Part shown: piece after piece, positions 1 through 64,000 of the stretch
Layout of the letters: each line of letters opens with the position of its first letter
Position numbering within the stretch: the stretch's first letter is position 1
Source: Alphaproteobacteria bacterium
GTDB lineage: Bacteria > Pseudomonadota > Alphaproteobacteria > MPNO01 > UBA830
DNA: 64,000 bases
Direction: 5' to 3'
Assembly (NCBI GenBank): GCA_964291215.2
Contig: OZ219791.1
Location: 928,001 to 992,000 of the forward strand
Notes under the pieces: generated by a model
Seen by the model: the letters and a program-made list of their open reading frames with translations, nothing else
Databases searched by the model: none
Told to the model about the DNA's origin: nothing
Made by a program: the position numbers and the translations under genes

Positions 1-754
1 TAACGAGTGGCGACTCGTCGGAACTCCTTGATCTTGCCGAAGAACCGCTCGACCAGGTTGCGCATCCTGTAGATCTCGCGGTCAAGCGGCCGGGGCGATG
101 TCCGGTTGGATTTTGACGGAATGACCGCGGTTGCTCCTGCCATCTCGATCAGATGGCGTCGGTGTCGTAGGCCTTGTCGCCGACCACCGTCTCGCTCGAG
201 GTCGGCGAGAAGCGCCTCCGCCTGCGCGCAGTCGGCCGCCTGGCCCGGGGTCAGGAACACGGTTTTCACCCTCTCGTTCTCGCCAAGATGGACCTTCGTC
301 GTTCGTCCGCCACGGCTCACTGCGAAGGCTCGTCGTCCCGGGACGCCCCGGCTTGTGAACGCGCACCGACGAGGAGTCCACCATGCGCAGGTGAACCGAG
401 CGAGCCATCGTCGCTCCCGTCATCATCGCTCGTAAGCCTTTGAAGCTTCTCCATGCCCAGGTGCCGTTCTTGCTCCACCGGTTGAAGCGGTTGAAGCAGA
501 CGGACCGTACCGCTCCGGCAGATCGCGCCACGGCGTACCGGTGCGAAGCACGAAGAATATCCCGTTCATGACCCTCCGGTCATGCACCCGCTCCGGGCCC
601 TGGTGCTTGTCGGGAAGCACCGAGCGGAGAACCTCCCATTCCGCGTCGCTCATGTCGTGTCGGTCGCCGCTCATCCTTCACTCTCCTTGTGGATCGCTTT
701 TGACAAGACATGGCAAATCGTGCAAAAATGTCAACATTTGGGTACACACCCTAG
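1..754 (-). mobile_element. Degenerate IS5-family (IS427/IS1031-like) element, copy 1, cut by the window edge
   Basis: ORF 423-674 reads RHDMSDAEWEVL..DRRVMNGIFFVLRTGTPWRDLPERYG. The DDE part is frameshifted. The end TTTGGGTACACACCCTAG is at 737-754. Confidence 0.85.
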
Positions 755-1337
755 GCTGTGGACTCAAATAATTGGTTTGCGATTCTGCGGAGCAAGAATC
801 GGCTGGCAGCCAGTTGCACGGCGGAGAGGAAGTTCCTTGTCATAACGGGTGGCGACCCGTCGGAACTCCTTGATCTTACCGAAGAACCGCTCGACCAGGT
901 TGCGCATCCTGTAGATCTCGCGGTCGAGCGGCCGTGGCGATGTCCGGTTGGATTTTGACGGAATGACCGCGGTTGCTCCTGCCGTCTCGATCAGATGGCG
1001 TCGGTGTCGTAGGCCTTGTCGCCGACCACCGTCTCGCCCGAGGTCGGCGAGAAGCGCCTGCGCGCAGTCGGCTGCTTGGCCCGGGGTCAGGAACACGGTC
1101 TTCACCCTTTCGTTCTCGCCAAGATGGATCTTCGTCGTTCGTCCGCCACGGCCCGATTTGCGAAGGCTCGTCGTCCCGGGACGCCCCGGCACCGTGCTTG
1201 TGAACGCGCACCGACGAGGAGTCCACCATGCGCAGATGAACCGGCGGGCCATCGTCGCTCCCGTCATCACCGCTCGTAAGCCTTTGAAGCTTCTCCATGC
1301 CCAAGTGCCGTTCTTGCTCCACCGGTTGAAGCGGTTG
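751..1337 (-). mobile_element. Degenerate IS5-family element, copy 2 (5' part replaced by IS1634)
   Basis: Near-identical to 1-495; RNLVERFFGKIKEFRRVATRYDK motif; terminus CTAGGCTGTGGACTCAAA shares CTAG 751-754 with copy 1. Confidence 0.85.
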
Positions 1338-3190
1338 ATATTGTTGGTAAAATTGCATGATGGCCACATGAAAATGTTCCCATGTAAAAGTGAATTTTCC
1401 TCTTGACAATTCACGAGGCAATGCCTATATGCGTTGCCATGTACTTCGACATCGTCCCCAACCGCAATTCGCCCCCCGCCGTCCTCCTGCGCGAAGGATG
1501 GCGCGAGAACGGAAAGGTCAGGAAACGCACCATTGCCAATCTCTCCTCCTGGCCCATGGAGAAGGTGGAGACCCTACGGCGTCTCTTGAAGAACGAACCC
1601 CTGGTTAGCCGTACCGATGCCTTCGACATCGTCCGCTCCCTTCCTCATGGCCATGTGGCCGCGGTGCTGGGAACCCTGAAGAAGCTGGACCGGCGGATCG
1701 ACCCGAAGCCCTCTCCCGAGCGCGATCAGGTTCTCGCCCTGATCGTGGCGAGGATCCTGGCACCCGCTTCGAAGCTGGCCCGAGGGCTGGCCGAGGCCAC
1801 CGCGGCGAGTACCTTGGGCGAGATCCTCGAGGCGGAAGGGGACGAGGACGACCTCTACGACGCCATGGACTGGCTCCTGGAGCGTCAGGAGAGGATCGAG
1901 CGGTCTCTGGCGAAGCGGCACCTCGAAGAGGGCTGTCTGGTGCTGTATGACCTGACCTCGGTGTGGATGGAGGGACGAAAGTGTCCCTTGGCCCGACGCG
2001 GGCACTCCCGGGATGGCAAGAAGGGCAAGCTGCAGATCGAGTTCGGCCTTCTGTGTGATCGGGACGGGTGTCCGGTGTCGGTGCGGGTGTTCCCCGGTAA
2101 CACCCGGACACGGTGTCCTCACAGATCGCCACGCTGCGGGAGCGGTTCTCCTTTGCGAAGGTGGTACTGGTGGGGGACCGGGGGATGCTGACCGAGGCGC
2201 GCATCCGCGAGGAGGTGAAGCCTGCGGGTCTGGATCAGCGCCTTGAGGGGACCGGCCATCCGTTCACTGGTGGAGGCCGGCGATGTCGAGATGTCGCTCT
2301 TCGACGAGAGAGATCTGGTGGAGATCACCAGCAATGCGTATCCCGGCGAACGCCTCATGGTGTGCCGCAACCCGCTGCTGGCCGAAGATCGGGCTCGCAA
2401 GCGCCAGGAACTGCTCGAGGCCACCGAGGCTCTGCTCGAACCGATTGCCGCGGCGACCCGGCGCGACAAGCGCCGCCTCGAGGGGGCCTTGAAGATCGGG
2501 GAACGGGTCGGCAAGGTCATCGGCAGGATGACGAAGCACTTCACGTGGTCCGTGGACGATGACGGTGTCTTCACCTATGGGCGCAATGAGGCTACCATCG
2601 CTGCCGAGGCTAGGCTCGACGGCCTCTACGTGATCCGCACCAGCCTGCCGCAGAGCGAGCTCGACGGTCCCGGCACGGTGCGCGCCTACAAGCGGCTGAG
2701 CTCCGTGGAACGGGCCTTCCGCAGCCTCAAGACCGTGGACCTGAAGGTGCGTCCCGTCTACCACCGCACCGAGCCCCGGGCCCATGTCTTCCTGTGCATG
2801 CTCGCCTACTACATCGAATGGCACATGCGCCAAAAACTGAAGCCCTTGCTGTTCGACGACGAGGATGCCGAAGGCGGCTGTCTGTCGTGGCGCCGGCAGA
2901 GGTTTCGGCGAGCGCCCGGGCCAAGGCGGCAACCAAGAGGACGCCCGGGGGTGGCACAGTTTCCGTACCCTCATCGATGATCTCGCGACCATCACCCGCA
3001 ACACCGTGGCGCCCCGCCTTGCGGGCGCCAAACCCTTCCAAGTCACCACGCGGCCCACGCCGCTCCAGAGAAGGGCATTCAAACTCCTGGGCGTGCGCCT
3101 GTAGCGTTCCCAGTAGCGACACACCCGATTCTTTCAAACGTCAATACATTCATAATGATACGTCTGATCGGCGCTGGAACTTCGGGCTAA
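1338..3190 (+). mobile_element. Degenerate IS1634-family element
   Basis: Frameshifted pieces 1438-2191, 2113-2240 and 2243-3104: LVLYDLTSVWMEG, GHSRDGKKG, VLVGDRGM, LDGLYVIRT, VERAFRSLKTVDLKVRPVYH. Confidence 0.85.
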
Positions 3191-3507
3191 CTGGTAGGAT
3201 GTCGCCGGGTGAGAGTCCCGGCAGGAAGAGAGGCTAACCACCACTTCCTCCGTGAACCATGCGTCGCGAGGCGAAGCGTTGGGGAACGGCAAGCGTGGGC
3301 TGGGCTATTGAGCCACGAGATACTGCGAACCGGAGTGCCGAGGTCGTGGCCGAAGGCAACACCCTGCGAGCCGCGTTGGTGAGGGGGGCTTCGCGGGGTC
3401 TGAGAACCATGGCCGAAGCAGGGACCTGGGAGGTCTTGCCCCACTGTCGTAGAGGGGTCGCAGAGGAAATTCCGTAAACCGATGATGAACGAGAAGTCAG
3501 ATTCGGC

Positions 3508-4386
3508 GTGCAGCGAGTCTAGCTGCTGTACTTGCGGGTGTGAGTCCCGCCGGCGCAATTTCCAGTTTGGCGCCGTAGCATTGGTTCAGGGGTGACCGTG
3601 GACCAGCGAGCTGGGATGTAGAAGCCGTTGTGGGCTGGCTGGAACGCAGTGTCCAGCCGGTTCGGTCAGCCAGGGCGGCGAGCAAACCGGAGGGCCGTAG
3701 CGAAAGCGAACGATTGGATGAAGCCCCGAAATTGATTTCCCACATGAAGCTGATTAGTGGGGTAAACGGGAATGCCAAGGGCCTGCCGATAGCCCGATGG
3801 CCAGAGTCGATGCGGAAGAACTGGAGAGCACGCATCGGGTTCCCCGGTGGTAGAGACGGCGGCAATCCGGGACAGTACAGCGGTGAAAGATCGGAAGGTG
3901 AGGAGGACAGACAGGATGAAGTGACCCTTGAATGTCAAGGACCGCGTCTATAACCAGGACTGGGAAAGGACGCGGAGTCCTCCTGACTGGCGGATGAGGT
4001 CGATTAAGCGTTGACGGGCGGGACAACACAACCCGTCCTGAGCGAGGACCTCAGGGCTCAGGTGGCCTGTGCCGCGGTAGGTCAACGCCAGTGCTCAGAA
4101 ACTGGCACCGACCGACAAGACCGCGAGGTCGAAGGACGGAGCAAACGCTCGGAGATGCCGTGGGTACGGTTGGGTCAGCCTTGACCATGGCGCGTCCGGC
4201 GGAAGGCTCCGCACCGAACTCCAAGTGGGTGCCTGATGCTTGAACCGGGAAAACCGGACGTACGGAATTTTAGGGAGGCTGCTGGAAACGTGGTCTATGG
4301 TAGTTCAGCGACCCCGCCCGCAATCGAAAGAGCGGTGACGGACAAAGCCTCTGCCTACGGATGCGCGCGCCAGCGGCCTACCCGAC
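3508..4386 (+). ncRNA. Inner ORF-less group II intron nested in the outer intron (twintron)
   Basis: Starts GTGCAG; has GCGGGTGTGAGTCCCGC, a D5-like GGGAAAACCGGACGTACGGAATTTTAGGGAGG and a D6 ending CCTACCCGAC. Removing it restores the outer intron D3. Confidence 0.75.
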
Positions 4387-4479
4387 CATAGTACCGTCGA
4401 AGGCGGCGAACAAGGGCTCCTCGGAGCCTGCGGAGCTGCTGGAGGGAAGGGAAATGCGGTTGACCCGCGCCGCGCGCAG

Positions 4480-5610
4480 AAGCGGGTCACAGGCGGCGCA
4501 TACGACAAGTTGCGAAGAGGAATCCGGAAGAGCGTCTTGTGACGTTGCTCCACCACGTGATGTCCTGCACGCGGCGTTTCACTCCTTGAGAAAGGACGCG
4601 GCAGCGGGCGTGGACGGAGTTACGTGGCACGCGTATGCGGAAGGTGTGGAACTGGTCGACCTGCCGTGTGCACAGGGGCGGGCGCCTCCGTCGGGTATAC
4701 ATACCCAAAGAGGATGGAGGGCAACGATCGCTTGCCTCGGACAAGATTCTTCAGCGGGCAGTGACGGACACGATTCTGGTACCGCGAGACGGAGTTCCTC
4801 GGGTTCAGTTACGGTTTCCGGCCGGGACGCACAACGCGCTCGATGCAGTCACGGTGGAACGGCGGAAGGTCAACTGGATCGTTGACGCCCGCGGGTTCTT
4901 CGACAATCGCGACCACTTGGTCGCGATGCTCGAGAGACGGATCGGGGGTCTGATCATCAAGTGACGCTGGCGTCATGGAGCGACACCGGTGCTGGTTCGC
5001 CGCAGGACGCGATTGTCAGCCCCTGCCTGGCGAACGTTTACCTGCACTACGTGACTGGTTCCAGAACCATTGGCGCAAACGGATGACTGACACGATCATC
5101 GTGCGTTATGCGGATGATTTTGTGTGCGGCTTTCAGGATCAGGGCGATGCGAAGCGCTGGGACCTCGGGGAGAGGTTGGCTCACTTGAACTGCACCCGGA
5201 CAATCATCGAGTTCGGTCGGTTTGCGAGAGCGAACCGCCGGAAGCGGGGGCAAGACGTTCGACTTCCTCGGTATGACGCACTATTGCGAGCAGACGTGGA
5301 AGGGCAAGTTCAGGGTCGGCCGCAAACCATCCCGGAAACGGGCACCCTGCGGCGGATCAAGGAGGCGCTGCGCAAGCGGTGGCACGACAATCGGCACAAG
5401 ACGGCCAAGTGGCGAGTGATCAAAGGCTGCTACTACGCCGTTCCGGGAAGCAGTGAGTCCCTGCAGGGGTTCATATACCAATGCAAACGGCTGCGTGCCC
5501 TTCGGCGGCGTTCCCAAAAGGATCGCACCGAATGGAGGGACATGGACACCCTCATCGAAGCTCACTGGCCTAAGGCCAGCATCCGTGGCCAAACCAGCGC
5601 CTTGTCGTCA
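4480..5610 (+). pseudogene. ltrA: Group II intron reverse transcriptase/maturase, multiply frameshifted
   Basis: AAAGVDGVTW, RRVYIPKEDG, DKILQRAV, IIVRYADDFVCGF (about 5100), FDFLGMTHY in different frames. Confidence 0.85.
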
Positions 5611-5687
5611 GGACCTGAGGGAGGAGCGAACAGCGCAAGTCCGGATCTGTGCGGGGGGACCGGGGAAACCCGGTTCCCTACCGCGAT

Positions 5688-6168
5688 ATGGCGAGACCGT
5701 CACAAGGGCCTCGGCGGCCGATCTCGATGATCGCCGGTGCGGCGATCAAAGCGGTGATCGCCGGTGATCCCGAGCAGAGCTACGCCATCCTGACCTCGAT
5801 CCGGTGACCGCCGCGACCCTTCTGGATGCCCGAACTCGGCAGCCTTGATCGGGGTGGCGCCAACGACCACGGTGCTCGGCACATCCGTGGCGGGCGCCGA
5901 AGGCCACGCGATCTCCTGTTCATGGCCGCAACCGGCACGCTTCAACGCGGACCTGGTGCGCCTCAAGACTGCCGGCAAGCAAGGTCGCGATTGTCGCCGT
6001 GATGCGCAAGCTCTGGCGAACACCTTGCTGCGACAGCAGCGTTGCTGGTCGACCGAAGCACCGGTGAGTGAGCGAAGGAGACCACCCTCATGGCCCTCAC
6101 CCCTGCCGAGAGGCAGCGCCGCGATCGGGACTGTCTCGACAGTCTCCCTCTACGACACGACTTGGGGA
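5688..6168 (+). mobile_element. IS110-family element, 3' fragment
   Basis: Aligns with 20258-20793 (LIGVAP, DLLFMAA, AIVAVMRKL); begins directly after the intron 3' end. Confidence 0.75.
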
Positions 6169-6169
6169 G

Positions 6170-8182
6170 CTCGCTGATTCCTTCGCGCTATTGTCGGGCG
6201 CATGGACGACCCTGTTTCGATTCCCAGCGCGCTTTCCTCGCCACAAGGCATGGTTGTCGCGGATTCTGGCGTAGCCGGAGGTCGCACGTGCCGGCCGCAG
6301 GGTATGCGACGCTTTCGGCTTCGTTGACTTTCGCGGGCGACCGCAGATCACGAGTTGCCTTTCCGCCCTTCGCCGTCTTGAGCGGGCGGCGTTCTTCCTT
6401 TGCCCCGCCGTGGCGGCGGCAGCGGTGCCGTGACTCGCAGGGAGGTAGCGGTTGCCTGTGGGCCTTCCGGCGAGCGCGGTCGAGGGCCTTGAGCTTGTCC
6501 GGGTCGAGGGGCTTCGGCTGATCTTCAACGAGCTGATGGCGTCGGAGCGCCCGTCTTCACGTCAGCTGCGCTACCTGATCGGATCGTCGCATGGGTTCCT
6601 GTTTGCTCCGGCGACGCGGGTCCTGGCGGCGCCTGGCTGGGACGCCGCATCTCGACGAGGTGTGGCGCGATTCCTGATCCGTCGATCCGTTTGTGTACGT
6701 TATCTTGCGTCTTGGGCATGGCGGCGCGTGGTTGGTGACTTTGCGGCGGCCTATGGCATCCGTCCGGTTCTGGCCGAGACCTTTGTCGCGGGGCAGTTGC
6801 TTCCTGGCGGCCGGCTGGCGCTGTGTCGGCACCGGGCGCCGGCTTCGTGGCGGAACCGGCGAAGCGCATCCTTCTGCTGCCGGCGGACTGGGACACCTGC
6901 CTGGAGGCGCGTCCTGGCGCCCGGGGACGGTCTTGACAGCGCGGCAGAGAACGAATTCGGCGCCGCGCCCTTGGGAGACGCCCGCTTGACGCAGCGGCTT
7001 GTGCGCAGTGCCGAGGTTCAGGCCCGGTCGCCGACGAAGACATTCTTCGCTGTGAGGCGACGGGATACTACAGGATGATCGAGCATCCGGACTACGACGC
7101 GGTCTGTGCGTCCACCATCATCGGGGGGCATCGCGAACGGACGCAGGCGCTGTCGCTTCTGGTGCAGGACGGCCTCAACTTCGCGACCCGGTTGCGAAGG
7201 CCTCGGGATGATCGGCTGCAACACGGGGACATCGGGCCTGCACACGACCTTCGCCGTGAGCGGCGACGGGGTTCCCCTCGGCGTTGTCAACCTCGAGTTC
7301 GACGCCCCGGACGGCGGGCAGGATCGTCCGGTGGAGGAGCGCAACGGTGGCTGCGCGGCCTTCGCCACAGCATCGCGGCGGCGAAGGACGGGGTGAAGGC
7401 CGTGGCGGTGATGGAGGGGGACGCGGTGCTCCACGAACACCGTGCGGCGCGCTGCCGCCGTCTGGCGCTGCGGCATGACCGCAGCTTCGGCCGGCTGGTG
7501 TGCGCACGGCACCGGAAGGCGGACAGTTCTCCCTCACGGTGGAGCGACTGTCGGGGTGACCAGGGGCGCAGAAGGCCTCCGTCGGGCGAGCGAGGCGCCC
7601 CTGCGCTGGCTGACACTCGAGATCCCGCCGCCTGCACACACAAGGGCGCGCTTCGGGCCGCTGACCGTGATCCATGCCGGGGAGGTGGACGGGTCACAGC
7701 CGGTGTCGTGGACCCTGCCTGTCACGAGCCTGCACCAGGCCCGCGAGGTAGTGCGGCGGGTTGAGGTGGCGGATCGAGGACTGGGATCCTCAAGTGCAAG
7801 GTGGAGACGATCGCGCACCGGCATCGAACGGGCCGTGGCGATCAACGCGGTGACCGCCTGGCGCATCGCCGCCCTCCTGGCGCGAACGGAACCGGAGCTT
7901 CCGTCCACGACCGCGTTCACCGACCTGGCGCTGCTGAAAGACTTCGCGCATGTCCGCAAGCTGCCGCCACCCGAGGATCTCGGGCAGGCATTCCGCCTCG
8001 TGGCGACGATGGGCGGATACCTGAACCGCAGCAAGGACGGCCCGCGCGGAGATCACCTGGAACGGTCAGGCTGCGCTGTCGTTCACGGCGTGGATGCTTG
8101 GCCACAGTGTCGATACCGGGGACGACAGCGCCGTGCGGCAACACATCAGCTAGCCAGACGGCATTTGTGGGTAATGGGCAGG
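6170..8182 (+). mobile_element. Degenerate IS4-family (Tn5/IS50-like) element with N-terminal DUF4338-like domain, copy A
   Basis: QLRYLIGS..ARFLIRRSV..YGIRPVLAETFV followed by NEFGAAPLGDARLTQRLV, GLHTTFAVSGDGVPLG and ATMGGYLNRSKDGP. Terminus ATTTGTGGGTAATGGGCAGG. Confidence 0.7.
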
Positions 8183-10130
8183 GCGGGGCAGATCCCCGAC
8201 CTTGCAGTGTCGCCGGTGACCGACCGCGCCGGCAAGCACACGTGGGCGACGATGATGGCCCGGGAGAATCCTCTCGGTCCGGTGCGAGCGGCGGGATCGC
8301 AGATCCGCTATGTCCTGACCTCGGGCGAGGGGGTTCTCGGCGGTTTCCTGTGTGCGGCACCGACCCGTGTGCAGGCGGCGCGCGATCGTTGGATCGGCTG
8401 GACCCCGGCGCAGTGTGCGGCGGGGCGGCACCGCATCGTCGGCTTGGCGCGCTTCCTGATCCGGCCGGCTCTTGGGCGCTGCCGCAACCTCGCCTCCCGG
8501 GCGCCTGTGCCTGCGCCGGGTGGTTAGGGACTACGAGGCCCTCTACGGTCTGCGTCCGGTGCTCATCGAAACGTATGTCGGTCCCGAGCACGACGGTACC
8601 AGCTGCCGGGCGACCGGATGGATCCGGGTCGGGCAGACGGCCGGTCGCGGCCGTCATCGCCGGCCGGTGGCGGTCAAGCAGGTCTGGATGCGCCCGCTCG
8701 GCACCGACTGGCGTTGGCAACCGGGGGTCCGGGTGGAGCCGTTGACGCCGGGTCTGGACAGCACCCGGTGGGCGGAGCAGGAACTGGCTGGAGCGGAGTT
8801 CGGCGATGTCCGGCTGAGCCGGCGTCTTGTACAATCGGCTGCCCTGCTGGCGCAGACGCCTTCGAAGCCCTTCGTGACCACAGCCCGGGGAGATGCAGCG
8901 ATGGTAACCGGCCATTATCGTCTGATTGAACACCCCGACAGCGCCTCGGTGCAGGCGATTCTCGCCCCGCATCGCAAGCGGACCCGGCAGCGGATCCAGG
9001 GACAGGACACGGTGCTGCTGATCCAGGACGGCTCCGACCTGGCGGCGCACCAGGCTTGCGACGGTCTCGGCGTGATCGCCCGCAACCGGGGATCCCGGGG
9101 TACTCTGCACCTGCACACGACCCTCGCCGTCGCGGCGGACGGTATTCCGCTGGGCGTGCCGCGGATCGAGTTCGATGCGCCGCCGCCCGAGGGCGCCGCC
9201 GCCGCCGACCGTGACACCAGGACTCGGCGCCGGGTTCGAGGACTGGAAGACAGCGGGGCCCTGATCAACGGATTGCACGAGCTTCGGGCCGTGGCCGTCA
9301 TGGATCGCGAAGGCGATGCCTTCGAGGTCCTGGAGGCGCCTGGAAGGGCGGATCCACATCCTCGTCCGGGCCCGTCATGACCGCAGTCTCGGCAAGGGAC
9401 GGTTGAAGCTGTTCGAACGCATGCGCCGACAGCCGGTCCGGGAGTCCTGGACGGTATCGGTGCTGCGGTTGTCGGTACGGCGGGCGACGGGGTCGCAGTT
9501 CATGGGCCGCGCGCCCTGCGCTGGAAGAGCCTCGAGATACCGGTTCCCGAAGGACGTGCCGAACCGGGCGCGCGGGCGATCCGCCTGTCGCTGGTCCATG
9601 TCCAGGAAACCGCTGATCCCGAGGACGAAACGAAGCCGCTGGAATGGCTGCTCCTGACCTCGCTGCCGGTGAGCGATGCCTGCCAGGCCCGGGAAGTGGT
9701 CGGCTTCTACGAGCGGCGCTGGCGCATCGAGGAGTTCTTCCGCATCCTCAAGTCCGGCTGCGACGTGGAGACGGGAGCCCATCGCACGCGTCGAACGGGC
9801 CGTCGCCCTGCGCGCCGTCATCGCCTGGAGACTGTCGGTCCTGGCCCTGCTCGGGCGCGAGACGCCGGGGCTTGAGCCCGGGGTGCTGTTCTCCGAAGCC
9901 GAGCTGGCGGTGATCGCGGACATTGCCCGGCAGCGCCGCCTGGAGGCGCCCGACAACCTCGGCGCCGCCATCATCCTCCTGGCCCGCATGGGCGGGTACC
10001 TCCAGCGCCGGCACCGCCCGGAGCCCACGTGGTCCGGGAAGGATACAGCTACCTCGCGCTCGGCGCCGACATCGTCGAGCGGGCCCGGCAGATCGGCCAC
10101 CAGAGCGACGTGAAGCGCTGGATCTCCGAC
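8183..10130 (+). mobile_element. Degenerate DUF4338-IS4 element, copy B (divergent)
   Basis: GSQIRYVL..ARDRWIGW..ARFLIRP; YGLRPVLIETYV..GWIRVGQTAGRG..WAEQELAGAEFGDVRLSRRLV..LLIQDGSDL..VMDREGD; YERRWRIEEFFRILKSGC. Confidence 0.75.
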
Positions 10131-10398
10131 TGAGGCCCGGCAAGGGCGCCTCGGCCGACACCTTTCGCTTACCTCACGGCACCTGGATGTGTGGCAAAAA
10201 TGCCCTTGTAGTGACAGGATTTATAAAGGGCCACTTTCGGGATTAACGCAGCGGTTTTGCGACACGGTTTCCTCTTGCATTGATGCTCATGGAGCTTTCC
10301 GGACATGGCGCAGAGGCTTCCCAGAACGGCCCTCTCCCACCCCCGGTGCCGCCGCGTTCCGGTTGGGCGCCTGACGCAGGGTGCGCCGGTCTCCCGTG

Positions 10399-11943
10399 TC
10401 ATCCGCCCTTGAGCCTGTCCTCGAGCAGGTGGCGCTGGATCTTGCCGGAGGTGCTGCGCGGAATGTCGTCGAAATCGATGAAGTAGATTTCCTTGGGCAG
10501 CTTGTAGCTCGCGATGCGGCCGCGGCACATGTTGACGATGTCGTCGGCGGTCAACGCGGGGTCGTGCCGCGCCGCGAACACCACGGGCACCTCGCCCCAT
10601 TGATCGTCTGCCTTGCGGACGACGGCAGCATCGGCAATGCGCGCGTCGGCCATGATGTGGCGCTCGATCTCGGCCGGATAGATGTTCTCGCCGCCCGACT
10701 TGATCATGTACTTGACGCGGTCGACGAAATCCACGGTGCCGTCGGGGTTGCGGCGGAAGATGTCGCCCATGTGGAACCATCCGTTGCGGAACGCTTCCCG
10801 GTTGGCTTCGTCGTTGGCCCAGTATCCCGAGAACAGTGTCGGGCCGCGTATGACAAGCTCGCCCGGCTCGCCGTCGGCGACATCGTTGTCGTCGGGATCG
10901 ACCAGGCGCACCTCGCAGAATCCGCTCAGCCGCTTCGAGAGCGTTTCGGGGACGGTGCCGACGGCGACGAAGTTGGCGGTGGCCGGAGGCAGCCCCGTTT
11001 CCGTGGAGCCGAACGTGTTGACGTAGGGCGCATTCAGGAAGGCGGTGATGTCCCTGAGCAGCGGCCGTGGAACCAGGTCGGCCATCGCCCCCATCATTGT
11101 TATCTCCTTTGCCTGTGTCCCTGCCTTCCTCATGCGGTTCAGCAGATCGTCGATCATTCCCGGCAGCACCATCAGGTAGTGAATCGGCCATGTCTCTATG
11201 GCGCGGATGATCTCGTCGGGCTGGTAGCCGTCGACAATCACCACCTGTCCGCCGAGCAGCAGGGTCGAAAGCGCGAAGTCGTTGGCGCCCATGTGAAACA
11301 GCGGCGACCAGGCGATTAACGTGTCCCGGTCGGGAACCTTGAGCTCGGCCGCATAGGCCAGCGCCCGCGCGACCATGGCGCGGTGGCTGATCAGGGCGCC
11401 CTTGGGGAGTCCCGTTGTGCCGCTCGTGAAGATGATGACGAGTCCGTCCTCGGAGTCGACCAGGCAGTCCGGATCGTCGTTGCGCGATGCTGCGATCTCA
11501 GCCTCGTAACTGCTTCCGAAGACCAGGTTGGCAGGAAAGCCGACCTCAGCGAGTATCTCCTCGTACTCCGGCGCCGCTACCACGAGACCCGGTCCGGTCA
11601 GGTTCAGGCAGTGCGTGAGCTCGTCGGGCGATGACCGCCAGTTGAGGTTGACGGATATGGCCCCGATCTTCGCGGCGGCGAGCTCGGTCTCGATATAGGC
11701 GATGCAGTTGCGCGCCAGCAGCGCAACGCGGTCGCCGTGGGTGATCCCGCGGGCGCTCATGACATGGGCGAGCCGGTTGGCGCGCGCATCGAGTTCCGCA
11801 TAGGTGAGCCGCCGGTCGCCCTCGATGAGCGCCGTGCGTTCCGCGTGGCGTCCGGCGCTGGCCGCGAAGAGGCGGCCGTACTGGCTGCTTCCCGCCTCGT
11901 GGACTTCGCGCGGCGGCGCATGACGTTCGGTCTGGTCGGCCAT
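10399..11943 (-). CDS. AMP-dependent acyl-CoA synthetase/ligase
   Basis: IIFTSGTTGLPKG, FGSTETG, GWFHMGD, KSGGENIYPAEIE. Confidence 0.92.
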   Translation of the reverse strand: MADQTERHAPPREVHEAGSSQYGRLFAASAGRHAERTALIEGDRRLTYAELDARANRLAHVMSARGITHGDRVALLARNCIAYIETELAAAKIGAISVNLNWRSSPDELTHCLNLTGPGLVVAAPEYEEILAEVGFPANLVFGSSYEAEIAASRNDDPDCLVDSEDGLVIIFTSGTTGLPKGALISHRAMVARALAYAAELKVPDRDTLIAWSPLFHMGANDFALSTLLLGGQVVIVDGYQPDEIIRAIETWPIHYLMVLPGMIDDLLNRMRKAGTQAKEITMMGAMADLVPRPLLRDITAFLNAPYVNTFGSTETGLPPATANFVAVGTVPETLSKRLSGFCEVRLVDPDDNDVADGEPGELVIRGPTLFSGYWANDEANREAFRNGWFHMGDIFRRNPDGTVDFVDRVKYMIKSGGENIYPAEIERHIMADARIADAAVVRKADDQWGEVPVVFAARHDPALTADDIVNMCRGRIASYKLPKEIYFIDFDDIPRSTSGKIQRHLLEDRLKGG

Positions 11944-11955
11944 GTCGCTGGTCTC

Positions 11956-12762
11956 CTATTCCTCGAGCAGCGCAAGCGCCCGCACCGGGCTTCCGGACCC
12001 CTGCCGGATCTTGAGCGGCGGCGTGATCAGGAGGGCGCCCCGAGGCGGTAGCTTGTCGAGGTTCGTAAGCGCCGGCAGCCCGAACCGCCCGCGCCCGTGC
12101 ATGTGATAGTGGCAGGGAAAGGGCACCGCGAAGTACTGCGCCTGGCCGGCATCCGTGCCTACAGCCTCGCAACCGAACCCGATGACGTCACGTTCGTCGA
12201 TCAGCCAGGGAACGAGGTCTTGGTGGGGCCCCGGCGTATGCGCACCCTCGTCGGACATGTTCAGATAGGTCACCGGATCACGCCGCAGCGACCAGTCCGT
12301 TCGCATCAGGAGCCAAGACCGTGGCGGTATCGCTCCGTGCTCGTCCTCCCACTCCATGACCCGCTCGACCGTCAGCAGGTAGTCGGGATCGGCCTCGGCC
12401 TCAGCCGAACAGTCGACGACGCAGGCATGGGCGAGGAACATCTCCGGCGGGATGGTGTCGGTGGCGTTGTCCGGAAGGTCCTTCCCCGAAATCCAGTGGA
12501 TCGGCGCGTCGAAATGCGTACCGGTATGTTCGCCGCAGGAAAAGTTATTCCAGTAGGTTGCGGGACCGCGATGATCATAGCGCGAGATCTCCTCCATCCG
12601 GAACGGCCAAGATTGCCCGAGCTCGGGCGGCAGGACGATGGTCGGAACCTGCTGGTCGAGGGTCATCGTGAGATCGATGACCCGGATGCTGCCGCCGGCG
12701 ATGCCGTCCAGCAGGCTCGCGAGAATGCCCGTGTCGTGTCCTGATTTGGTCGAAACTGCCAT
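11956..12762 (-). CDS. Cyclase-family metal hydrolase (kynurenine formamidase/isatin hydrolase-like)
   Basis: GEHTGTHFDAPIHW motif; GSGSPVRALA; ATG at 12762. Confidence 0.9.
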   Translation of the reverse strand: MAVSTKSGHDTGILASLLDGIAGGSIRVIDLTMTLDQQVPTIVLPPELGQSWPFRMEEISRYDHRGPATYWNNFSCGEHTGTHFDAPIHWISGKDLPDNATDTIPPEMFLAHACVVDCSAEAEADPDYLLTVERVMEWEDEHGAIPPRSWLLMRTDWSLRRDPVTYLNMSDEGAHTPGPHQDLVPWLIDERDVIGFGCEAVGTDAGQAQYFAVPFPCHYHMHGRGRFGLPALTNLDKLPPRGALLITPPLKIRQGSGSPVRALALLEE

Positions 12763-12791
12763 GGGATGCGCCCTGTCTTCCGCGCGCGGCG

Positions 12792-14033
12792 TCACAGCCG
12801 GATGGCGCGCTCTATTTCCTTGGGATTCTGCGCGAGGCGTTCGAGGATTTCCTCGGCAACCGCGCCAACGGGCACATCCTCGACGCCGTCCCGGAGCGTC
12901 TTGACGATGCGTCCGGCGATCGTCGATGGCGGCAACTTGGGCGGCGGCGCCAGTTGATACCATTCGTCCTCGATCGGGCCGACGAAAGCGTTGACCACTC
13001 GCACGCCGCCGTCGGCGAGCTCGGCGCGCAGGCACTGCGACACCGACAGCGCCGCCGCCTGGGAGGCGGAGTAGGTGCCGAGCGCCGGGTTGTTGACCAG
13101 AGCGTAGGCCGAGAGCACGTTGACCCATGCCGTCGCTCCGTAATTCCCGTCGGCGCCGCGCGACCGCATCACCGGCCCGAAATGCCCGGCAAGGCGCAGC
13201 AGGCCGTGATAGTGGACCTCCATCTCGTCATGCGCGGTGTTGATGTCGCACCGGTCGAGCACGCCGCCCATGCGCAGGTGGTAGCTGTTGTTGACGAGAA
13301 TCTCGACCTTGTCGCCGATCATCGCCGCCAGCTCCTCGACGCTGTCCGTGTCCGTCACGTCGAGCGGAAACACCGTCACCTGGTCGAGTTCCCTCAGCGC
13401 ATCGAGATGGGCGCTGGCGCGCCATGGCTGGGCGAACCCGGCGAATATGCCGCGCGCGCCGGCGGCAGCGAAGGCATGGGCGAGCTCAAGGCCGAGCTCT
13501 GTCTTGCCGTCGACGATCAGTACGCGCCGCCCCTTGGGATCGAAAGACATTTCGCGCAATTGCAGGTCATCCTCCTCGTTCGGCGCCGGATTCTCGGGCC
13601 GCGCGGTCACCACCGCGTCGCCGCCGCGGTCGAGCCCGAGCGCCAGCCGGACGCGCGCGCCGCGGACGCAGTCTTCGGCCAAGTGCGCGACGACCGACGG
13701 GCCGGCATCGGCAGCGACGACGCCGAGCCGCCACGGCAGCCGGTCGCGGAAGAACAGGTCGTTCGAGTGCCGAAGCGTGGTCTCGGCCAGCAGCGTTCCG
13801 CCGTCGGCCACGTCCCGCCACTCGAGATCGTCGCCAAGGCAGCGATGGCAGACCTGCCTCGGCGGGTATTGCACGGCCCCGCAGCTGCCGCATGTCTGCA
13901 GCGCGAACCTGCCGGCCGCCGCCATCGCCGCCAGCCCCTGACCCTCGCGCGAGCGGTTTCCCGGAGGGCGTGTCGGCAGGCGGGTGCGCCGGACCGGATC
14001 CTTCCGTTTCGGCGGCGGCAGCGGCGTCGTCAC
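12792..14033 (-). CDS. DUF35 (Zn-ribbon/OB-fold)-SDR oxidoreductase fusion
   Basis: CGSCGAVQYPPRQVCHRC N-terminal domain; C-terminal SDR-like PLDVTD, ILVNN, YSASQAA. Confidence 0.85.
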   Translation of the reverse strand: MTTPLPPPKRKDPVRRTRLPTRPPGNRSREGQGLAAMAAAGRFALQTCGSCGAVQYPPRQVCHRCLGDDLEWRDVADGGTLLAETTLRHSNDLFFRDRLPWRLGVVAADAGPSVVAHLAEDCVRGARVRLALGLDRGGDAVVTARPENPAPNEEDDLQLREMSFDPKGRRVLIVDGKTELGLELAHAFAAAGARGIFAGFAQPWRASAHLDALRELDQVTVFPLDVTDTDSVEELAAMIGDKVEILVNNSYHLRMGGVLDRCDINTAHDEMEVHYHGLLRLAGHFGPVMRSRGADGNYGATAWVNVLSAYALVNNPALGTYSASQAAALSVSQCLRAELADGGVRVVNAFVGPIEDEWYQLAPPPKLPPSTIAGRIVKTLRDGVEDVPVGAVAEEILERLAQNPKEIERAIRL

Positions 14034-15205
14034 GCAGTGCCCCGTTTCAGGATCGCGGCCGACGTGCAGAGGCCGCGGTCATAGTTGATCATCCCGAAAC
14101 ACGATACCAGCCCATGCCGTGCCTTTTCCACGGCTCTGCCGAGCGTCTGGCCAGTGAGCTGGCGCACGGTCTCGACGAGGCCGATGAAGCCTCCGCCCGC
14201 GCCTGCCTGCCCGGCCGAGAGCTGGCCGCCGCAGGTGTTGAGGGGAAAGTCGCCGTTGACGGTCAGATCCCGGAGACGCACGAATTCCGCGGCCTCGCCC
14301 TTGGCGCAGAAACCGAGATCCTCAATCTGCATGAAGCAGATCACCGGATAGTCGTCATAGACCTGCACAAGATCGACATCCTCCGGTCCGAGACCGGCAG
14401 CATCGTAGAATTCGCCGACATCCATCGCCCAGCCGCCGCGCACCTGTATGGGATCGTCGGGAAAGGCGTTGTGCCGTTCGATTGTCGAGAGAATGGTCGC
14501 GTGGGCGAGGCCGAGGGACCGGGCACGGTCGGTGGTCATGACCAGGCAGGCCTCGGCGCCTGCGCACGGCATGACGCAATCGAACAGCCGCAGGGGGTCG
14601 GCGATGACGCGGGCGTCGAGATACTGCTCCATCGTGAGCGGCCGTTTCATCATGGCGTGCGGCAGCGCAAGCGCGTTGCGGCGCTGGTCGATACAGAGCT
14701 TTCCGAAATCTCCCTGTGTCGCGCCGAACTCTCGCATGTAGTGGTCGGTGAGGAACGCGAAGCTGGAATTGGGTCCGCCCGAGCCGTAGGGATAGACAGC
14801 GTCATTCGCGAACTGGCTGAAGGTTGCGATGGTACGCCGGAAGGTATCGACGTGGTTGGTATCGGCGCCAATACAGGCAACGATCTCGGCATCGCCCGAC
14901 TGCACGGCCCGCGCGGCGCGGCGCAGCGCAACGACGCCGCTGGCGCCGCCCATCGGAATGTGGTCAAGCCAGCGTGGCGATGCGCCGACATGCTGCATCA
15001 GCCCGACGGCCGTGTCCGGTGCAAGCGTGAAGCTGGAGATGCAGAAACCGTCGACATCCGACTTGTCGAGGCCGGACTGCGCGAGAAGCGCGGCGAGCGC
15101 GCGCCCGCAAAACCAGTGGCCGCTCCGGATGGAATAGCGGGTATAGGGAACGGTGGCCGGAGCACAGACGGCGATGCCCTCGTAGCTCGCGCGCCGCGAT
15201 GCCAA
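14030..15205 (-). CDS. SCP2/Ltp2-type thiolase-superfamily protein
   Basis: PLRLFDCVMPCAGA, VQVYDDYP, LNTCGGQLSAGQ; overlaps the DUF35 gene. Confidence 0.88.
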   Translation of the reverse strand: MASRRASYEGIAVCAPATVPYTRYSIRSGHWFCGRALAALLAQSGLDKSDVDGFCISSFTLAPDTAVGLMQHVGASPRWLDHIPMGGASGVVALRRAARAVQSGDAEIVACIGADTNHVDTFRRTIATFSQFANDAVYPYGSGGPNSSFAFLTDHYMREFGATQGDFGKLCIDQRRNALALPHAMMKRPLTMEQYLDARVIADPLRLFDCVMPCAGAEACLVMTTDRARSLGLAHATILSTIERHNAFPDDPIQVRGGWAMDVGEFYDAAGLGPEDVDLVQVYDDYPVICFMQIEDLGFCAKGEAAEFVRLRDLTVNGDFPLNTCGGQLSAGQAGAGGGFIGLVETVRQLTGQTLGRAVEKARHGLVSCFGMINYDRGLCTSAAILKRGTA

Positions 15206-15207
15206 GC

Positions 15208-15990
15208 CTAGAGGCCCTTCGGATTGGTCATGAACTCTTCGATCACCTCGGGTGGCGGCTGCGCGAAATCCGATGTCCGGCTGACATTCAGTCCGGTGAG
15301 GCGGCGAAGCTTGACGGCCATCTCGGTCATCTTGACGAGAATCGGGATGCCGTTGATGATCGGGGCGCCGTCGATGTTGTGGTTGTGAACCCTCGAGAAC
15401 AGCAGCATCGGAATGCCGCCCCCCGTGATCAGGACGTCGACCCCGCGCTCGACAAGCGGCCTCCCCTGTTCCTCGAACAGCGCGACCACCTCCTCAAGCC
15501 CCCCTTCCCTGTCGAAGGCGGCCAGGATCTGGCCGGGCTCGAACGTCATCGCATGCACGCCCGTGACCCGTTCCCTGAGTCCGTACTTGCCGATCTGGTG
15601 GTGGAACCACGAAATGTAGCGTGGGTTGATGGTCACGATTCCGATCTGGTGCCCGAGCTGACAGGCATAGAGCATCGAGGCCTCACCGAGGCTGAGGACC
15701 GGAATGTCGACCGTGGCGCGGGCTTCATAGAGCCCCGGATCCTGGAAATGCCCCATGGCGAAGGCATCGTAGCCTTCGCGTTCGGCGGTCACGGCGTTGC
15801 AGATCATCTCGCGGGCGCAGCGAAATTCCGAAAGCGCGTGAGCATAGGAATCGTGCGGCGTTATGCCCTTGATGTCGACGCTCGTTCCGGGATCGACGAT
15901 CTTGTCGAGGTGGGCCTGCAGGTGCTTCCAGTAGGTTCCTGCATGTTCCGCGTCGATGAAGCTCTGATAGGCGATGCGGATCGGTTCCAT
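15208..15990 (-). CDS. Asp/Glu/hydantoin racemase-family protein
   Basis: AEREGYDAFAMGHFQDPGLYEAR..DIPVLSLGEASM; ATG at 15990. Confidence 0.85.
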   Translation of the reverse strand: MEPIRIAYQSFIDAEHAGTYWKHLQAHLDKIVDPGTSVDIKGITPHDSYAHALSEFRCAREMICNAVTAEREGYDAFAMGHFQDPGLYEARATVDIPVLSLGEASMLYACQLGHQIGIVTINPRYISWFHHQIGKYGLRERVTGVHAMTFEPGQILAAFDREGGLEEVVALFEEQGRPLVERGVDVLITGGGIPMLLFSRVHNHNIDGAPIINGIPILVKMTEMAVKLRRLTGLNVSRTSDFAQPPPEVIEEFMTNPKGL

Positions 15991-16479
15991 GTCATTTTCT
16001 CGCGATGTTGAGGCAGCCGGGCCGCGGCGGCGGAGGCTTGTAGGTGCGGCCCGGCCGGTCGTGCAAAGTCCTGCGGGCCCGCCGACCGGACGCTGCCGCC
16101 GACTGTACGCAAACGCGCTGTCGCTGGCAACAAACGCCTCGCGACGCGCCAAGACTTCCCACGCTGTGGTTGATGTTCTGAATGGCCGCTGAACGGGGCA
16201 CAAATTTACACATTCTTGTCAGGTTTTCCGGCTGCGGCGACTCGTGGACAGCCCTGCGGCCAGAAAGCCTGGCAGGGTTGGTAAGCGTTCGTTTATGTGG
16301 TGAGGTGTTGTTGTTTTCGTCCGTTTGACGGGCTTTTGTCAGGGAGTTCCAGCGTCACCCGGAGCGGTTTCGTGCACCGGGATGCGCGGTGAGGGGCACT
16401 GGCGTCATGCCGTGTTTGCCGCATTGGTTGCGGTTTTGTCCCGGCGCTGCGGAGGAGGAGCTGAGCGCCATCCTGTGCT

Positions 16480-16900
16480 GGTTGCAGGGGTCTGAGGGTC
16501 CGCTCCTTGCGGAGAGGGCCAGATGTCCTTCTTCGGCTTCTGTCATGTCGGTCGTGGCGGCCGCTGGTTGTTCCGACGCGGATCCGGCAGACGCCGCGGC
16601 GCGGGACCTCGACCAAGGTTTGGCAGGGCACGGGCGGGGTGTTGCAGCGCGCGGTCCATGCGGCGGTCGAGAAGCAGCGGCTCGCCGCATGGTAGCGCAT
16701 CTGCGGCGCTGCCAGGCGCGTGTATCCGAGGTCGTGTCAGCGGGCGGAGCTCGTCGAGGGTCTTCGGGGCGGCGGCTCGGTGTCCGACGTGATCAGCTTT
16801 GGGGCCAGCGGGGCTGGCGGCGGTAGAAGGCGCGGGCGATGGGGTTCGCTCCGTGATCGTCGCAGCAGCCGCATCTCCGCGACCATGAAGTCGCGCCCTC
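16480..16900 (-). pseudogene. DUF4338-like passenger gene remnant inside the IS66 element
   Basis: Fragments GRDFMVAEM, QMRYH, PVPCQTLVEVP..IRVGTTSGRHDRH and KPKKDIW resemble the DUF4338 segments at 8470-8700. Confidence 0.5.
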
Positions 16901-19705
16901 GACCTCACGGCGGCGCTGCGAATCTCCGCCGCCTCTCCGGGCTCACGGCAACCAGGGCGACAGATCGCCGGGCCGCCGTTCTCCGCGCAGGCGCCAGCGC
17001 AGAACGTCGAGGCCGCTCCTCGCGACCGTGCCGTGTACATGACAGCCGTCCATGCTGTCGGAACCGAAGCCGGGCTTCCGCCCGGGCCCCTGACAGCCCT
17101 TTCCCCGAAATTGTTGTCCATGGTCGACGAACACGCGATGGTTGAGCGCAGCGGCCTGCCTTCCGGCGCCGCTTTCGGAAGCCTCGGCGCTTCCGCAAAC
17201 AGCGACCGCAGTCTCCGGCGCCGCCTGCGCGGTCTCGAACGCCGCCGGAAGCAAGGCAGTCGAGCCGTGTTCAGGCAGCAGATCTCCGCGATCGACCCGT
17301 TCGTCCGCCCACCCCTCCTGCTGCGGTCGGCGCAGTCCGGAAAGTCGCGCCGACAATGCGCCCGGCAACAGCACAGGATGATGAAGGGCCACAGGCGCGC
17401 CAGCTTCTTGCAGGCGCCGTAGCGGTCGCAGACATGGGGGCGTCCGCGAACAGCTTCGCCGCGACCTCGGCGCTGCGCGAGGGAAAGGACCGCGTCACGG
17501 CTGACCGATGTCTGGAGCCAGGCGCGACTTCCGGACCTCCCTCGGGGCCTGGATGCATCGGCATGGCGCAGACCCTAGTGCGCGGGGATCGCGTCCCGAA
17601 GCGGCTCAAACAGGGGCAGCATCCGGCTCGCTGGCCAGCGTTCTTGGTCGGGCGACGCGGCGCAAGGGCCGCATGCACGCGCTCGTGCAGCACATGCGTC
17701 CACATCCGAATGCGGTGCCGGGAAACAGCCGCGCCGCCACCTCACTCGGCGAACCGGGGCAGTCACAGCCCCGGCGGACAATCCGCCGCTTTTGATCTCG
17801 ATGATCCTGGTGCGAACCGTTGGCAACGCAGCACGAGCAGGCGTCCTCCGCCACCTCCAGCCGCTCCTCCACCTCCTCGAGCGCCGGCCGCGGCCAGGAG
17901 TGCCGCACTGCTGGCCGCGCTTCGATGACGCCCGCTGCCTCTTCTCGCTCTTGCGCCCGTACGACCTGTTCGAACGAAGCTTGTCGTTCTCCGCCTCGAG
18001 CGCCTCGACCCTTCAGAACCTTCATCGCGGTCTTCAGGCTGGCATTCTCCATGCGCAGCGATACCACCGTCGACCGCTTCCGCGCGCCGGCCTCGGCAAG
18101 AAGCTGGCCCAGACGTGCAACCTCCTGCTTCAGCGCAAGAGACTGCTTCGCCGTCCGCCGAACTTCCCTGACCTCCGCACGGGCAGCTGACAGCTTCTCG
18201 CGATTGCTCTTGAAAATCGCCTTCACCCAAGTTGGCACTTTTTGCGTCAGTTGAAGGGGAAATTTATGCAGCAGCCCCGCTCCATATACTATATACTGGT
18301 GTTTTTTTATATATCCACTATATTTGCGATTTTCTGTCCGGAATGGTCGGTGTGGTGCCGGGATATTGCCAATTCGCTCGACCCCGCCGCCAAACCCGGT
18401 ATATCCGGAGCCTCGTCAACACAAAAGGCTCCAGACAACATGTTCATCAGGGCAACCAAAACCCACAGCACCGCAGACGGCAAACCCGTCCACCGGCTCG
18501 TGCTTTCTCAACGCATCGGCGACAAGGTCAGACAGCGCACTCTGCCTCGGCACCGACTATCCGGTGGCGCGCAAGAACCGGAAGGAGGTTGCCGCCGAAG
18601 CGCTGGCCACCCGCCGCTGTTCGAAGCCGCGTGCAGGCCGCAGGACATCGTCAACAGGGGCCCGGAGGTTCCGCGCCGACGCCCTGGAGGAAGACGCACG
18701 CAAATTGCGACCGTCAACCTCGACAGCCTCGAGCACGAGAGCCCGCGCTCGGTCGGCTGGCCTGTGCCTCGAGGCGCGATCTCGGCTTCACGACCTCGGC
18801 TTCACGGGCCGCGAGTGCGCTGATCGTCGCCAGGATGATCCGCCAGCGAGCGCTGGCTGCGCGATGACAGCGTGACCGCGGAGCTTCGATCTGGAGGGCA
18901 AGGCGCGCAAGACGCTGTACCGCATCGGCGACCTGCGTCACCGGACCGCCATCCGGAAAGAACTGTTCAACCACGAGCGCGCGCTGCATCCCCGACACCA
19001 TCGCCTTTTACGACCTGTTCACGGCCGCGCCGACGGCAAGCTGCCCCGCTTCGGGCGCTCGAAGCGCAATGATTGCCCCACGCTTGCGCGGCGCGGGCTT
19101 TCGGCGCAGTTGCGAGGTCTTGCGGGGCAACGTGAGCGAACCCGGTACGCTGGAGGACGCGCTGTCGAGGCTGGAGGCGGCCCGGCGGCGAAGCCGACGG
19201 CAGTCATGGACGCCGGCACCGAGGCGAACATCGCGTGGCGAGCACGGCTGGATCGCGGGCGGCGCCGCCCGAGGGTGGGCCCGAGGCTGATCACCAACCA
19301 CGAAGTGCAGGCGCCTTGCCAGCGAGGATGGCGCGGCGTGGTCAGCGAGAGCAGGAAGAGGGCGAGGACGCCATTCTTGGCCGCAGGGCTTCGAGGCGGC
19401 AAAGCTCCACCTCCAAGGGCCGGCGCTACGACAAGGTGCTGGAGAGCGGTCTCGAGCAGCGCTTCTCCACCGTCGCCCGGCACTACGAGATCACCGTCGA
19501 GAAGGCCGGCGCCAACGCAACGGCCGTGCGCTTCAGCCACAGACGACAAGACAACGCGGGCGCCTGCACACCAGCGACCGGGATATCGAGACCGTCCTTA
19601 TATGACTAGGTTTTGTCCCCTTGATGATGAAATCATCCACAGCAGTTGGGGGCGGGAAAATGTGGATAACCTCGACTATGGGAGAGCTATGGTTGCAAAG
19701 AGATT

Positions 19706-19739
19706 CCGCTCCCCTGTGTGAGAACGTACAGGGGAGCGG
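19706..19739. terminator. GC-rich hairpin (12-bp stem)
   Basis: CCGCTCCCCTGT-10 nt-ACAGGGGAGCGG. Confidence 0.35.
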
Positions 19740-19840
19740 GGATCAAACGATCTCCGCGGAGGCTGCCGTTCCGTCCTTGGCTTTATAGAGCTCGTTCCCG
19801 AGCGTGGCAACCTCCTTTGGCGTCCCTTGCGTCCTGAATG

Positions 19841-20797
19841 GATGCTTGGGTTTGAACCGTATCATCATAAGGCGAGGAACGATGGTCAAGGTAGTAGCAG
19901 GGGTCAGCCAGTCTGGACATCTGGGGCGTCGTTTTACGAACGATGCCACGGGCACGTGGCTTCGCAGCCTCGAGGTAACCCGTGTGGTGGGCGACAGGCC
20001 GCTATCACCGCAAGGTTCACCAGTGTCTTCATGACCGGGGCTTCGAGGTTGTCCTGCCCGTTGAGGGCTTCGCCGAGGCTTTGGGCCATCTGGCCAACCG
20101 CGTTGACGCGCTGGCCAAGATCGGCACGGTGCTCGGCGATCTCGAGCCTGTGGCTCCTCAGGAAGCCTTCCTCAACTGCCTGGGGGATCTCCTAGTATCG
20201 CGCGCCGCGCTTGTCGACGTGCGGACCAAGTTGAGGCAAGTGGCAGATGAGGTGGATGGCGAAGGCGAGACCGTCACAAGGGCTTCGGCGGCCGATCTCG
20301 ATGACCGCATTGCCGGTGCGGCGATCAAAGCGGTGATCGCCGGTGATCCCGAGCAGAGGTACCCTGACCTCGATCCCCGGTCCAGTGACCGCCGCAGCCC
20401 TTCTTTGTTGGATGCCCGAACTCGGCAGTCTCGACCGTCGTCAGGCGGCAGCCTTGATCGGGGTGGCGCCGATGGCCAACGACAGTGGCCACGGTGCTCG
20501 GCATATCCGAGGCGGGCGCCGGAGGCCACGTGATCTCCTGTTCATGGCCGCGACCTCGGCAGCACGCTTCAACGCGGATCTGGTGCGCCACAAGACCGCC
20601 GGCAAGGCCCACAAAGTCGCCATTGTCGCCGTGATGCGCAAGCTCTGGCGAACACCTTGCTGCGACAGCAGCGTTGCTGGTCGACCGAAGCACCGGTAAG
20701 TGAGCAAAGGAGACACCCTCATGGCCCTCACCCCTGCCGAGAGCGCGATCGGGACTGTATCGACAGTCTCCCTACACGACACGACTTGGGGAGAATG
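19841..20797 (+). mobile_element. IS110-family element (degenerate, both ends visible)
   Basis: ATG 19882 MVKVVAGV; ATGRYHRKVH; LDRRQAAALIGVAPMANDSG; flanked by direct GAATG (19836-19840, 20793-20797). Confidence 0.8.
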
Positions 20798-21940
20798 TCT
20801 GCAGATCATCGTCGAGGCCGACATCGAGGAGATCGAACCGCCTTGGGACACCTGGAACCCGGACGGTCACGTGCCCGGGGGCGGCAAGGTAGCCGCGTTC
20901 ACGTGACCAATGGACGGCAACCCGCCGCCGGGACCACAAGCTTCATGTCGCCTCGCTCGCAGGGCAAATCCCACACCGCTTGTGGACAACCACAGAAAAC
21001 ATCACCGCAGACACCCGCAAAAACCTTGCCAGGAAACATGGATGCTCGGGACACGGATATCGAGGCCACCTTCCGTTCATTGAAATCCGAGCCCGGATTG
21101 CGCCCGGCCAGCGCATCGCCGCCCACCTGTTGATCGCCGTGCTCGCCGCGGTGCATCTGATCCCCGCGCGGGGCATCGACAAGTGCCGGACATCAATCCG
21201 CGAGAGCATGCGGAACCAGGGTCACCACGCGCCTGCGCGCATTGATCGTCAACCGACAGGACACGCACCGCCGAGGTTGCCGAAATCTCCTCGGCGGCTG
21301 GTGTCGAACCCGCCGCACGAAGAGCCGCCTCACAAGCTGACAGAATTCAACAGGATGTAGTGCCATGTTGAAATCGGCCGACAAAAAAATCGCGCAACGC
21401 GATAAAAATTCCAGGCCGCAAAAAGTACCAACTTGGATTCAGGGAATTCGCGCGGCTGCGCCCCTCCACCTCCTGCAAGCGCAGCTCCTCACAGCGACCC
21501 TCCGCAGCCTCGGCTCGAATACGCTCGCGATCGTACAGGGACTTCCGGGCGGCCGAATCACGACACGACGACTGCGGCACGTCGCCAGCGGCGTCCGCAC
21601 CCGATGATGACACGAAATCCTCGATGCACATGACCATGTACGACCTGATAGTACCGCCAAAAAATTTACCGGCCCCCTTTTCCTCCGAATCACCAAAATA
21701 AACCTCAGCGCAGATCGTCATCACCGCACGAACGAACGCTTATCAGGGTTGGGCCTGTGCAACCTCCGTTCATCACCAGTCGGCAAGATTGAACGCAGCG
21801 TGGGAAAGTCCTGCTGACGAAGGCGTTCCATGTTCCTGCATGGACCTATCCTGTATAGTCGGCCCTTCGTGATGGAGGGATCCTGCACCGAGACGCGGGA
21901 CTGTCTCCGGAATATCCGTGTCAAACAAGGGAGTTGCATA

Positions 21941-22924
21941 ATGTGGAAAAAATCGGGAGCGGTTGTCGGCATCGGCGCGCTCGCCGCGGCCTTGGCGTCA
22001 GTCCCTGTGGCCGCGAAGGAGGTGACAATCAGCAGCGCAAGCTGTTTTCCGATCGGCAGCCCGCCCTCCAGGGTCTACGAGAAGCTGGTCAAGGAGCTGA
22101 ACGAGCGCGGCAAGGGCGTTCTCAAGGTCAACATGAAAGGTGGCGCGCCGGCGATCGGCAGCCCCTTCACGCTGACGCAGAAGATGGCTCGCGGCGCCTA
22201 CGACATGGCCGGCTGCACTGAAGCTTATTTCGGGAACGTGCTCCCCGAGGCGCCGGTTTTCCGGTTCTCCGAGTACACCTACGCCGAGCTGCGCAAGAAT
22301 GGCGGCCTTGCCTATGCGACCAAGCTGCTGGCGGAAAAGAACATTCACTATGTCGCCCGCCATGACGACAACGGTCCGTTCCACCTGTGGATGAACAAGA
22401 AGGTCACCAAGCCCGATCTCACCGGCCTCCACATCCGCGTCTCTCCGGTCTACACGGCCTTCGTCAAGGCTCTTGGTGGTACGACGCAGACCTCGAATAT
22501 CGCGCAGGTCTACACCTACATGGAGAACGGGACGGTTCAGGGCTTCGGCTGGCCGTCGCTCGGCTGGGTGCCGACATGGGCCGAGGTCACGAAGTACCGG
22601 CTCGATCCCGGCTTCTATAGTTCGTCACTGCACACGCTGGTGAACCTCAAGAAGTGGAAGACGCTTCCGAAGGCGGCCCAGGACCTGATCACCAAGGTCG
22701 GCCTCGAATACGAGGATAAGTCGGAGCCGCGTGGCACGGCATTCCAGGAGAGAATTAAGAAGATTTACGCCTGGTATGACGAGAAGGGGATCGAGGCCAT
22801 CGAGTTTAAGGGTGCCGATCGCGAAAAGTGGCTGAAGACGGCCTTCGATGCCGGCTGGAAGGAAGTTCTCGACCGCAGCCCCGAACATGGGGCGAAGCTG
22901 AAGAAGCTCTTCACCAGGCCGTAG
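21941..22924 (+). CDS. dctP: TRAP transporter substrate-binding protein
   Basis: Signal peptide; DLTGLHIRVSP; upstream of small and large TRAP permeases. Confidence 0.88.
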   Translation: MWKKSGAVVGIGALAAALASVPVAAKEVTISSASCFPIGSPPSRVYEKLVKELNERGKGVLKVNMKGGAPAIGSPFTLTQKMARGAYDMAGCTEAYFGNVLPEAPVFRFSEYTYAELRKNGGLAYATKLLAEKNIHYVARHDDNGPFHLWMNKKVTKPDLTGLHIRVSPVYTAFVKALGGTTQTSNIAQVYTYMENGTVQGFGWPSLGWVPTWAEVTKYRLDPGFYSSSLHTLVNLKKWKTLPKAAQDLITKVGLEYEDKSEPRGTAFQERIKKIYAWYDEKGIEAIEFKGADREKWLKTAFDAGWKEVLDRSPEHGAKLKKLFTRP

Positions 22925-22943
22925 GCGCGGCATCCTGTAATCG

Positions 22944-22974
22944 GGGAAGCGGCACCGGCCCGGTGCCGCTTCCC
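22944..22974 (+). terminator. Intergenic hairpin after dctP (terminator or mRNA stabiliser)
   Basis: GGGAAGCGGCACCG-GCC-CGGTGCCGCTTCCC perfect 14-bp stem. Confidence 0.55.
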
Positions 22975-22994
22975 TTGTCCCCCGGGGCGAGGCA

Positions 22995-23516
22995 ATGGGT
23001 GAACTGCTTGACCGTCTTGAGGTTGGAACCGACCGTTTCAACAGGATCGTGGCGGGCGCTGTCGCGGTCTCCATCGGGCTTTTTGCGGTGCTCATTCCGC
23101 TCAACCTGCTCTCGATCCGGCTCGGGCTCGGCGGCTGGTGGTGGTTGTATGAGGCCGTCGAATACACGCTGTATTTGGGGATATTCCTCGGCGCTCCGTG
23201 GGTCCTGCGCCTCGGCGCACATATCCGCGTCGATGTCTTCATCACCAGCCTTCCCGCGAACTCCGCGCGGATCCTCGATCAGCTGCTCAATGTTGCCGGC
23301 GCGGCACTTTGCCTCCTGCTCTTCGTCTACGGAACGCGGTCCGCGATTGCCGAATTCGCCGACAACATCCTGCCCGACAAGGACCTCCGGATCCCGACCG
23401 GCTACCTGATGGTCGTGTTTGCGTTCTCGTTTCTAATGCTGACCGTCGAGTTCCTGCTGAGAATGCGCCACGCGCGCGCCGAACATCTGGCCGTAGACAC
23501 CAAGGCAGGCCTCTGA
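22995..23516 (+). CDS. dctQ: TRAP transporter small permease
   Basis: Four hydrophobic segments; LRLGAHIRVD motif. Confidence 0.9.
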   Translation: MGELLDRLEVGTDRFNRIVAGAVAVSIGLFAVLIPLNLLSIRLGLGGWWWLYEAVEYTLYLGIFLGAPWVLRLGAHIRVDVFITSLPANSARILDQLLNVAGAALCLLLFVYGTRSAIAEFADNILPDKDLRIPTGYLMVVFAFSFLMLTVEFLLRMRHARAEHLAVDTKAGL

Positions 23517-23517
23517 G

Positions 23518-24963
23518 ATGGAGTGGTATCTCGCCCTCCTCCTCCTGCTCGGCACGGTGTGCGTGGCGATGTTTCTCGGCTTGCCGGTGGCCTTCGCCTT
23601 CTTCGGCGCCAACGTGCTCGGCACCTACCTGTTCCTGAACGGCGACATCGGCCTCGTGCTGATGCCGATGGAATTCCACAACGCAATCAAGTTCACCCTG
23701 GCTCCGATCCCGCTGTTCCTGCTGATGGGCGAGATCCTCCTGCAGACTGGGGTTGCCTTCAAGGCCATCAATGCCATCGACCGCATGATTGCACGCGTCC
23801 CGGGGCGACTGTCGGTGGTGTCGATCGTCGGCGGGACGGTCTTCTCCTCGCTGTCCGGGTCGACCATCGCCAACACTGCGATCCTCGGATCGGTGCTGCT
23901 TCCGGACATGGTGAAGCGCGGATACCGGCGGACCATTGCGATGGGCCCGATCATGGCCGTCGGCGGCATCGCCATGCTGATTCCACCGTCGGCCCTTGCG
24001 GTGCTGCTCGCGAGCCTCGCCGAGCAGTCGGTCGCGCAGCTTCTCATAGCGGGCATCGTGCCGGGCATACTCATGGCCGTCCTCTTCTTCGGCTACGTGA
24101 TGATGCGCTGCACGCTCAACCCGTCGCTGGCGCCGAGCTATGCGCCCGACGAGAGCGGGCTGGACGAGCCTGTCATCGTGGCCGTCAACGCCGGCGGGAA
24201 GACCCGCTGGAGCTGGACCTATGCCGGACGCTTGCGCCGGCCGCTCAACCGGCTGCTCCCGTTCTCCCTCTACATCTTGCCGCTGTTCATCATCTTCATC
24301 GTCGTGGTCGGCAGCATCTTCTTCAAGATCGCGGCGCCGACAGAAGCGGCCGCGCTGGGTTGCCTCGCGGCTCTCGGCGCCTGCTATTTCTTCCGGCTGT
24401 TCAGGAGCGTGATCACGATTACCGGCATCGAAGGGGCGGATTTCACTTGGCGAGAGATCGGCAAGGCGCTCCTGGAGACGGCCAAGATCAACACCATGAT
24501 CCTGTTCATCATCGCCGGTTCGCTGGTATTCAGCCAGGCATTGGCGAATTCGGGGGCCACCGACGGGCTTTTGCAGCAGATCAGCGCCTTGAATCTGACA
24601 CCGTTGACGGTCGTGATCGTGATGATGCTGGTGCTGCTCTTTCTCGGCGCCTTCATGGACCAGGTGAGCATGCTGCTCCTCACCCTTCCGTTCTTCCTTC
24701 TCGGTTCGCAATCGCTTCAGGCGGCGTTCAATATCGACGTCATCTGGCTCATGGTCCTGATGCTGATCACGATGGAGATCAGCCTGCTGACGCCGCCTTT
24801 CGGCCTGTTGCTCTATGTCATGAAGGGGGTCGCGCCGTTCAGCGTCTCGCTCGGACAGGTGGTGATCGCAGCGCTTCCGTTCATCACCATTGAACTGTTC
24901 GTGCTTGTGCTGCTCATCGTCGTGCCCGAACTCGCCGTCTGGCTCCCCCGGCAGCTGAACTGA
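23518..24963 (+). CDS. dctM: TRAP transporter large permease
   Basis: PIPLFLLMGEIL, SLSGSTIA, IPPS, LLTPPFG. Confidence 0.92.
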   Translation: MEWYLALLLLLGTVCVAMFLGLPVAFAFFGANVLGTYLFLNGDIGLVLMPMEFHNAIKFTLAPIPLFLLMGEILLQTGVAFKAINAIDRMIARVPGRLSVVSIVGGTVFSSLSGSTIANTAILGSVLLPDMVKRGYRRTIAMGPIMAVGGIAMLIPPSALAVLLASLAEQSVAQLLIAGIVPGILMAVLFFGYVMMRCTLNPSLAPSYAPDESGLDEPVIVAVNAGGKTRWSWTYAGRLRRPLNRLLPFSLYILPLFIIFIVVVGSIFFKIAAPTEAAALGCLAALGACYFFRLFRSVITITGIEGADFTWREIGKALLETAKINTMILFIIAGSLVFSQALANSGATDGLLQQISALNLTPLTVVIVMMLVLLFLGAFMDQVSMLLLTLPFFLLGSQSLQAAFNIDVIWLMVLMLITMEISLLTPPFGLLLYVMKGVAPFSVSLGQVVIAALPFITIELFVLVLLIVVPELAVWLPRQLN

Positions 24964-25167
24964 CAGTGCAGGTCGTTCGCAGGACCTGGCCGTCGGCAGG
25001 GCGGCTTCAGGCGCGGTGTAAGCCATCGAACGCTCCTTCCCGCATGCGCGCCGCTCATCCCGGTTGCCAAATTCGCGAGTCTCTCTATCCTGCCCACCCA
25101 GAGACGCTCAGGGGCTTGTCCGGGCCGTTGCGGCCGGCGTGCTGATCCGAATACCCCGGAGATCGAT

Positions 25168-26847
25168 GTGGCGGATATTCACACACTGGTCCGCGAAGCT
25201 AGGGCTTGGCCGTATGAGGAGGCGCGCCGGCTCGTCGACCGTCTCGGTGGCCATGCTCCCGGGAAGGGATACGTGCTGTTCCAGACCGGATACGGCCCGT
25301 CCGGGCTGCCGCATATCGGCACGTTCGGCGAAGTCGTGCGCACGACCATGGTCCGCCAGGCGTTCGAGGATATGGTGTCGGATATCCGGACGCGGCTGTT
25401 CGCGTTTTCGGACGACATGGACGGCATGCGCAGTGTTCCCGACAACATTCCAAATCCGGAAATGCTCGCCGAGAATATCGGCAAGCCCCTGACGAGCGTT
25501 CCCGACCCGTTCGGCACTCACGAGAGCTTCGGCCACCATAACAACGCCCTTCTCCGCGAATTTCTCGACAGGTTCGATTTCGACTACGAGTTCAGGAGCG
25601 CCACCGAGTGCTACCGGTCGGGAGAGTTCGACGAGGTGCTCTTGGCGGTGCTGCGCCATCACGAGGAGATCATTGCCGTGATTGCGCCGACGCTGGGCCA
25701 TGAACGACGCGAAACCTACAGTCCCTTCCTTCCCGTATGCCCCCGAACCGGACGGGTGCTTCTCGCCCGGGTCGCGTCCACCGATCCGGATGCGGGCACG
25801 ATCGTCTACGAGGACGAAGACGGCTCGAAGGTCGAGACCCCGGTGACCGGAGGCCGGTGCAAGCTTCAGTGGAAGGCGGACTGGGCCATGCGCTGGGTGG
25901 CGCTGTCGGTGGACTACGAAATGTCGGGAAAGGACCTGATCGATTCCGTCCGCCTGTCGGGCCGCATCTGCAGGATCCTCGGCGGCACGCCGCCGGCCGG
26001 CTTTACCTACGAGCTGTTCCTTGACGAGAACGGCGAGAAGATCTCGAAGTCGCGCGGCAACGGGCTGACGGTGGATGAGTGGCTGGACTACGCGCCGGCC
26101 TCCAGCCTCGGCCTGTTCATGTACACCTCGCCGCGCAAGGCCAAGCGGTTGTATTTCGATGTCATCCCGCGCCATGTCGACGACTGGTCGAAGCATCTCG
26201 AGAACTTCGCGGACCAGGACTGGGCCGGCCGGATCGAGAACCCGTACTGGCATCTTCGTGATGTCCTGCCGCGCGCCGCCGGCAGTGCGGAGGGAAAAGC
26301 CGCAGGCCCTTCGAGGCGGGAGATCCTGGGCGGCGCCGACCTCGATGTCGGCGGCGAGACGGAACGTGGGCGGAGCCCTGTCGGGTTCGGGCTGCTGCTC
26401 AACCTTGCTGCTGTCTGCAATACCGAGGACTCCGCTGTGCTGTGGGGCTTCGTCAGTCGCTACGCGCCGGGAACGGGTCCCGAAGGCGATCCCAATCTCG
26501 ATGCGATGATCGGCCATGCCATCGCCTATTACCGCGATTTCGTGAAGCCGAAGAAGAACTACCGTCTGCCCGATGACGCGGAGCGCGAGGCTCTGGCGGC
26601 GCTACTCGACCGTCTTGAGCGCCTGCCCGCCGACGCTGGACCGGAAAGCATCCAGAGCGAGATCTACGAGATCGGCAAGGCATCCGGTTACGAGAACCTG
26701 CGCGAATGGTTTGCGATGCTCTATGAAGTGCTGCTGGGCCAGAGCCAGGGGCCGCGCTTCGGATCGTTCGTGGCCCTTTACGGCATTGCCGAAATGGCGG
26801 CGCTGATTCGGCGCGTATGCGACGGAGAGTTGATAGCGGCTGAATGA
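25168..26847 (+). CDS. lysS: Class I lysyl-tRNA synthetase
   Basis: TGYGPSGLPHIGTFGE, KLQWKADWAMRW, KISKSRGNG, GPRFGSF. Confidence 0.96.
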   Translation: MADIHTLVREARAWPYEEARRLVDRLGGHAPGKGYVLFQTGYGPSGLPHIGTFGEVVRTTMVRQAFEDMVSDIRTRLFAFSDDMDGMRSVPDNIPNPEMLAENIGKPLTSVPDPFGTHESFGHHNNALLREFLDRFDFDYEFRSATECYRSGEFDEVLLAVLRHHEEIIAVIAPTLGHERRETYSPFLPVCPRTGRVLLARVASTDPDAGTIVYEDEDGSKVETPVTGGRCKLQWKADWAMRWVALSVDYEMSGKDLIDSVRLSGRICRILGGTPPAGFTYELFLDENGEKISKSRGNGLTVDEWLDYAPASSLGLFMYTSPRKAKRLYFDVIPRHVDDWSKHLENFADQDWAGRIENPYWHLRDVLPRAAGSAEGKAAGPSRREILGGADLDVGGETERGRSPVGFGLLLNLAAVCNTEDSAVLWGFVSRYAPGTGPEGDPNLDAMIGHAIAYYRDFVKPKKNYRLPDDAEREALAALLDRLERLPADAGPESIQSEIYEIGKASGYENLREWFAMLYEVLLGQSQGPRFGSFVALYGIAEMAALIRRVCDGELIAAE

Positions 26848-26868
26848 CCGGTTGCGGCCGTCGCGCAT

Positions 26869-27273
26869 TCAGTTGAGCGGCCCGGGCGCCTCCTCGTGCG
26901 AGATTTCGGGCTGCGCGGCGGTTGGCCCGGACTGGTGGTGGACCATCTTCCACAGGCGATCCTCGCGGACGAAGATGTTGGTCGCAACGAGGAACCGCTT
27001 GTCGATTTCCTCGAAGCACACAACGCTCGCGGTCTCGCCGTAGAGGCGGGCTTGCGCCATGTGGCATGCGATCGTCGGCGAATCGGGATGGCTGATGATC
27101 GATTTCCAGGTCTGCATGACCTGCGTTCTGCCGAAGACCGGGCCCCATCCGGGGTGCAGGCAGGTAACCGGCGCCGTCTTCGACCAAAGATCGTCCATGG
27201 CGGCGAAGTCCCGGTCCACGAAGGCGCGGTAAAAGACCTCGTTTGCGAACAGGACAGCGTAGGTATCGGACAT
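26869..27273 (-). CDS. NTF2/SnoaL-like fold protein
   Basis: ANEVFYRAF..CLHPGW..ATNIFVRED..WKMVHHQS. Confidence 0.85.
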   Translation of the reverse strand: MSDTYAVLFANEVFYRAFVDRDFAAMDDLWSKTAPVTCLHPGWGPVFGRTQVMQTWKSIISHPDSPTIACHMAQARLYGETASVVCFEEIDKRFLVATNIFVREDRLWKMVHHQSGPTAAQPEISHEEAPGPLN

Positions 27274-27332
27274 AGCCGTATGGCGCTCGCTTGGTGTCGG
27301 ACATCGCAGTATGGCGTCTTGTGCGGAGCTTG

Positions 27333-29258
27333 TCAGCCCGTGACCGCGCGTCTGCGGTTGGCGAGAACGAGGGCGGCGGTAGCGGCGGCGCCGACGAGGT
27401 TCAGCAAGACGGCGCCTTCGAAGAGAGTCCCCGGGACCAGGAGCGCGGCGCCCGCAGCGATAAAGAGGATACGCATCGGCACGCCGGTCGAGCAGAAGAG
27501 CCAGCCTGCAAGCCCCACCGATACCGCCCACACGCCGGCGACCGTGGCGGCCGTGCTCCCGAGAATCTGTCCGGTCGTTCCGATCATCAGGAGCACCGGC
27601 GAGATGACGAACAGGAAGGGGATGAGATAGGCGGACCATCCGAACATCACCGCGGCATAGCCCGTCCTCATCGGTTCGGAGCCAGCGACCGTGGCGGCGG
27701 CAAAGGCGGCTATCGCGACCGGCGGCGTGATCATCGACAGCATCCCGAAATAGAGCGCGAACATGTGCGCCGCTATCGGCTCCACCCCGACCTCGACCAG
27801 CGATGGCGCGACCAGCGTTGCGAGCAGGAGATAGACGCCAAGGGTCGGCATGCCCATGCCGAGGATGATAGAGACCAGGGCCGCCATCACGAGCAGCAGG
27901 AAGAGGCTGCCGGCCGCCATCTCGATGAGCGCCTGGGTCAGCGCGAAGCCGAGCCCGGTAATGTTGAGCACTCCGATGACGACACCAGCCATCGCGCCGA
28001 TCATGACGATCTGGGTGACGGCAATCCCGGTGGTGGACAGCGACCGGATCACGCGTCCCGGCGCCATGCGCTCTCCCCGGTATCCGGGGAACGTCCCGAC
28101 GACGACGACCGCGAAAGCTGCCGCCAGTGCGGAAGTGTCGGGTCGCAGGTTGAGATTGAACAGGGCCACAATCAGGACGGCGAAGGGAATGAGGAACACC
28201 CAGCCCGCGCGGAATACATCCCGGCGCGCCGGAATCAGCTCGTCAGCGATGCGCGCGATCCCGTTGCGCGCGGCATAGAGATCAGCCTGGATGAAGAGCG
28301 TTATGTAATAGAGGAGCGCCGGGATGATCGCCGCGATGACTACCTCGCCGTAGGGAATCTGCAGAAACTCCGCCATCACGAACGCGGCGGCGCCCATGAT
28401 CGGTGGCATCAGCTGACCGCCGGTGGAAGCCACGGCCTCGATGGCGCCCGCGGCATGCGCCGAATAGCCGCCTTCCTTCATCATCGGGATGGTGATCACG
28501 CCCGTGGAGACGACGTTCGAGACCGCGCTGCCGGAAATCGAGCCGAAGAGGCTCGAGGCGGTGATGGCGATCTTCGACGAGCCGCCGCGGTAGCGACCCA
28601 TCAGCGAGACCGAGATGTCGGTGAAGAACCGGGAGCCTCCCGATGCCTGAAGGAGATGACCGAAGAACACGAAGGCGATGACGATGGTCGTTGAGACCAC
28701 CATCGGGATGCCGACGAGGCCGTTCGGATCGAGGGCGATGTACAGGAACATGCGCTCGACATCGACGTTCCGGCCCTCGAACTGCCCGGGAACCAGATGG
28801 CCGAACAGCCCGAACAGGATGAAGAAGAGCATGAAGAAGAACAGCACCTTGCCGGCGGTCCGGCGTAGTCCCTCCGCGACCAGCGCAATGATGACGACCG
28901 CGGAGGCCACGGCTTCCGGCAGGCGGGCATGCAGGCTGTCAAAGATCACCGCGTACTGCCAGGTCACATAGGTGCAGACGGCCACCGAGGCGCCGATTGC
29001 GAGCCAGTCGTGCCAGGGGATCCGGTCGCGGGGGGCTCCGGGAACGGCAGGAAAGACAGCGAAGACGAGCACCAGCGCGATTCCGAGCATGCCGACCAGG
29101 CGCTGCTCGATGAACGTCGCCATGCCGGCGAGCTGGTAGAGGTCGAGCGCTTCGGCGACCGATCCCAGCGTCAGGGCCGCGCCGAGGACGGATCCGATGA
29201 TCCGTGCAAGCTTTGAAGACGGGGGATCCGTTCTCGGTTCCCGGCCCTTACTGTCCAT
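27333..29258 (-). CDS. TAXI-TRAP fused permease (4TM/12TM)
   Basis: ISGSAVSNV, ASTGGQLMPPIMGA, LGMGMPT, ITPPVA. Confidence 0.92.
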   Translation of the reverse strand: MDSKGREPRTDPPSSKLARIIGSVLGAALTLGSVAEALDLYQLAGMATFIEQRLVGMLGIALVLVFAVFPAVPGAPRDRIPWHDWLAIGASVAVCTYVTWQYAVIFDSLHARLPEAVASAVVIIALVAEGLRRTAGKVLFFFMLFFILFGLFGHLVPGQFEGRNVDVERMFLYIALDPNGLVGIPMVVSTTIVIAFVFFGHLLQASGGSRFFTDISVSLMGRYRGGSSKIAITASSLFGSISGSAVSNVVSTGVITIPMMKEGGYSAHAAGAIEAVASTGGQLMPPIMGAAAFVMAEFLQIPYGEVVIAAIIPALLYYITLFIQADLYAARNGIARIADELIPARRDVFRAGWVFLIPFAVLIVALFNLNLRPDTSALAAAFAVVVVGTFPGYRGERMAPGRVIRSLSTTGIAVTQIVMIGAMAGVVIGVLNITGLGFALTQALIEMAAGSLFLLLVMAALVSIILGMGMPTLGVYLLLATLVAPSLVEVGVEPIAAHMFALYFGMLSMITPPVAIAAFAAATVAGSEPMRTGYAAVMFGWSAYLIPFLFVISPVLLMIGTTGQILGSTAATVAGVWAVSVGLAGWLFCSTGVPMRILFIAAGAALLVPGTLFEGAVLLNLVGAAATAALVLANRRRAVTG

Positions 29259-29294
29259 CCCGGGAAGTCCCGCCCCCCCTGAACGGAACCGGTG

Positions 29295-30242
29295 CTACCT
29301 TCCCATTTCCGTGTAGAAGCGCTTCGCCCCGGGGTGGTAGGCGATGCCGACATCGAGGTGCAGCTTGCTCTGCCGCATGCCCGTGAAGGCCTTGTGGGAG
29401 GCGACCAGCTTCTTCTTGTTCCCGTGGATTGCCTTGGCAACCTTGTAGACGACATCGTCGGGGGTCTTGCTCGATGCCATCAGCAGGAACGGGGCCTCGA
29501 AAATGTTCGTCGGTTCCGATATGCCGGGATGGGCCGGGCTCGGCCCGATAGTTGCGATATAGGAGCCCGGCGCGATCTTCTGCATCGCCTTTTCGGATTC
29601 CGGCGTCTTGGGCAGCGACAGCACGCGGATACCGCCGACCTTGGCGTGGGCCTGCGCTGTCTTGCCAGACGTCAGCGAGAAGGTGACGGCATCGATCTTG
29701 CCGGCCATGAAGTCATCGACCTGGCGCACGCCGTTCGGCACCGGCACGCCGACGACATCCTTGTGCGTCAGACCTGCGGTTGCGAGCTTGGCCGCTCCGG
29801 TGAGAAGGACGACGCGCTGCTTGGGGTAGCCGCTGCCGAGACGTTTGTTCTTCAGATCGGCGATAGCCCGGATCGGGGAGTCCTTGCGCACAAAGAAGCC
29901 GAGCTGCAGCGGAAACAGCGCCGCCACGACGCGCACGTTCGGCTGCTTGCCCGGTTTCGTGAACATGGCCCTGCCCTGGGTGGCGAAGGCCGCGGGAATG
30001 CTGAGTGAAATCGAGAAGTCGAGTTCGCCCGTATTGACCAAAGGCAGCGTAACGATCGGACCACCCTGCGGAATGACGCGAACCTTGAGGTCGCTGGTCT
30101 CGGTCGCGACCTTCGCGATGCCTGCGGCTGTCGAATAGGCGAGCGAGCCCTGCGGATTGCTGCCGATACCGAATGTGCGCGCGGAAGCTGCATTGGCGGC
30201 CAGCGAAACCGCGAGTACGGCTGTAAGAACAAAATGCTTCAT
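29295..30242 (-). CDS. TAXI-family TRAP solute-binding protein
   Basis: Signal peptide; GSNPQGSLAY; YHPGAKRFY. Confidence 0.9.
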   Translation of the reverse strand: MKHFVLTAVLAVSLAANAASARTFGIGSNPQGSLAYSTAAGIAKVATETSDLKVRVIPQGGPIVTLPLVNTGELDFSISLSIPAAFATQGRAMFTKPGKQPNVRVVAALFPLQLGFFVRKDSPIRAIADLKNKRLGSGYPKQRVVLLTGAAKLATAGLTHKDVVGVPVPNGVRQVDDFMAGKIDAVTFSLTSGKTAQAHAKVGGIRVLSLPKTPESEKAMQKIAPGSYIATIGPSPAHPGISEPTNIFEAPFLLMASSKTPDDVVYKVAKAIHGNKKKLVASHKAFTGMRQSKLHLDVGIAYHPGAKRFYTEMGR

Positions 30243-30335
30243 CGTCTTCTCCTCGTGGGGCGGGGCGGCGTCATGCCGGCCACGATCCACCGGCACTGCC
30301 GGCGGCAGCCGCTCAGGCTGACGGACAGTCCGATG

Positions 30336-31229
30336 TCAGATATCGATCCGAAGCAGATCATACGCCAGTTGAAGGGGACCGTCATATGCCTTGCGGATAT
30401 CGCGCACGACATCGTTCATCAGCCCGGGCCCCATGAGCTCGACCGGAAAATGGTGCCTGGCGGCGCGGCGTATCACTTCGTTCGTCGATTCGAAATGGCC
30501 GAAGTGGGTTGCGACAAGGGACTTGACGCCGGCATCGCGGGCTATCCTGCCGAGGTCCTCCGGCGAGGTATGGGCGAAGGTCCCGACGCCGGTCCGGCGC
30601 CGGTGTTCGATGAAAGATTCGGGAAACGTGCATTCGTGGATTAGGAGATCGGCGTCGCGGGCAAGCCTGACCATGCTGTCGCACGGCGAAGTGTCTCCGG
30701 AAAAGGCTATGGCCCTGTCCTCGGCCTCGAACCGGATGCCGAAGCATTCGGCGATGTCGCGGGGAATATGCTCGACATGGTCGCAACGGATCGTCACGTC
30801 GCCGTCCTCGTAGGCCAGGCCAGGACTGACCTCGCGCACGTCGGGCCGCACGGCGTCGAGATTGCCCTGACGCAACGGATAGGCGCTTCGCGCTCGGAAA
30901 TCGGCGTCGAAGGCGCCGTTCTCGAACAGATGCTGGCAGAAGGCCGCCGTACCCTTCGGGCCGAGAACCACGGGGGCGGCGGGCCGGTCCCACATCCATC
31001 CGGTGATCGTGAACAGCGGAAAGTCGCATATGTGGTCGTGGTGCAGATGGGTCAGGAAGACGACCCGAACATCGGCGGGGCTGGCATTGGCCGCGACCAT
31101 GTTCCGCACCGTTCCGGCCCCACAATCGAACAGGTAGCGCCCGCCATTGTCCAGCGTCACGAGAATGCCGGACTGCGCCCGGTCGGGGTCGGCGAAGGCT
31201 GCGCCCGTGCCCAGCATGGTGACATACAT
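30336..31229 (-). CDS. MBL-fold metallo-hydrolase (RNase Z/arylsulfatase-like)
   Basis: LGTG, FDCGAG, THLHHDH, FSGDT, LIHEC. Confidence 0.88.
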   Translation of the reverse strand: MYVTMLGTGAAFADPDRAQSGILVTLDNGGRYLFDCGAGTVRNMVAANASPADVRVVFLTHLHHDHICDFPLFTITGWMWDRPAAPVVLGPKGTAAFCQHLFENGAFDADFRARSAYPLRQGNLDAVRPDVREVSPGLAYEDGDVTIRCDHVEHIPRDIAECFGIRFEAEDRAIAFSGDTSPCDSMVRLARDADLLIHECTFPESFIEHRRRTGVGTFAHTSPEDLGRIARDAGVKSLVATHFGHFESTNEVIRRAARHHFPVELMGPGLMNDVVRDIRKAYDGPLQLAYDLLRIDI

Positions 31230-31428
31230 ATTCAAATCCTCGTTTGCGTGACGGCAATTCAGGTGCGGGAGATAACTCCGATCCGGGGTGTTTCCGGCGG
31301 TTATCAGCGAACCCGTCCGAGAATGTGGTATGGAAGAACAGGACGCGATAACTGGCCCATGCCGGTTCGGACCCAAGTGTTCCGTCCCCCCGACGGCCCG
31401 GAAATCCCGGGGAGGGGTCAGGCAGGAA

Positions 31429-31503
31429 TGGTGGGCGCGGCTGGGATTGAACCAGCGACCCCTACGATGTCAACGTAGTGCTCTCCCGCTGAGCTACGCG
31501 CCC
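31429..31503 (-). tRNA. tRNA-Val(GAC)
   Basis: GGGCGCGTAGCTCAGCGGGAGAGCACTACGTTGACATCGTAGGGGTCGCTGGTTCAATCCCAGCCGCGCCCACCA; anticodon GAC; encoded CCA. Confidence 0.97.
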
Positions 31504-31761
31504 TTAAACCACCTGAGGCAAATCTAAAGTCCTGCCACGGCGAGTGCAAGAGTTCGTCTTCGGACCGCACCGTGATCCCACGCTGCTAATCCAGCGACGA
31601 CTGACGAGACTGTTTTCAGTTTGCGGCGCGCTGCAATCGTGCCGCCAAGGCTCAATGGGGCCTTGTCGGCACGAAAATTGCGATCAAGGGGGCGATCTGT
31701 GATGACGCGAGCCCCAACGCATCCGGATTTCGCGTCTCCGAATTAGCATGGGATCATCGTG

Positions 31762-31826
31762 CTCCACGAAAACTCGTTCGTTGCTCTACCCCGACATCAA
31801 GCCGAAACTAGGGGGTGAGCAGTTAC
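31762..31826 (-). repeat. Solo end of the IS66-like/MTase element
   Basis: Matches 44691-44755, 46178-46224 and 58709-58774; terminates GTAACTGCTCACC on the minus strand. Confidence 0.75.
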
Positions 31827-32324
31827 TAGTGATCTGCGAAATGCCCAAGCCTGCCTCCGCTCTGGTCGCGGCAGGCGTATTGGCAAGAGATCTGGTGATA
31901 TTGTCCGGTGATCCGGTCAAGGCGGATGCTTTTGCACCGCTTGTCGCTGCCTTTCGCCAGCATGCCGGCGAGACTGTTCGCGCGCCGGCGGAGGTCCTTG
32001 AAGTCGCGTCCGACATACGCGAAGGCTTCAGTCCAGACAGCGCATGATTGCGGAGTGATCTTCGGGACTGCTCCGGAACCGCCCCGTCCGCCATTTCGAC
32101 GACTTGACCGTGTTCAGTTGATCGAACGGGAAGGAAGCATCGAGAACCGGCGGACATCATTCCGCGATTGTCGGACAGATGACAAGCGGAGAGGATCGCG
32201 TAAAATGACGCCATGCCGTCGGTGTCCGGCCGCTGTCGGCTTGGCGGCAACACTCGCCCGCACCTGTAGCGTAATCCCCTGGACGTACGGGCTCCTTAGG
32301 CTGCCGAACATGTGGGAGTTATAC

Positions 32325-33281
32325 ATGGCCAAAACCGGAAGCGGTTCTGCCCGGCCTGTCGCGCCCTGCAATGTCGTTGCGGGGCCGTCTTCGCGCTTGC
32401 GGCAGGAGTACTCCCTGCGGGCGCAGCGGTCGCATGAGGTTCTGAGGCCTCGGAGGGTAATGCTCCCCATCGTCTTCACGTCGCCGCACAGCGGCAGCGA
32501 CTACCCGGAAGATTTTGTCGCCCAGTCGCGGCTCGGGCGGCTGGGCCTCAGGCGCTCCGAGGACGCCTTCGTCGATGAACTGTTTGCCGCTGCGCCCGCC
32601 TACGGGGCGCCCCTGCTTCGCGCATTGTTTCCGCGCGCCTATATCGACGTCAATCGCGAACCTTTCGAACTCGACGAAAAGATGTTCGTCGACCGCCTGC
32701 CGGCGCATATCAATGTCCGCTCCAAGCGAGTCGCCGCCGGGCTCGGAACCATCGCCAGGGTGATTTCAAGCGGTCAGGAAATCCACGCGCGCAAGCTGAG
32801 TTTCGAAGAGGCGCTCGACCGCATCCACCGGCACTATTTTCCCTACCATCGCACCCTGCAGCGCCTCATCGACAACAGGCGGAGCCGGTTCGGCTACTGC
32901 ATCGTTGTCGATTGCCATTCGATGCCGTCGGTCGGCGGACTGCGCGATCCGGATCCCGAGCACGGCCGGGCGGATGTCGTTATCGGGGACTGTTTCGGAG
33001 AAGCCTGCGCTCCCTATATCACGGACATGATCGAGGAGACGCTCTCGGGATTCGGGTATGTCGTCCATCGCAACAGGCCCTTCGCAGGCGGCTTCACGAC
33101 CGAGCATTACGGCAATCCGCGCGAGGGTGTTCACGTTGTCCAGATCGAACTGAACCGTGCGCTCTACATGGATGAGTTCAGGATTGCGAGGACTGCCGGC
33201 TTTGCGTGCCTCGAGGCCCGGATGACACGGCTGATCGCCATGCTGGCACAGTTCACCACGCAGGCCATGGCCGCGGAATGA
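32325..33281 (+). CDS. N-formylglutamate amidohydrolase
   Basis: SPHSGSDYP, RAYIDVNRE, DCHSMPS, QIELNRALY; start codon uncertain. Confidence 0.9.
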   Translation: MAKTGSGSARPVAPCNVVAGPSSRLRQEYSLRAQRSHEVLRPRRVMLPIVFTSPHSGSDYPEDFVAQSRLGRLGLRRSEDAFVDELFAAAPAYGAPLLRALFPRAYIDVNREPFELDEKMFVDRLPAHINVRSKRVAAGLGTIARVISSGQEIHARKLSFEEALDRIHRHYFPYHRTLQRLIDNRRSRFGYCIVVDCHSMPSVGGLRDPDPEHGRADVVIGDCFGEACAPYITDMIEETLSGFGYVVHRNRPFAGGFTTEHYGNPREGVHVVQIELNRALYMDEFRIARTAGFACLEARMTRLIAMLAQFTTQAMAAE

Positions 33282-33829
33282 TCGGCGCGACGAAGGCCGC
33301 GACGGGCATCGCGGTGCGTGACGCAATCGAGGCTGACCTCTCGTGGATTGCGGAAATCTACAAACACTATGTTCTCGATTCGATTTCGACGTTCGATGAA
33401 GAGGTTCCCGACATTGTGGAAACGACGGCGCGTTTCCGGCGACTGACGGAGGCGGGTTTTCCCTGGCTGGTGGCGGAAACGCCCGCCGGGGTGGAGGGTT
33501 ACGCATATGCTACGCCATGGCGCGACCGTTCCGCCTACCGTTATGCGGTCGAGGATTCCATCTATGTGGCGGCCGACAGCGTCCGCCGCGGAATCGGAAC
33601 CGCGCTCCTTGGCGAGCTGATACGGCGCTGCGAGGTGTCCGGAAAACGCCAGATGATCGCCGTCATCGGCGGGTCCACGAACGTCGCCTCGATCGGTCTG
33701 CACGGTCGGCTGGGATTTCGTGTCGCCGGCGTCCTCCCGTCGTTTGGCTACAAGTTCGGGGCCTGGAGCGATACGGTGCTGATGACGCGCCCGCTTGGCG
33801 ATGGGGAAGCATCGCCACCGGAAGGCTGA
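33278..33829 (+). CDS. GNAT N-acetyltransferase (Pat/YncA-like)
   Basis: GYAYATPWRDRSAYRYAVEDSIYV; NVASIGLHGRLGF. Confidence 0.9.
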   Translation: MIGATKAATGIAVRDAIEADLSWIAEIYKHYVLDSISTFDEEVPDIVETTARFRRLTEAGFPWLVAETPAGVEGYAYATPWRDRSAYRYAVEDSIYVAADSVRRGIGTALLGELIRRCEVSGKRQMIAVIGGSTNVASIGLHGRLGFRVAGVLPSFGYKFGAWSDTVLMTRPLGDGEASPPEG

Positions 33830-34044
33830 CGGAAGCTTGGTTCTGGAATGGCCGGCCCGTCGCGGCCGCCACGCGGCGAACGCCGGATTCGACGGTGGAC
33901 AGCAGTTTTCTGAGGCGCATCTCGTGCCTGTGCCGCTGGCTCCGGCAGAGGTGGCGCGGCGGCCCTGCCGGGCCGTTTAGCCTTTGTCGAGCCTGTCTCC
34001 TATAATCGGCCAATGTTCAGAGTCCTTCCCCCTAATCTGGCAAC

Positions 34045-35445
34045 TTGACCCGCCTCGTCGTCATATCCAATCGCGTCGCTCCGGTCGATGAAGGCCAGAT
34101 GAACGTCGGCGGCCTCGCGGTCGCGGTCCAGGCCGCGCTCGAGAAGACCGGCGGCATATGGTTCGGCTGGAGCGGAGAAAAGACGCGCAGGCGCCAGCAC
34201 AGCCCCAACCTCACTGAGCGCGACCGGCTGACGTTCGCGACCGTGGACTTCACCGAGCGCGATCTCAGGGAGTATTACCAAGGGTTCTCGAACGGCGCGC
34301 TGTGGCCGCTGCTTCACTACCGGCTCGATCTGGCGCAGTTCAACCGCCACGACTATCTTGGCTACATGAGGGTGAACGACTGGCTTGCACGCACGGTGGC
34401 GCGTCTCCTTGAACCCAACGACCTGATCTGGATTCATGATTACCATCTGTTCACGGCCGCGCGGACATTGCGCCGCCTCGGTGTCCGCAACCGGATCGGC
34501 TTCTTCCTGCACACGCCTTTCCCGCCGCGCGAGCTCTTTGTCGCGCTGCCCTGGCACGCTGAACTCCTGGAAGCGCTGAGCGCCTGCGATCTGATCGGTT
34601 TTCAGACCGAAGCCGATCTTGCGGCGTTTCACGACTGCCTCCAGGCCGACGACGGCTTCGAGATGCTGGAGGACGGCACCGTTCGCGCCTTCGGCCGAAC
34701 CGTTCGGGCGGCAACCTTTCCGATCGGGCTCGATGCCGGGAATGTCCGCAAGCTGGCCGTCCGGCACAACCGCTCGCGCACCCAGCGGCGGTTGAAGAAC
34801 ACGCTGGGCGGTCGCCGGATGATCATCAGCGTCGACCGGCTGGATTACAGCAAGGGCCTTGCCGACCGGTTCCGGTCCTATGCCATGCTGCTCGACATCT
34901 ACAAGGAGCTGGACGGCAAGGTCACGCTCATGCAGGTGGCGCCGCCGTCGCGTACGAATGTGCATGGCTACAGCGAGATTCGCACCGAACTCGAAAATCT
35001 TGCCGGCAGCATCAACGGGCGTTTCGCCGACTTCGACTGGACGCCGCTGCGATACCTCAACCGCAGCTTCTCGCGGGATATCCTTTCCTGTTTCTATCGC
35101 GCCGCCGATGTCGGGCTTGTGACGCCGCTGCGCGACGGTATGAACCTCGTGGCCAAGGAATATGTCGCGTCGCAGGATCCGGAGAATCCCGGCGTTCTCG
35201 TGCTTTCCAAATTTGCCGGCGCCGCGACCCAGATGACCGACGCGCTGCTCGTGAATCCGTACGATCACGACGAGGTCGCGAACACCCTCTATCGCGCCTT
35301 GCGCCTGCCGCTCAGCGAGAGGCGCCGGCGCTGGCAGAAACTGATGGACGGGCTGATCGCGAACGACGTGCATCGGTGGCAGCAGGGCTTTGTCGAAGCG
35401 CTGGTCGGAACCGGCGGCCCGGAGTCCGGGAGTTCCGGTTCGTGA
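34045..35445 (+). CDS. otsA: Trehalose-6-phosphate synthase
   Basis: [42 protein letters not shown]. Confidence 0.95.
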
Positions 35446-35501
35446 GACCTCGGGGACATTGCCGTGCCCTTTCCGATATGCCGGTCTGGCGGTGAATTCG
35501 C

Positions 35502-36440
35502 ATGCTCGTTCTCCAGCAACTGATCAACGGACTGATGCTCGGCGGCCTCTACGTCATGGTCGCGGTCGCCTTCACGCTGATCATCGGCATGCTCAACTTT
35601 CTGAATTTCACCATTCCGGCGCTGTTCATGTTTGCCGCGATGATGATGTGGGCCACCATGACGGGGAACCTCCCCTTCGGCAACGAGTTCGTGTTCTCGG
35701 TCTTCGGAGAGCACCATATCTGGATTGCCGGGGTGATCGTTTCTATCTCCGTCATTTCCGTCGTGTCGCTGATCATCGAACGCTTCACCTACCGATACAT
35801 GAAGGCCAGGTACGGCGACGCCACCGAACATGCGCTGCCGCTTGTCAGCTCGCTCGGTTTCCTGATCATGTTCGAACACTTTGTCATCAGCCGGTGGGGC
35901 TCCGATCCGCTGCAGATCGAGTCTCCGTTCGGCAACGCGACATTCACCATCGGCTCGCTCATCTTCAGCTACCCGCAGGTCATCAGCCTCGCCCTGTCGC
36001 TCGGAATCGTCTCCTTGCTCAGCTACGTCATCCGTTACACCAGACTGGGCCGGGCCCTTCGTTCGATCGCCGAGAGGCCGGACACGGCGACACTGATGGG
36101 CGTCGATGTGCTCAGGATCGTGCCCGTCGTCTATGTCATCACCGGCCTCCTGTGCGCGATCTCGGGAATCCTGTTCACGATCAACTACACCAGCATCGAT
36201 GCGTATGTCGGCGATACCGTCGCCACGATCGCCATCGCTGGCATGGTCCTCGGCGGTCTCGGAAACGTATGGGGTGCGGTCGTGGGCGGGCTGTTCGTCG
36301 GAATTCTCGAAGTGTTCTCGATCTACATCGTCGGTGCCGATTTCGTGAAGGTGCCGATCTGGGGTCTCCTCCTCGTGATCCTCGTGTTCAAGCCGACCGG
36401 GCTGTTCGGGCATACGGCGATCGGCAAGGGGAAATTCTGA
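35502..36440 (+). CDS. Branched-chain amino acid-type ABC permease (LivH-like)
   Basis: QQLINGLMLG; VLGGLGNVWGA; KPTGLFG. Confidence 0.9.
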   Translation: MLVLQQLINGLMLGGLYVMVAVAFTLIIGMLNFLNFTIPALFMFAAMMMWATMTGNLPFGNEFVFSVFGEHHIWIAGVIVSISVISVVSLIIERFTYRYMKARYGDATEHALPLVSSLGFLIMFEHFVISRWGSDPLQIESPFGNATFTIGSLIFSYPQVISLALSLGIVSLLSYVIRYTRLGRALRSIAERPDTATLMGVDVLRIVPVVYVITGLLCAISGILFTINYTSIDAYVGDTVATIAIAGMVLGGLGNVWGAVVGGLFVGILEVFSIYIVGADFVKVPIWGLLLVILVFKPTGLFGHTAIGKGKF

Positions 36441-36441
36441 C

Positions 36442-37332
36442 ATGAGCGGTTATGTCGAGGCGCAGCTCATCATCCTCTGCCTGAGCATCATCTATGCCTA
36501 TGCGATTTTCCTGCCGGCCGCGTCCGGGCAGCTGAATCTCGGGGCGGCAGGCTTCATCACGCTTGGCGCCTACAGCAGCGGCTGGTTCAACCTCTCTGAC
36601 GGGCTAGGTCTTCCGATGGCTGTCAGCGTCGTCCTTTCCATGCTGCTCGTCGGCGCCATCGGTTTCGCGATCTCGCTGCCCATCCTGCGGACACGTGGCG
36701 TCTACATGGTGCTTGCGACCTTTGCCTTTGCCGAGGTCGTGTCCGGAATCGCGATCAACATGGAGTTTCTCGGCGCCGCCGCCGGTATGCCGGTCGATGC
36801 GCACGCGCCTGTGGAAGTCGTGGTGGCTGTGGCGATCGCCGTCATCCTGTTCTGCTTCTATTTCATGTCTACCCGGCTCGGCCTCGCGCTCCGTGCCGTG
36901 CACGATGACGAAAACGTGGCCGTGCTGTTCGGCGTCGATGTCCGAACCGCCAGGGTGGTTGCCTTTACGGTCGGGGGCATGCTTGCAGGGCTCGGCGGCG
37001 CCATCTACGGGCACCATTACAACTATGTCGAGGCCCAGACCTTCAACGTGCTGCTGAGCATCTACATCCTCCTCTATGTGCTTCTCGGCGGAACCCAGAC
37101 GGCCTGGGGCCCTTTGGTCGGTGCCATCTTCTTTACCGTCGTTCCGGAACTGTTCCGGAAGTTTGCCGTCGAGATCGGCTCCGACTGGCTTGCCGACAGC
37201 CGCTTCATCTTCTTCGGCATGTTGATCGTCGTGATGATGGTGATCCGCCCCGAAGGCGTCGTCACGAGGACGATGCAAGACCGGTGCGCCGGCTATCTGT
37301 TCGGCCGCCGTCCTCGTACGCTGAAGGAGTAG
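36442..37332 (+). CDS. Branched-chain amino acid-type ABC permease (LivM-like)
   Basis: GQLNLG; LRTRGVY; RPEGV. Confidence 0.9.
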   Translation: MSGYVEAQLIILCLSIIYAYAIFLPAASGQLNLGAAGFITLGAYSSGWFNLSDGLGLPMAVSVVLSMLLVGAIGFAISLPILRTRGVYMVLATFAFAEVVSGIAINMEFLGAAAGMPVDAHAPVEVVVAVAIAVILFCFYFMSTRLGLALRAVHDDENVAVLFGVDVRTARVVAFTVGGMLAGLGGAIYGHHYNYVEAQTFNVLLSIYILLYVLLGGTQTAWGPLVGAIFFTVVPELFRKFAVEIGSDWLADSRFIFFGMLIVVMMVIRPEGVVTRTMQDRCAGYLFGRRPRTLKE

Positions 37333-37337
37333 GACAC

Positions 37338-38129
37338 GTGAACGGGAGCGTGCTGACCGTGAAGGAGTTGCAGAAGAGCTTCGGCGGGCTCAAAGTCATC
37401 GACGATGTTTCGTTCGAGGTTGCGCAAGGCAGCCGCACTGCTCTGATTGGTCCGAACGGAGCCGGCAAGACGACGATCTTCAATCTCCTGACCGGCGTCT
37501 ATTCGGTCGATGGCGGTACAATCGACCTCGGCGGCGCTGACATTACCGACATCCCGTCGAAGGACCGGGTTATCCACGGGATGTCGCGAAGTTTTCAGAA
37601 CATTCGCCTGATGCCCCATCTCTCGACGGTCGAGAATGTGATGCTCGGCCAGCACGCCCGCGCCCGCTCGCTGTGCGATCTTCTGTACCCCCTCGGGTTG
37701 TTCTCCAGGAACCGGTGGCGCGCCGAGGCGGAGGAGGCGTTGGTCACGGCGGGTCTCGAGATCTATCCCGGGGAAGTCGTTGCCAACCTTCCCTACGGCG
37801 TCCAGAAACGGATCGAGGTCGTACGGGCCATGATCTCGCGGCCGAGGCTGCTGCTCCTCGACGAGCCAGCGGCAGGTCTTAACGAGGTTGAAACCCGGCA
37901 GCTACAGGAACTGCTCGAACGGGTTTCCGAATCCGGGGTCACCATCCTCGTCGTCGAGCACGACATGCACTTTGTGCGCAACCTCTGCGACTATGTCGTG
38001 GTTCTGAATTTCGGGCAGAAGATCTTCGAGGGAACTCCCGACGAGGTTCACCGGTCGCCGGTGGTTCTCGAGGCCTATCTCGGAACTGACGATGTTCCAT
38101 CCGGAGACAGCGATGCCGGCTCTTCTTGA
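37338..38129 (+). CDS. ABC ATP-binding protein (LivG-like)
   Basis: GPNGAGKTT, LLLLDEPAAGLN, VEHDM; GTG start after AGGA. Confidence 0.92.
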   Translation: MNGSVLTVKELQKSFGGLKVIDDVSFEVAQGSRTALIGPNGAGKTTIFNLLTGVYSVDGGTIDLGGADITDIPSKDRVIHGMSRSFQNIRLMPHLSTVENVMLGQHARARSLCDLLYPLGLFSRNRWRAEAEEALVTAGLEIYPGEVVANLPYGVQKRIEVVRAMISRPRLLLLDEPAAGLNEVETRQLQELLERVSESGVTILVVEHDMHFVRNLCDYVVVLNFGQKIFEGTPDEVHRSPVVLEAYLGTDDVPSGDSDAGSS

Positions 38130-38838
38130 AGCCCGTGGCATCGATGTCCGTTATGGCCGCAACAATGCGGTCAGGACCGTCAACATGTCTCTCGATCACG
38201 GCGAGATCGTAACCGTGCTCGGTGCCAACGGCGCCGGCAAGAGTTCGCTCCTAAGGGCGCTGCTCGGGACGGTGCGGGCAGACGGCACGGTGCTCTTCGA
38301 CGGCGTCGACATCTCGGGCTGGTCCGCTCCCCGGCGCGTTCGGGCCGGCCTCGTCATGGTGCCGGAAGGCCGCCAGATCTTCGTCAGCCTGACAGTGCAC
38401 GAGAACCTGCTGATGGGTGCCTACTGCCGCAATGACGAGTTTTCGGCCGAGACGGACGCGATCTACAACCGCTTTCCCAATCTTGCCAAACGCCGCAACA
38501 TGCCGGCATCGGTCCTATCGGGCGGCGAACAGCAGATGCTTGCCATCAGCCGCGCGCTGCTCGCCCGGCCCAAGCTGATGATGCTCGACGAACCATCGCT
38601 TGGCCTGAGCCCGATCCTGGTGCGACAGCTGTTCGATCTGATACGGGATCTCAACCGGGACGGCCTGACCATCCTGCTGGTTGAGCAGAATACGCACATG
38701 GCGCTGGCGACGGCACGGCGGGGCTATGTCCTGGAACTCGGCACGATCGTGCTGGAAGGCAGTTCTCGCAACCTCTCCAGCGATGTCCGCCTTGAGGAGG
38801 CCTATCTCGGCGGACAGCCGGACCGCGCAGGCCCATGA
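38113..38838 (+). CDS. ABC ATP-binding protein (LivF-like)
   Basis: GANGAGKS, LSGGEQQML, LDEPSLGLSP. Confidence 0.92.
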   Translation: MPALLEARGIDVRYGRNNAVRTVNMSLDHGEIVTVLGANGAGKSSLLRALLGTVRADGTVLFDGVDISGWSAPRRVRAGLVMVPEGRQIFVSLTVHENLLMGAYCRNDEFSAETDAIYNRFPNLAKRRNMPASVLSGGEQQMLAISRALLARPKLMMLDEPSLGLSPILVRQLFDLIRDLNRDGLTILLVEQNTHMALATARRGYVLELGTIVLEGSSRNLSSDVRLEEAYLGGQPDRAGP

Positions 38839-39120
38839 CCGGCAGCGCGCTTGCGTCCCGACGTGCATGTCGCACGCGTTTGTGCGATGCTCTCCGCTCG
38901 CGCCCTCAGCCGGTCGCCGATGCGTGTCCGGGCGGGGAGTTCGTGCCGGTAGCATCCGTAGCCGGCGTACGGCCCGGCTCCAGTTGCCGACAACCGTTGC
39001 GAATCTGTGTGTTCCGCTGACGGCGCGGCATACCGCGTCTGCCGGAGGCCGTGCGAATGCCTTGGAATCGGGCCGGCGCACGGCGAATTTCGATCAACTG
39101 TCAAGGGAGAAGATCAAGAG

Positions 39121-40317
39121 ATGTCGAAAATCGGAAAGACCCTGCTGGCAGTCGGAGCGATCGTCGCCTCGACGGGCGCCGGCACGATGCCCGCATCTGC
39201 CGACCAAGAGATCATCATCGGCCTGAGCTTCGGGAGGACCGGGCTCTATTCTACGATCAACAAGACAACGGAGATTGCAGTCGATATCGCTACCGAGGAA
39301 ATCAACGCGGCCGGCGGCATTGGCGGCAAGAAAGTAAGGGTCGTCAAGTTCGACACCGCCGGCGATCCGAAACAGGCAGTTGTTGCGGTCCGCAAGTTCG
39401 CCCGCGACGACAACGCGCTGGCCGTGATCGGGCCGTTCTCCTCGAGCGAGGCGCGCGTCGCGTTCGCGGCGGGTGAACGCGAGAAGATCGTCCAGATTCC
39501 CAACGCTTCCTCTGCGCCGGGCCTCGCCGACAAGTTCTCCTACGCGTTCCGCCTGACAGAGAGCGAGTACCTCCAGTTCCTCCGCGTCGTGAAGACCCTC
39601 AAGAGCCGAAACGCGCTGAAGAAATCTGTCGCGATCATGTACGGTACGGACGATGTCGTGTCGAAGGCGGTCGGCCTTGCCATCATGAAGCCGATCTTCG
39701 AGAAGGAGGGCGTCAACATCACGGGGCCGCTCGGCTTCCCGTCCAAGGCCTTCGATGTCGCGCCTCAGGTCTCGGAGCTGAAGGGGAAGAAGCTCGACTA
39801 TATCGGTGTGGCCACGATCACGCCCGTCGCGATTCGCGTCCTCAAGGAGATCCGCCGCCAGGGCATCCAGACGCCGCTGATCGGGTCGCAGATCTGGGCC
39901 GATCCCGAGATCATCGAGAAGTTCGGCAGCGACGGCGACGGCTCGGTCTTCATCAGCTATTTCTACTATGACCGGGACGATCAGTCGCGGGCCTTCTCCA
40001 AGAAGTTCGTGGAGGCCGCGGCCAAGCTCGGAATCAAGAAGCCATTTCCGCATCACGTGGACGTCAGCGCTTATGACACGATGTATGTTCTCAAGGCTGC
40101 GATGGAAGCCGCCAAGGTTTCCGGAGACCCGTCGAAACTGGCTGCGGAGCGCACCGCCATCCGTGATACGCTCGGCAAGCTGAGCTACAACGGGCTCATC
40201 GGCAAGATCTGCTTCGAAAGCACCGGCGATGCCCAGCTTCCGGGCTATGTCCTGACGATGCAGGAGCGGAAATGGGAGCTGCTCGAATCGCATCCCGCGC
40301 TCCCCTGCACCAAGTAG
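39121..40317 (+). CDS. ABC substrate-binding protein (LivK/LivJ-like)
   Basis: Signal peptide; EEINAAGGIGG; AVIGPFSS. Confidence 0.9.
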   Translation: MSKIGKTLLAVGAIVASTGAGTMPASADQEIIIGLSFGRTGLYSTINKTTEIAVDIATEEINAAGGIGGKKVRVVKFDTAGDPKQAVVAVRKFARDDNALAVIGPFSSSEARVAFAAGEREKIVQIPNASSAPGLADKFSYAFRLTESEYLQFLRVVKTLKSRNALKKSVAIMYGTDDVVSKAVGLAIMKPIFEKEGVNITGPLGFPSKAFDVAPQVSELKGKKLDYIGVATITPVAIRVLKEIRRQGIQTPLIGSQIWADPEIIEKFGSDGDGSVFISYFYYDRDDQSRAFSKKFVEAAAKLGIKKPFPHHVDVSAYDTMYVLKAAMEAAKVSGDPSKLAAERTAIRDTLGKLSYNGLIGKICFESTGDAQLPGYVLTMQERKWELLESHPALPCTK

Positions 40318-40732
40318 CGCCCGGGTCGCTCTCGCCGGCGCGGCGGGAAGGGCAAATCCGTCGTGAAGGTGCCGGACCGATAGGACGTTCCGCGGAGGCG
40401 ACGGTTCGTTGCCTCCGTGGGTCCGCCCGTGGTGTTCCGAAGCGCGTTTTCCGATCACGAAGCGGGCGTCTGCCGCTTGTCGGCGGCCATCAATCGATCT
40501 CATCGTTTTGCCGACGGATGGGCACGGTCCCCCGGTTTGTCGCTTTCGGGGTTTCTCATGTCCCGTCGGCGAAGTCAGCCTCCGATCGAACTCCGAACTG
40601 CAACATGTGGAGAGGCTTTCCGCCGGATCGGTGCGGCAGGAGGCGGTCTTGTTTGCGTGACGGAGATTCCGGCCGCCGATGACCGTGTACAGCCAGCACG
40701 GACAGGACAGTGGAGAGGCATTTCTGCGCCGG

Positions 40733-41590
40733 TTACGCGGTATGCGTGACCTCCGCCTTCATCGCCAGCGCGCCGGCTCCTGTCATCGCCCAGAGGAGGC
40801 AGCCGTCGTCCCGGGGGGCACCGTGCACCGAAAAATCCGCAATGTCGTAGATCGGCGCCAAGGCCCGGAGGTCCATTGATGTGAGCGTTGCGTCCGGCAT
40901 CTCCCGGCGGAACAGTTCGAGCATCAACGTCATGGTCAACGGGCCGTGCACCAGCAGGCCTGGATGGCCTTCGATGTCGCGCACATAGTCCCGGTCGTAA
41001 TGGATGCGGTGGCTGTTCATGGTCAGCGCCGAGTAGCGAAACAGCAATACGCTCGACGGGTGGACGGTGTGGCTCCAGACCGCTTCGGCGGGGGCCGGCC
41101 GCGGCCGTGGCGGCGGGGCGTCGGGATCGGGCGGCCCGCGATAGACCCGGGTGCGCTCCTCCCGCGTCGTCAGCCGTCCGTCCTCGCCCAACACGTCCTC
41201 GGTCGTGGTTATGAAATGAAGCGGACCCGTCTTTCCGTCCTTGACTGCGATGTCCGATATCGTGATTATCTTGCGCAGTTTCTCGCCGATGCGTATCGGG
41301 TTTTGGAACTGCATCTTCGAGCCTGCCCACATGCGCCTTTCAGCCGCAAACGGCGGTGTGAAATCGCCTTTCTCCGCATGCCCGTCGATCCCGGTGAGCG
41401 CCAGCGGCACCGCCTCGTGGAAACAGAAATAGTGCCAGCCTGGCGGCAACTGATCGCTGTTCCGGAACGGCGGACCCTCCTGATTAAGCGTGGCGGCGAA
41501 ACAGTTGGCGGCCTGCACCGTTGCAAGACCGTCCTCGGTCACCGAGCGGCCGATCCAGCCCCCGAAGTCCTCTGACGCTGTTCCGTTCAT
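40733..41590 (-). CDS. Double hot-dog acyl-CoA hydratase (itaconyl-CoA/mesaconyl-C4-CoA hydratase-like)
   Basis: RRMWAGS; LLFRYSALTMNSHRIHYD; GLLVHGPL. Confidence 0.85.
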   Translation of the reverse strand: MNGTASEDFGGWIGRSVTEDGLATVQAANCFAATLNQEGPPFRNSDQLPPGWHYFCFHEAVPLALTGIDGHAEKGDFTPPFAAERRMWAGSKMQFQNPIRIGEKLRKIITISDIAVKDGKTGPLHFITTTEDVLGEDGRLTTREERTRVYRGPPDPDAPPPRPRPAPAEAVWSHTVHPSSVLLFRYSALTMNSHRIHYDRDYVRDIEGHPGLLVHGPLTMTLMLELFRREMPDATLTSMDLRALAPIYDIADFSVHGAPRDDGCLLWAMTGAGALAMKAEVTHTA

Positions 41591-42723
41591 GCGGCAAACT
41601 CCTTCCTGATCGCGTCCGAATGCGCGCCTGCCGCGGGGACCGGGCCCGGCACGCGGATACGGCCGTCGAACCGCGCCGGCGGCGCTACCATGTCGACGGG
41701 GCCGCTCGGGGCGTCGACGCGCACCCGCTCAAGCGCAGGATGACGAGAGAGCCCGCTGACGTCGTTCACCTCGCCGAAGGCGATCCCAGCATCACGCAGG
41801 CGCCGCACCAGCTCGTTGCGATCGGTGTTCGCGAATACCGCATCGATTACGGCATCGAACTCGCCGCGATGCGCGCAGCGCGCTTCGTTGCTGGCGAAGC
41901 GCGGATCGTCGGGCAGGTTAGCGTCCCGGAGCACCTCTGCGCACAGGCGCGCGAATTCGCGCTCGTTCTGAATTGCGATCAGGATCTGTCTGCCGCCGCG
42001 CGTGTCGTAGGCGCCGTAGGGGTGGATCGAGGGATGGTTGAGGCCCACCCGCTCCATGATTCGCCCGCCATGGTCGTAATGCAGTAGCGGAACCGTCATC
42101 CAGTCGGCCATACCCGCGAACAGCGATGTCTGGATCGATATTCCCTCGCCCGTTCGCCCGCGCGCGATCAGGGCTTCGAGCACGCCCGCATATGCGTACA
42201 TGCCACAGGCGACGTCGCAGGCCGACACCCCGACCCGGCCGGGCCCCTCGGGACGGCCTGTGATCGAGCACAGGCCCGATTCGGCCTGGACCAGGAGGTC
42301 GTAGGCCTTCATGTCGGCGTAGCTCCCGGCGTTATCATAGCCCGAGATGTCGACGGTGATCAGGCGTGGATTGCGCCGCCGCAGGTCCTCCGAACCGAAC
42401 CCGGCGCGCGCCGCAGCGCCGGGTGCGAGATTCTGGACGAAGATGTCGGCGCGCTCGAGCATGCGACAGATCAGCGCCTGGTCGCCGGGATCCTTGATGT
42501 CCGCAGCCAGCGACTCCTTGCCGCGGTTGAGCCACACGAAATAAGCGCTCTCGCCGTGGACTACGCTGTCGTAGTGGCGCGCGAAGTCGCCGTCGGCGCG
42601 CTCGACCTTGATAACCCTGGCCCCGGCATCTGCGAGCCGCGACGTGCAGTAGGGTGCGGCGACGGCCTGCTCGATGGAGACGACGAGGACGCCGTCGAGC
42701 GGTTGGAGAATGTCCTCGGCCAT
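41587..42723 (-). CDS. Class III CoA-transferase (CaiB/BaiF)
   Basis: EQAVAAPYCT, LADAGARVIKVER, WLNRGKES, KAYDLLVQAESG. Confidence 0.9.
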   Translation of the reverse strand: MAEDILQPLDGVLVVSIEQAVAAPYCTSRLADAGARVIKVERADGDFARHYDSVVHGESAYFVWLNRGKESLAADIKDPGDQALICRMLERADIFVQNLAPGAAARAGFGSEDLRRRNPRLITVDISGYDNAGSYADMKAYDLLVQAESGLCSITGRPEGPGRVGVSACDVACGMYAYAGVLEALIARGRTGEGISIQTSLFAGMADWMTVPLLHYDHGGRIMERVGLNHPSIHPYGAYDTRGGRQILIAIQNEREFARLCAEVLRDANLPDDPRFASNEARCAHRGEFDAVIDAVFANTDRNELVRRLRDAGIAFGEVNDVSGLSRHPALERVRVDAPSGPVDMVAPPARFDGRIRVPGPVPAAGAHSDAIRKEFAA

Positions 42724-43877
42724 CAGTAGGACCGCGGCAGTCCGAGCACGTGCTCGCCGACGAATGACAGGACCAGATTGTTGGAAATCGGCGCGATCCG
42801 GTAGAGCCGGGTTTCCCTGAACTTGCGCTCGATGTCGTACTCTTCGGCGAAGGCGAAGCCGCCATGGGTCTGCATGCACATGTCGGCGGCCTTCCACGAG
42901 GCCTCGGAGGCGAGGTACTTGGCCATGTTGGCTGCCGGGCCGCAGGGCTCTCCGGCCTCGAACTTCCGCGCTGCCTCCTCGACCATCAGGTTGGCCGCCT
43001 CGGCATGCATGTGGGCTTCGGCGATCGGGAACTGGATGCCCTGGTTCTGGCCAATCGGGCGGCCGAAGACGTTGCGGTCGCCGGCATAGTCGGTAGCCTT
43101 GCGGATGAACCAGCGGGCATCGCCGATGCATTCGGCGGCAATCAGTATCCGCTCGGCGTTCATCCCGTCGAGGATATAACGGAATCCCCGGCCCTCCTCG
43201 CCGACCAGCGCGTCGGCCGGGAGGCGGAGGTTGTCGAAGAAGACCTCGGTGGTTGCGTGGTTGATCATGGTGCGGATGGGCTTGATCTCCATGCCGTTGC
43301 CGCGTGCTTCGCGCATGTCGACGATGAACACGGACAACCCCTCGGTGCGCTTCACGACCTCGGCGGCCGCTGTCGTCCGCGCCAGCAGCAGCATCAGGTC
43401 CGAATGCTCGGCGCGCGAGGTCCAGATCTTCTGGCCGTTGACTATGTATCCGGAATTGCCTTCCTTCACCGCCGTGGTGCGCAGGCTCAGCGTGTCGGTG
43501 CCGCTCGTCGGCTCGGTCACGCCAAAGGCCTGGAGGCGAATGTCCCCGGACGCTATTCCGGGAAGGTAGGCTTGTTTCTGCTCTTCCGAGCCGTGTCGCA
43601 GGATCGTGCCCATGATGTACATCTGGGCGTGGCAGGCAGCGCCGTTGCAGCCGGACTTCTGGATTTCCTCCATGATCACCGACGCCGCCGTGAAGCCGAG
43701 GCCGGAGCCTCCGTAGCGCTCGGGGATGAGGACGGACAGGTAGCCGGCTTCAGTCAGGGCGCGGACGAATTCCGTGGGGTAAGAGCGGTCGGCGTCGAGC
43801 CGGCGCCAATACTCGCCGGGAAAGCGTTCGCAGAGCCTGCGCACCTGTTCGCGGATGTCGGCATGAACTTCGGTCAT
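42723..43877 (-). CDS. Acyl-CoA dehydrogenase
   Basis: AFGVTEPTSGTD, VNGQKIWTS, QTHGGFAF. Confidence 0.93.
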   Translation of the reverse strand: MTEVHADIREQVRRLCERFPGEYWRRLDADRSYPTEFVRALTEAGYLSVLIPERYGGSGLGFTAASVIMEEIQKSGCNGAACHAQMYIMGTILRHGSEEQKQAYLPGIASGDIRLQAFGVTEPTSGTDTLSLRTTAVKEGNSGYIVNGQKIWTSRAEHSDLMLLLARTTAAAEVVKRTEGLSVFIVDMREARGNGMEIKPIRTMINHATTEVFFDNLRLPADALVGEEGRGFRYILDGMNAERILIAAECIGDARWFIRKATDYAGDRNVFGRPIGQNQGIQFPIAEAHMHAEAANLMVEEAARKFEAGEPCGPAANMAKYLASEASWKAADMCMQTHGGFAFAEEYDIERKFRETRLYRIAPISNNLVLSFVGEHVLGLPRSY

Positions 43878-44412
43878 GTTCGGCACCTTTCGATTTCGGC
43901 GCGATGGCGTGGACATGGTCCGATAAGCGCAGCCGCCTGCCGCGGCGGCGAAACGGTCCCGAAACCACCGTTGCGCCATCCTTTTCTGCGTCGATTTCGA
44001 TGAACGACCGTTGCGCCGAAGCAATACGCCAATGCCCGTTCGATGGCAAGTTCAGATGTCCTGATCTCGTGAGTTGACTTGATCCGTCCGGCCTCCCTTT
44101 TTTCCAACACAATCAACGATTTTCCTGGTTTTTTCTTGACAACGTAGCCGCGCGATGGCAGGGCTCTTCTTTTGTCCGGTTTCGTCCGACGAGGGGACGT
44201 TGTAGGCAGATCAGGAGGTCCATTCAGGAGCGGATTTCGTTGTCGATATGCCGGTTTCGACCTTGAGACGGTGCCACCAACTTCAAGAACGGCCACTCTG
44301 ACACGGTTGTCCGCCTTCGATCGCGACAACAGAATGGTCCTGCGCGCGATGGCGCGATATACCATGATGCCTAGAATTGGATGGCCCAGGCCATGAACCA
44401 CGACGATCCCAT

Positions 44413-44432
44413 CCCAAGTTGGCACTTTTTGT
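44413..44432 (+). repeat. Solo IS1634-type terminal IR
   Basis: CCCAAGTTGGCACTTTTTG identical to the IR at 18226. Confidence 0.7.
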
Positions 44433-44471
44433 GTTAGTGTAGTGTCCCGCAAATAAGTGTCCCCCGTTCCA

Positions 44472-44690
44472 TAGTGAAGTGCAACACATGATGGGCTGTG
44501 GCCATGTGTTTTAAGACGCATGATGTTGCGGAGCGGTAGCGGCGAGAGTTCCTGTACAAGATGAAGGGAGCTTGTTCATGTTCAAAGGTTACCGTCACCT
44601 ACGAAGAGCGATGCCAGATTGAGGCAGAAAAGCGGTTTTTCACAAGGTGCGATTGCTCGGCAGCTGGGCCGTGGTCGATCAACAATTTTC
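44472..44690 (+). mobile_element. IS30-family 5' fragment, truncated by an IS66 end
   Basis: TGAAGTGCAACA end motif; MFKGYRH..YEERCQIE..GFSQGAIARQLGRGRSTI (HTH). Confidence 0.65.
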
Positions 44691-44785
44691 GTAACTGCTC
44701 ACCCCCTGGTTCCGGCTTGATGTCGGGGTAGAGCAACAAACGGGTTTTCGTGGAGATTTGACACTGCAGATCGATTCGGTTAGTG
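44691..44785 (+). repeat. IS66-like element end (opposite orientation)
   Basis: GTAACTGCTCACCCCCTGGTTCCGGCTTGATGTCGGGGTAGAGC... Confidence 0.75.
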
Positions 44786-45150
44786 TGAACTTCTTGGGCT
44801 ACCTCCGCCAAATCCTGATCCTGGCTGAATGTCACGGCCACATCGAGAGCGCCGTTGCGTGCCATTCGCACCATGTCGAGACCAATCCGAAGGTCTGTTT
44901 CCTTCTCGCGCTGTGCCGGCACACCATGCGTCGTACCGTCCGGAAGCGGGACCCACTCGGAGCGCGGTTTCCGGGAGGTCACGAGAATCCCGACGCGGCT
45001 CATTGCGGTCAGGCACCGCGCCCGGCACGCCGGATCTTTCCTGGCGTCGGGGCATCTCCTCACCCCTCCGCAGAGGCGGGTTTGGCGTTGTGCATCTTGA
45101 TCATGTCGGCGGCGAGTGCGATCCGGATGGCGACGAGCGGGCTGTAGCCG
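44786..45150 (-). pseudogene. NYN/PIN-like domain protein remnant
   Basis: REKETDLRIGLDMV..DVAVTFSQDQDLAEV motif. Confidence 0.55.
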
Positions 45151-45199
45151 AGTGCGGTCATGGAGGTGAGATAGCTTGAGCTTCGGCACCAGGCCTCGG

Positions 45200-46224
45200 C
45201 TAGAGCGGGGTTCGGAAGCATCCGGACACCTTGATCCTGACCTTTGCCATCCGGATTTTCTGCTCGCCGGTGTTGTTGGTGAAGCTGACGTCCGGGTCGC
45301 TCATGAAGCGCAGGACGGACTCTTCATGCCTTGCGAGACGCTCCTGGAGGTTGTGCGCGTTCGCGATCGGTCCGCGTTTTCCTTTCTGTCGGGGCGGGAT
45401 TTCAGGCAGTTCCTTCGCCCCCCGGGTCAGGATGGTCCGGTAGCGCTTGCGCCCGGCCTCGTTCAGGGTCCTGGATGCGCTCTTGTCAACCCTGTGGCAG
45501 GCAGCAGTTTCTTCATCACGCGCGCCCGGCGGTAGCCGTTGGCGTCGACGATGAAGGTCAGTTCCGTCGCGGTAGAAATGCGCATTGCTGCCCCCCCGGC
45601 CTTGCGCTTGATGCGCTGACGGTCCGTGCGGTTCCGCCCGGGCTCGAAGTTGAGCCACACCACCTCGGTGCGGACCCGGGTCGTCACCTGCACGGCGATG
45701 CGGCGCCAGTCCCGCAGCAGGTCGTCGTACAACGCCGAGGGGCGGCCCGAGACCATCACCTGACACGGCAGACCCTTGAGCAGTTCAAGGAGTTCGACAT
45801 GGTCGGCTTCGGTGTAGTCGTGGCGGTACCGCCGGCCCGACCGACGGGTCGCCTGCAGGGATCACTGCAGACCAGTTCCGTGCCCCGGAACGCAAAGCCG
45901 GCCAGGAACGCGTGGGTGCAGCCGTGGATCAGTTTCACCGGATAGTCGCACCCGAACCCGTCCAGCGCTCCCGGTCGATCCCGATCGAGCGCCGGCGCCT
46001 TGCGCTTCATCAGCGCGCCGCCTCCCGGATGTGTTTCCACATACAGATCATGCGGGAGCTGGAGCCCCGGAAGCAGCTGGCACAGCCCGCTCGTCGCCTT
46101 CGATCCAAAGTAGCCCACTGGCGGTCCCCGTCGTTCTCGATGACCACCACTGAACGAATTGGCCTGCAGTGTCAAATCTCCACGAAAGCCCGTTCGTTGC
46201 TCTACCCCGACATCAAGCCGGAAC
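45200..46224 (-). mobile_element. Internally deleted IS66 (ISBst12-like) element: end + degenerate MTase (46118-45590) + transposase C-terminus
   Basis: SVLRFMSDPDVSFTNNTGEQKIRMAKVRIKVSGCFRT; degenerate copy of 57990-58649. Confidence 0.75.
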
Positions 46225-49200
46225 GATTACGCAACCTGATGTCTGGAAATTGTCGTGAAGCTGTCAGTCATCAAGCTGTTCCCATTTGATCTTGGTTTCG
46301 GTTTCCCATTTTTCGTCGATGAGGACTGCGGTCGAGAGGCGCTCCAACGAGGTGAGGTTCGGAAAGACCCTGACTTTGGAGGTGCGCCGCTTGAGTTCTT
46401 GCTGGATCGGTCGCTCGATGCCGTTCGAGGTTCGCATACGTTTGCGGTGAGCATCGGGCAAGGTGAAGACAGCGAGCCCCGCATTGTTTTCCAGCCAGGA
46501 AGCCTGGATGCTTGTCGCTGGCCACGAGGGCGCCCAGTTCAGCCTCGGCGGTTTGGAGTGAGGAGGCGTGGCTCCGAGCTGTTTTCCAATACGTTTCCTG
46601 ATGTCGTTGTTCGGTGCACGGCGTTTTATGCCAGGTGGAACTGGCAGTGCTGCCACGTCGCCGCGCCCAGCACCGTGCCGCTTTCAGCCCGGCATCCGAG
46701 ACGATGAAGGTCGTACCATGCAGGGCTAGCAAGCTTTCCAGGAAGGCTCTCCAATGGACCTCGGCCTCGGAGAGCGCCACAGAGAGCCCCGGAACGTGCC
46801 TGCAGCCCCTATTCCGATGGCCGAGAGTACCGCGACATCGCGCACAACGCCGTCATGGCGGGCTTTTTCATAGCGCGCATCCAGGTATTTCATCAGGGGG
46901 CCGGTTGCGCGGCGAGTTCTTCATCGAGCAACCTGGTGGCCCGGCTGACCTGAGAAGAGGACAGGCTCCCGAACTCGCGCATTACATCCTGCCGTGTGGA
47001 AACACCCTTGATGTACATCTCGGCTACGGCGCGAGAAGATCGCTGGCCGCGTTCAAGCGACTGGGGACGGATCGTCCCCGTGACCGTTTGGCACCTGAAC
47101 GGTAACAGTGGGGGTGTCGATCCGCTTGTAGCCGTTGGCATAGCCCTGTCGTTCCGGTGGCCTGCTTTCAAGTGCTGCTCGCGCTCGATTTGCATCGCAA
47201 GCTCGAAGAGCTGACCAAAGATCCGCCCCAGATCCGTTGCTCCGTTTGCGATCAGATGTTCCAAAACGGCCTCAATCGTCGTAGTGTGTCGCAGGTCCAT
47301 TCGCTTCCTCCATGAATGTTTACAGCTCCATGGGATAGCACGATGGCGCCGCGTTTCACTGGGGGGCTAGCCCTCGCATGTCACGGAAATTTTAGCTGGA
47401 CAACGGTGTTTCGGCGTGGCATAAGTGTCCCATGTCACAGATCAGCCGCACATTGCGGGACGAGGCAGCAGTTGCGCGGATCGCGTCGCTGCTGTCCTGT
47501 GAGCAGTTCGACAGCCGGTCGGCTCTGGGTCGTCTGCGAGGAGTTTGCCTTTGTCGACGCGCGCGGCCGTCTGCAGCTTGCCGGCTGCATGAAGGCGCTG
47601 AGGGCGCCCGGAGATCGTCCTGCCGGTGCCGAAGTCACCGACAATCGACCGCCGGCCTCGCCTGTTGGTATCGCTGCAGAGGTTCCGGCGCGCGCATTCG
47701 GGATCTCGAGATCATCGTGGTCGGGGATCGTATTGACCGAGCGGTCACGCTGATTGCGCGTGAACACCCGCGACGACCTTCGCCGGCTGCCAATATCTCG
47801 TGGGCTCGGCGCACGGGTGGCGGGGTTTGCCGCCGCCGCGCGGCGCGGGACCGCTGGATGGAACGACGGGCAGCGCCGGAACCACCTGCAGCGGATCGTC
47901 TGTCTGAGCCGTTTCTTGATCAGGTGCTCTGCCCGCCCAGCCATGTGCGCATCCTGCGCCGCGTGACTTCGAGGACCGTTTCGACCATGGCTCAGTTTTG
48001 CCGATGAAGGTTACCCTGCCTGCGCGCGGCCAACTTCCTGTGCAGGACCGAAGGCCGGCAGGACTGGGAGACGGTGAAGACGGTCTTCGTGGCCGAACTG
48101 GAGCGCGCAGGAAGCTGGGGAGGTCGATCATGCGCCCTCGCCGGGCGAAGGTCTGAACGACTGGGCGCAGAACGAGTTTGGAGGGGGGTGACAAGCGACT
48201 TTCTGCGCGCCTGGAGCGCCAGCCTTCTGGCGGCCGGTCAGAAGATCAATGCGTCTCCCAGCGCCGACAACACCGCGATCAATGCGTTTTACCGGATGGT
48301 CGCCCTCGGAGATCACGCCGGCGAACATTCTTGCGCCGCACCGTGAGCGCAGCATCCGGCGCATCCGTGGCCAGAAGACGGTTCTTGCCGGACGGCACGG
48401 ACCTGAACTTCTCCCGGCCTGCAGGTGAGAACCAGACCGGGGCCTCAAGCCTGCACGCGACCCTGGCGGTGACTGACCTGCCACTCGGGGTGCTGGGTCC
48501 GGTGAAGCCCCGGTCGCAGGAGACACGCCGCAGCTCGAGGGGTTCAAGGCGCTGCCACCCCGGCGGCAAGACGCGCGTCATCTCCGTCGGGAAGCCGACA
48601 TCTTCGAGCTGTTCGACACGCGCTTGCCCCGCGTCGATCTGCGCGCCAAGCATGACAGGGTGCTGAAGGAGGGAAGGCTGTTCGCCGTCATGGCCGGCGG
48701 CCTGATTGAGATCGAGGGACTGACGGAGCAAGCCAGCCGGAAGAAGGCCCGCGCGACAGAAGCGCCTGGCGAGTTGCGGTCCGTCACCCGTGACGGGCAC
48801 CGCCTCCAGCGCGAAGCCGGTGTCCCTGCACGGGGTCAGGGAGCGCCCGAAGGTGAGGATCCCGTGGTGCCTGCTGACCACCGTGCGGGTCGGCGAAGGA
48901 GGCGGCCGACATCGTCGGCTTCTACCTTCAGCGCTGGCGAATCGAGGATTACGTGCTCAAATCCGGATGCAGGGTGGAACACCTTCTGTTCCGCACCGGC
49001 TGCAGCGGGCGATCAACGCCGTCATCGCGCATCATGGTCATGACCCTGCTCGGCCGCCAGGTGCGAGCCGCAGCTGATGTTCACCGACAGCGAACTCGCG
49101 CGACTACGCACACAAGTACGCCCTGAAGGAACCGGAGCGTCTCGCCGATGCGGTGCACCTGGTCGCCCATCTCGGCGGCTACCGCAGCACGCCCGGGTCA

Positions 49201-49403
49201 CCAGATCATGTGGCCAGACACACCAGCGCCGCACTGGGTCACCAAATCGGCCGGGAAATCGGGTTCCGGGATGGACAAAGACACGCGTGAACACGTAAAC
49301 CATTGTCAACCAGATTTGTCATGACACGGCAGGGCTAGCCCCCCAGTGAAACGCCTCAAAGCGCAAACCTCAGACAAATTTCCAGACATCAAGTTACAGT
49401 ACC
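46225..49403 (-). mobile_element. IS256-family element (degenerate), interrupted near its left end by an IS4-type element
   Basis: IRs GATTACGCAACCTGATGTCTGGAAATT / GGTACTGTAACTTGATGTCTGGAAATT; EMYIKGVSTR, IVSDAGL, RTSNGIER..ELKRRT. Confidence 0.85.
47373..49332 (+). mobile_element. Degenerate DUF4338-IS4 element, copy C, with TSD
   Basis: Imperfect IRs; GGCTAGCC direct repeat at 47365 and 49333; RNHLQRIVCLSRFLIR, DGTDLNF, LHATLAV..LPLG, RLQRAINAVIA. Confidence 0.7.
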
Positions 49404-49542
49404 TCGAGGGGGAGGGGGGGTAGCCCGGCATCACCTCTCTGCCGCGCTGCCTTCCGATTTCGCGTCCGCTTCCGGATCGGCCGCCGGACGCCCGCCTGCC
49501 GTTTGTGATATGATTCTGGCCTTGCCATCCGGAGGTCTCGAC

Positions 49543-50718
49543 ATGCCTGTCATCAACCGCATCGCCGAATTTCACGAGGAGATGGTCGCCTGGCGACGGC
49601 ACATTCATGCGCATCCGGAAACCGCTTTCGAGGAACACCAGACCTCCGATTACGTGGCGCTTCGCCTCCATGAATTCGGCGTCGATGTCCATCGCGGCCT
49701 CGCCGGGACCGGCGTCGTCGGAACGCTGAAGGGAAACCAGGCAGATGGCCCGGCCATCGGGCTCCGCGCCGACATGGACGCTCTCGACATCGAAGAGAAG
49801 AACGAGGTCGAGCACAGATCGCAGAACCCCGGCAAGATGCACGCCTGCGGGCATGACGGACATACCGCGATGTTGCTCGGCGCGGCCAAGTATCTCGCCG
49901 AGACGCGAAATTTCGCCGGGACCGTGCACTTCATCTTTCAGCCCGCCGAGGAGAACGAGGGCGGCGCCGAGGTCATGGTGCAGGACGGCCTGTTCGAGAA
50001 GTTCCCCGTCGAATCCGTCTACGGAATGCACAACATGCCCGGCATTCCGGTCGGTGAGTTTGCCGTGCGGTCCGGGCCGATCATGGCGGCGTTCGACCTG
50101 TTCGAGATCAACTTGGCGGGAACCGGGACCCATGCCGCGACGCCGAATCTTGGCCGCGACGCCATCGTGGCCGGCGCTCAACTCATTACCGCGCTTCAGA
50201 CCATCTGCAGCCGCACGACCAGCCCGTTCGATGCGGCGGTGGTATCGGTCACCCAGATGCATGCGGGCAGCACTTGGAACGTCATTCCGGAAGAGGTCGT
50301 GGTGCGGGGCACGGCGCGCGCCTTCAGCAGCCGTGTCCAGAGCCATGTCGAGGCCGAGATCCGGCGCATTGCAGACGGCGTGGCGCAGACTTTCGCCGTC
50401 GCCGCCGAGGTCCGCTACGAGCGCCGCTATCCGGCGACCGTGAACACGCCCGAAGAGACCGGCCTCACCGCCGACGTCGCACGGGAAGTCGCCGGTTCGG
50501 GCAAGGTGTCGCTCGACAAGGATCCGATGATGGGGGCAGAGGATTTCGCATTCATGCTGAACGAGAAGCCGGGCGTCTACATGTGGATCGGCAACGGCCC
50601 GCGCGACGGCGGATGCATGCTGCACAATCCCCATTACGACTTCAACGACGACATCCTGCCGCTCGGCGCAAGCTACTGGTCGCGCCTGGTCGAGACCCTG
50701 CTCCAGGACGCAGGCTGA
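49543..50718 (+). CDS. M20 family amidohydrolase (hippurate hydrolase-like)
   Basis: LRADMDAL, MHACGHDGH, FQPAEE, LHNPHYDFND. Confidence 0.93.
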   Translation: MPVINRIAEFHEEMVAWRRHIHAHPETAFEEHQTSDYVALRLHEFGVDVHRGLAGTGVVGTLKGNQADGPAIGLRADMDALDIEEKNEVEHRSQNPGKMHACGHDGHTAMLLGAAKYLAETRNFAGTVHFIFQPAEENEGGAEVMVQDGLFEKFPVESVYGMHNMPGIPVGEFAVRSGPIMAAFDLFEINLAGTGTHAATPNLGRDAIVAGAQLITALQTICSRTTSPFDAAVVSVTQMHAGSTWNVIPEEVVVRGTARAFSSRVQSHVEAEIRRIADGVAQTFAVAAEVRYERRYPATVNTPEETGLTADVAREVAGSGKVSLDKDPMMGAEDFAFMLNEKPGVYMWIGNGPRDGGCMLHNPHYDFNDDILPLGASYWSRLVETLLQDAG

Positions 50719-50878
50719 CGCGGGGGAGCACCGGAGGCGCACCGGACTTTCGAACGGACCGGTCGGCGGCAGCTGTCTTCGCCTCTGCCAGCGGGCTTGC
50801 GGTCCCGCGGGCCCGGGGCGCGATTAACTTGCCGACGTCCATTGCTGACAGTCGGTCGCGGCCTAGAGGAGAATTTTC

Positions 50879-52456
50879 ATGGCATCCGATGTCTTCGCAG
50901 GCGTGCGCCTGGCACGCTCGCCGGTTTACGGCACCCGCGGCATGGTGGTCTCGGGACACTCCCTAGCCTCCACCGCGGGGTTGAGAACGCTGGACCGCGG
51001 CGGTTCTGTGGTCGACGCAATGATCTCGACATCGGCCGTCTTGTCGGTGACGATTCAGCAGGCAACCTCGCTCGGCGGTGACGCGTTCTTTCTCTATCAC
51101 GATGCCGGGGAAGGGAAGACGGTCGGGCTCAACGCCACGGGCCACGCTTCTGACGGTGCGACGACCGACTATTATGCGGCCGGCATTCCGGCTCGCGGCC
51201 CGAACGCGGTGAGCCTTCCCGGCATGGTGCGGGGCTGGGAACGGCTCCATGAGAGATACGGCGTTCTGCCGTGGCCGGGCCTGTTCGAAGACGCCATCGA
51301 ACTGGCCGAAGCGCATCCTGCATCGCGCGTGCTGACGGCCGGGCTCGACCTGTTTCGTGATGACGTGCGCGCGGACGACGGCTGCCGAGCACTCTATTTC
51401 TCCGGTGACGACCGCATCCGGGCCGGTGACATACTGCGCCAGCCGGCCCTTGCCGAAACGCTTCGCAGGATCGCCGCCGATGGCAGCGCCGCTTTCTACG
51501 AGGGAGAGATCGCGGAAACCCTCGGTGCATACATTGCAGAGCATGGTGGTTTGCTCAATGCCGGACAGTTCGCGGGTTATGAACCCGAATGGGTCGAACC
51601 GCTGTCGACCGACTATCGCGGCCTTGCGGTTCAGGTCATGCCTCCCAACTCCTACGGCATGCTGATGCTCATGCAACTCAACGGCCTGTCGGGTCTGCGA
51701 TCCGAACAGCTGGCCGGCAGCGATACCGATCGGCTCGACTATCTGATCCGGGCGATGCAGGCGGCGTTTGCGGCCGGGCAGACCTATATCGCTGACCCCC
51801 GCGGCGTCGACATCCCGATCGAGCGACTCCTCGGTGCGGAGATGACCCGGCAACTCCAGGACTGCGTCGTCAACGGCACGCCTCCGACGACATTCCGAAA
51901 CGGCGGCGGAACATCGTGCATCGTGATTGCGGACGGCCGAGGCAACGCGATGTCCGTGGTCCAGAGCGTGTTCCATGTGTTCGGCAGCGCCTTCCTCGAT
52001 CCGGGCACCGGAATCCTGATGAACAACAGGATGACCGGCTTCCGGGTCGACCCCGGGGACAGAAGGTGCGTGGCGCCGCGCATGCGGCCGCCCCATACCC
52101 TGAATCCGGTCATGGTCCTGCAGGGCGGTCGGCCGAGATATCTGATGACGACGCCCGGCGGCCCGGGACAGACCCTCTCGATGGTTCAGGTCCTGACCAA
52201 TCTCGTCGACCGCGGCATGGAACTGACCGCGGCCGTGGAGGCGCCGCGCTGGAGCGTCAGCCTCGATGGCGAGTTCCTGCTCGAGGAGGGCTATCCAGAA
52301 ACGGTTGCGCGGAGGCTCGAGGAACGCGGACACAAGGTCGCGCACGGGTCGGGCTCGTCCTATTTCGGGTCGGCAAAGACCATAGAGGTCCTTGCCGACG
52401 GTGTGCTCGCGGGCGGCGCCGATACCCGACGCGAGGCCTACGCGGCCGGCCGTTGA
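50879..52456 (+). CDS. Gamma-glutamyltransferase-family (Ntn) hydrolase
   Basis: SLGGDAF, GGTSCIVIAD (Thr nucleophile), PPHTLNP, TPGG. Confidence 0.9.
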   Translation: MASDVFAGVRLARSPVYGTRGMVVSGHSLASTAGLRTLDRGGSVVDAMISTSAVLSVTIQQATSLGGDAFFLYHDAGEGKTVGLNATGHASDGATTDYYAAGIPARGPNAVSLPGMVRGWERLHERYGVLPWPGLFEDAIELAEAHPASRVLTAGLDLFRDDVRADDGCRALYFSGDDRIRAGDILRQPALAETLRRIAADGSAAFYEGEIAETLGAYIAEHGGLLNAGQFAGYEPEWVEPLSTDYRGLAVQVMPPNSYGMLMLMQLNGLSGLRSEQLAGSDTDRLDYLIRAMQAAFAAGQTYIADPRGVDIPIERLLGAEMTRQLQDCVVNGTPPTTFRNGGGTSCIVIADGRGNAMSVVQSVFHVFGSAFLDPGTGILMNNRMTGFRVDPGDRRCVAPRMRPPHTLNPVMVLQGGRPRYLMTTPGGPGQTLSMVQVLTNLVDRGMELTAAVEAPRWSVSLDGEFLLEEGYPETVARRLEERGHKVAHGSGSSYFGSAKTIEVLADGVLAGGADTRREAYAAGR

Positions 52457-52484
52457 TCTGCCGCCTGCCGGAACGGGGAAAGAC

Positions 52485-54170
52485 GTGTCGGAACCTGCTG
52501 CCGATCTGATTGTCACCAATGCCAGGGTCATCACGGTGGATGCCGCTGACCGGATCGCCGAGGCGGTCGCCTGTCGGGGCGAGCGGATCGCCGCCGTCGG
52601 TTCCGCGCGCGACATCCGCGGGCTTGTCGGCAAGCGGACGAAGATTGTCGACGCCGGCGGTGCGGCCGTCGTCCCCGGCCTCATAGACGGCCATGCCCAC
52701 ATGGACCGCGAAGGGCTGAAGAACGTCTTTCCCTCGCTGGAAGGATGCCGTTCGGTCCGGGACGTGCTGGATCGCATCGAGGCCCTGGCGAAGGACATCG
52801 CTCCCGGCGAATGGATCGTGACCATGCCGGTGGGCGATCCGCCCTATTACTGGAACGTACCTGGATGCCTGAGGGAGAACCGCTTTCCGACGCGCCGCGA
52901 GCTTGATGAAGCCGCTCCCGACAATCCGGTCTATATCCGCTCGATATGGGGATTTTGGCGCCACGAGCTGCCGCTTGAATCGGTCGCCAACAGCCACGCG
53001 TTCGAGCTTGCCGGCATCGGTCGCGACACCGACCCGGAAACCGTGACCATCGAGTTCGAACGCGACGGGGCGGGCGAGCTTACCGGGCTGATCCGCGAGA
53101 CCACTTACATGCCGGTGGCCGAACTCGGCTATTTCCATGTCGCGCCGGGTTTCACGCATGAGGATCGCGTCGGCGGCCTCACCCGGGCGATGCGGATCTA
53201 CAATTCCACGGCGACCACGAGCGTTCTTGAGGAGCACGGCGCGGCCCAGGAGCTGATCGACGCTTATCGCTCGATCCATGCCGCCGGCACTGCAACAGCG
53301 CGCGCGCGCTTGGTGTTCAGCCCGCCATGGGGCGGCGCCCCGGACATCGATTACGCGAAGGTGCTGGGCGAGTGGGCCGGCTGGCTGGGCGGCCTCGGAG
53401 AGGGTGACGACTGGCTCCGCCTTGGAGGGATGTTCACTGACACCAATCTCGACGCCGATGCGCTGTTCCGCGCCACTGCCGCGCCCTACACGGGATGGTC
53501 CGGCTTTAACTACGACACCGGCGTCCCCGAGGAACGCATGATCGAATTCATGGCCGAAGCGGCGCGCTGCGATATCCGGCTCGCGGTGATCGGCCCGCGG
53601 TTTCTCGACCTGTTCGAGGAGGTGGACAGGAAGGTTCCGATCGCCGACAAGCGGTGGATCATCGGTCATCTTGACGTCATGGACGACCGCAAGATCCAGC
53701 AGGCCGTGGACCTCGGTGTGGTCATGACCACCCACACCAACCGCTACGTTTACAAGCACGGCCACGTCTTGCGGGACGAACTCGGACCTGCGCGGGAGAA
53801 CGACATCGTTCCGCTGCGCCGGCTGCTCAATGCCGGGGTCAACATCGGACTCGCCACCGACAACGTGCCGACGACGCTTTTCTTTCCGGTATGGCACGTG
53901 GTTTCACGCTGGAACATGTTTTCCGAAGACCGCATCGCTCCCGAGCAGGCGCTGTCCCGCGAAGAAGCCCTGCGTTGCGCGACGATGGGCGGAGCGTTCC
54001 TGACCTTCGACGAAGCGAGCAAGGGGTCGATAGAGGCTGGTAAACTCGCGGACATGGCGGTGCTGTCCGACGATCCCCTGACCTGCTCCGAGGCCGCGCT
54101 GAAGGACATCGTTGCCGAGACCACCATCGTCGGCGGGAAGATCGTCTACGAAAGGGACGGAGAAAGATGA
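52485..54170 (+). CDS. Amidohydrolase-3 (YtcJ-like) protein
   Basis: VVPGLIDGHAH; KGSIEAGKLADMAVL; TIVGGKIVY. Confidence 0.9.
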   Translation: MSEPAADLIVTNARVITVDAADRIAEAVACRGERIAAVGSARDIRGLVGKRTKIVDAGGAAVVPGLIDGHAHMDREGLKNVFPSLEGCRSVRDVLDRIEALAKDIAPGEWIVTMPVGDPPYYWNVPGCLRENRFPTRRELDEAAPDNPVYIRSIWGFWRHELPLESVANSHAFELAGIGRDTDPETVTIEFERDGAGELTGLIRETTYMPVAELGYFHVAPGFTHEDRVGGLTRAMRIYNSTATTSVLEEHGAAQELIDAYRSIHAAGTATARARLVFSPPWGGAPDIDYAKVLGEWAGWLGGLGEGDDWLRLGGMFTDTNLDADALFRATAAPYTGWSGFNYDTGVPEERMIEFMAEAARCDIRLAVIGPRFLDLFEEVDRKVPIADKRWIIGHLDVMDDRKIQQAVDLGVVMTTHTNRYVYKHGHVLRDELGPARENDIVPLRRLLNAGVNIGLATDNVPTTLFFPVWHVVSRWNMFSEDRIAPEQALSREEALRCATMGGAFLTFDEASKGSIEAGKLADMAVLSDDPLTCSEAALKDIVAETTIVGGKIVYERDGER

Positions 54171-55261
54171 AGGTTGCCGAACTCGACACTCCCGTCCTCC
54201 TGCTCGATGCCGATGTCCTGGTGGGCAACATCGCGTGCATGAAGAAGATGACGGAAGCTGCCGGGATCCGGTACCGTCCGCATTCGAAGACTCACAAGTC
54301 GCCGGTCATCGCGCGCATGCAGGCCGAGGCCGGCGCGGTGGGAGTCTGCTGCGCGAAACTCGGCGAAGCCGAAGTGATGATTGCGGCAGGCGTCGACAAC
54401 ATCCTGATCACGACGCCGGTAGTCGGGGAGAGCAAGATCGGACGCCTGCTTCATGCCCGGAACATGGCCAGGATCGCCGTGGTTGCCGATAATGCGGACA
54501 ACGTCGCCATGTTGGGTGACTGCGCCCGGATGTCGGGAACCCGGCTCGATGTCCTCGTCGAGGTCGATGTGGGCCAGGGGCGTTGCGGCGTGAGGCCGGG
54601 AGCCGAAGCGGTGGAGCTTGCCCGTGCGATTCGACACCATCCGTGGCTCGAGTTCGCCGGATTGCAGGGCTACCAGGGCCGCATACAGATGGTGGAGGAT
54701 GCGGCCGAACGCAGGGCGGCAACCGAGTTCGGACTTGATCTTCTTCAAATGACGGTCAAGGCCGTCGAGGACGACGGCATGCCCGTCCCGGTCAGGACCG
54801 GCGGCGGTACCGGCACCTCGCCGTTCGATCTCGGACGGGACACCCTCACGGAAATCCAGCCCGGAAGCTATGTCTTCATGGATTCCCGCTATGGCGGCAT
54901 CGGCTGGCCCGACCGCAACGCGCCACCCTTCGCGCAGGCGCTCCATATCCTCACGAGTGTGGTCAGCAGGCCTGCGGCCGACCGCGCGATCCTTGATGCC
55001 GGGCTGAAGGCGGCGAGCTGCGACCACGGACCGCCCTGGATTGCCGATCTGGAAAATGCCCTGTTCGAGTTCGGCGGCGACGAACATGGCATCGCGCGAA
55101 TGGACGGGGGCGGCGAGGTACCGCTCGCGCTTGGAGAAAAGGTTCGCCTTGTGCCGAGCCATTGCGACACGACAGTCAATCTCTACGAGCAGTTCATGAT
55201 CGTGCAAGGCGGCAATGTAGTGGACGTCTGGCCGATTGAAGCGCGGGGACGCGTTCAGTAG
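54167..55261 (+). CDS. DSD1/D-threonine aldolase-family PLP enzyme
   Basis: RPHSKTHKS, GGGTGT, EIQPGSYVFMD, PSHCDTTVN. Confidence 0.9.
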   Translation: MKVAELDTPVLLLDADVLVGNIACMKKMTEAAGIRYRPHSKTHKSPVIARMQAEAGAVGVCCAKLGEAEVMIAAGVDNILITTPVVGESKIGRLLHARNMARIAVVADNADNVAMLGDCARMSGTRLDVLVEVDVGQGRCGVRPGAEAVELARAIRHHPWLEFAGLQGYQGRIQMVEDAAERRAATEFGLDLLQMTVKAVEDDGMPVPVRTGGGTGTSPFDLGRDTLTEIQPGSYVFMDSRYGGIGWPDRNAPPFAQALHILTSVVSRPAADRAILDAGLKAASCDHGPPWIADLENALFEFGGDEHGIARMDGGGEVPLALGEKVRLVPSHCDTTVNLYEQFMIVQGGNVVDVWPIEARGRVQ

Positions 55262-55422
55262 ACCGGATTCCCGATTGATCTGAACGGTGCAGCGTCGATG
55301 TCCTCGTGCATTTCGGCGTTGATTGCAGTCGGGCTGTCAACCGGCGGCGGCCACATCGACAACGGCTGCCGTATAGTGTGGTTCCGGAACCGGCTCTCCG
55401 TGCTCACGCAAGCTCTCGACAT

Positions 55423-55899
55423 GGGTGAGAGTTTCGTATGGCACGGTTGCAGGCTCAGTACCATTTGTTCATCTCATGCGGCCAGTGCGGGGGTGTGATT
55501 TGGGCTGATGTTGTTGTTGGCTGGTGCGTCGTCTGCACCGATCATGGCCGTCCACACGCTCTCGAAGCGGCCGGCTTCGAGCAGGGCGCGGAAGGTGATT
55601 GTCCGCCGACGATGCGCCGGCGCATGCCGGGGTGTTTCATGCGCTGTGTGACGAGGGTCTTGTTTGCCGCCTCGACAATTCCCGAGCCGGTTGCTTCAGC
55701 GCGTGGTAGCGCATGCGGTGGCGATGGTTGTCGCGAAGGTGGTGCAGCGCCCGGGTCACCCTGTCGATGCCGTGGGGGTCGTGACAAAATCCTGTCTCTA
55801 AACGGGCGATTGTCACGAAAACCCGTTTTCGCCGCTGCCTCACGACCGCACAACCGTGTTAAATCAATGACTTGGATGCGCTATACGAGAACTGCACCC
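55423..55899 (-). mobile_element. ISKra4-like non-autonomous element (MITE), copy 1
   Basis: IRs GGGTGAGAGTTTCGTATGGC / GGGTGCAGTTCTCGTAT; TSD CTCGACAT; GSGIVEAANKTLVTQRMK remnant. Confidence 0.8.
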
Positions 55900-56069
55900 C
55901 TCGACATGATGGCGTTGGCTTGACTGAGGGTGATCATGGCTGGCCTCTGTCTCCCCGCTCCGTGAACTGGCAGCGTTCCCGGGCAGGCCTACGCCGCACG
56001 AAAGAGGCTGGTTTCGGTGGAGCGGGCGTGGCTCAGCTACCCAGCAGCATTGGAACTTCTCCCCACTTC

Positions 56070-56470
56070 CAGTCTGAAGTGCAACATCCGGCCCTCATCG
56101 CAGTGAGGGCGTAGCCCGAACGGAGATGAGGGCCGGGTGTTGCGCAAATTTTCCCCCTCTGTCCCTCTCGATTCCGCCTGGGAACAGCTTCAGTTCCTTC
56201 AACATCGAGCTTATGCAACGCCTTTGTCGGCTTCAAGCCACCATTTCGCCGTCGCGCGGCATGGACCCTGCTGCACGTTGCGGCTTCGGAACGCAGATGG
56301 TCAGGGCGGTTTCACTTCAAGATTACCTCCGTCGGCGATCCCAGGACTTTCCGAGTGTTGAGCCGATCCTGTACCTTCTGAACATCTTCGTTGCATATCG
56401 TGCGGAAGTCCGTGCCCTTCGGGAAGTACTCCTGCACCAGGCCGTTGGTGTGCTCATTCAAGCCGCGCTC
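56070..56470 (-). mobile_element. IS30-family 3' fragment
   Basis: ERGLNEHTNGLVQEYFPKGTDF..VQDRLNTRKVLG; TGAAGTGCAACA end. Confidence 0.7.
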
Positions 56471-56504
56471 CCCACCCCCAAGAAGGCCCCCACCCCCACA
56501 AGAA

Positions 56505-57964
56505 GGTACTGTAACTTGATGTCTGGAAATTTGTCTGAGGTTTGCGCTTTGAGGCGTTTCACTGGGGGGGGGGGGGTAGTAATTTGACATTATTGTATTG
56601 ATTGATATAGAAACTTCAGTTTCGTCCGGGCATCCTTCGTCGTGAAACGCCAGTCGACAGTGACATCGGCCGCATTGCGGCGCTCGACCCACGCCATGGT
56701 CTCCCGCAGCATGGTGTCGCGGTCGGGAATGCGTCGCCGAAGGCACTGCCGCGACAGCGCACCGATCTCGGCCATGTTGAGCCAGCTTCCATGCTTCGGC
56801 GTATAGCGAAACTCGAACCGCTTTCGTACCCGCCTCCTCGGGCTCGAAGGCTTCATACAGTGACTGTGCGTGTTCAGATTGTCCAGCACGATCTTCCTGT
56901 CGGGGAAATGGTCGTCGGCAAGCTCCCGGATGAAGTGCGTCCAGTCCCGCGGCGGTCGGTGACTTTCACCGTGCGCCAGTTCTCGTTGGGCGCAAAGGCC
57001 ATGAAGAGGTTGGCCTTACCGTTGCGCTCATATTCATAGTCGACCACCTCCGGCTGACCGGGGGATGCGGGTTTCCTGCTGCCGGCTGGTCTCAGCACCT
57101 CGTCCCTGGCAAAGTCCCGCTGATAAATGTCAAGCACATCCTCCATCGCCGCTACGAACTGTGCGCTCCGGTGCGGTGGAATGCACCAGTACTGCTTCAG
57201 CCACGGCTTGATCTCTTTTTTTAGCGTCTTCCTGACCGTTTCTTCCGAAATGCGCTCGACGATCTCCATCTCCACCAGACGGCCGGCAAGCAACTTCAGC
57301 GTCCAGTGTCCACAGCCCTCGGGCGGGGACGAACAGGGCGACCAGCTTCGCCTCCATCGCCCCCGTTTTGGCCGGCGGTTCACCTGCTCCTTGCGGCTGA
57401 GGGCGGCGTCCAGCCCCTCCAAGACGCAGCGCTTGCGCAAGCGCTCGACCGTCGCCGTGCCGATGCCCAGCCCTTGCGCAATGTCGGCATCGACAAGCCG
57501 AGCGCCGTCGCGCCCCTCAGCATCAGGACCTGTGCCCGGCGCCGTGGCAGCGCTGCCAGTTCCACCTGGCGCAAAACGCCGTGCACCGAACAACGACATC
57601 AGGAAACGTATTGGAAAACAGCTCGGAGCCATGCGTCCTCACTCCAAACCGCCGAGGCTGAACTGGGCGCCCTCGTGGCCAGCTATCGCGACAAGCATCA
57701 AAGAATGCGCCCGAGGGGCTCGCTGTCTTCACCTTGCCCGATGCTCACCGCAAGCGCATGCGAACCTCGAATGGTATCGAGCGGCCGATCCAGCAAGAGC
57801 TCAAGCGGCGCACCTCCAAAGTCAGGGTCTTTCCGAACCTCGCCTCGTTGGAGCGCCTCTCAACCGCGGTCCTCATCGACGAAAAATGGGAAACCGAAAC
57901 CAAGATCAAATGGGAACAGCTCGATCAGCTTCACGACAATTTCCAGACATCAGGTTGCGTAATC
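56505..57964 (+). mobile_element. IS256-family element, copy 2 (left end + 3' part), interrupted by IS630
   Basis: Ends match 49403 and 46225; 57520-57964 aligns with 46225-46680. Confidence 0.8.
56577..57525 (-). mobile_element. IS630-family element (degenerate)
   Basis: WTLKLLA, DYEYERNG, LDNLNTH, YTPKHGSWLNMAEI, VDWRFTT. Confidence 0.85.
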
Positions 57965-57989
57965 AGCGACGCTGCGTTGACCATCACCA

Positions 57990-58649
57990 TCACTCGGCCT
58001 CGACGGTCATGATCGCCGCGAGCATCGCCTGGCGCTCGCCCGGCGGCATCTTCCGGTACCCCGCCGCCCAGCGGGCGGCCTTGCGCTTGATGCGCTGACG
58101 GTCCGTGCGGTTCCGTCCGGCATGGCTGGCCGAGTGCATCCGCCCGGGCTCGAAGTTGAGCCACACCACCTCGGTGCGGACCTGGGCCTGGGTCGTCACC
58201 TGCACGGCAATGCGGCGCCAGTCCCGCAGCAGGTCGTCGTACAACGCCGAGGGATGGCCCGAGACCATTACCTGACACGACAGACCCTTGAGCAGTTCAA
58301 GGAGTTCGACATGGTCGGCTTCGGTGTAGTCGTGGCGGTACCGCCGCTTCGACCGGCGGGTCGCCTGCAGGTACGGCGGGTCGCTGTAGACCAGTTCCGT
58401 GCCCCGGAACGCAAAGCTGGCCAGGAACGCGTGGGCGCAGCCGTGGATCAGTTTCACCGGATAGTCGCACCCGAACCCGTCCAGCGCTCGCTGGTCCCGG
58501 TCGATCCCGATCGAGCACAGCGCCGGCGCCTTGCGCTTCATCAGCGCGCCGCCTCCGAGATGCGTTTCCACATACAGATCATGCGGGGGCTGGAGCCCCA
58601 GAAGCAGTTGGCATAGCCCGCTCGTCGCCTTCGATCCAAAGTAGCCCAC
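57990..58649 (-). CDS. DNA adenine methyltransferase (Dam/D12-like), apparently intact, within an IS66-like end
   Basis: GYFGSK, YVETHLGGGA, IGIDRD, LVYSDPPY; GTG start after GAGGA. Confidence 0.85.
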   Translation of the reverse strand: MGYFGSKATSGLCQLLLGLQPPHDLYVETHLGGGALMKRKAPALCSIGIDRDQRALDGFGCDYPVKLIHGCAHAFLASFAFRGTELVYSDPPYLQATRRSKRRYRHDYTEADHVELLELLKGLSCQVMVSGHPSALYDDLLRDWRRIAVQVTTQAQVRTEVVWLNFEPGRMHSASHAGRNRTDRQRIKRKAARWAAGYRKMPPGERQAMLAAIMTVEAE

Positions 58650-58679
58650 TGGCGATCCTCGTCGTTCTTGATGACCGTC

Positions 58680-58774
58680 ACTAAACGAATCGGTCTGCAA
58701 TGTCAAATCTCCGCGAAAACCCGTTCGTTGCTCTACCCCGACATCAAGCCGGAACCGGGGGGGTGAGCAGTTAC
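58680..58774 (-). repeat. IS66-like element end upstream of the MTase
   Basis: Terminates GTAACTGCTCACC on the minus strand; matches three other copies. Confidence 0.75.
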
Positions 58775-58801
58775 TATTTGGATATAATATAGGAGACGCA
58801 T

Positions 58802-58860
58802 ATGCATACCACGAATCTGCGCAAAGTTGGCGGCTCCGTGATGCTTGCCGTGTCTCCAGC
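58802..58860 (+). pseudogene. PemI/MazE-type antitoxin N-terminal stub
   Basis: AGGAG RBS then MHTTNLRKVGGSVMLAVSP. Confidence 0.6.
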
Positions 58861-60788
58861 GCTTCCAGGAGCGGCCCGTCCCGCTATCCGAGCAGGCGCC
58901 CGGAACGCGCACGCGATAATCCGGATCGATGCCGACCAAGTGCGAGCCGAAGGCGGCATGGTGAAGCTTCGACAGCGGTAGGCTGTTCTCCACGACGGGC
59001 TGGCCCATCGCCTCGTCCGCGTCGGAAACGATGTGCACCGCATCGAGAAGACGGGGTTCGCGCAGTCTCGACAGGGCGCAGCGTCCCCTGTACGCCGTGA
59101 TCACCGCTCCCGGAACGAAGCTTGGTGCAGGCACCGCTTCACGGTGGTCAGGACATGGCGGCGCTCGGACGCATTCTGCGCCGCCGCCAGGCTATCTTGG
59201 TCGAGCATGCCGAAGGTGAACCTTCTCCTTGAGTAGGCGGGATCCGATCCGGAAATGAAGCTCGGGACTATCGCCTGGTACCGGCTAGTGTTATGTCAGC
59301 AATGATATGTCGTACATTTGGTGCTAGACTGTCCGTCCATTCGGGATGGAGGTCGGAGTATGAAACGCTACGTGGTGACCCTGGACGAACGGGCAGAACT
59401 TTCGGAGATCAAGGGCTCGCACCTGTCGCAAAAGGTAATCAACGCCCTGCTTAACTGCGACGAGGGCGCGTTCAATGAATGCCAGATGACCGGGAAGGTC
59501 ATTGCCGAGATTCTGCGCATCAGCATGCGCAAAGTAGACCGGGTGAAAAAGCGTTTCGAGGGGCTGGAGGCGGCATTGGGTGGCCGGCGCCGTCCTACCT
59601 ACATGCGAAAAGCCGACGGCGTCTTCGAGGCGCGTGGCCCTGAGTTGTGGTGAACCGCCTGAGGGTTACGCGCAATGGTCGTTGCGGCTGCTGGCCGACC
59701 GCGTTGTCGAGCTTGGTTACACCGTGTCACACGAGACGGTGCGGCGTGTTCTAAAAAAAACTGCCTCAAGCCATGGCAGCGGGTGGGTGATTCCTCCTCA
59801 AGGGAACGCCGACTTCGCCACAGCGAAGGTACTCAATGTCTATCGCCGTCCCGCCGCTTTCCCCGTGGTCTGCATGGACGAAACGCCCCGACCGGCGAGA
59901 CACGGCAACCGATCGCCATGGCGCCGGGACGGGCATAACGACTACGAGTATCGACGTTGCGGTACCTGCAACGTCTTCATGGAACCCCTGGCCGGCAAGC
60001 GCATGACCAAGGCAACCGAGCGCAAGATCGACTGGGCGCAGTTCCTGGCCGACATCGCCGAGCGCTACCAGGATGCTACCACCATCACCCTGGTGATGGA
60101 CAATCTCAACACTCCCCGGCGCCTTCTATGAGGCCTACCCGCCGGACGAGGCCTTGTGGGACCGCTTCGAGTTCGTCTACACCCCCAAGCATGGCAGTTG
60201 GCTGAACGTGGTCGAACTCAACGTCATGATCCGCCTGAACCGCCGCATCGAGGTGCTACGCCGGGAAGTCGCCGCCTGGCAGGCGACCGCATTCAGGCCA
60301 AGGTGGATTGGCAGTTCACCACCGACGATGCCCGCGTGAAACTCAAACGTCTTTATTCGACATTTGACGAATGACAAGACACTAGGCGCGATCCCGGGAA
60401 AGTAGATGACCGGGACCCTGTTCTCGTACGCCGCGCGCAGCCACCGGTTGTCGGCCGCGTCCGGATTGGTGCCCATGATGGCATAGTCGACAGCCTCGCT
60501 GCCTTCGAAGATCTGCTGGTGCACATGGCGCTGGTCGTGGTACCAGACCCGACCGCCGGGTTTCGGGAAGATGGTCCTGATCGATAGCAGGAAGCGCATC
60601 TCCTTCGGCTTGAAAATGTCCCGCTGCCGATTGACGATGGGGATGCATCTGTCCTCGAAGGTGAGGCCCTGTTCGAACTCGGTCGCCCCTGTCAGGTGGC
60701 CGTGGACCTCGGATATCCTTCGAACCTGTTCGAAGGCGGCGAGGCGCATCGAAGTGTCTGCTCCGGGAAAATCGGCAAAATTCTCCAT
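58850..60788 (-). pseudogene. SRA-like/HNH restriction endonuclease pseudogene split by IS630
   Basis: N-half IFKPKEMRFLLSIRT..DNRWLRAAYENRVPVIYF; C-half LHQASFR..AYRGRCALS..LLDAVHI..LSKLHHAAF..GIDPDY; two frameshifts. Confidence 0.75.
59286..60384 (+). mobile_element. IS630-family element (degenerate) inserted at CTAG
   Basis: IRs CTAGTGTTATGTCA / TGACAAGACACTAG; WSLRLLA, VVCMDET, VMDNLNT, YTPKHGSWLN. Confidence 0.88.
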
Positions 60789-60999
60789 GGTGCGTCAAGA
60801 CGTGTCAGCCTTCCGATCAGCGCATGGTCCCCGTTTGTCGGCCCCGGAACAGGTCCGGCATGGCGAACGCAAGAGGTCGTGCTCCCGGGCCGCCGGAACG
60901 CCGTGGAGCCAACCGATCACAGGAAAGCCCGGCTTGTCCGGACGGTATTGCGGATACAGCGCCGCCGGGCGTTGCTTCGGACGTGCCGGGTGCTGTGGA

Positions 61000-61511
61000 G
61001 GGTGCAGTTCTCGTATGGCGAATCCAAGTCATTGATTTAACAAGGTTGTGCGGTCGCGGGGCAGCGGCGAAAACGGGTTTTCGTGACAATCGCCCGTTTC
61101 GGGACAGGATTTTGTCACGACCCCCGCGGCATCGACAGGGTGATCCGGGCGCTGCGCCACCTTCGCGACACCGCGGCGCCAACATCGACAGGGAACCGAC
61201 CTTCTTCCGCAAGCATCGCCACCGCATGCGCTACCACGCGCTGAAGCAACCGGCTCGGGAATTGTCGAGGCGGCGACCCTCGTCACACAGCGCATGAAAC
61301 GCTCCGGCATGCGCTGGCGCATCGTCGGCGGACAATCACCTTCCGCGCCCTGCTCGAAACCGGCCGCTTCGAGAGCGCGTGGACGGCCATGATCGGTGCA
61401 GACGACGCACCAGCCAACGACAACATCAGCCCAAATCACACCCCGGCACTGGCCGCATGAGATGAACGAATGGTACTGAGCCTGCAACCGTGCCATACGA
61501 AACTCTCACCC
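61000..61511 (+). mobile_element. ISKra4-like MITE, copy 2
   Basis: Same ends and internal junction as 55423-55899; TSD GCTGTGGA at 60992 and 61512. Confidence 0.8.
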
Positions 61512-61538
61512 GCTGTGGACGACCCCCGTTGCTGGCAA

Positions 61539-61985
61539 TCAGGACAGCCGGACCTTTCCGCCCAGGTCCGCGCAGTCCTCGTCGGCCCTGAAGCCGCAGG
61601 CGTAAATACCGTGAATGGCCAGCTCGTCATCCCGGTCCTGGGTGTCGCCGGTAACGCCGACGGCGCCGATGACTTGTCCCTCCGAGTTGCGGATCAGGCG
61701 TCCGCCGCCCTCGGCAACGATGCGGTCGTCCGAAGCCTTGATCAGGTACTCTATGAAGACCGGCCGCTCCTCAGCGCGGATGCGGACCAGGTTCGAGGAG
61801 CGGCCGAGCGCAAGCACCGCGTGGGCCATTTTGAAGCGCAGCATGGCCCCGTGCTCCTCCTTCTGGAACGCCTTGACGACTGATCCGGGCTCGACCACCA
61901 CCACGGCAAGCGGCCGTCAATCAAGTTCGCGGCCCCGGACGAGTATCGCGGCGATGACAGCATTTGCCTGGCTGAGAGTGATCAT
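61539..61985 (-). pseudogene. GlcG/HbpS heme-binding family gene with in-frame stop
   Basis: MITLSQANAVI..ELD*RPLAVVVV; GGGRLIR..VIGAVGVTGD..DDELA. Confidence 0.7.
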
Positions 61986-62091
61986 GGCCGACCTGTCTCC
62001 TTGTTCCAGAAGCCGGCAGCGCTGCCGAAACGGCGGGTCCTGCCTGTCCGCGTCGCACGACGGCGGCTCCTTCGGGCGTCGCGGATGCGGC

Positions 62092-64000
62092 TCAACTGAA
62101 CAGCAGCGACGGATACCAGATCACTGCCACCACTCTTTCGAACATGACATAGAGAAAGACCGCCCCGCCGCCCGCATACAGCAGTCCGAGGCGCCAGCTG
62201 TAGCCGCCCCAGGCAAGCATATAGAGCGCCATGAACAGCGGCAGGGCGATAAGCTGCCCGGCAATGACGGTGGCAAGGCCGAGTCCCGCCAGCCACAGGA
62301 AGAAGTTGCCGGCCCGGAGCAGCACGGGAAGTTTGAGGGTTGCTGCCGCGTCTTCCCGGCCCGCGAACGCGCGGAAGGTCTCGAACAGCGCGAGCAGGCA
62401 CAGCGCGAGGCCCGGAATCGCCGTGACGATCGGGATGCGCCCCGAATCTGCCGGCCAGGAAATGGCGGGGATCAGCGAATAGGCGAATGCCGCGACGATC
62501 AGGGTCAGCGAGAGCAGCGACATGCGCGGATCCCAGGTCTCGGTTTCCCCAAATCTCTTGCGGTTTTCGCTGCGGCGCTCCCGGATCCGCGCCCGCGCCG
62601 CAAGTGCGAGCGCCGCCAGGATGATCACGACGATGATCAGCGATATCGGGCGTGTTACCAGATCGGACCAGCTGTATCCCTCGGCCGTAATGTGAAGCGC
62701 GTCCTCCATGATCGGTCCGAGTATGAAGCCGAGGACCAGGGGCGGCCGGGGAATGCCGCCCTGCTTCATGAAGTATCCGACCACCCCGAAGACCAGCACG
62801 GTTGCGAGATCGCCGGGACTGTTGTTCGAGAGCCATGCGCCCATGAACACGAACATGCATACGACGGGAACGATCAGGTGGCCGCGGACAAACGTTACTT
62901 TGGCTATCTGCTGGCCCCAGATCATGAGCAACACGGCGCCAGCGACATTGGCGATCACCAGGGTCCACATCATCGAGAAGGTGATGTGGAGATTCGTCGT
63001 CAGCATCTGTGGTCCGGGTTGCAGCCCCTGGATGAGCAGCGCCCCGAGCAATATGGCCATCGAGGCGCTGCCCGGAATCCCGAAGGCAACCGTCGGGATC
63101 AGCGCACCGCCCTTCATGGCGTTGTTGGCCGTCTCTGGCGCGATCACGCCGCGCACATCGCCCTTGCCGAACATCGACTTGTCGCGGGCGCTCTGTACGA
63201 CATGACCATAGGCCACCCAGTCCACGATGGCGCCGCCGAGTCCCGGCAGCATGCCGACATAGGCCCCGATGGCGGTCGATCGCAGGACCAGCCACCAGTT
63301 CCGCGCCGCGTCCTTCATGCCATGCACGATCGAGCTTCCTGCCTGGTCGCGGGCGACGCGCGATATCGAGGTGTCGCGCACGGCGAGTTCGAGTATTTCG
63401 GGCAGGGCGAAGAGTCCGAGCACGACGGGGATGAGCGGTATGCCGTCGAGCAGATAGGTAAGGCCGAGCCAGTAGCGCGGGGTTCCGCCGGTGACCGAAT
63501 AGCCGACATAGGAAAGGGTCAGGCCGAAAAGCGCCGCGACAAGGCCTTTGACCATCGAGCCGCCGCTCAGCGAACCGACCATGGTCAGGCCCAGCACGCC
63601 GAGCAGGAAGAACTCCGGCTGCGCGAAGGACAGGATGAGCGGCTTGACGATGGGAATGGATATTCCGAGAACGATCGCGCCTAGCAGTCCGCCGACGGCC
63701 GAGACGGTGAAGGCGGCCCCGAAAGCCCTTGCGGCTTCGCCGCGCATGGCCATAGGGTAGCCGTCGATAATCGTTGCCTGAGAGGCGGCGGTGCCGGGAA
63801 TCCCGAGCAGCACCGAGGCGATCGTGTCGCTTGTCGTGGTGACGGCGAACATGCCGAGAAGGAACGCGAACGCGGAGATCGGCTCCATCCCGAAGGTGAA
63901 CGGCAACAGGATTGCCATGCCGACCAGACCGGAAAGGCCGGGAACGGCGCCAAAATAGAGTCCTATCAGTACGCCAAGACCCAGCCAGCCAACGGCCGGC
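62092..64000 (-). CDS. Tripartite tricarboxylate transporter TctA-family permease with C-terminal TctB-like extension (5' end beyond window)
   Basis: LLGIPGTAASQATIIDGYPMA, PETANNA, AFGIPGS. Confidence 0.9.
   Translation of the reverse strand, partial: PAVGWLGLGVLIGLYFGAVPGLSGLVGMAILLPFTFGMEPISAFAFLLGMFAVTTTSDTIASVLLGIPGTAASQATIIDGYPMAMRGEAARAFGAAFTVSAVGGLLGAIVLGISIPIVKPLILSFAQPEFFLLGVLGLTMVGSLSGGSMVKGLVAALFGLTLSYVGYSVTGGTPRYWLGLTYLLDGIPLIPVVLGLFALPEILELAVRDTSISRVARDQAGSSIVHGMKDAARNWWLVLRSTAIGAYVGMLPGLGGAIVDWVAYGHVVQSARDKSMFGKGDVRGVIAPETANNAMKGGALIPTVAFGIPGSASMAILLGALLIQGLQPGPQMLTTNLHITFSMMWTLVIANVAGAVLLMIWGQQIAKVTFVRGHLIVPVVCMFVFMGAWLSNNSPGDLATVLVFGVVGYFMKQGGIPRPPLVLGFILGPIMEDALHITAEGYSWSDLVTRPISLIIVVIILAALALAARARIRERRSENRKRFGETETWDPRMSLLSLTLIVAAFAYSLIPAISWPADSGRIPIVTAIPGLALCLLALFETFRAFAGREDAAATLKLPVLLRAGNFFLWLAGLGLATVIAGQLIALPLFMALYMLAWGGYSWRLGLLYAGGGAVFLYVMFERVVAVIWYPSLLFS

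Follow-up and report, generated by a model that had tools for sequence, protein, structure and literature searches.

Short deletions of 5-7 bp shared among the repeated mobile elements of an alphaproteobacterial genome, and how they may have spread

Background

Insertion sequence (IS) copies in bacteria are usually young and identical, or are lost by large deletions. The locus described here raises the question of why element copies should instead stay in place and carry dense short deletions, and how the same deletions come to stand in many copies at once. The window analysed is a stretch of 64,000 nucleotides, positions 928,001-992,000 of contig OZ219791.1 (GCA_964291215.2, Alphaproteobacteria bacterium, uncultured), of which positions 1-61,511 were read. 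A reading made from the sequence alone, without database searches, had described paired element copies differing by deletions of 3-30 bp and had proposed a deletion-based analogue of repeat-induced point mutation (RIP).

The genome containing the window is referred to as G000; G002 is a congener from a separate assembly, and G001 is the comparison genome for host DNA. Contigs of four sequencing runs (X1 to X4) were compared with the window, and deletions in window elements were called against the union of each family's copies (Table 1). A DNA search of 401 genomes of the class returned no close relative of one IS block, and no RNA data set was among the matches listed for the window. Sponge and marine metagenomes are named in small-share matches among those listed, which do not show the habitat. 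No published description of such a pattern was found in the literature searched.

Table 1. Element copies and a single-copy control in the window
Feature	Position	Strand	Observations
IS5-like partial copy 1 (F21)	1..494	-	6 deletions of 5-7 bp; IS5 label from the weak match of copy 2 and the sequence-only reading
IS5-like copy 2 (F21)	752..1338	-	6 deletions of 5-7 bp; weak DDE_Tnp_1_2 match
IS of family F4, diverged copy	1423..3185	-	7 deletions
Group II intron, F0 minority subfamily	3185..5695	+	Interrupted by F25 at 3507-4386; Rfam group-II-D1D4-6 match at 3212-3408; 25 deletions in 1.28 kb of RT region
Element remnant called IS110 in the sequence-only reading	5688..6169	-	Pairs with 20264-20793
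IS of family F5	16284..21740	-	Interrupted by composite F7 at 18225-21181; 15 deletions in 1.6 kb; block bridged whole as an empty site in X4
Transposase remnant, presumably IS1634-like (from the protein)	18225..19598	+	52 gaps (330 bp) in 1.4 kb against an intact relative
IS66-family piece and methyltransferase-bearing element end	45072..46224	.	Pairs with 58022-58773
IS of family F11	46225..47373	+	21 deletions in 1.14 kb, 26 substitutions
Element F2	47367..49341	-	Near-identical copies genome-wide differ at a patchwork of ~30 gap sites
Cluster of IS pieces F32, F13, F12, F11 and methyltransferase-bearing end	55424..58773	.	
Broken gene in single copy, divided by the IS630 insertion	58854..60865	-	Control; few short gaps
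IS630-family copy (F16)	59285..60408	+	20 gaps, almost all of 5-7 bp and together 121 bp, against an intact relative
Element F32 piece	61000..61511	+	Inverted partner of 55423-55899

Reality and polarity of the deletions

All six deletions originally quoted as examples were recovered in alignments, as gaps of 23 and 7 bp in the pair at 5838 and 20423, of 27 and 5 bp in the pair at 45632 and 58112, and of 7 and 6 bp in the IS5-like pair. The same 5-6-bp deletion alleles are present in contigs of X1, X2 and X3, and run X4 carries a relative ~91% alike in which the deleted bases are retained; the deletions are therefore not assembly errors but are confirmed as real. Tandem duplication in place of deletion was ruled out by intact outgroups together with run X4. 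An assembly or polishing artefact, for which the assembly-derived phase of individual copies would speak, is extremely improbable given the alleles identical in X1-X3, the 0 differences between X1 and the window in unique flanks, the same size peak in the separately assembled G002, and the 0.02-0.92 gaps per kb in five other assemblies.

Size, junctions and site preference

In 13 element pieces from the window, 11.1 kb in all, 119 deletions were called, of which 91 are 5-7 bp long, 8 are 1 bp, and as few as 2 fall at 2-4 bp. Deletions were thus correctly perceived from the sequence, but the range of 3-30 bp resolves into a sharp 5-7-bp peak, beside which 2-4-bp deletions are scarce, with doubles at 11-14 bp. 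The claim that every IS family is affected stands broadly, except that two of the 13 pieces are without deletions and one, at 3507-4386, has 1-bp gaps only. Across the genome there are 9,369 deletion events, 1,241 of them distinct, and 375 of 386 near-full copies contain a deletion of at least 5 bp with a length that is not a multiple of 3.

The description of the deletions as bounded by short direct repeats was overstated. About half of the 5-7-bp events in the window (45/91) have microhomology of 0-1 bp and 26/91 have at least 3 bp, and among shared events in G000 53% have 0-1 bp, though microhomology of at least 3 bp does exceed chance genome-wide (27% of events versus 7.6%). In G002, the same 5-7-bp peak is accompanied by microhomology at chance level. 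A weak end motif was found at 47 of 106 shared deletions against a null of 14%, at 2 of 23 singletons and at 2 of 17 single-copy deletions; in G002 there is a strong one-ended motif, the deleted piece starting with A (0.69), T (0.83) and C (0.65). No sense-strand bias was seen, the counts being 7 vs 12 for G000 and 21 vs 13 for G002 (p=0.23; strand assigned by a rough codon score). Local sequence predicted the deletions with a held-out AUC of 0.81-0.87, which shows a real site preference, but the prediction of individual sites is only partial, 32 of 269 top-ranked candidates being real.

Dependence on copy number

From two to more than 30 copies, the number of 5-7-bp gaps per substitution rises about tenfold (0.030, 0.048, 0.098, 0.161 and 0.284), while 1-bp gaps stay flat over the same range and the density of substitutions is no higher at higher copy number, as judged from sampled pairs capped at 10% divergence. 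Single-copy noncoding DNA has ~0.8 gaps per kb versus 8-38 per kb in elements. At this low density the same size excess is present in single-copy DNA, with 48 vs 9 noncoding gaps and, within genes, 37 vs 1 in-frame 6-bp gaps. Host genes, which had been taken as untouched from their lack of frameshifts, are not exempt: some 36 kb of host DNA in the window contains nine gaps of 5-7 bp against G001, which has 0, and a repeated host gene family also carries deletions. The comparison of multi-copy with single-copy DNA, proposed in the sequence-only reading, supports a dependence of the deletion load on repetition. The other possibility offered there, a general deletion bias visible only in neutral DNA, explains the low background but not the load in elements; the counts neither fall steadily with length nor stay independent of copy number, as they would under a power-law bias.

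Sharing of deletions among copies

The sequence-only reading overlooked the recurrence of identical deletions in tens of copies, as it did the deletions in a repeated host gene family. Ten families hold 374 deletions of 5-7 bp, 57 of them singletons and 123 present in at least 70% of copies, an inverted spectrum compared with SNPs, of whose 4,038 minor alleles 2,260 are singletons, and with 1-bp deletions, of which 49 out of 77 are. In the two families with outgroups, 63 deletions have a mean derived frequency of 0.57 and 359 SNPs one of 0.25 (sites that are not independent of one another). Identical deletions are shared as a patchwork across copies, a mosaic whose long-range phase comes from assembly alone. 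One allele per site is the rule, as there are 19 overlapping pairs among 367 shared deletions, and where overlapping alleles differ in length 14 of 15 have an end in common (5.4 expected).

The SNPs themselves reveal gene conversion among copies, since their linkage decays with distance: four-gamete failures of SNP pairs climb from 7% at <8 bp to 49% at >256 bp. Deletions are uncoupled from neighboring SNPs, with 34% four-gamete failure already at <8 bp in deletion-SNP pairs. Between tightly linked flanking SNPs, four gametes with both flanks were found in 1 of 210 cases for deletions and 3 of 4,782 for SNPs, so that hopping between well-separated haplotypes is rarely caught in this test. Diverged local haplotypes are wholly without the deletion at 13 of 26 sites.

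Two subfamilies of the group II intron differ by diagnostic SNPs distributed 30/24/94 by codon position, having split under purifying selection, while functional; most deletions are common to both. Sharing at a frequency of at least 20% increases with distance from the nearest diagnostic SNP, from 17/30 through 13/18 to 6/7 (intron plus two IS66 subfamilies), and subfamilies ~12% apart share deletions without carrying SNPs located 3-5 bp away. Some deletions are nevertheless frequent in one subfamily but scarce or missing in the other, although the local sequence is the same in both. In a two-copy group II intron pair with 45 substitutions, the two copies have 31 and 4 gaps, and a two-copy IS pair with 21 substitutions has 13 and 2; these dense private deletions have no present donor copy, whereas donors were found in high-copy families. 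The 13 copies of family F6 are almost identical, and 12 deletions are fixed among them as judged against an intact relative. Singleton deletions number 57 per 2,260 singleton SNPs in elements and 48 per ~3,600 lineage substitutions in single-copy DNA, values of the same order.

Genes and enzymes

Open frames for RecA, RuvC, UvrC, MutS and MutL are present in G000, as are RecJ, ExoVII, RNase HII and two cas1 loci. NucS was not found in this genome, DprA gave no match over the cut-off in it, and the search for TopIB was negative. Ku was absent from all five genomes searched and an ATP-dependent (LigD-type) ligase from G000-G004. A search for Piwi domains, informative outside the short pAgo and pPIWI-RE groups, found none. 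The 18 candidate spacers, which include 16 of the one clear array, each matched the genome at no second place. Ku/LigD, Argonaute and CRISPR self-targeting, suggested in the sequence-only reading, were thus not found. No causal gene had been identifiable in the window, and the genome searches likewise produced no candidate for the 5-7-bp deletions.

Deletion-biased gene conversion and its alternatives

The explanation we place first, with about an even chance of being correct, is that gene conversion which is biased towards deletion and acts on gaps only drives rare 5-7-bp deletions through the repeat families. In its favor count the excess of high-frequency deletions relative to SNPs, the gene conversion seen among SNPs, the rise of the load with copy number, the rarity of second alleles at a site, the sharing across subfamilies that grows with distance from diagnostic SNPs, the diverged haplotypes without any deletion, the merely partial prediction of sites from local sequence, the restriction of the motif to shared events, and the presence of RecA, RuvC, UvrC, MutS and MutL. 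Deletions of this size would arise rarely anywhere in the genome. RecA would pair a full strand with the deleted strand of another copy, and the extra 5-7 nt would loop out, too large for MutS, which recognizes loops of up to 4 nt (PMC8235422). A putative nuclease with weak sequence preference may then excise the loop within a patch of less than ~8 nt, the shorter strand serving as splint. N copies would sample N times more new deletions, each ratcheted towards fixation until no working transposase was left. The bias of conversion towards deletion we infer from the frequency spectra, in which its direction is seen indirectly. The model leaves the fall-off above 7-8 bp unexplained, and because private dense deletions in two-copy elements have no donor it must call on donor copies since lost. 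Also against it are the AUC, the single case in 210 in the flanking-SNP test, and the shared ends of 14 of 15 different-length overlapping alleles, which look like repeated cutting at one site.

Those shared ends fit better with template-free, pairing-triggered excision resembling RIP, in which a nuclease would cut a preferred site and again 5-7 nt away, the ends then being sealed; every copy would be hit independently at the same hot sites, and two copies would suffice. This reading is possible but the less probable of the two. The two-copy elements in which one branch has gained about one deletion per substitution speak for it, as do the strong one-ended motif in G002, the sharing across ~12% diverged subfamilies without the nearby SNPs and the predictive power of local sequence; the copy-number dose is also compatible. 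It is harder to reconcile with breakpoints that are identical in tens of copies although deletion length differs from site to site (5 to 7), with subfamily-specific deletions in identical local sequence, and with a singleton deletion/SNP ratio of the same order in elements and single-copy DNA, and no candidate enzyme was found. Tentatively, then, this alphaproteobacterial genus might possess a defence that senses paired repeats and excises 5-7 bases at preferred sites, without a template, by a dedicated nuclease-ligase step, and that has inactivated almost every high-copy element. Of the RIP analogue first proposed, the repeat dependence stands, and its template-free version is the main rival to deletion-biased conversion.

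It is unlikely that a general 5-7-bp mutator plus history, that is a genome-wide rate or past burst followed by amplification of deleted masters in trans and unbiased conversion, accounts for the pattern. Such a history agrees with the size excess in single-copy DNA, with F6 as an amplified deleted master, and with gaps of this kind in low-copy remnants. It gives neither a frequency spectrum shifted against that of SNPs nor a copy-number dose with flat 1-bp gaps, and would not produce frameshifting gaps common to subfamilies split while functional or a motif confined to shared events.

The mechanism originally proposed, double-strand cuts guided by Argonaute or CRISPR and repaired by microhomology-mediated end joining or NHEJ, is very unlikely. 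The 3.5-fold enrichment of microhomology of at least 3 bp in G000 and the two cas1 loci are on its side. Because microhomology is absent or one base in about half of the events and at chance level in G002, and neither Ku nor an ATP-dependent ligase was found, cutting followed by microhomology-mediated repair is not supported; the junctions in G002 already go far to refute it, and the negative results for Piwi domains and spacers count against guide targeting.

Several further routes were tried and rejected. Selection against transposase fails in that in-frame 6-bp gaps spread like those of 5 and 7 bp, and it leaves dozens of deletions per copy unexplained. An RNA route (RNase E-like cut, reverse transcription) was dismissed on the lack of sense-strand bias, mismatch-centred excision on the lack of a clear enrichment of SNPs in deleted pieces (0.146 vs 0.124, inside the flank range), hairpin-loop excision on the lack of any notable folding or complementarity signal, and a TopIB or ribonucleotide route on the lack of TopIB and presence of RNase HII.

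Significance and comparison with known systems

Passage of the gaps from copy to copy by recombination would be a means of killing mobile DNA so far undescribed in bacteria. In G000, nearly all copies of the common families have been frameshifted, yet stay in place, through a process that is restricted in size and depends on copy number, such that the success of an IS family becomes the cause of its death. If the process is conversion, it would be a molecular drive acting on bacterial indels, to be compared with GC-biased conversion, and would show how loops beyond the reach of MutS are repaired in nature; if template-free, it would be a RIP analogue, the first one known in bacteria. In either case any complete genome can be scored for the signature, which makes the question directly testable and opens a comparative search for the gene.

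RIP of fungi consists of C-to-T changes in a dinucleotide context, is template-free, and needs a methyltransferase-like protein (RID/DIM-2) and a sexual, premeiotic stage. As in the present case, repeated DNA, whether mobile or not, takes many more mutations than single-copy DNA, local sequence influences where they fall, and transposons are inactivated. The repeat-dependent lesions in G000 are instead short deletions shared as identical alleles.

Bacterial pseudogenes, too, lose DNA on balance through small deletions of neutral sequence, some of them at short repeats; the portion of the study used here gives power-law sizes with an excess at multiples of 3 among 396 deletions in 151 pseudogenes (PMC6054270). 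In G000, by contrast, 2-4-bp deletions are scarce, the drive is as strong for lengths of 5 and 7 as for 6, and the load follows copy number. Many Wolbachia IS copies are non-functional, with conversion reported between copies (PMC3205602), a likeness within a bacterium; their decay, in the section of that report consulted, is by substitutions and deletions, with no size peak or deletion drive given. In pneumococcal transformation, homologous recombination favors the shorter allele (PMC5850275, in the part cited); that asymmetry acts between cells on kilobase islands, whereas in G000, without a DprA match, 5-7 bp are at stake between paralogues. Deletion-biased nonallelic gene conversion has been described in Drosophila and primates, where paralogues come to share deletions with a ~3.4-fold bias in which deletions win (Assis and Kondrashov 2012; PMC3280953). 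As in G000, copies share deletions, deletions beat insertions and copies shrink together. The pairs in that work are eukaryotic and, in the part of it drawn on here, have no narrow size window, whereas the G000 system is bacterial and is distinguished by lengths of 5-7(8) bp, an end motif, scaling with copy number and up to 38 gaps per kb.

Size, polarity and reality of the deletions

The window corresponds to G000:C2:928001-992000. The source genome (G000) comprises 6.15 Mb in two contigs at 64% GC, carries a two-piece tmRNA, which we take to indicate an alphaproteobacterium, and has repeat matches of at least 100 bp over ~40% of each contig. The deletions quoted by the sequence-only reading as examples are all present in our alignments. 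Scored against the union of copies in each family, 119 deletions fall within 11.1 kb of the window, divided among 13 element pieces, and 91 of them are 5–7 bp long. Genome-wide, in the 43 of 87 seed families of at least 400 bp with at least eight long hits (1,409 copies, 1.28 Mb), 9,369 deletion events collapse to 1,241 distinct deletions, of which 41, 160, 242, 131 and 50 measure 4, 5, 6, 7 and 8 bp, respectively; a second hump at 11–14 bp is made at least partly by pairs of neighbouring events. The union of copies nearly matches intact relatives from outside, with 3 gaps over 1,219 columns in the IS630 family and none over 1,008 in a second family, indicating that the segregating gaps are losses. 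Against an intact relative, the IS1634-like copy of the window has 52 gaps and its IS630 copy 20.

The same alleles were recovered from contigs of sequencing runs X1, X2 and X3, which belong to one study (X1 is possibly the source run) and, being contigs, establish that the alleles exist rather than how they are phased along each copy over long range. X1 contigs are identical to G000 at unique flanks (0 differences), and the relative in run X4 retains bases deleted in G000. Because an X4 contig shows one IS block of the window as an empty site, these insertions are younger than a split of ~4%. Other sites of interest are collected in the table; the X3 pattern at locus L100 reflects either sweeps after the strains diverged or the presence of another subfamily or strain.

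Coordinates of features in the window and in related loci
Feature	Position	Observation
IS block	window 16150-21821	spanned whole by one X4 contig, as an empty site
IS ends	window 45597-46224 and 58022-58773	small gene, weakly matched in Pfam, for a putative D12-class adenine methyltransferase; related loci present in G004
Broken single-copy gene	window 58854-60865	interrupted by IS630 copy; 80-84% alike to G001, neighbours 93%
Repeated host family F15	G000:C2:34820-36860	long repeat-rich domains; in-frame gaps mostly multiples of 3
Young family F6 (L113)	G000:C1:476940-479300 plus 12 further copies	8-bp target duplications; 0.16% divergence; 12 fixed deletions vs intact relative; either moved recently in trans or became fully homogenised
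CRISPR array	G000:C2:2068487-2069553	17 repeats of 36 nt, 30-nt spacers; adjoins cas1; presumably type II from repeat and spacer sizes
Locus L100	L100:296-1460	allele proportions in X3 unlike X1; one 6-bp gap unseen, other bases kept; X4-like SNPs at high depth in X3
Tandem elements (L116)	G002:C1:2000001-2020000	about four related 1.6-kb elements; many 5-6-bp gaps

Copy number and the single-copy background

Gaps of 5–7 bp per substitution rise with copy number, from 0.030 at two copies to 0.048 (3–4), 0.098 (5–10), 0.161 (11–30) and 0.284 (>30), as sampled from all 70 two-copy pairs and 90 pairs in each other class; the low-copy figure is depressed because those classes contain working genes. 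Single-base gaps stay at 0.8–1.3/kb throughout. Counting deletions anywhere in the element, 375 of 386 near-full copies from 14 families carry at least one that is 5 bp or longer and not divisible by 3 in length. Mobility is unnecessary for this load, as the repeated host gene family F15, called adhesin-like from sequence appearance rather than a family search, has 6-bp gaps at five sites in 7–8 of its 9 copies.

Congener G001 is 92–95% alike to G000 in genes (1.45 Mb of ~5.0 Mb taken, 978 kb aligned). In this two-genome comparison, on which all single-copy gap counts rest, 61.4 kb of strict single-copy noncoding DNA has 48 gaps of 5–7 bp in G000 vs 9 in G001 (Fisher p=1e-6), with 1–4-bp gaps even (177 vs 174), and 560 kb of in-frame genes has 37 vs 1 gaps of 6 bp. 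Deletions of at least 5 bp reach no more than ~3/kb in the 65 genes that have a net frameshift. With 5–7-bp gaps at 0.8/kb in single-copy noncoding DNA vs 8–38/kb in elements, a genome-wide background process exists that is ~10–45-fold sparser than in elements.

The congener G002 (~75% alike; 500-kb sample of 6.1 Mb) has 11, 55, 64, 12 and 3 distinct gaps at 4–8 bp. In G004 (~80%), 45 kb of IS loci hold 13 gaps at 5–8 bp and none at 2–4 bp, and its four IS630 copies have no gaps; the 1.45-Mb part of G001 has hardly any assembled repeats. Five other assemblies, with 2–28 IS1634-like copies each, show 0.02–0.92 gaps/kb and no size peak, a control tilted towards intact copies since these were located via intact protein.

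Junction sequences

Microhomology, which had been proposed to flank the deletions, is indeed enriched in G000, yet 53% of shared events have 0–1 bp: the 365 shared 5–7-bp deletions include 29% without any, 24% with a single base and 27% with at least three, against 52%, 29% and 7.6% by chance. In G002, 86 clean events fit chance (45, 30, 8, 1, 0, 2). Microhomology is thus secondary to the deletion process. The first two bases of shared deletions tend to be not-C then pyrimidine, and the last two purine then not-G, a pattern found in 47 of 106 zero-microhomology events (vs 14%), the set from which it was derived, and in 50% of 86 one-base events (vs 23%). Singletons (2/23) and single-copy events (2/17) lack this tendency. 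G002 deletions have ATC at the start, on one strand; a test for sense-strand bias showed none. A held-out site classifier reached an AUC of 0.81–0.87, though only 32 of its top 269 picks from 45,107 candidates were real deletions.

Sharing of deletions between copies

Ten families have at least 16 copies. Of their 374 deletions of 5–7 bp, 57 are singletons and 123 occur in at least 70% of copies; 2,260 of 4,038 SNP minor alleles there are singletons. Mean derived frequency, from the two families with outgroups near enough (a third was omitted as too distant), is 0.57 for deletions and 0.25 for SNPs. Copies are mosaics of alleles: the four-gamete test fails for 7% of SNP pairs at <8 bp and 49% at >256 bp, and for 34% of deletion–SNP pairs already at <8 bp. 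Two group II intron subfamilies, ~12% apart with third-position-biased fixed differences (30/24/94), have frameshifting deletions in common; with two IS66 subfamilies added, 36 of the 55 common sites reach a deletion frequency of at least 20% in the sister subfamily too. Such sharing is commoner where the nearest diagnostic SNP lies far off, which implies that, once the subfamilies had separated, gaps moved or arose again, and did so without the bases beside them.

Repair and guide genes

Open frames for MutS, MutL, RecA, UvrC, RNase HII, RecJ, ExoVII and RuvC are present in G000; searches there for Ku, Piwi, TopIB, ATP-dependent ligase and NucS found none, and no repair or nuclease gene searched stood out as causal. 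DprA matched over the cut-off in all four congeners and not in G000, where natural transformation may, judging from gene content, be lost. The 16 spacers of the one clear CRISPR array have no second hit anywhere in G000.

Mechanism and comparison with known systems

We favour, with evenly balanced confidence, a two-step ratchet in which rare 5–7-bp deletions would arise across the genome and, in heteroduplex between copies, the longer strand would loop out and be trimmed. Such a loop, being >4 nt, would escape MutS, which ignores loops >4 nt according to PMC8235422, and a nuclease would excise it in a very short patch; we infer the pairing, the loop cutting and the direction. Four observations count against the ratchet: two-copy elements that lack a donor yet have 31 gaps in one copy vs 4 in the other, or 13 vs 2, a common end in 14 of 15 overlapping deletions of different length, hopping caught by the flank-triplet test in 1 of 210 cases, and an unaccounted ceiling at 7–8 bp. 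They keep alive, as a possible if rather doubtful alternative, template-free excision triggered by pairing of copies, which if true would be a categorically new process; the two could operate together.

Fungal RIP has the same outcome as the G000 process, which differs from it in lesion type. A search of full-text literature, mostly open-access main texts, found no account of bacterial repeats with a deletion load restricted in size and dependent on copy number. Deletion sizes in bacterial pseudogenes follow a power law (PMC6054270), and those of G000 depart from it. In its workings the G000 process resembles deletion-biased nonallelic conversion in animals (PMC3280953).
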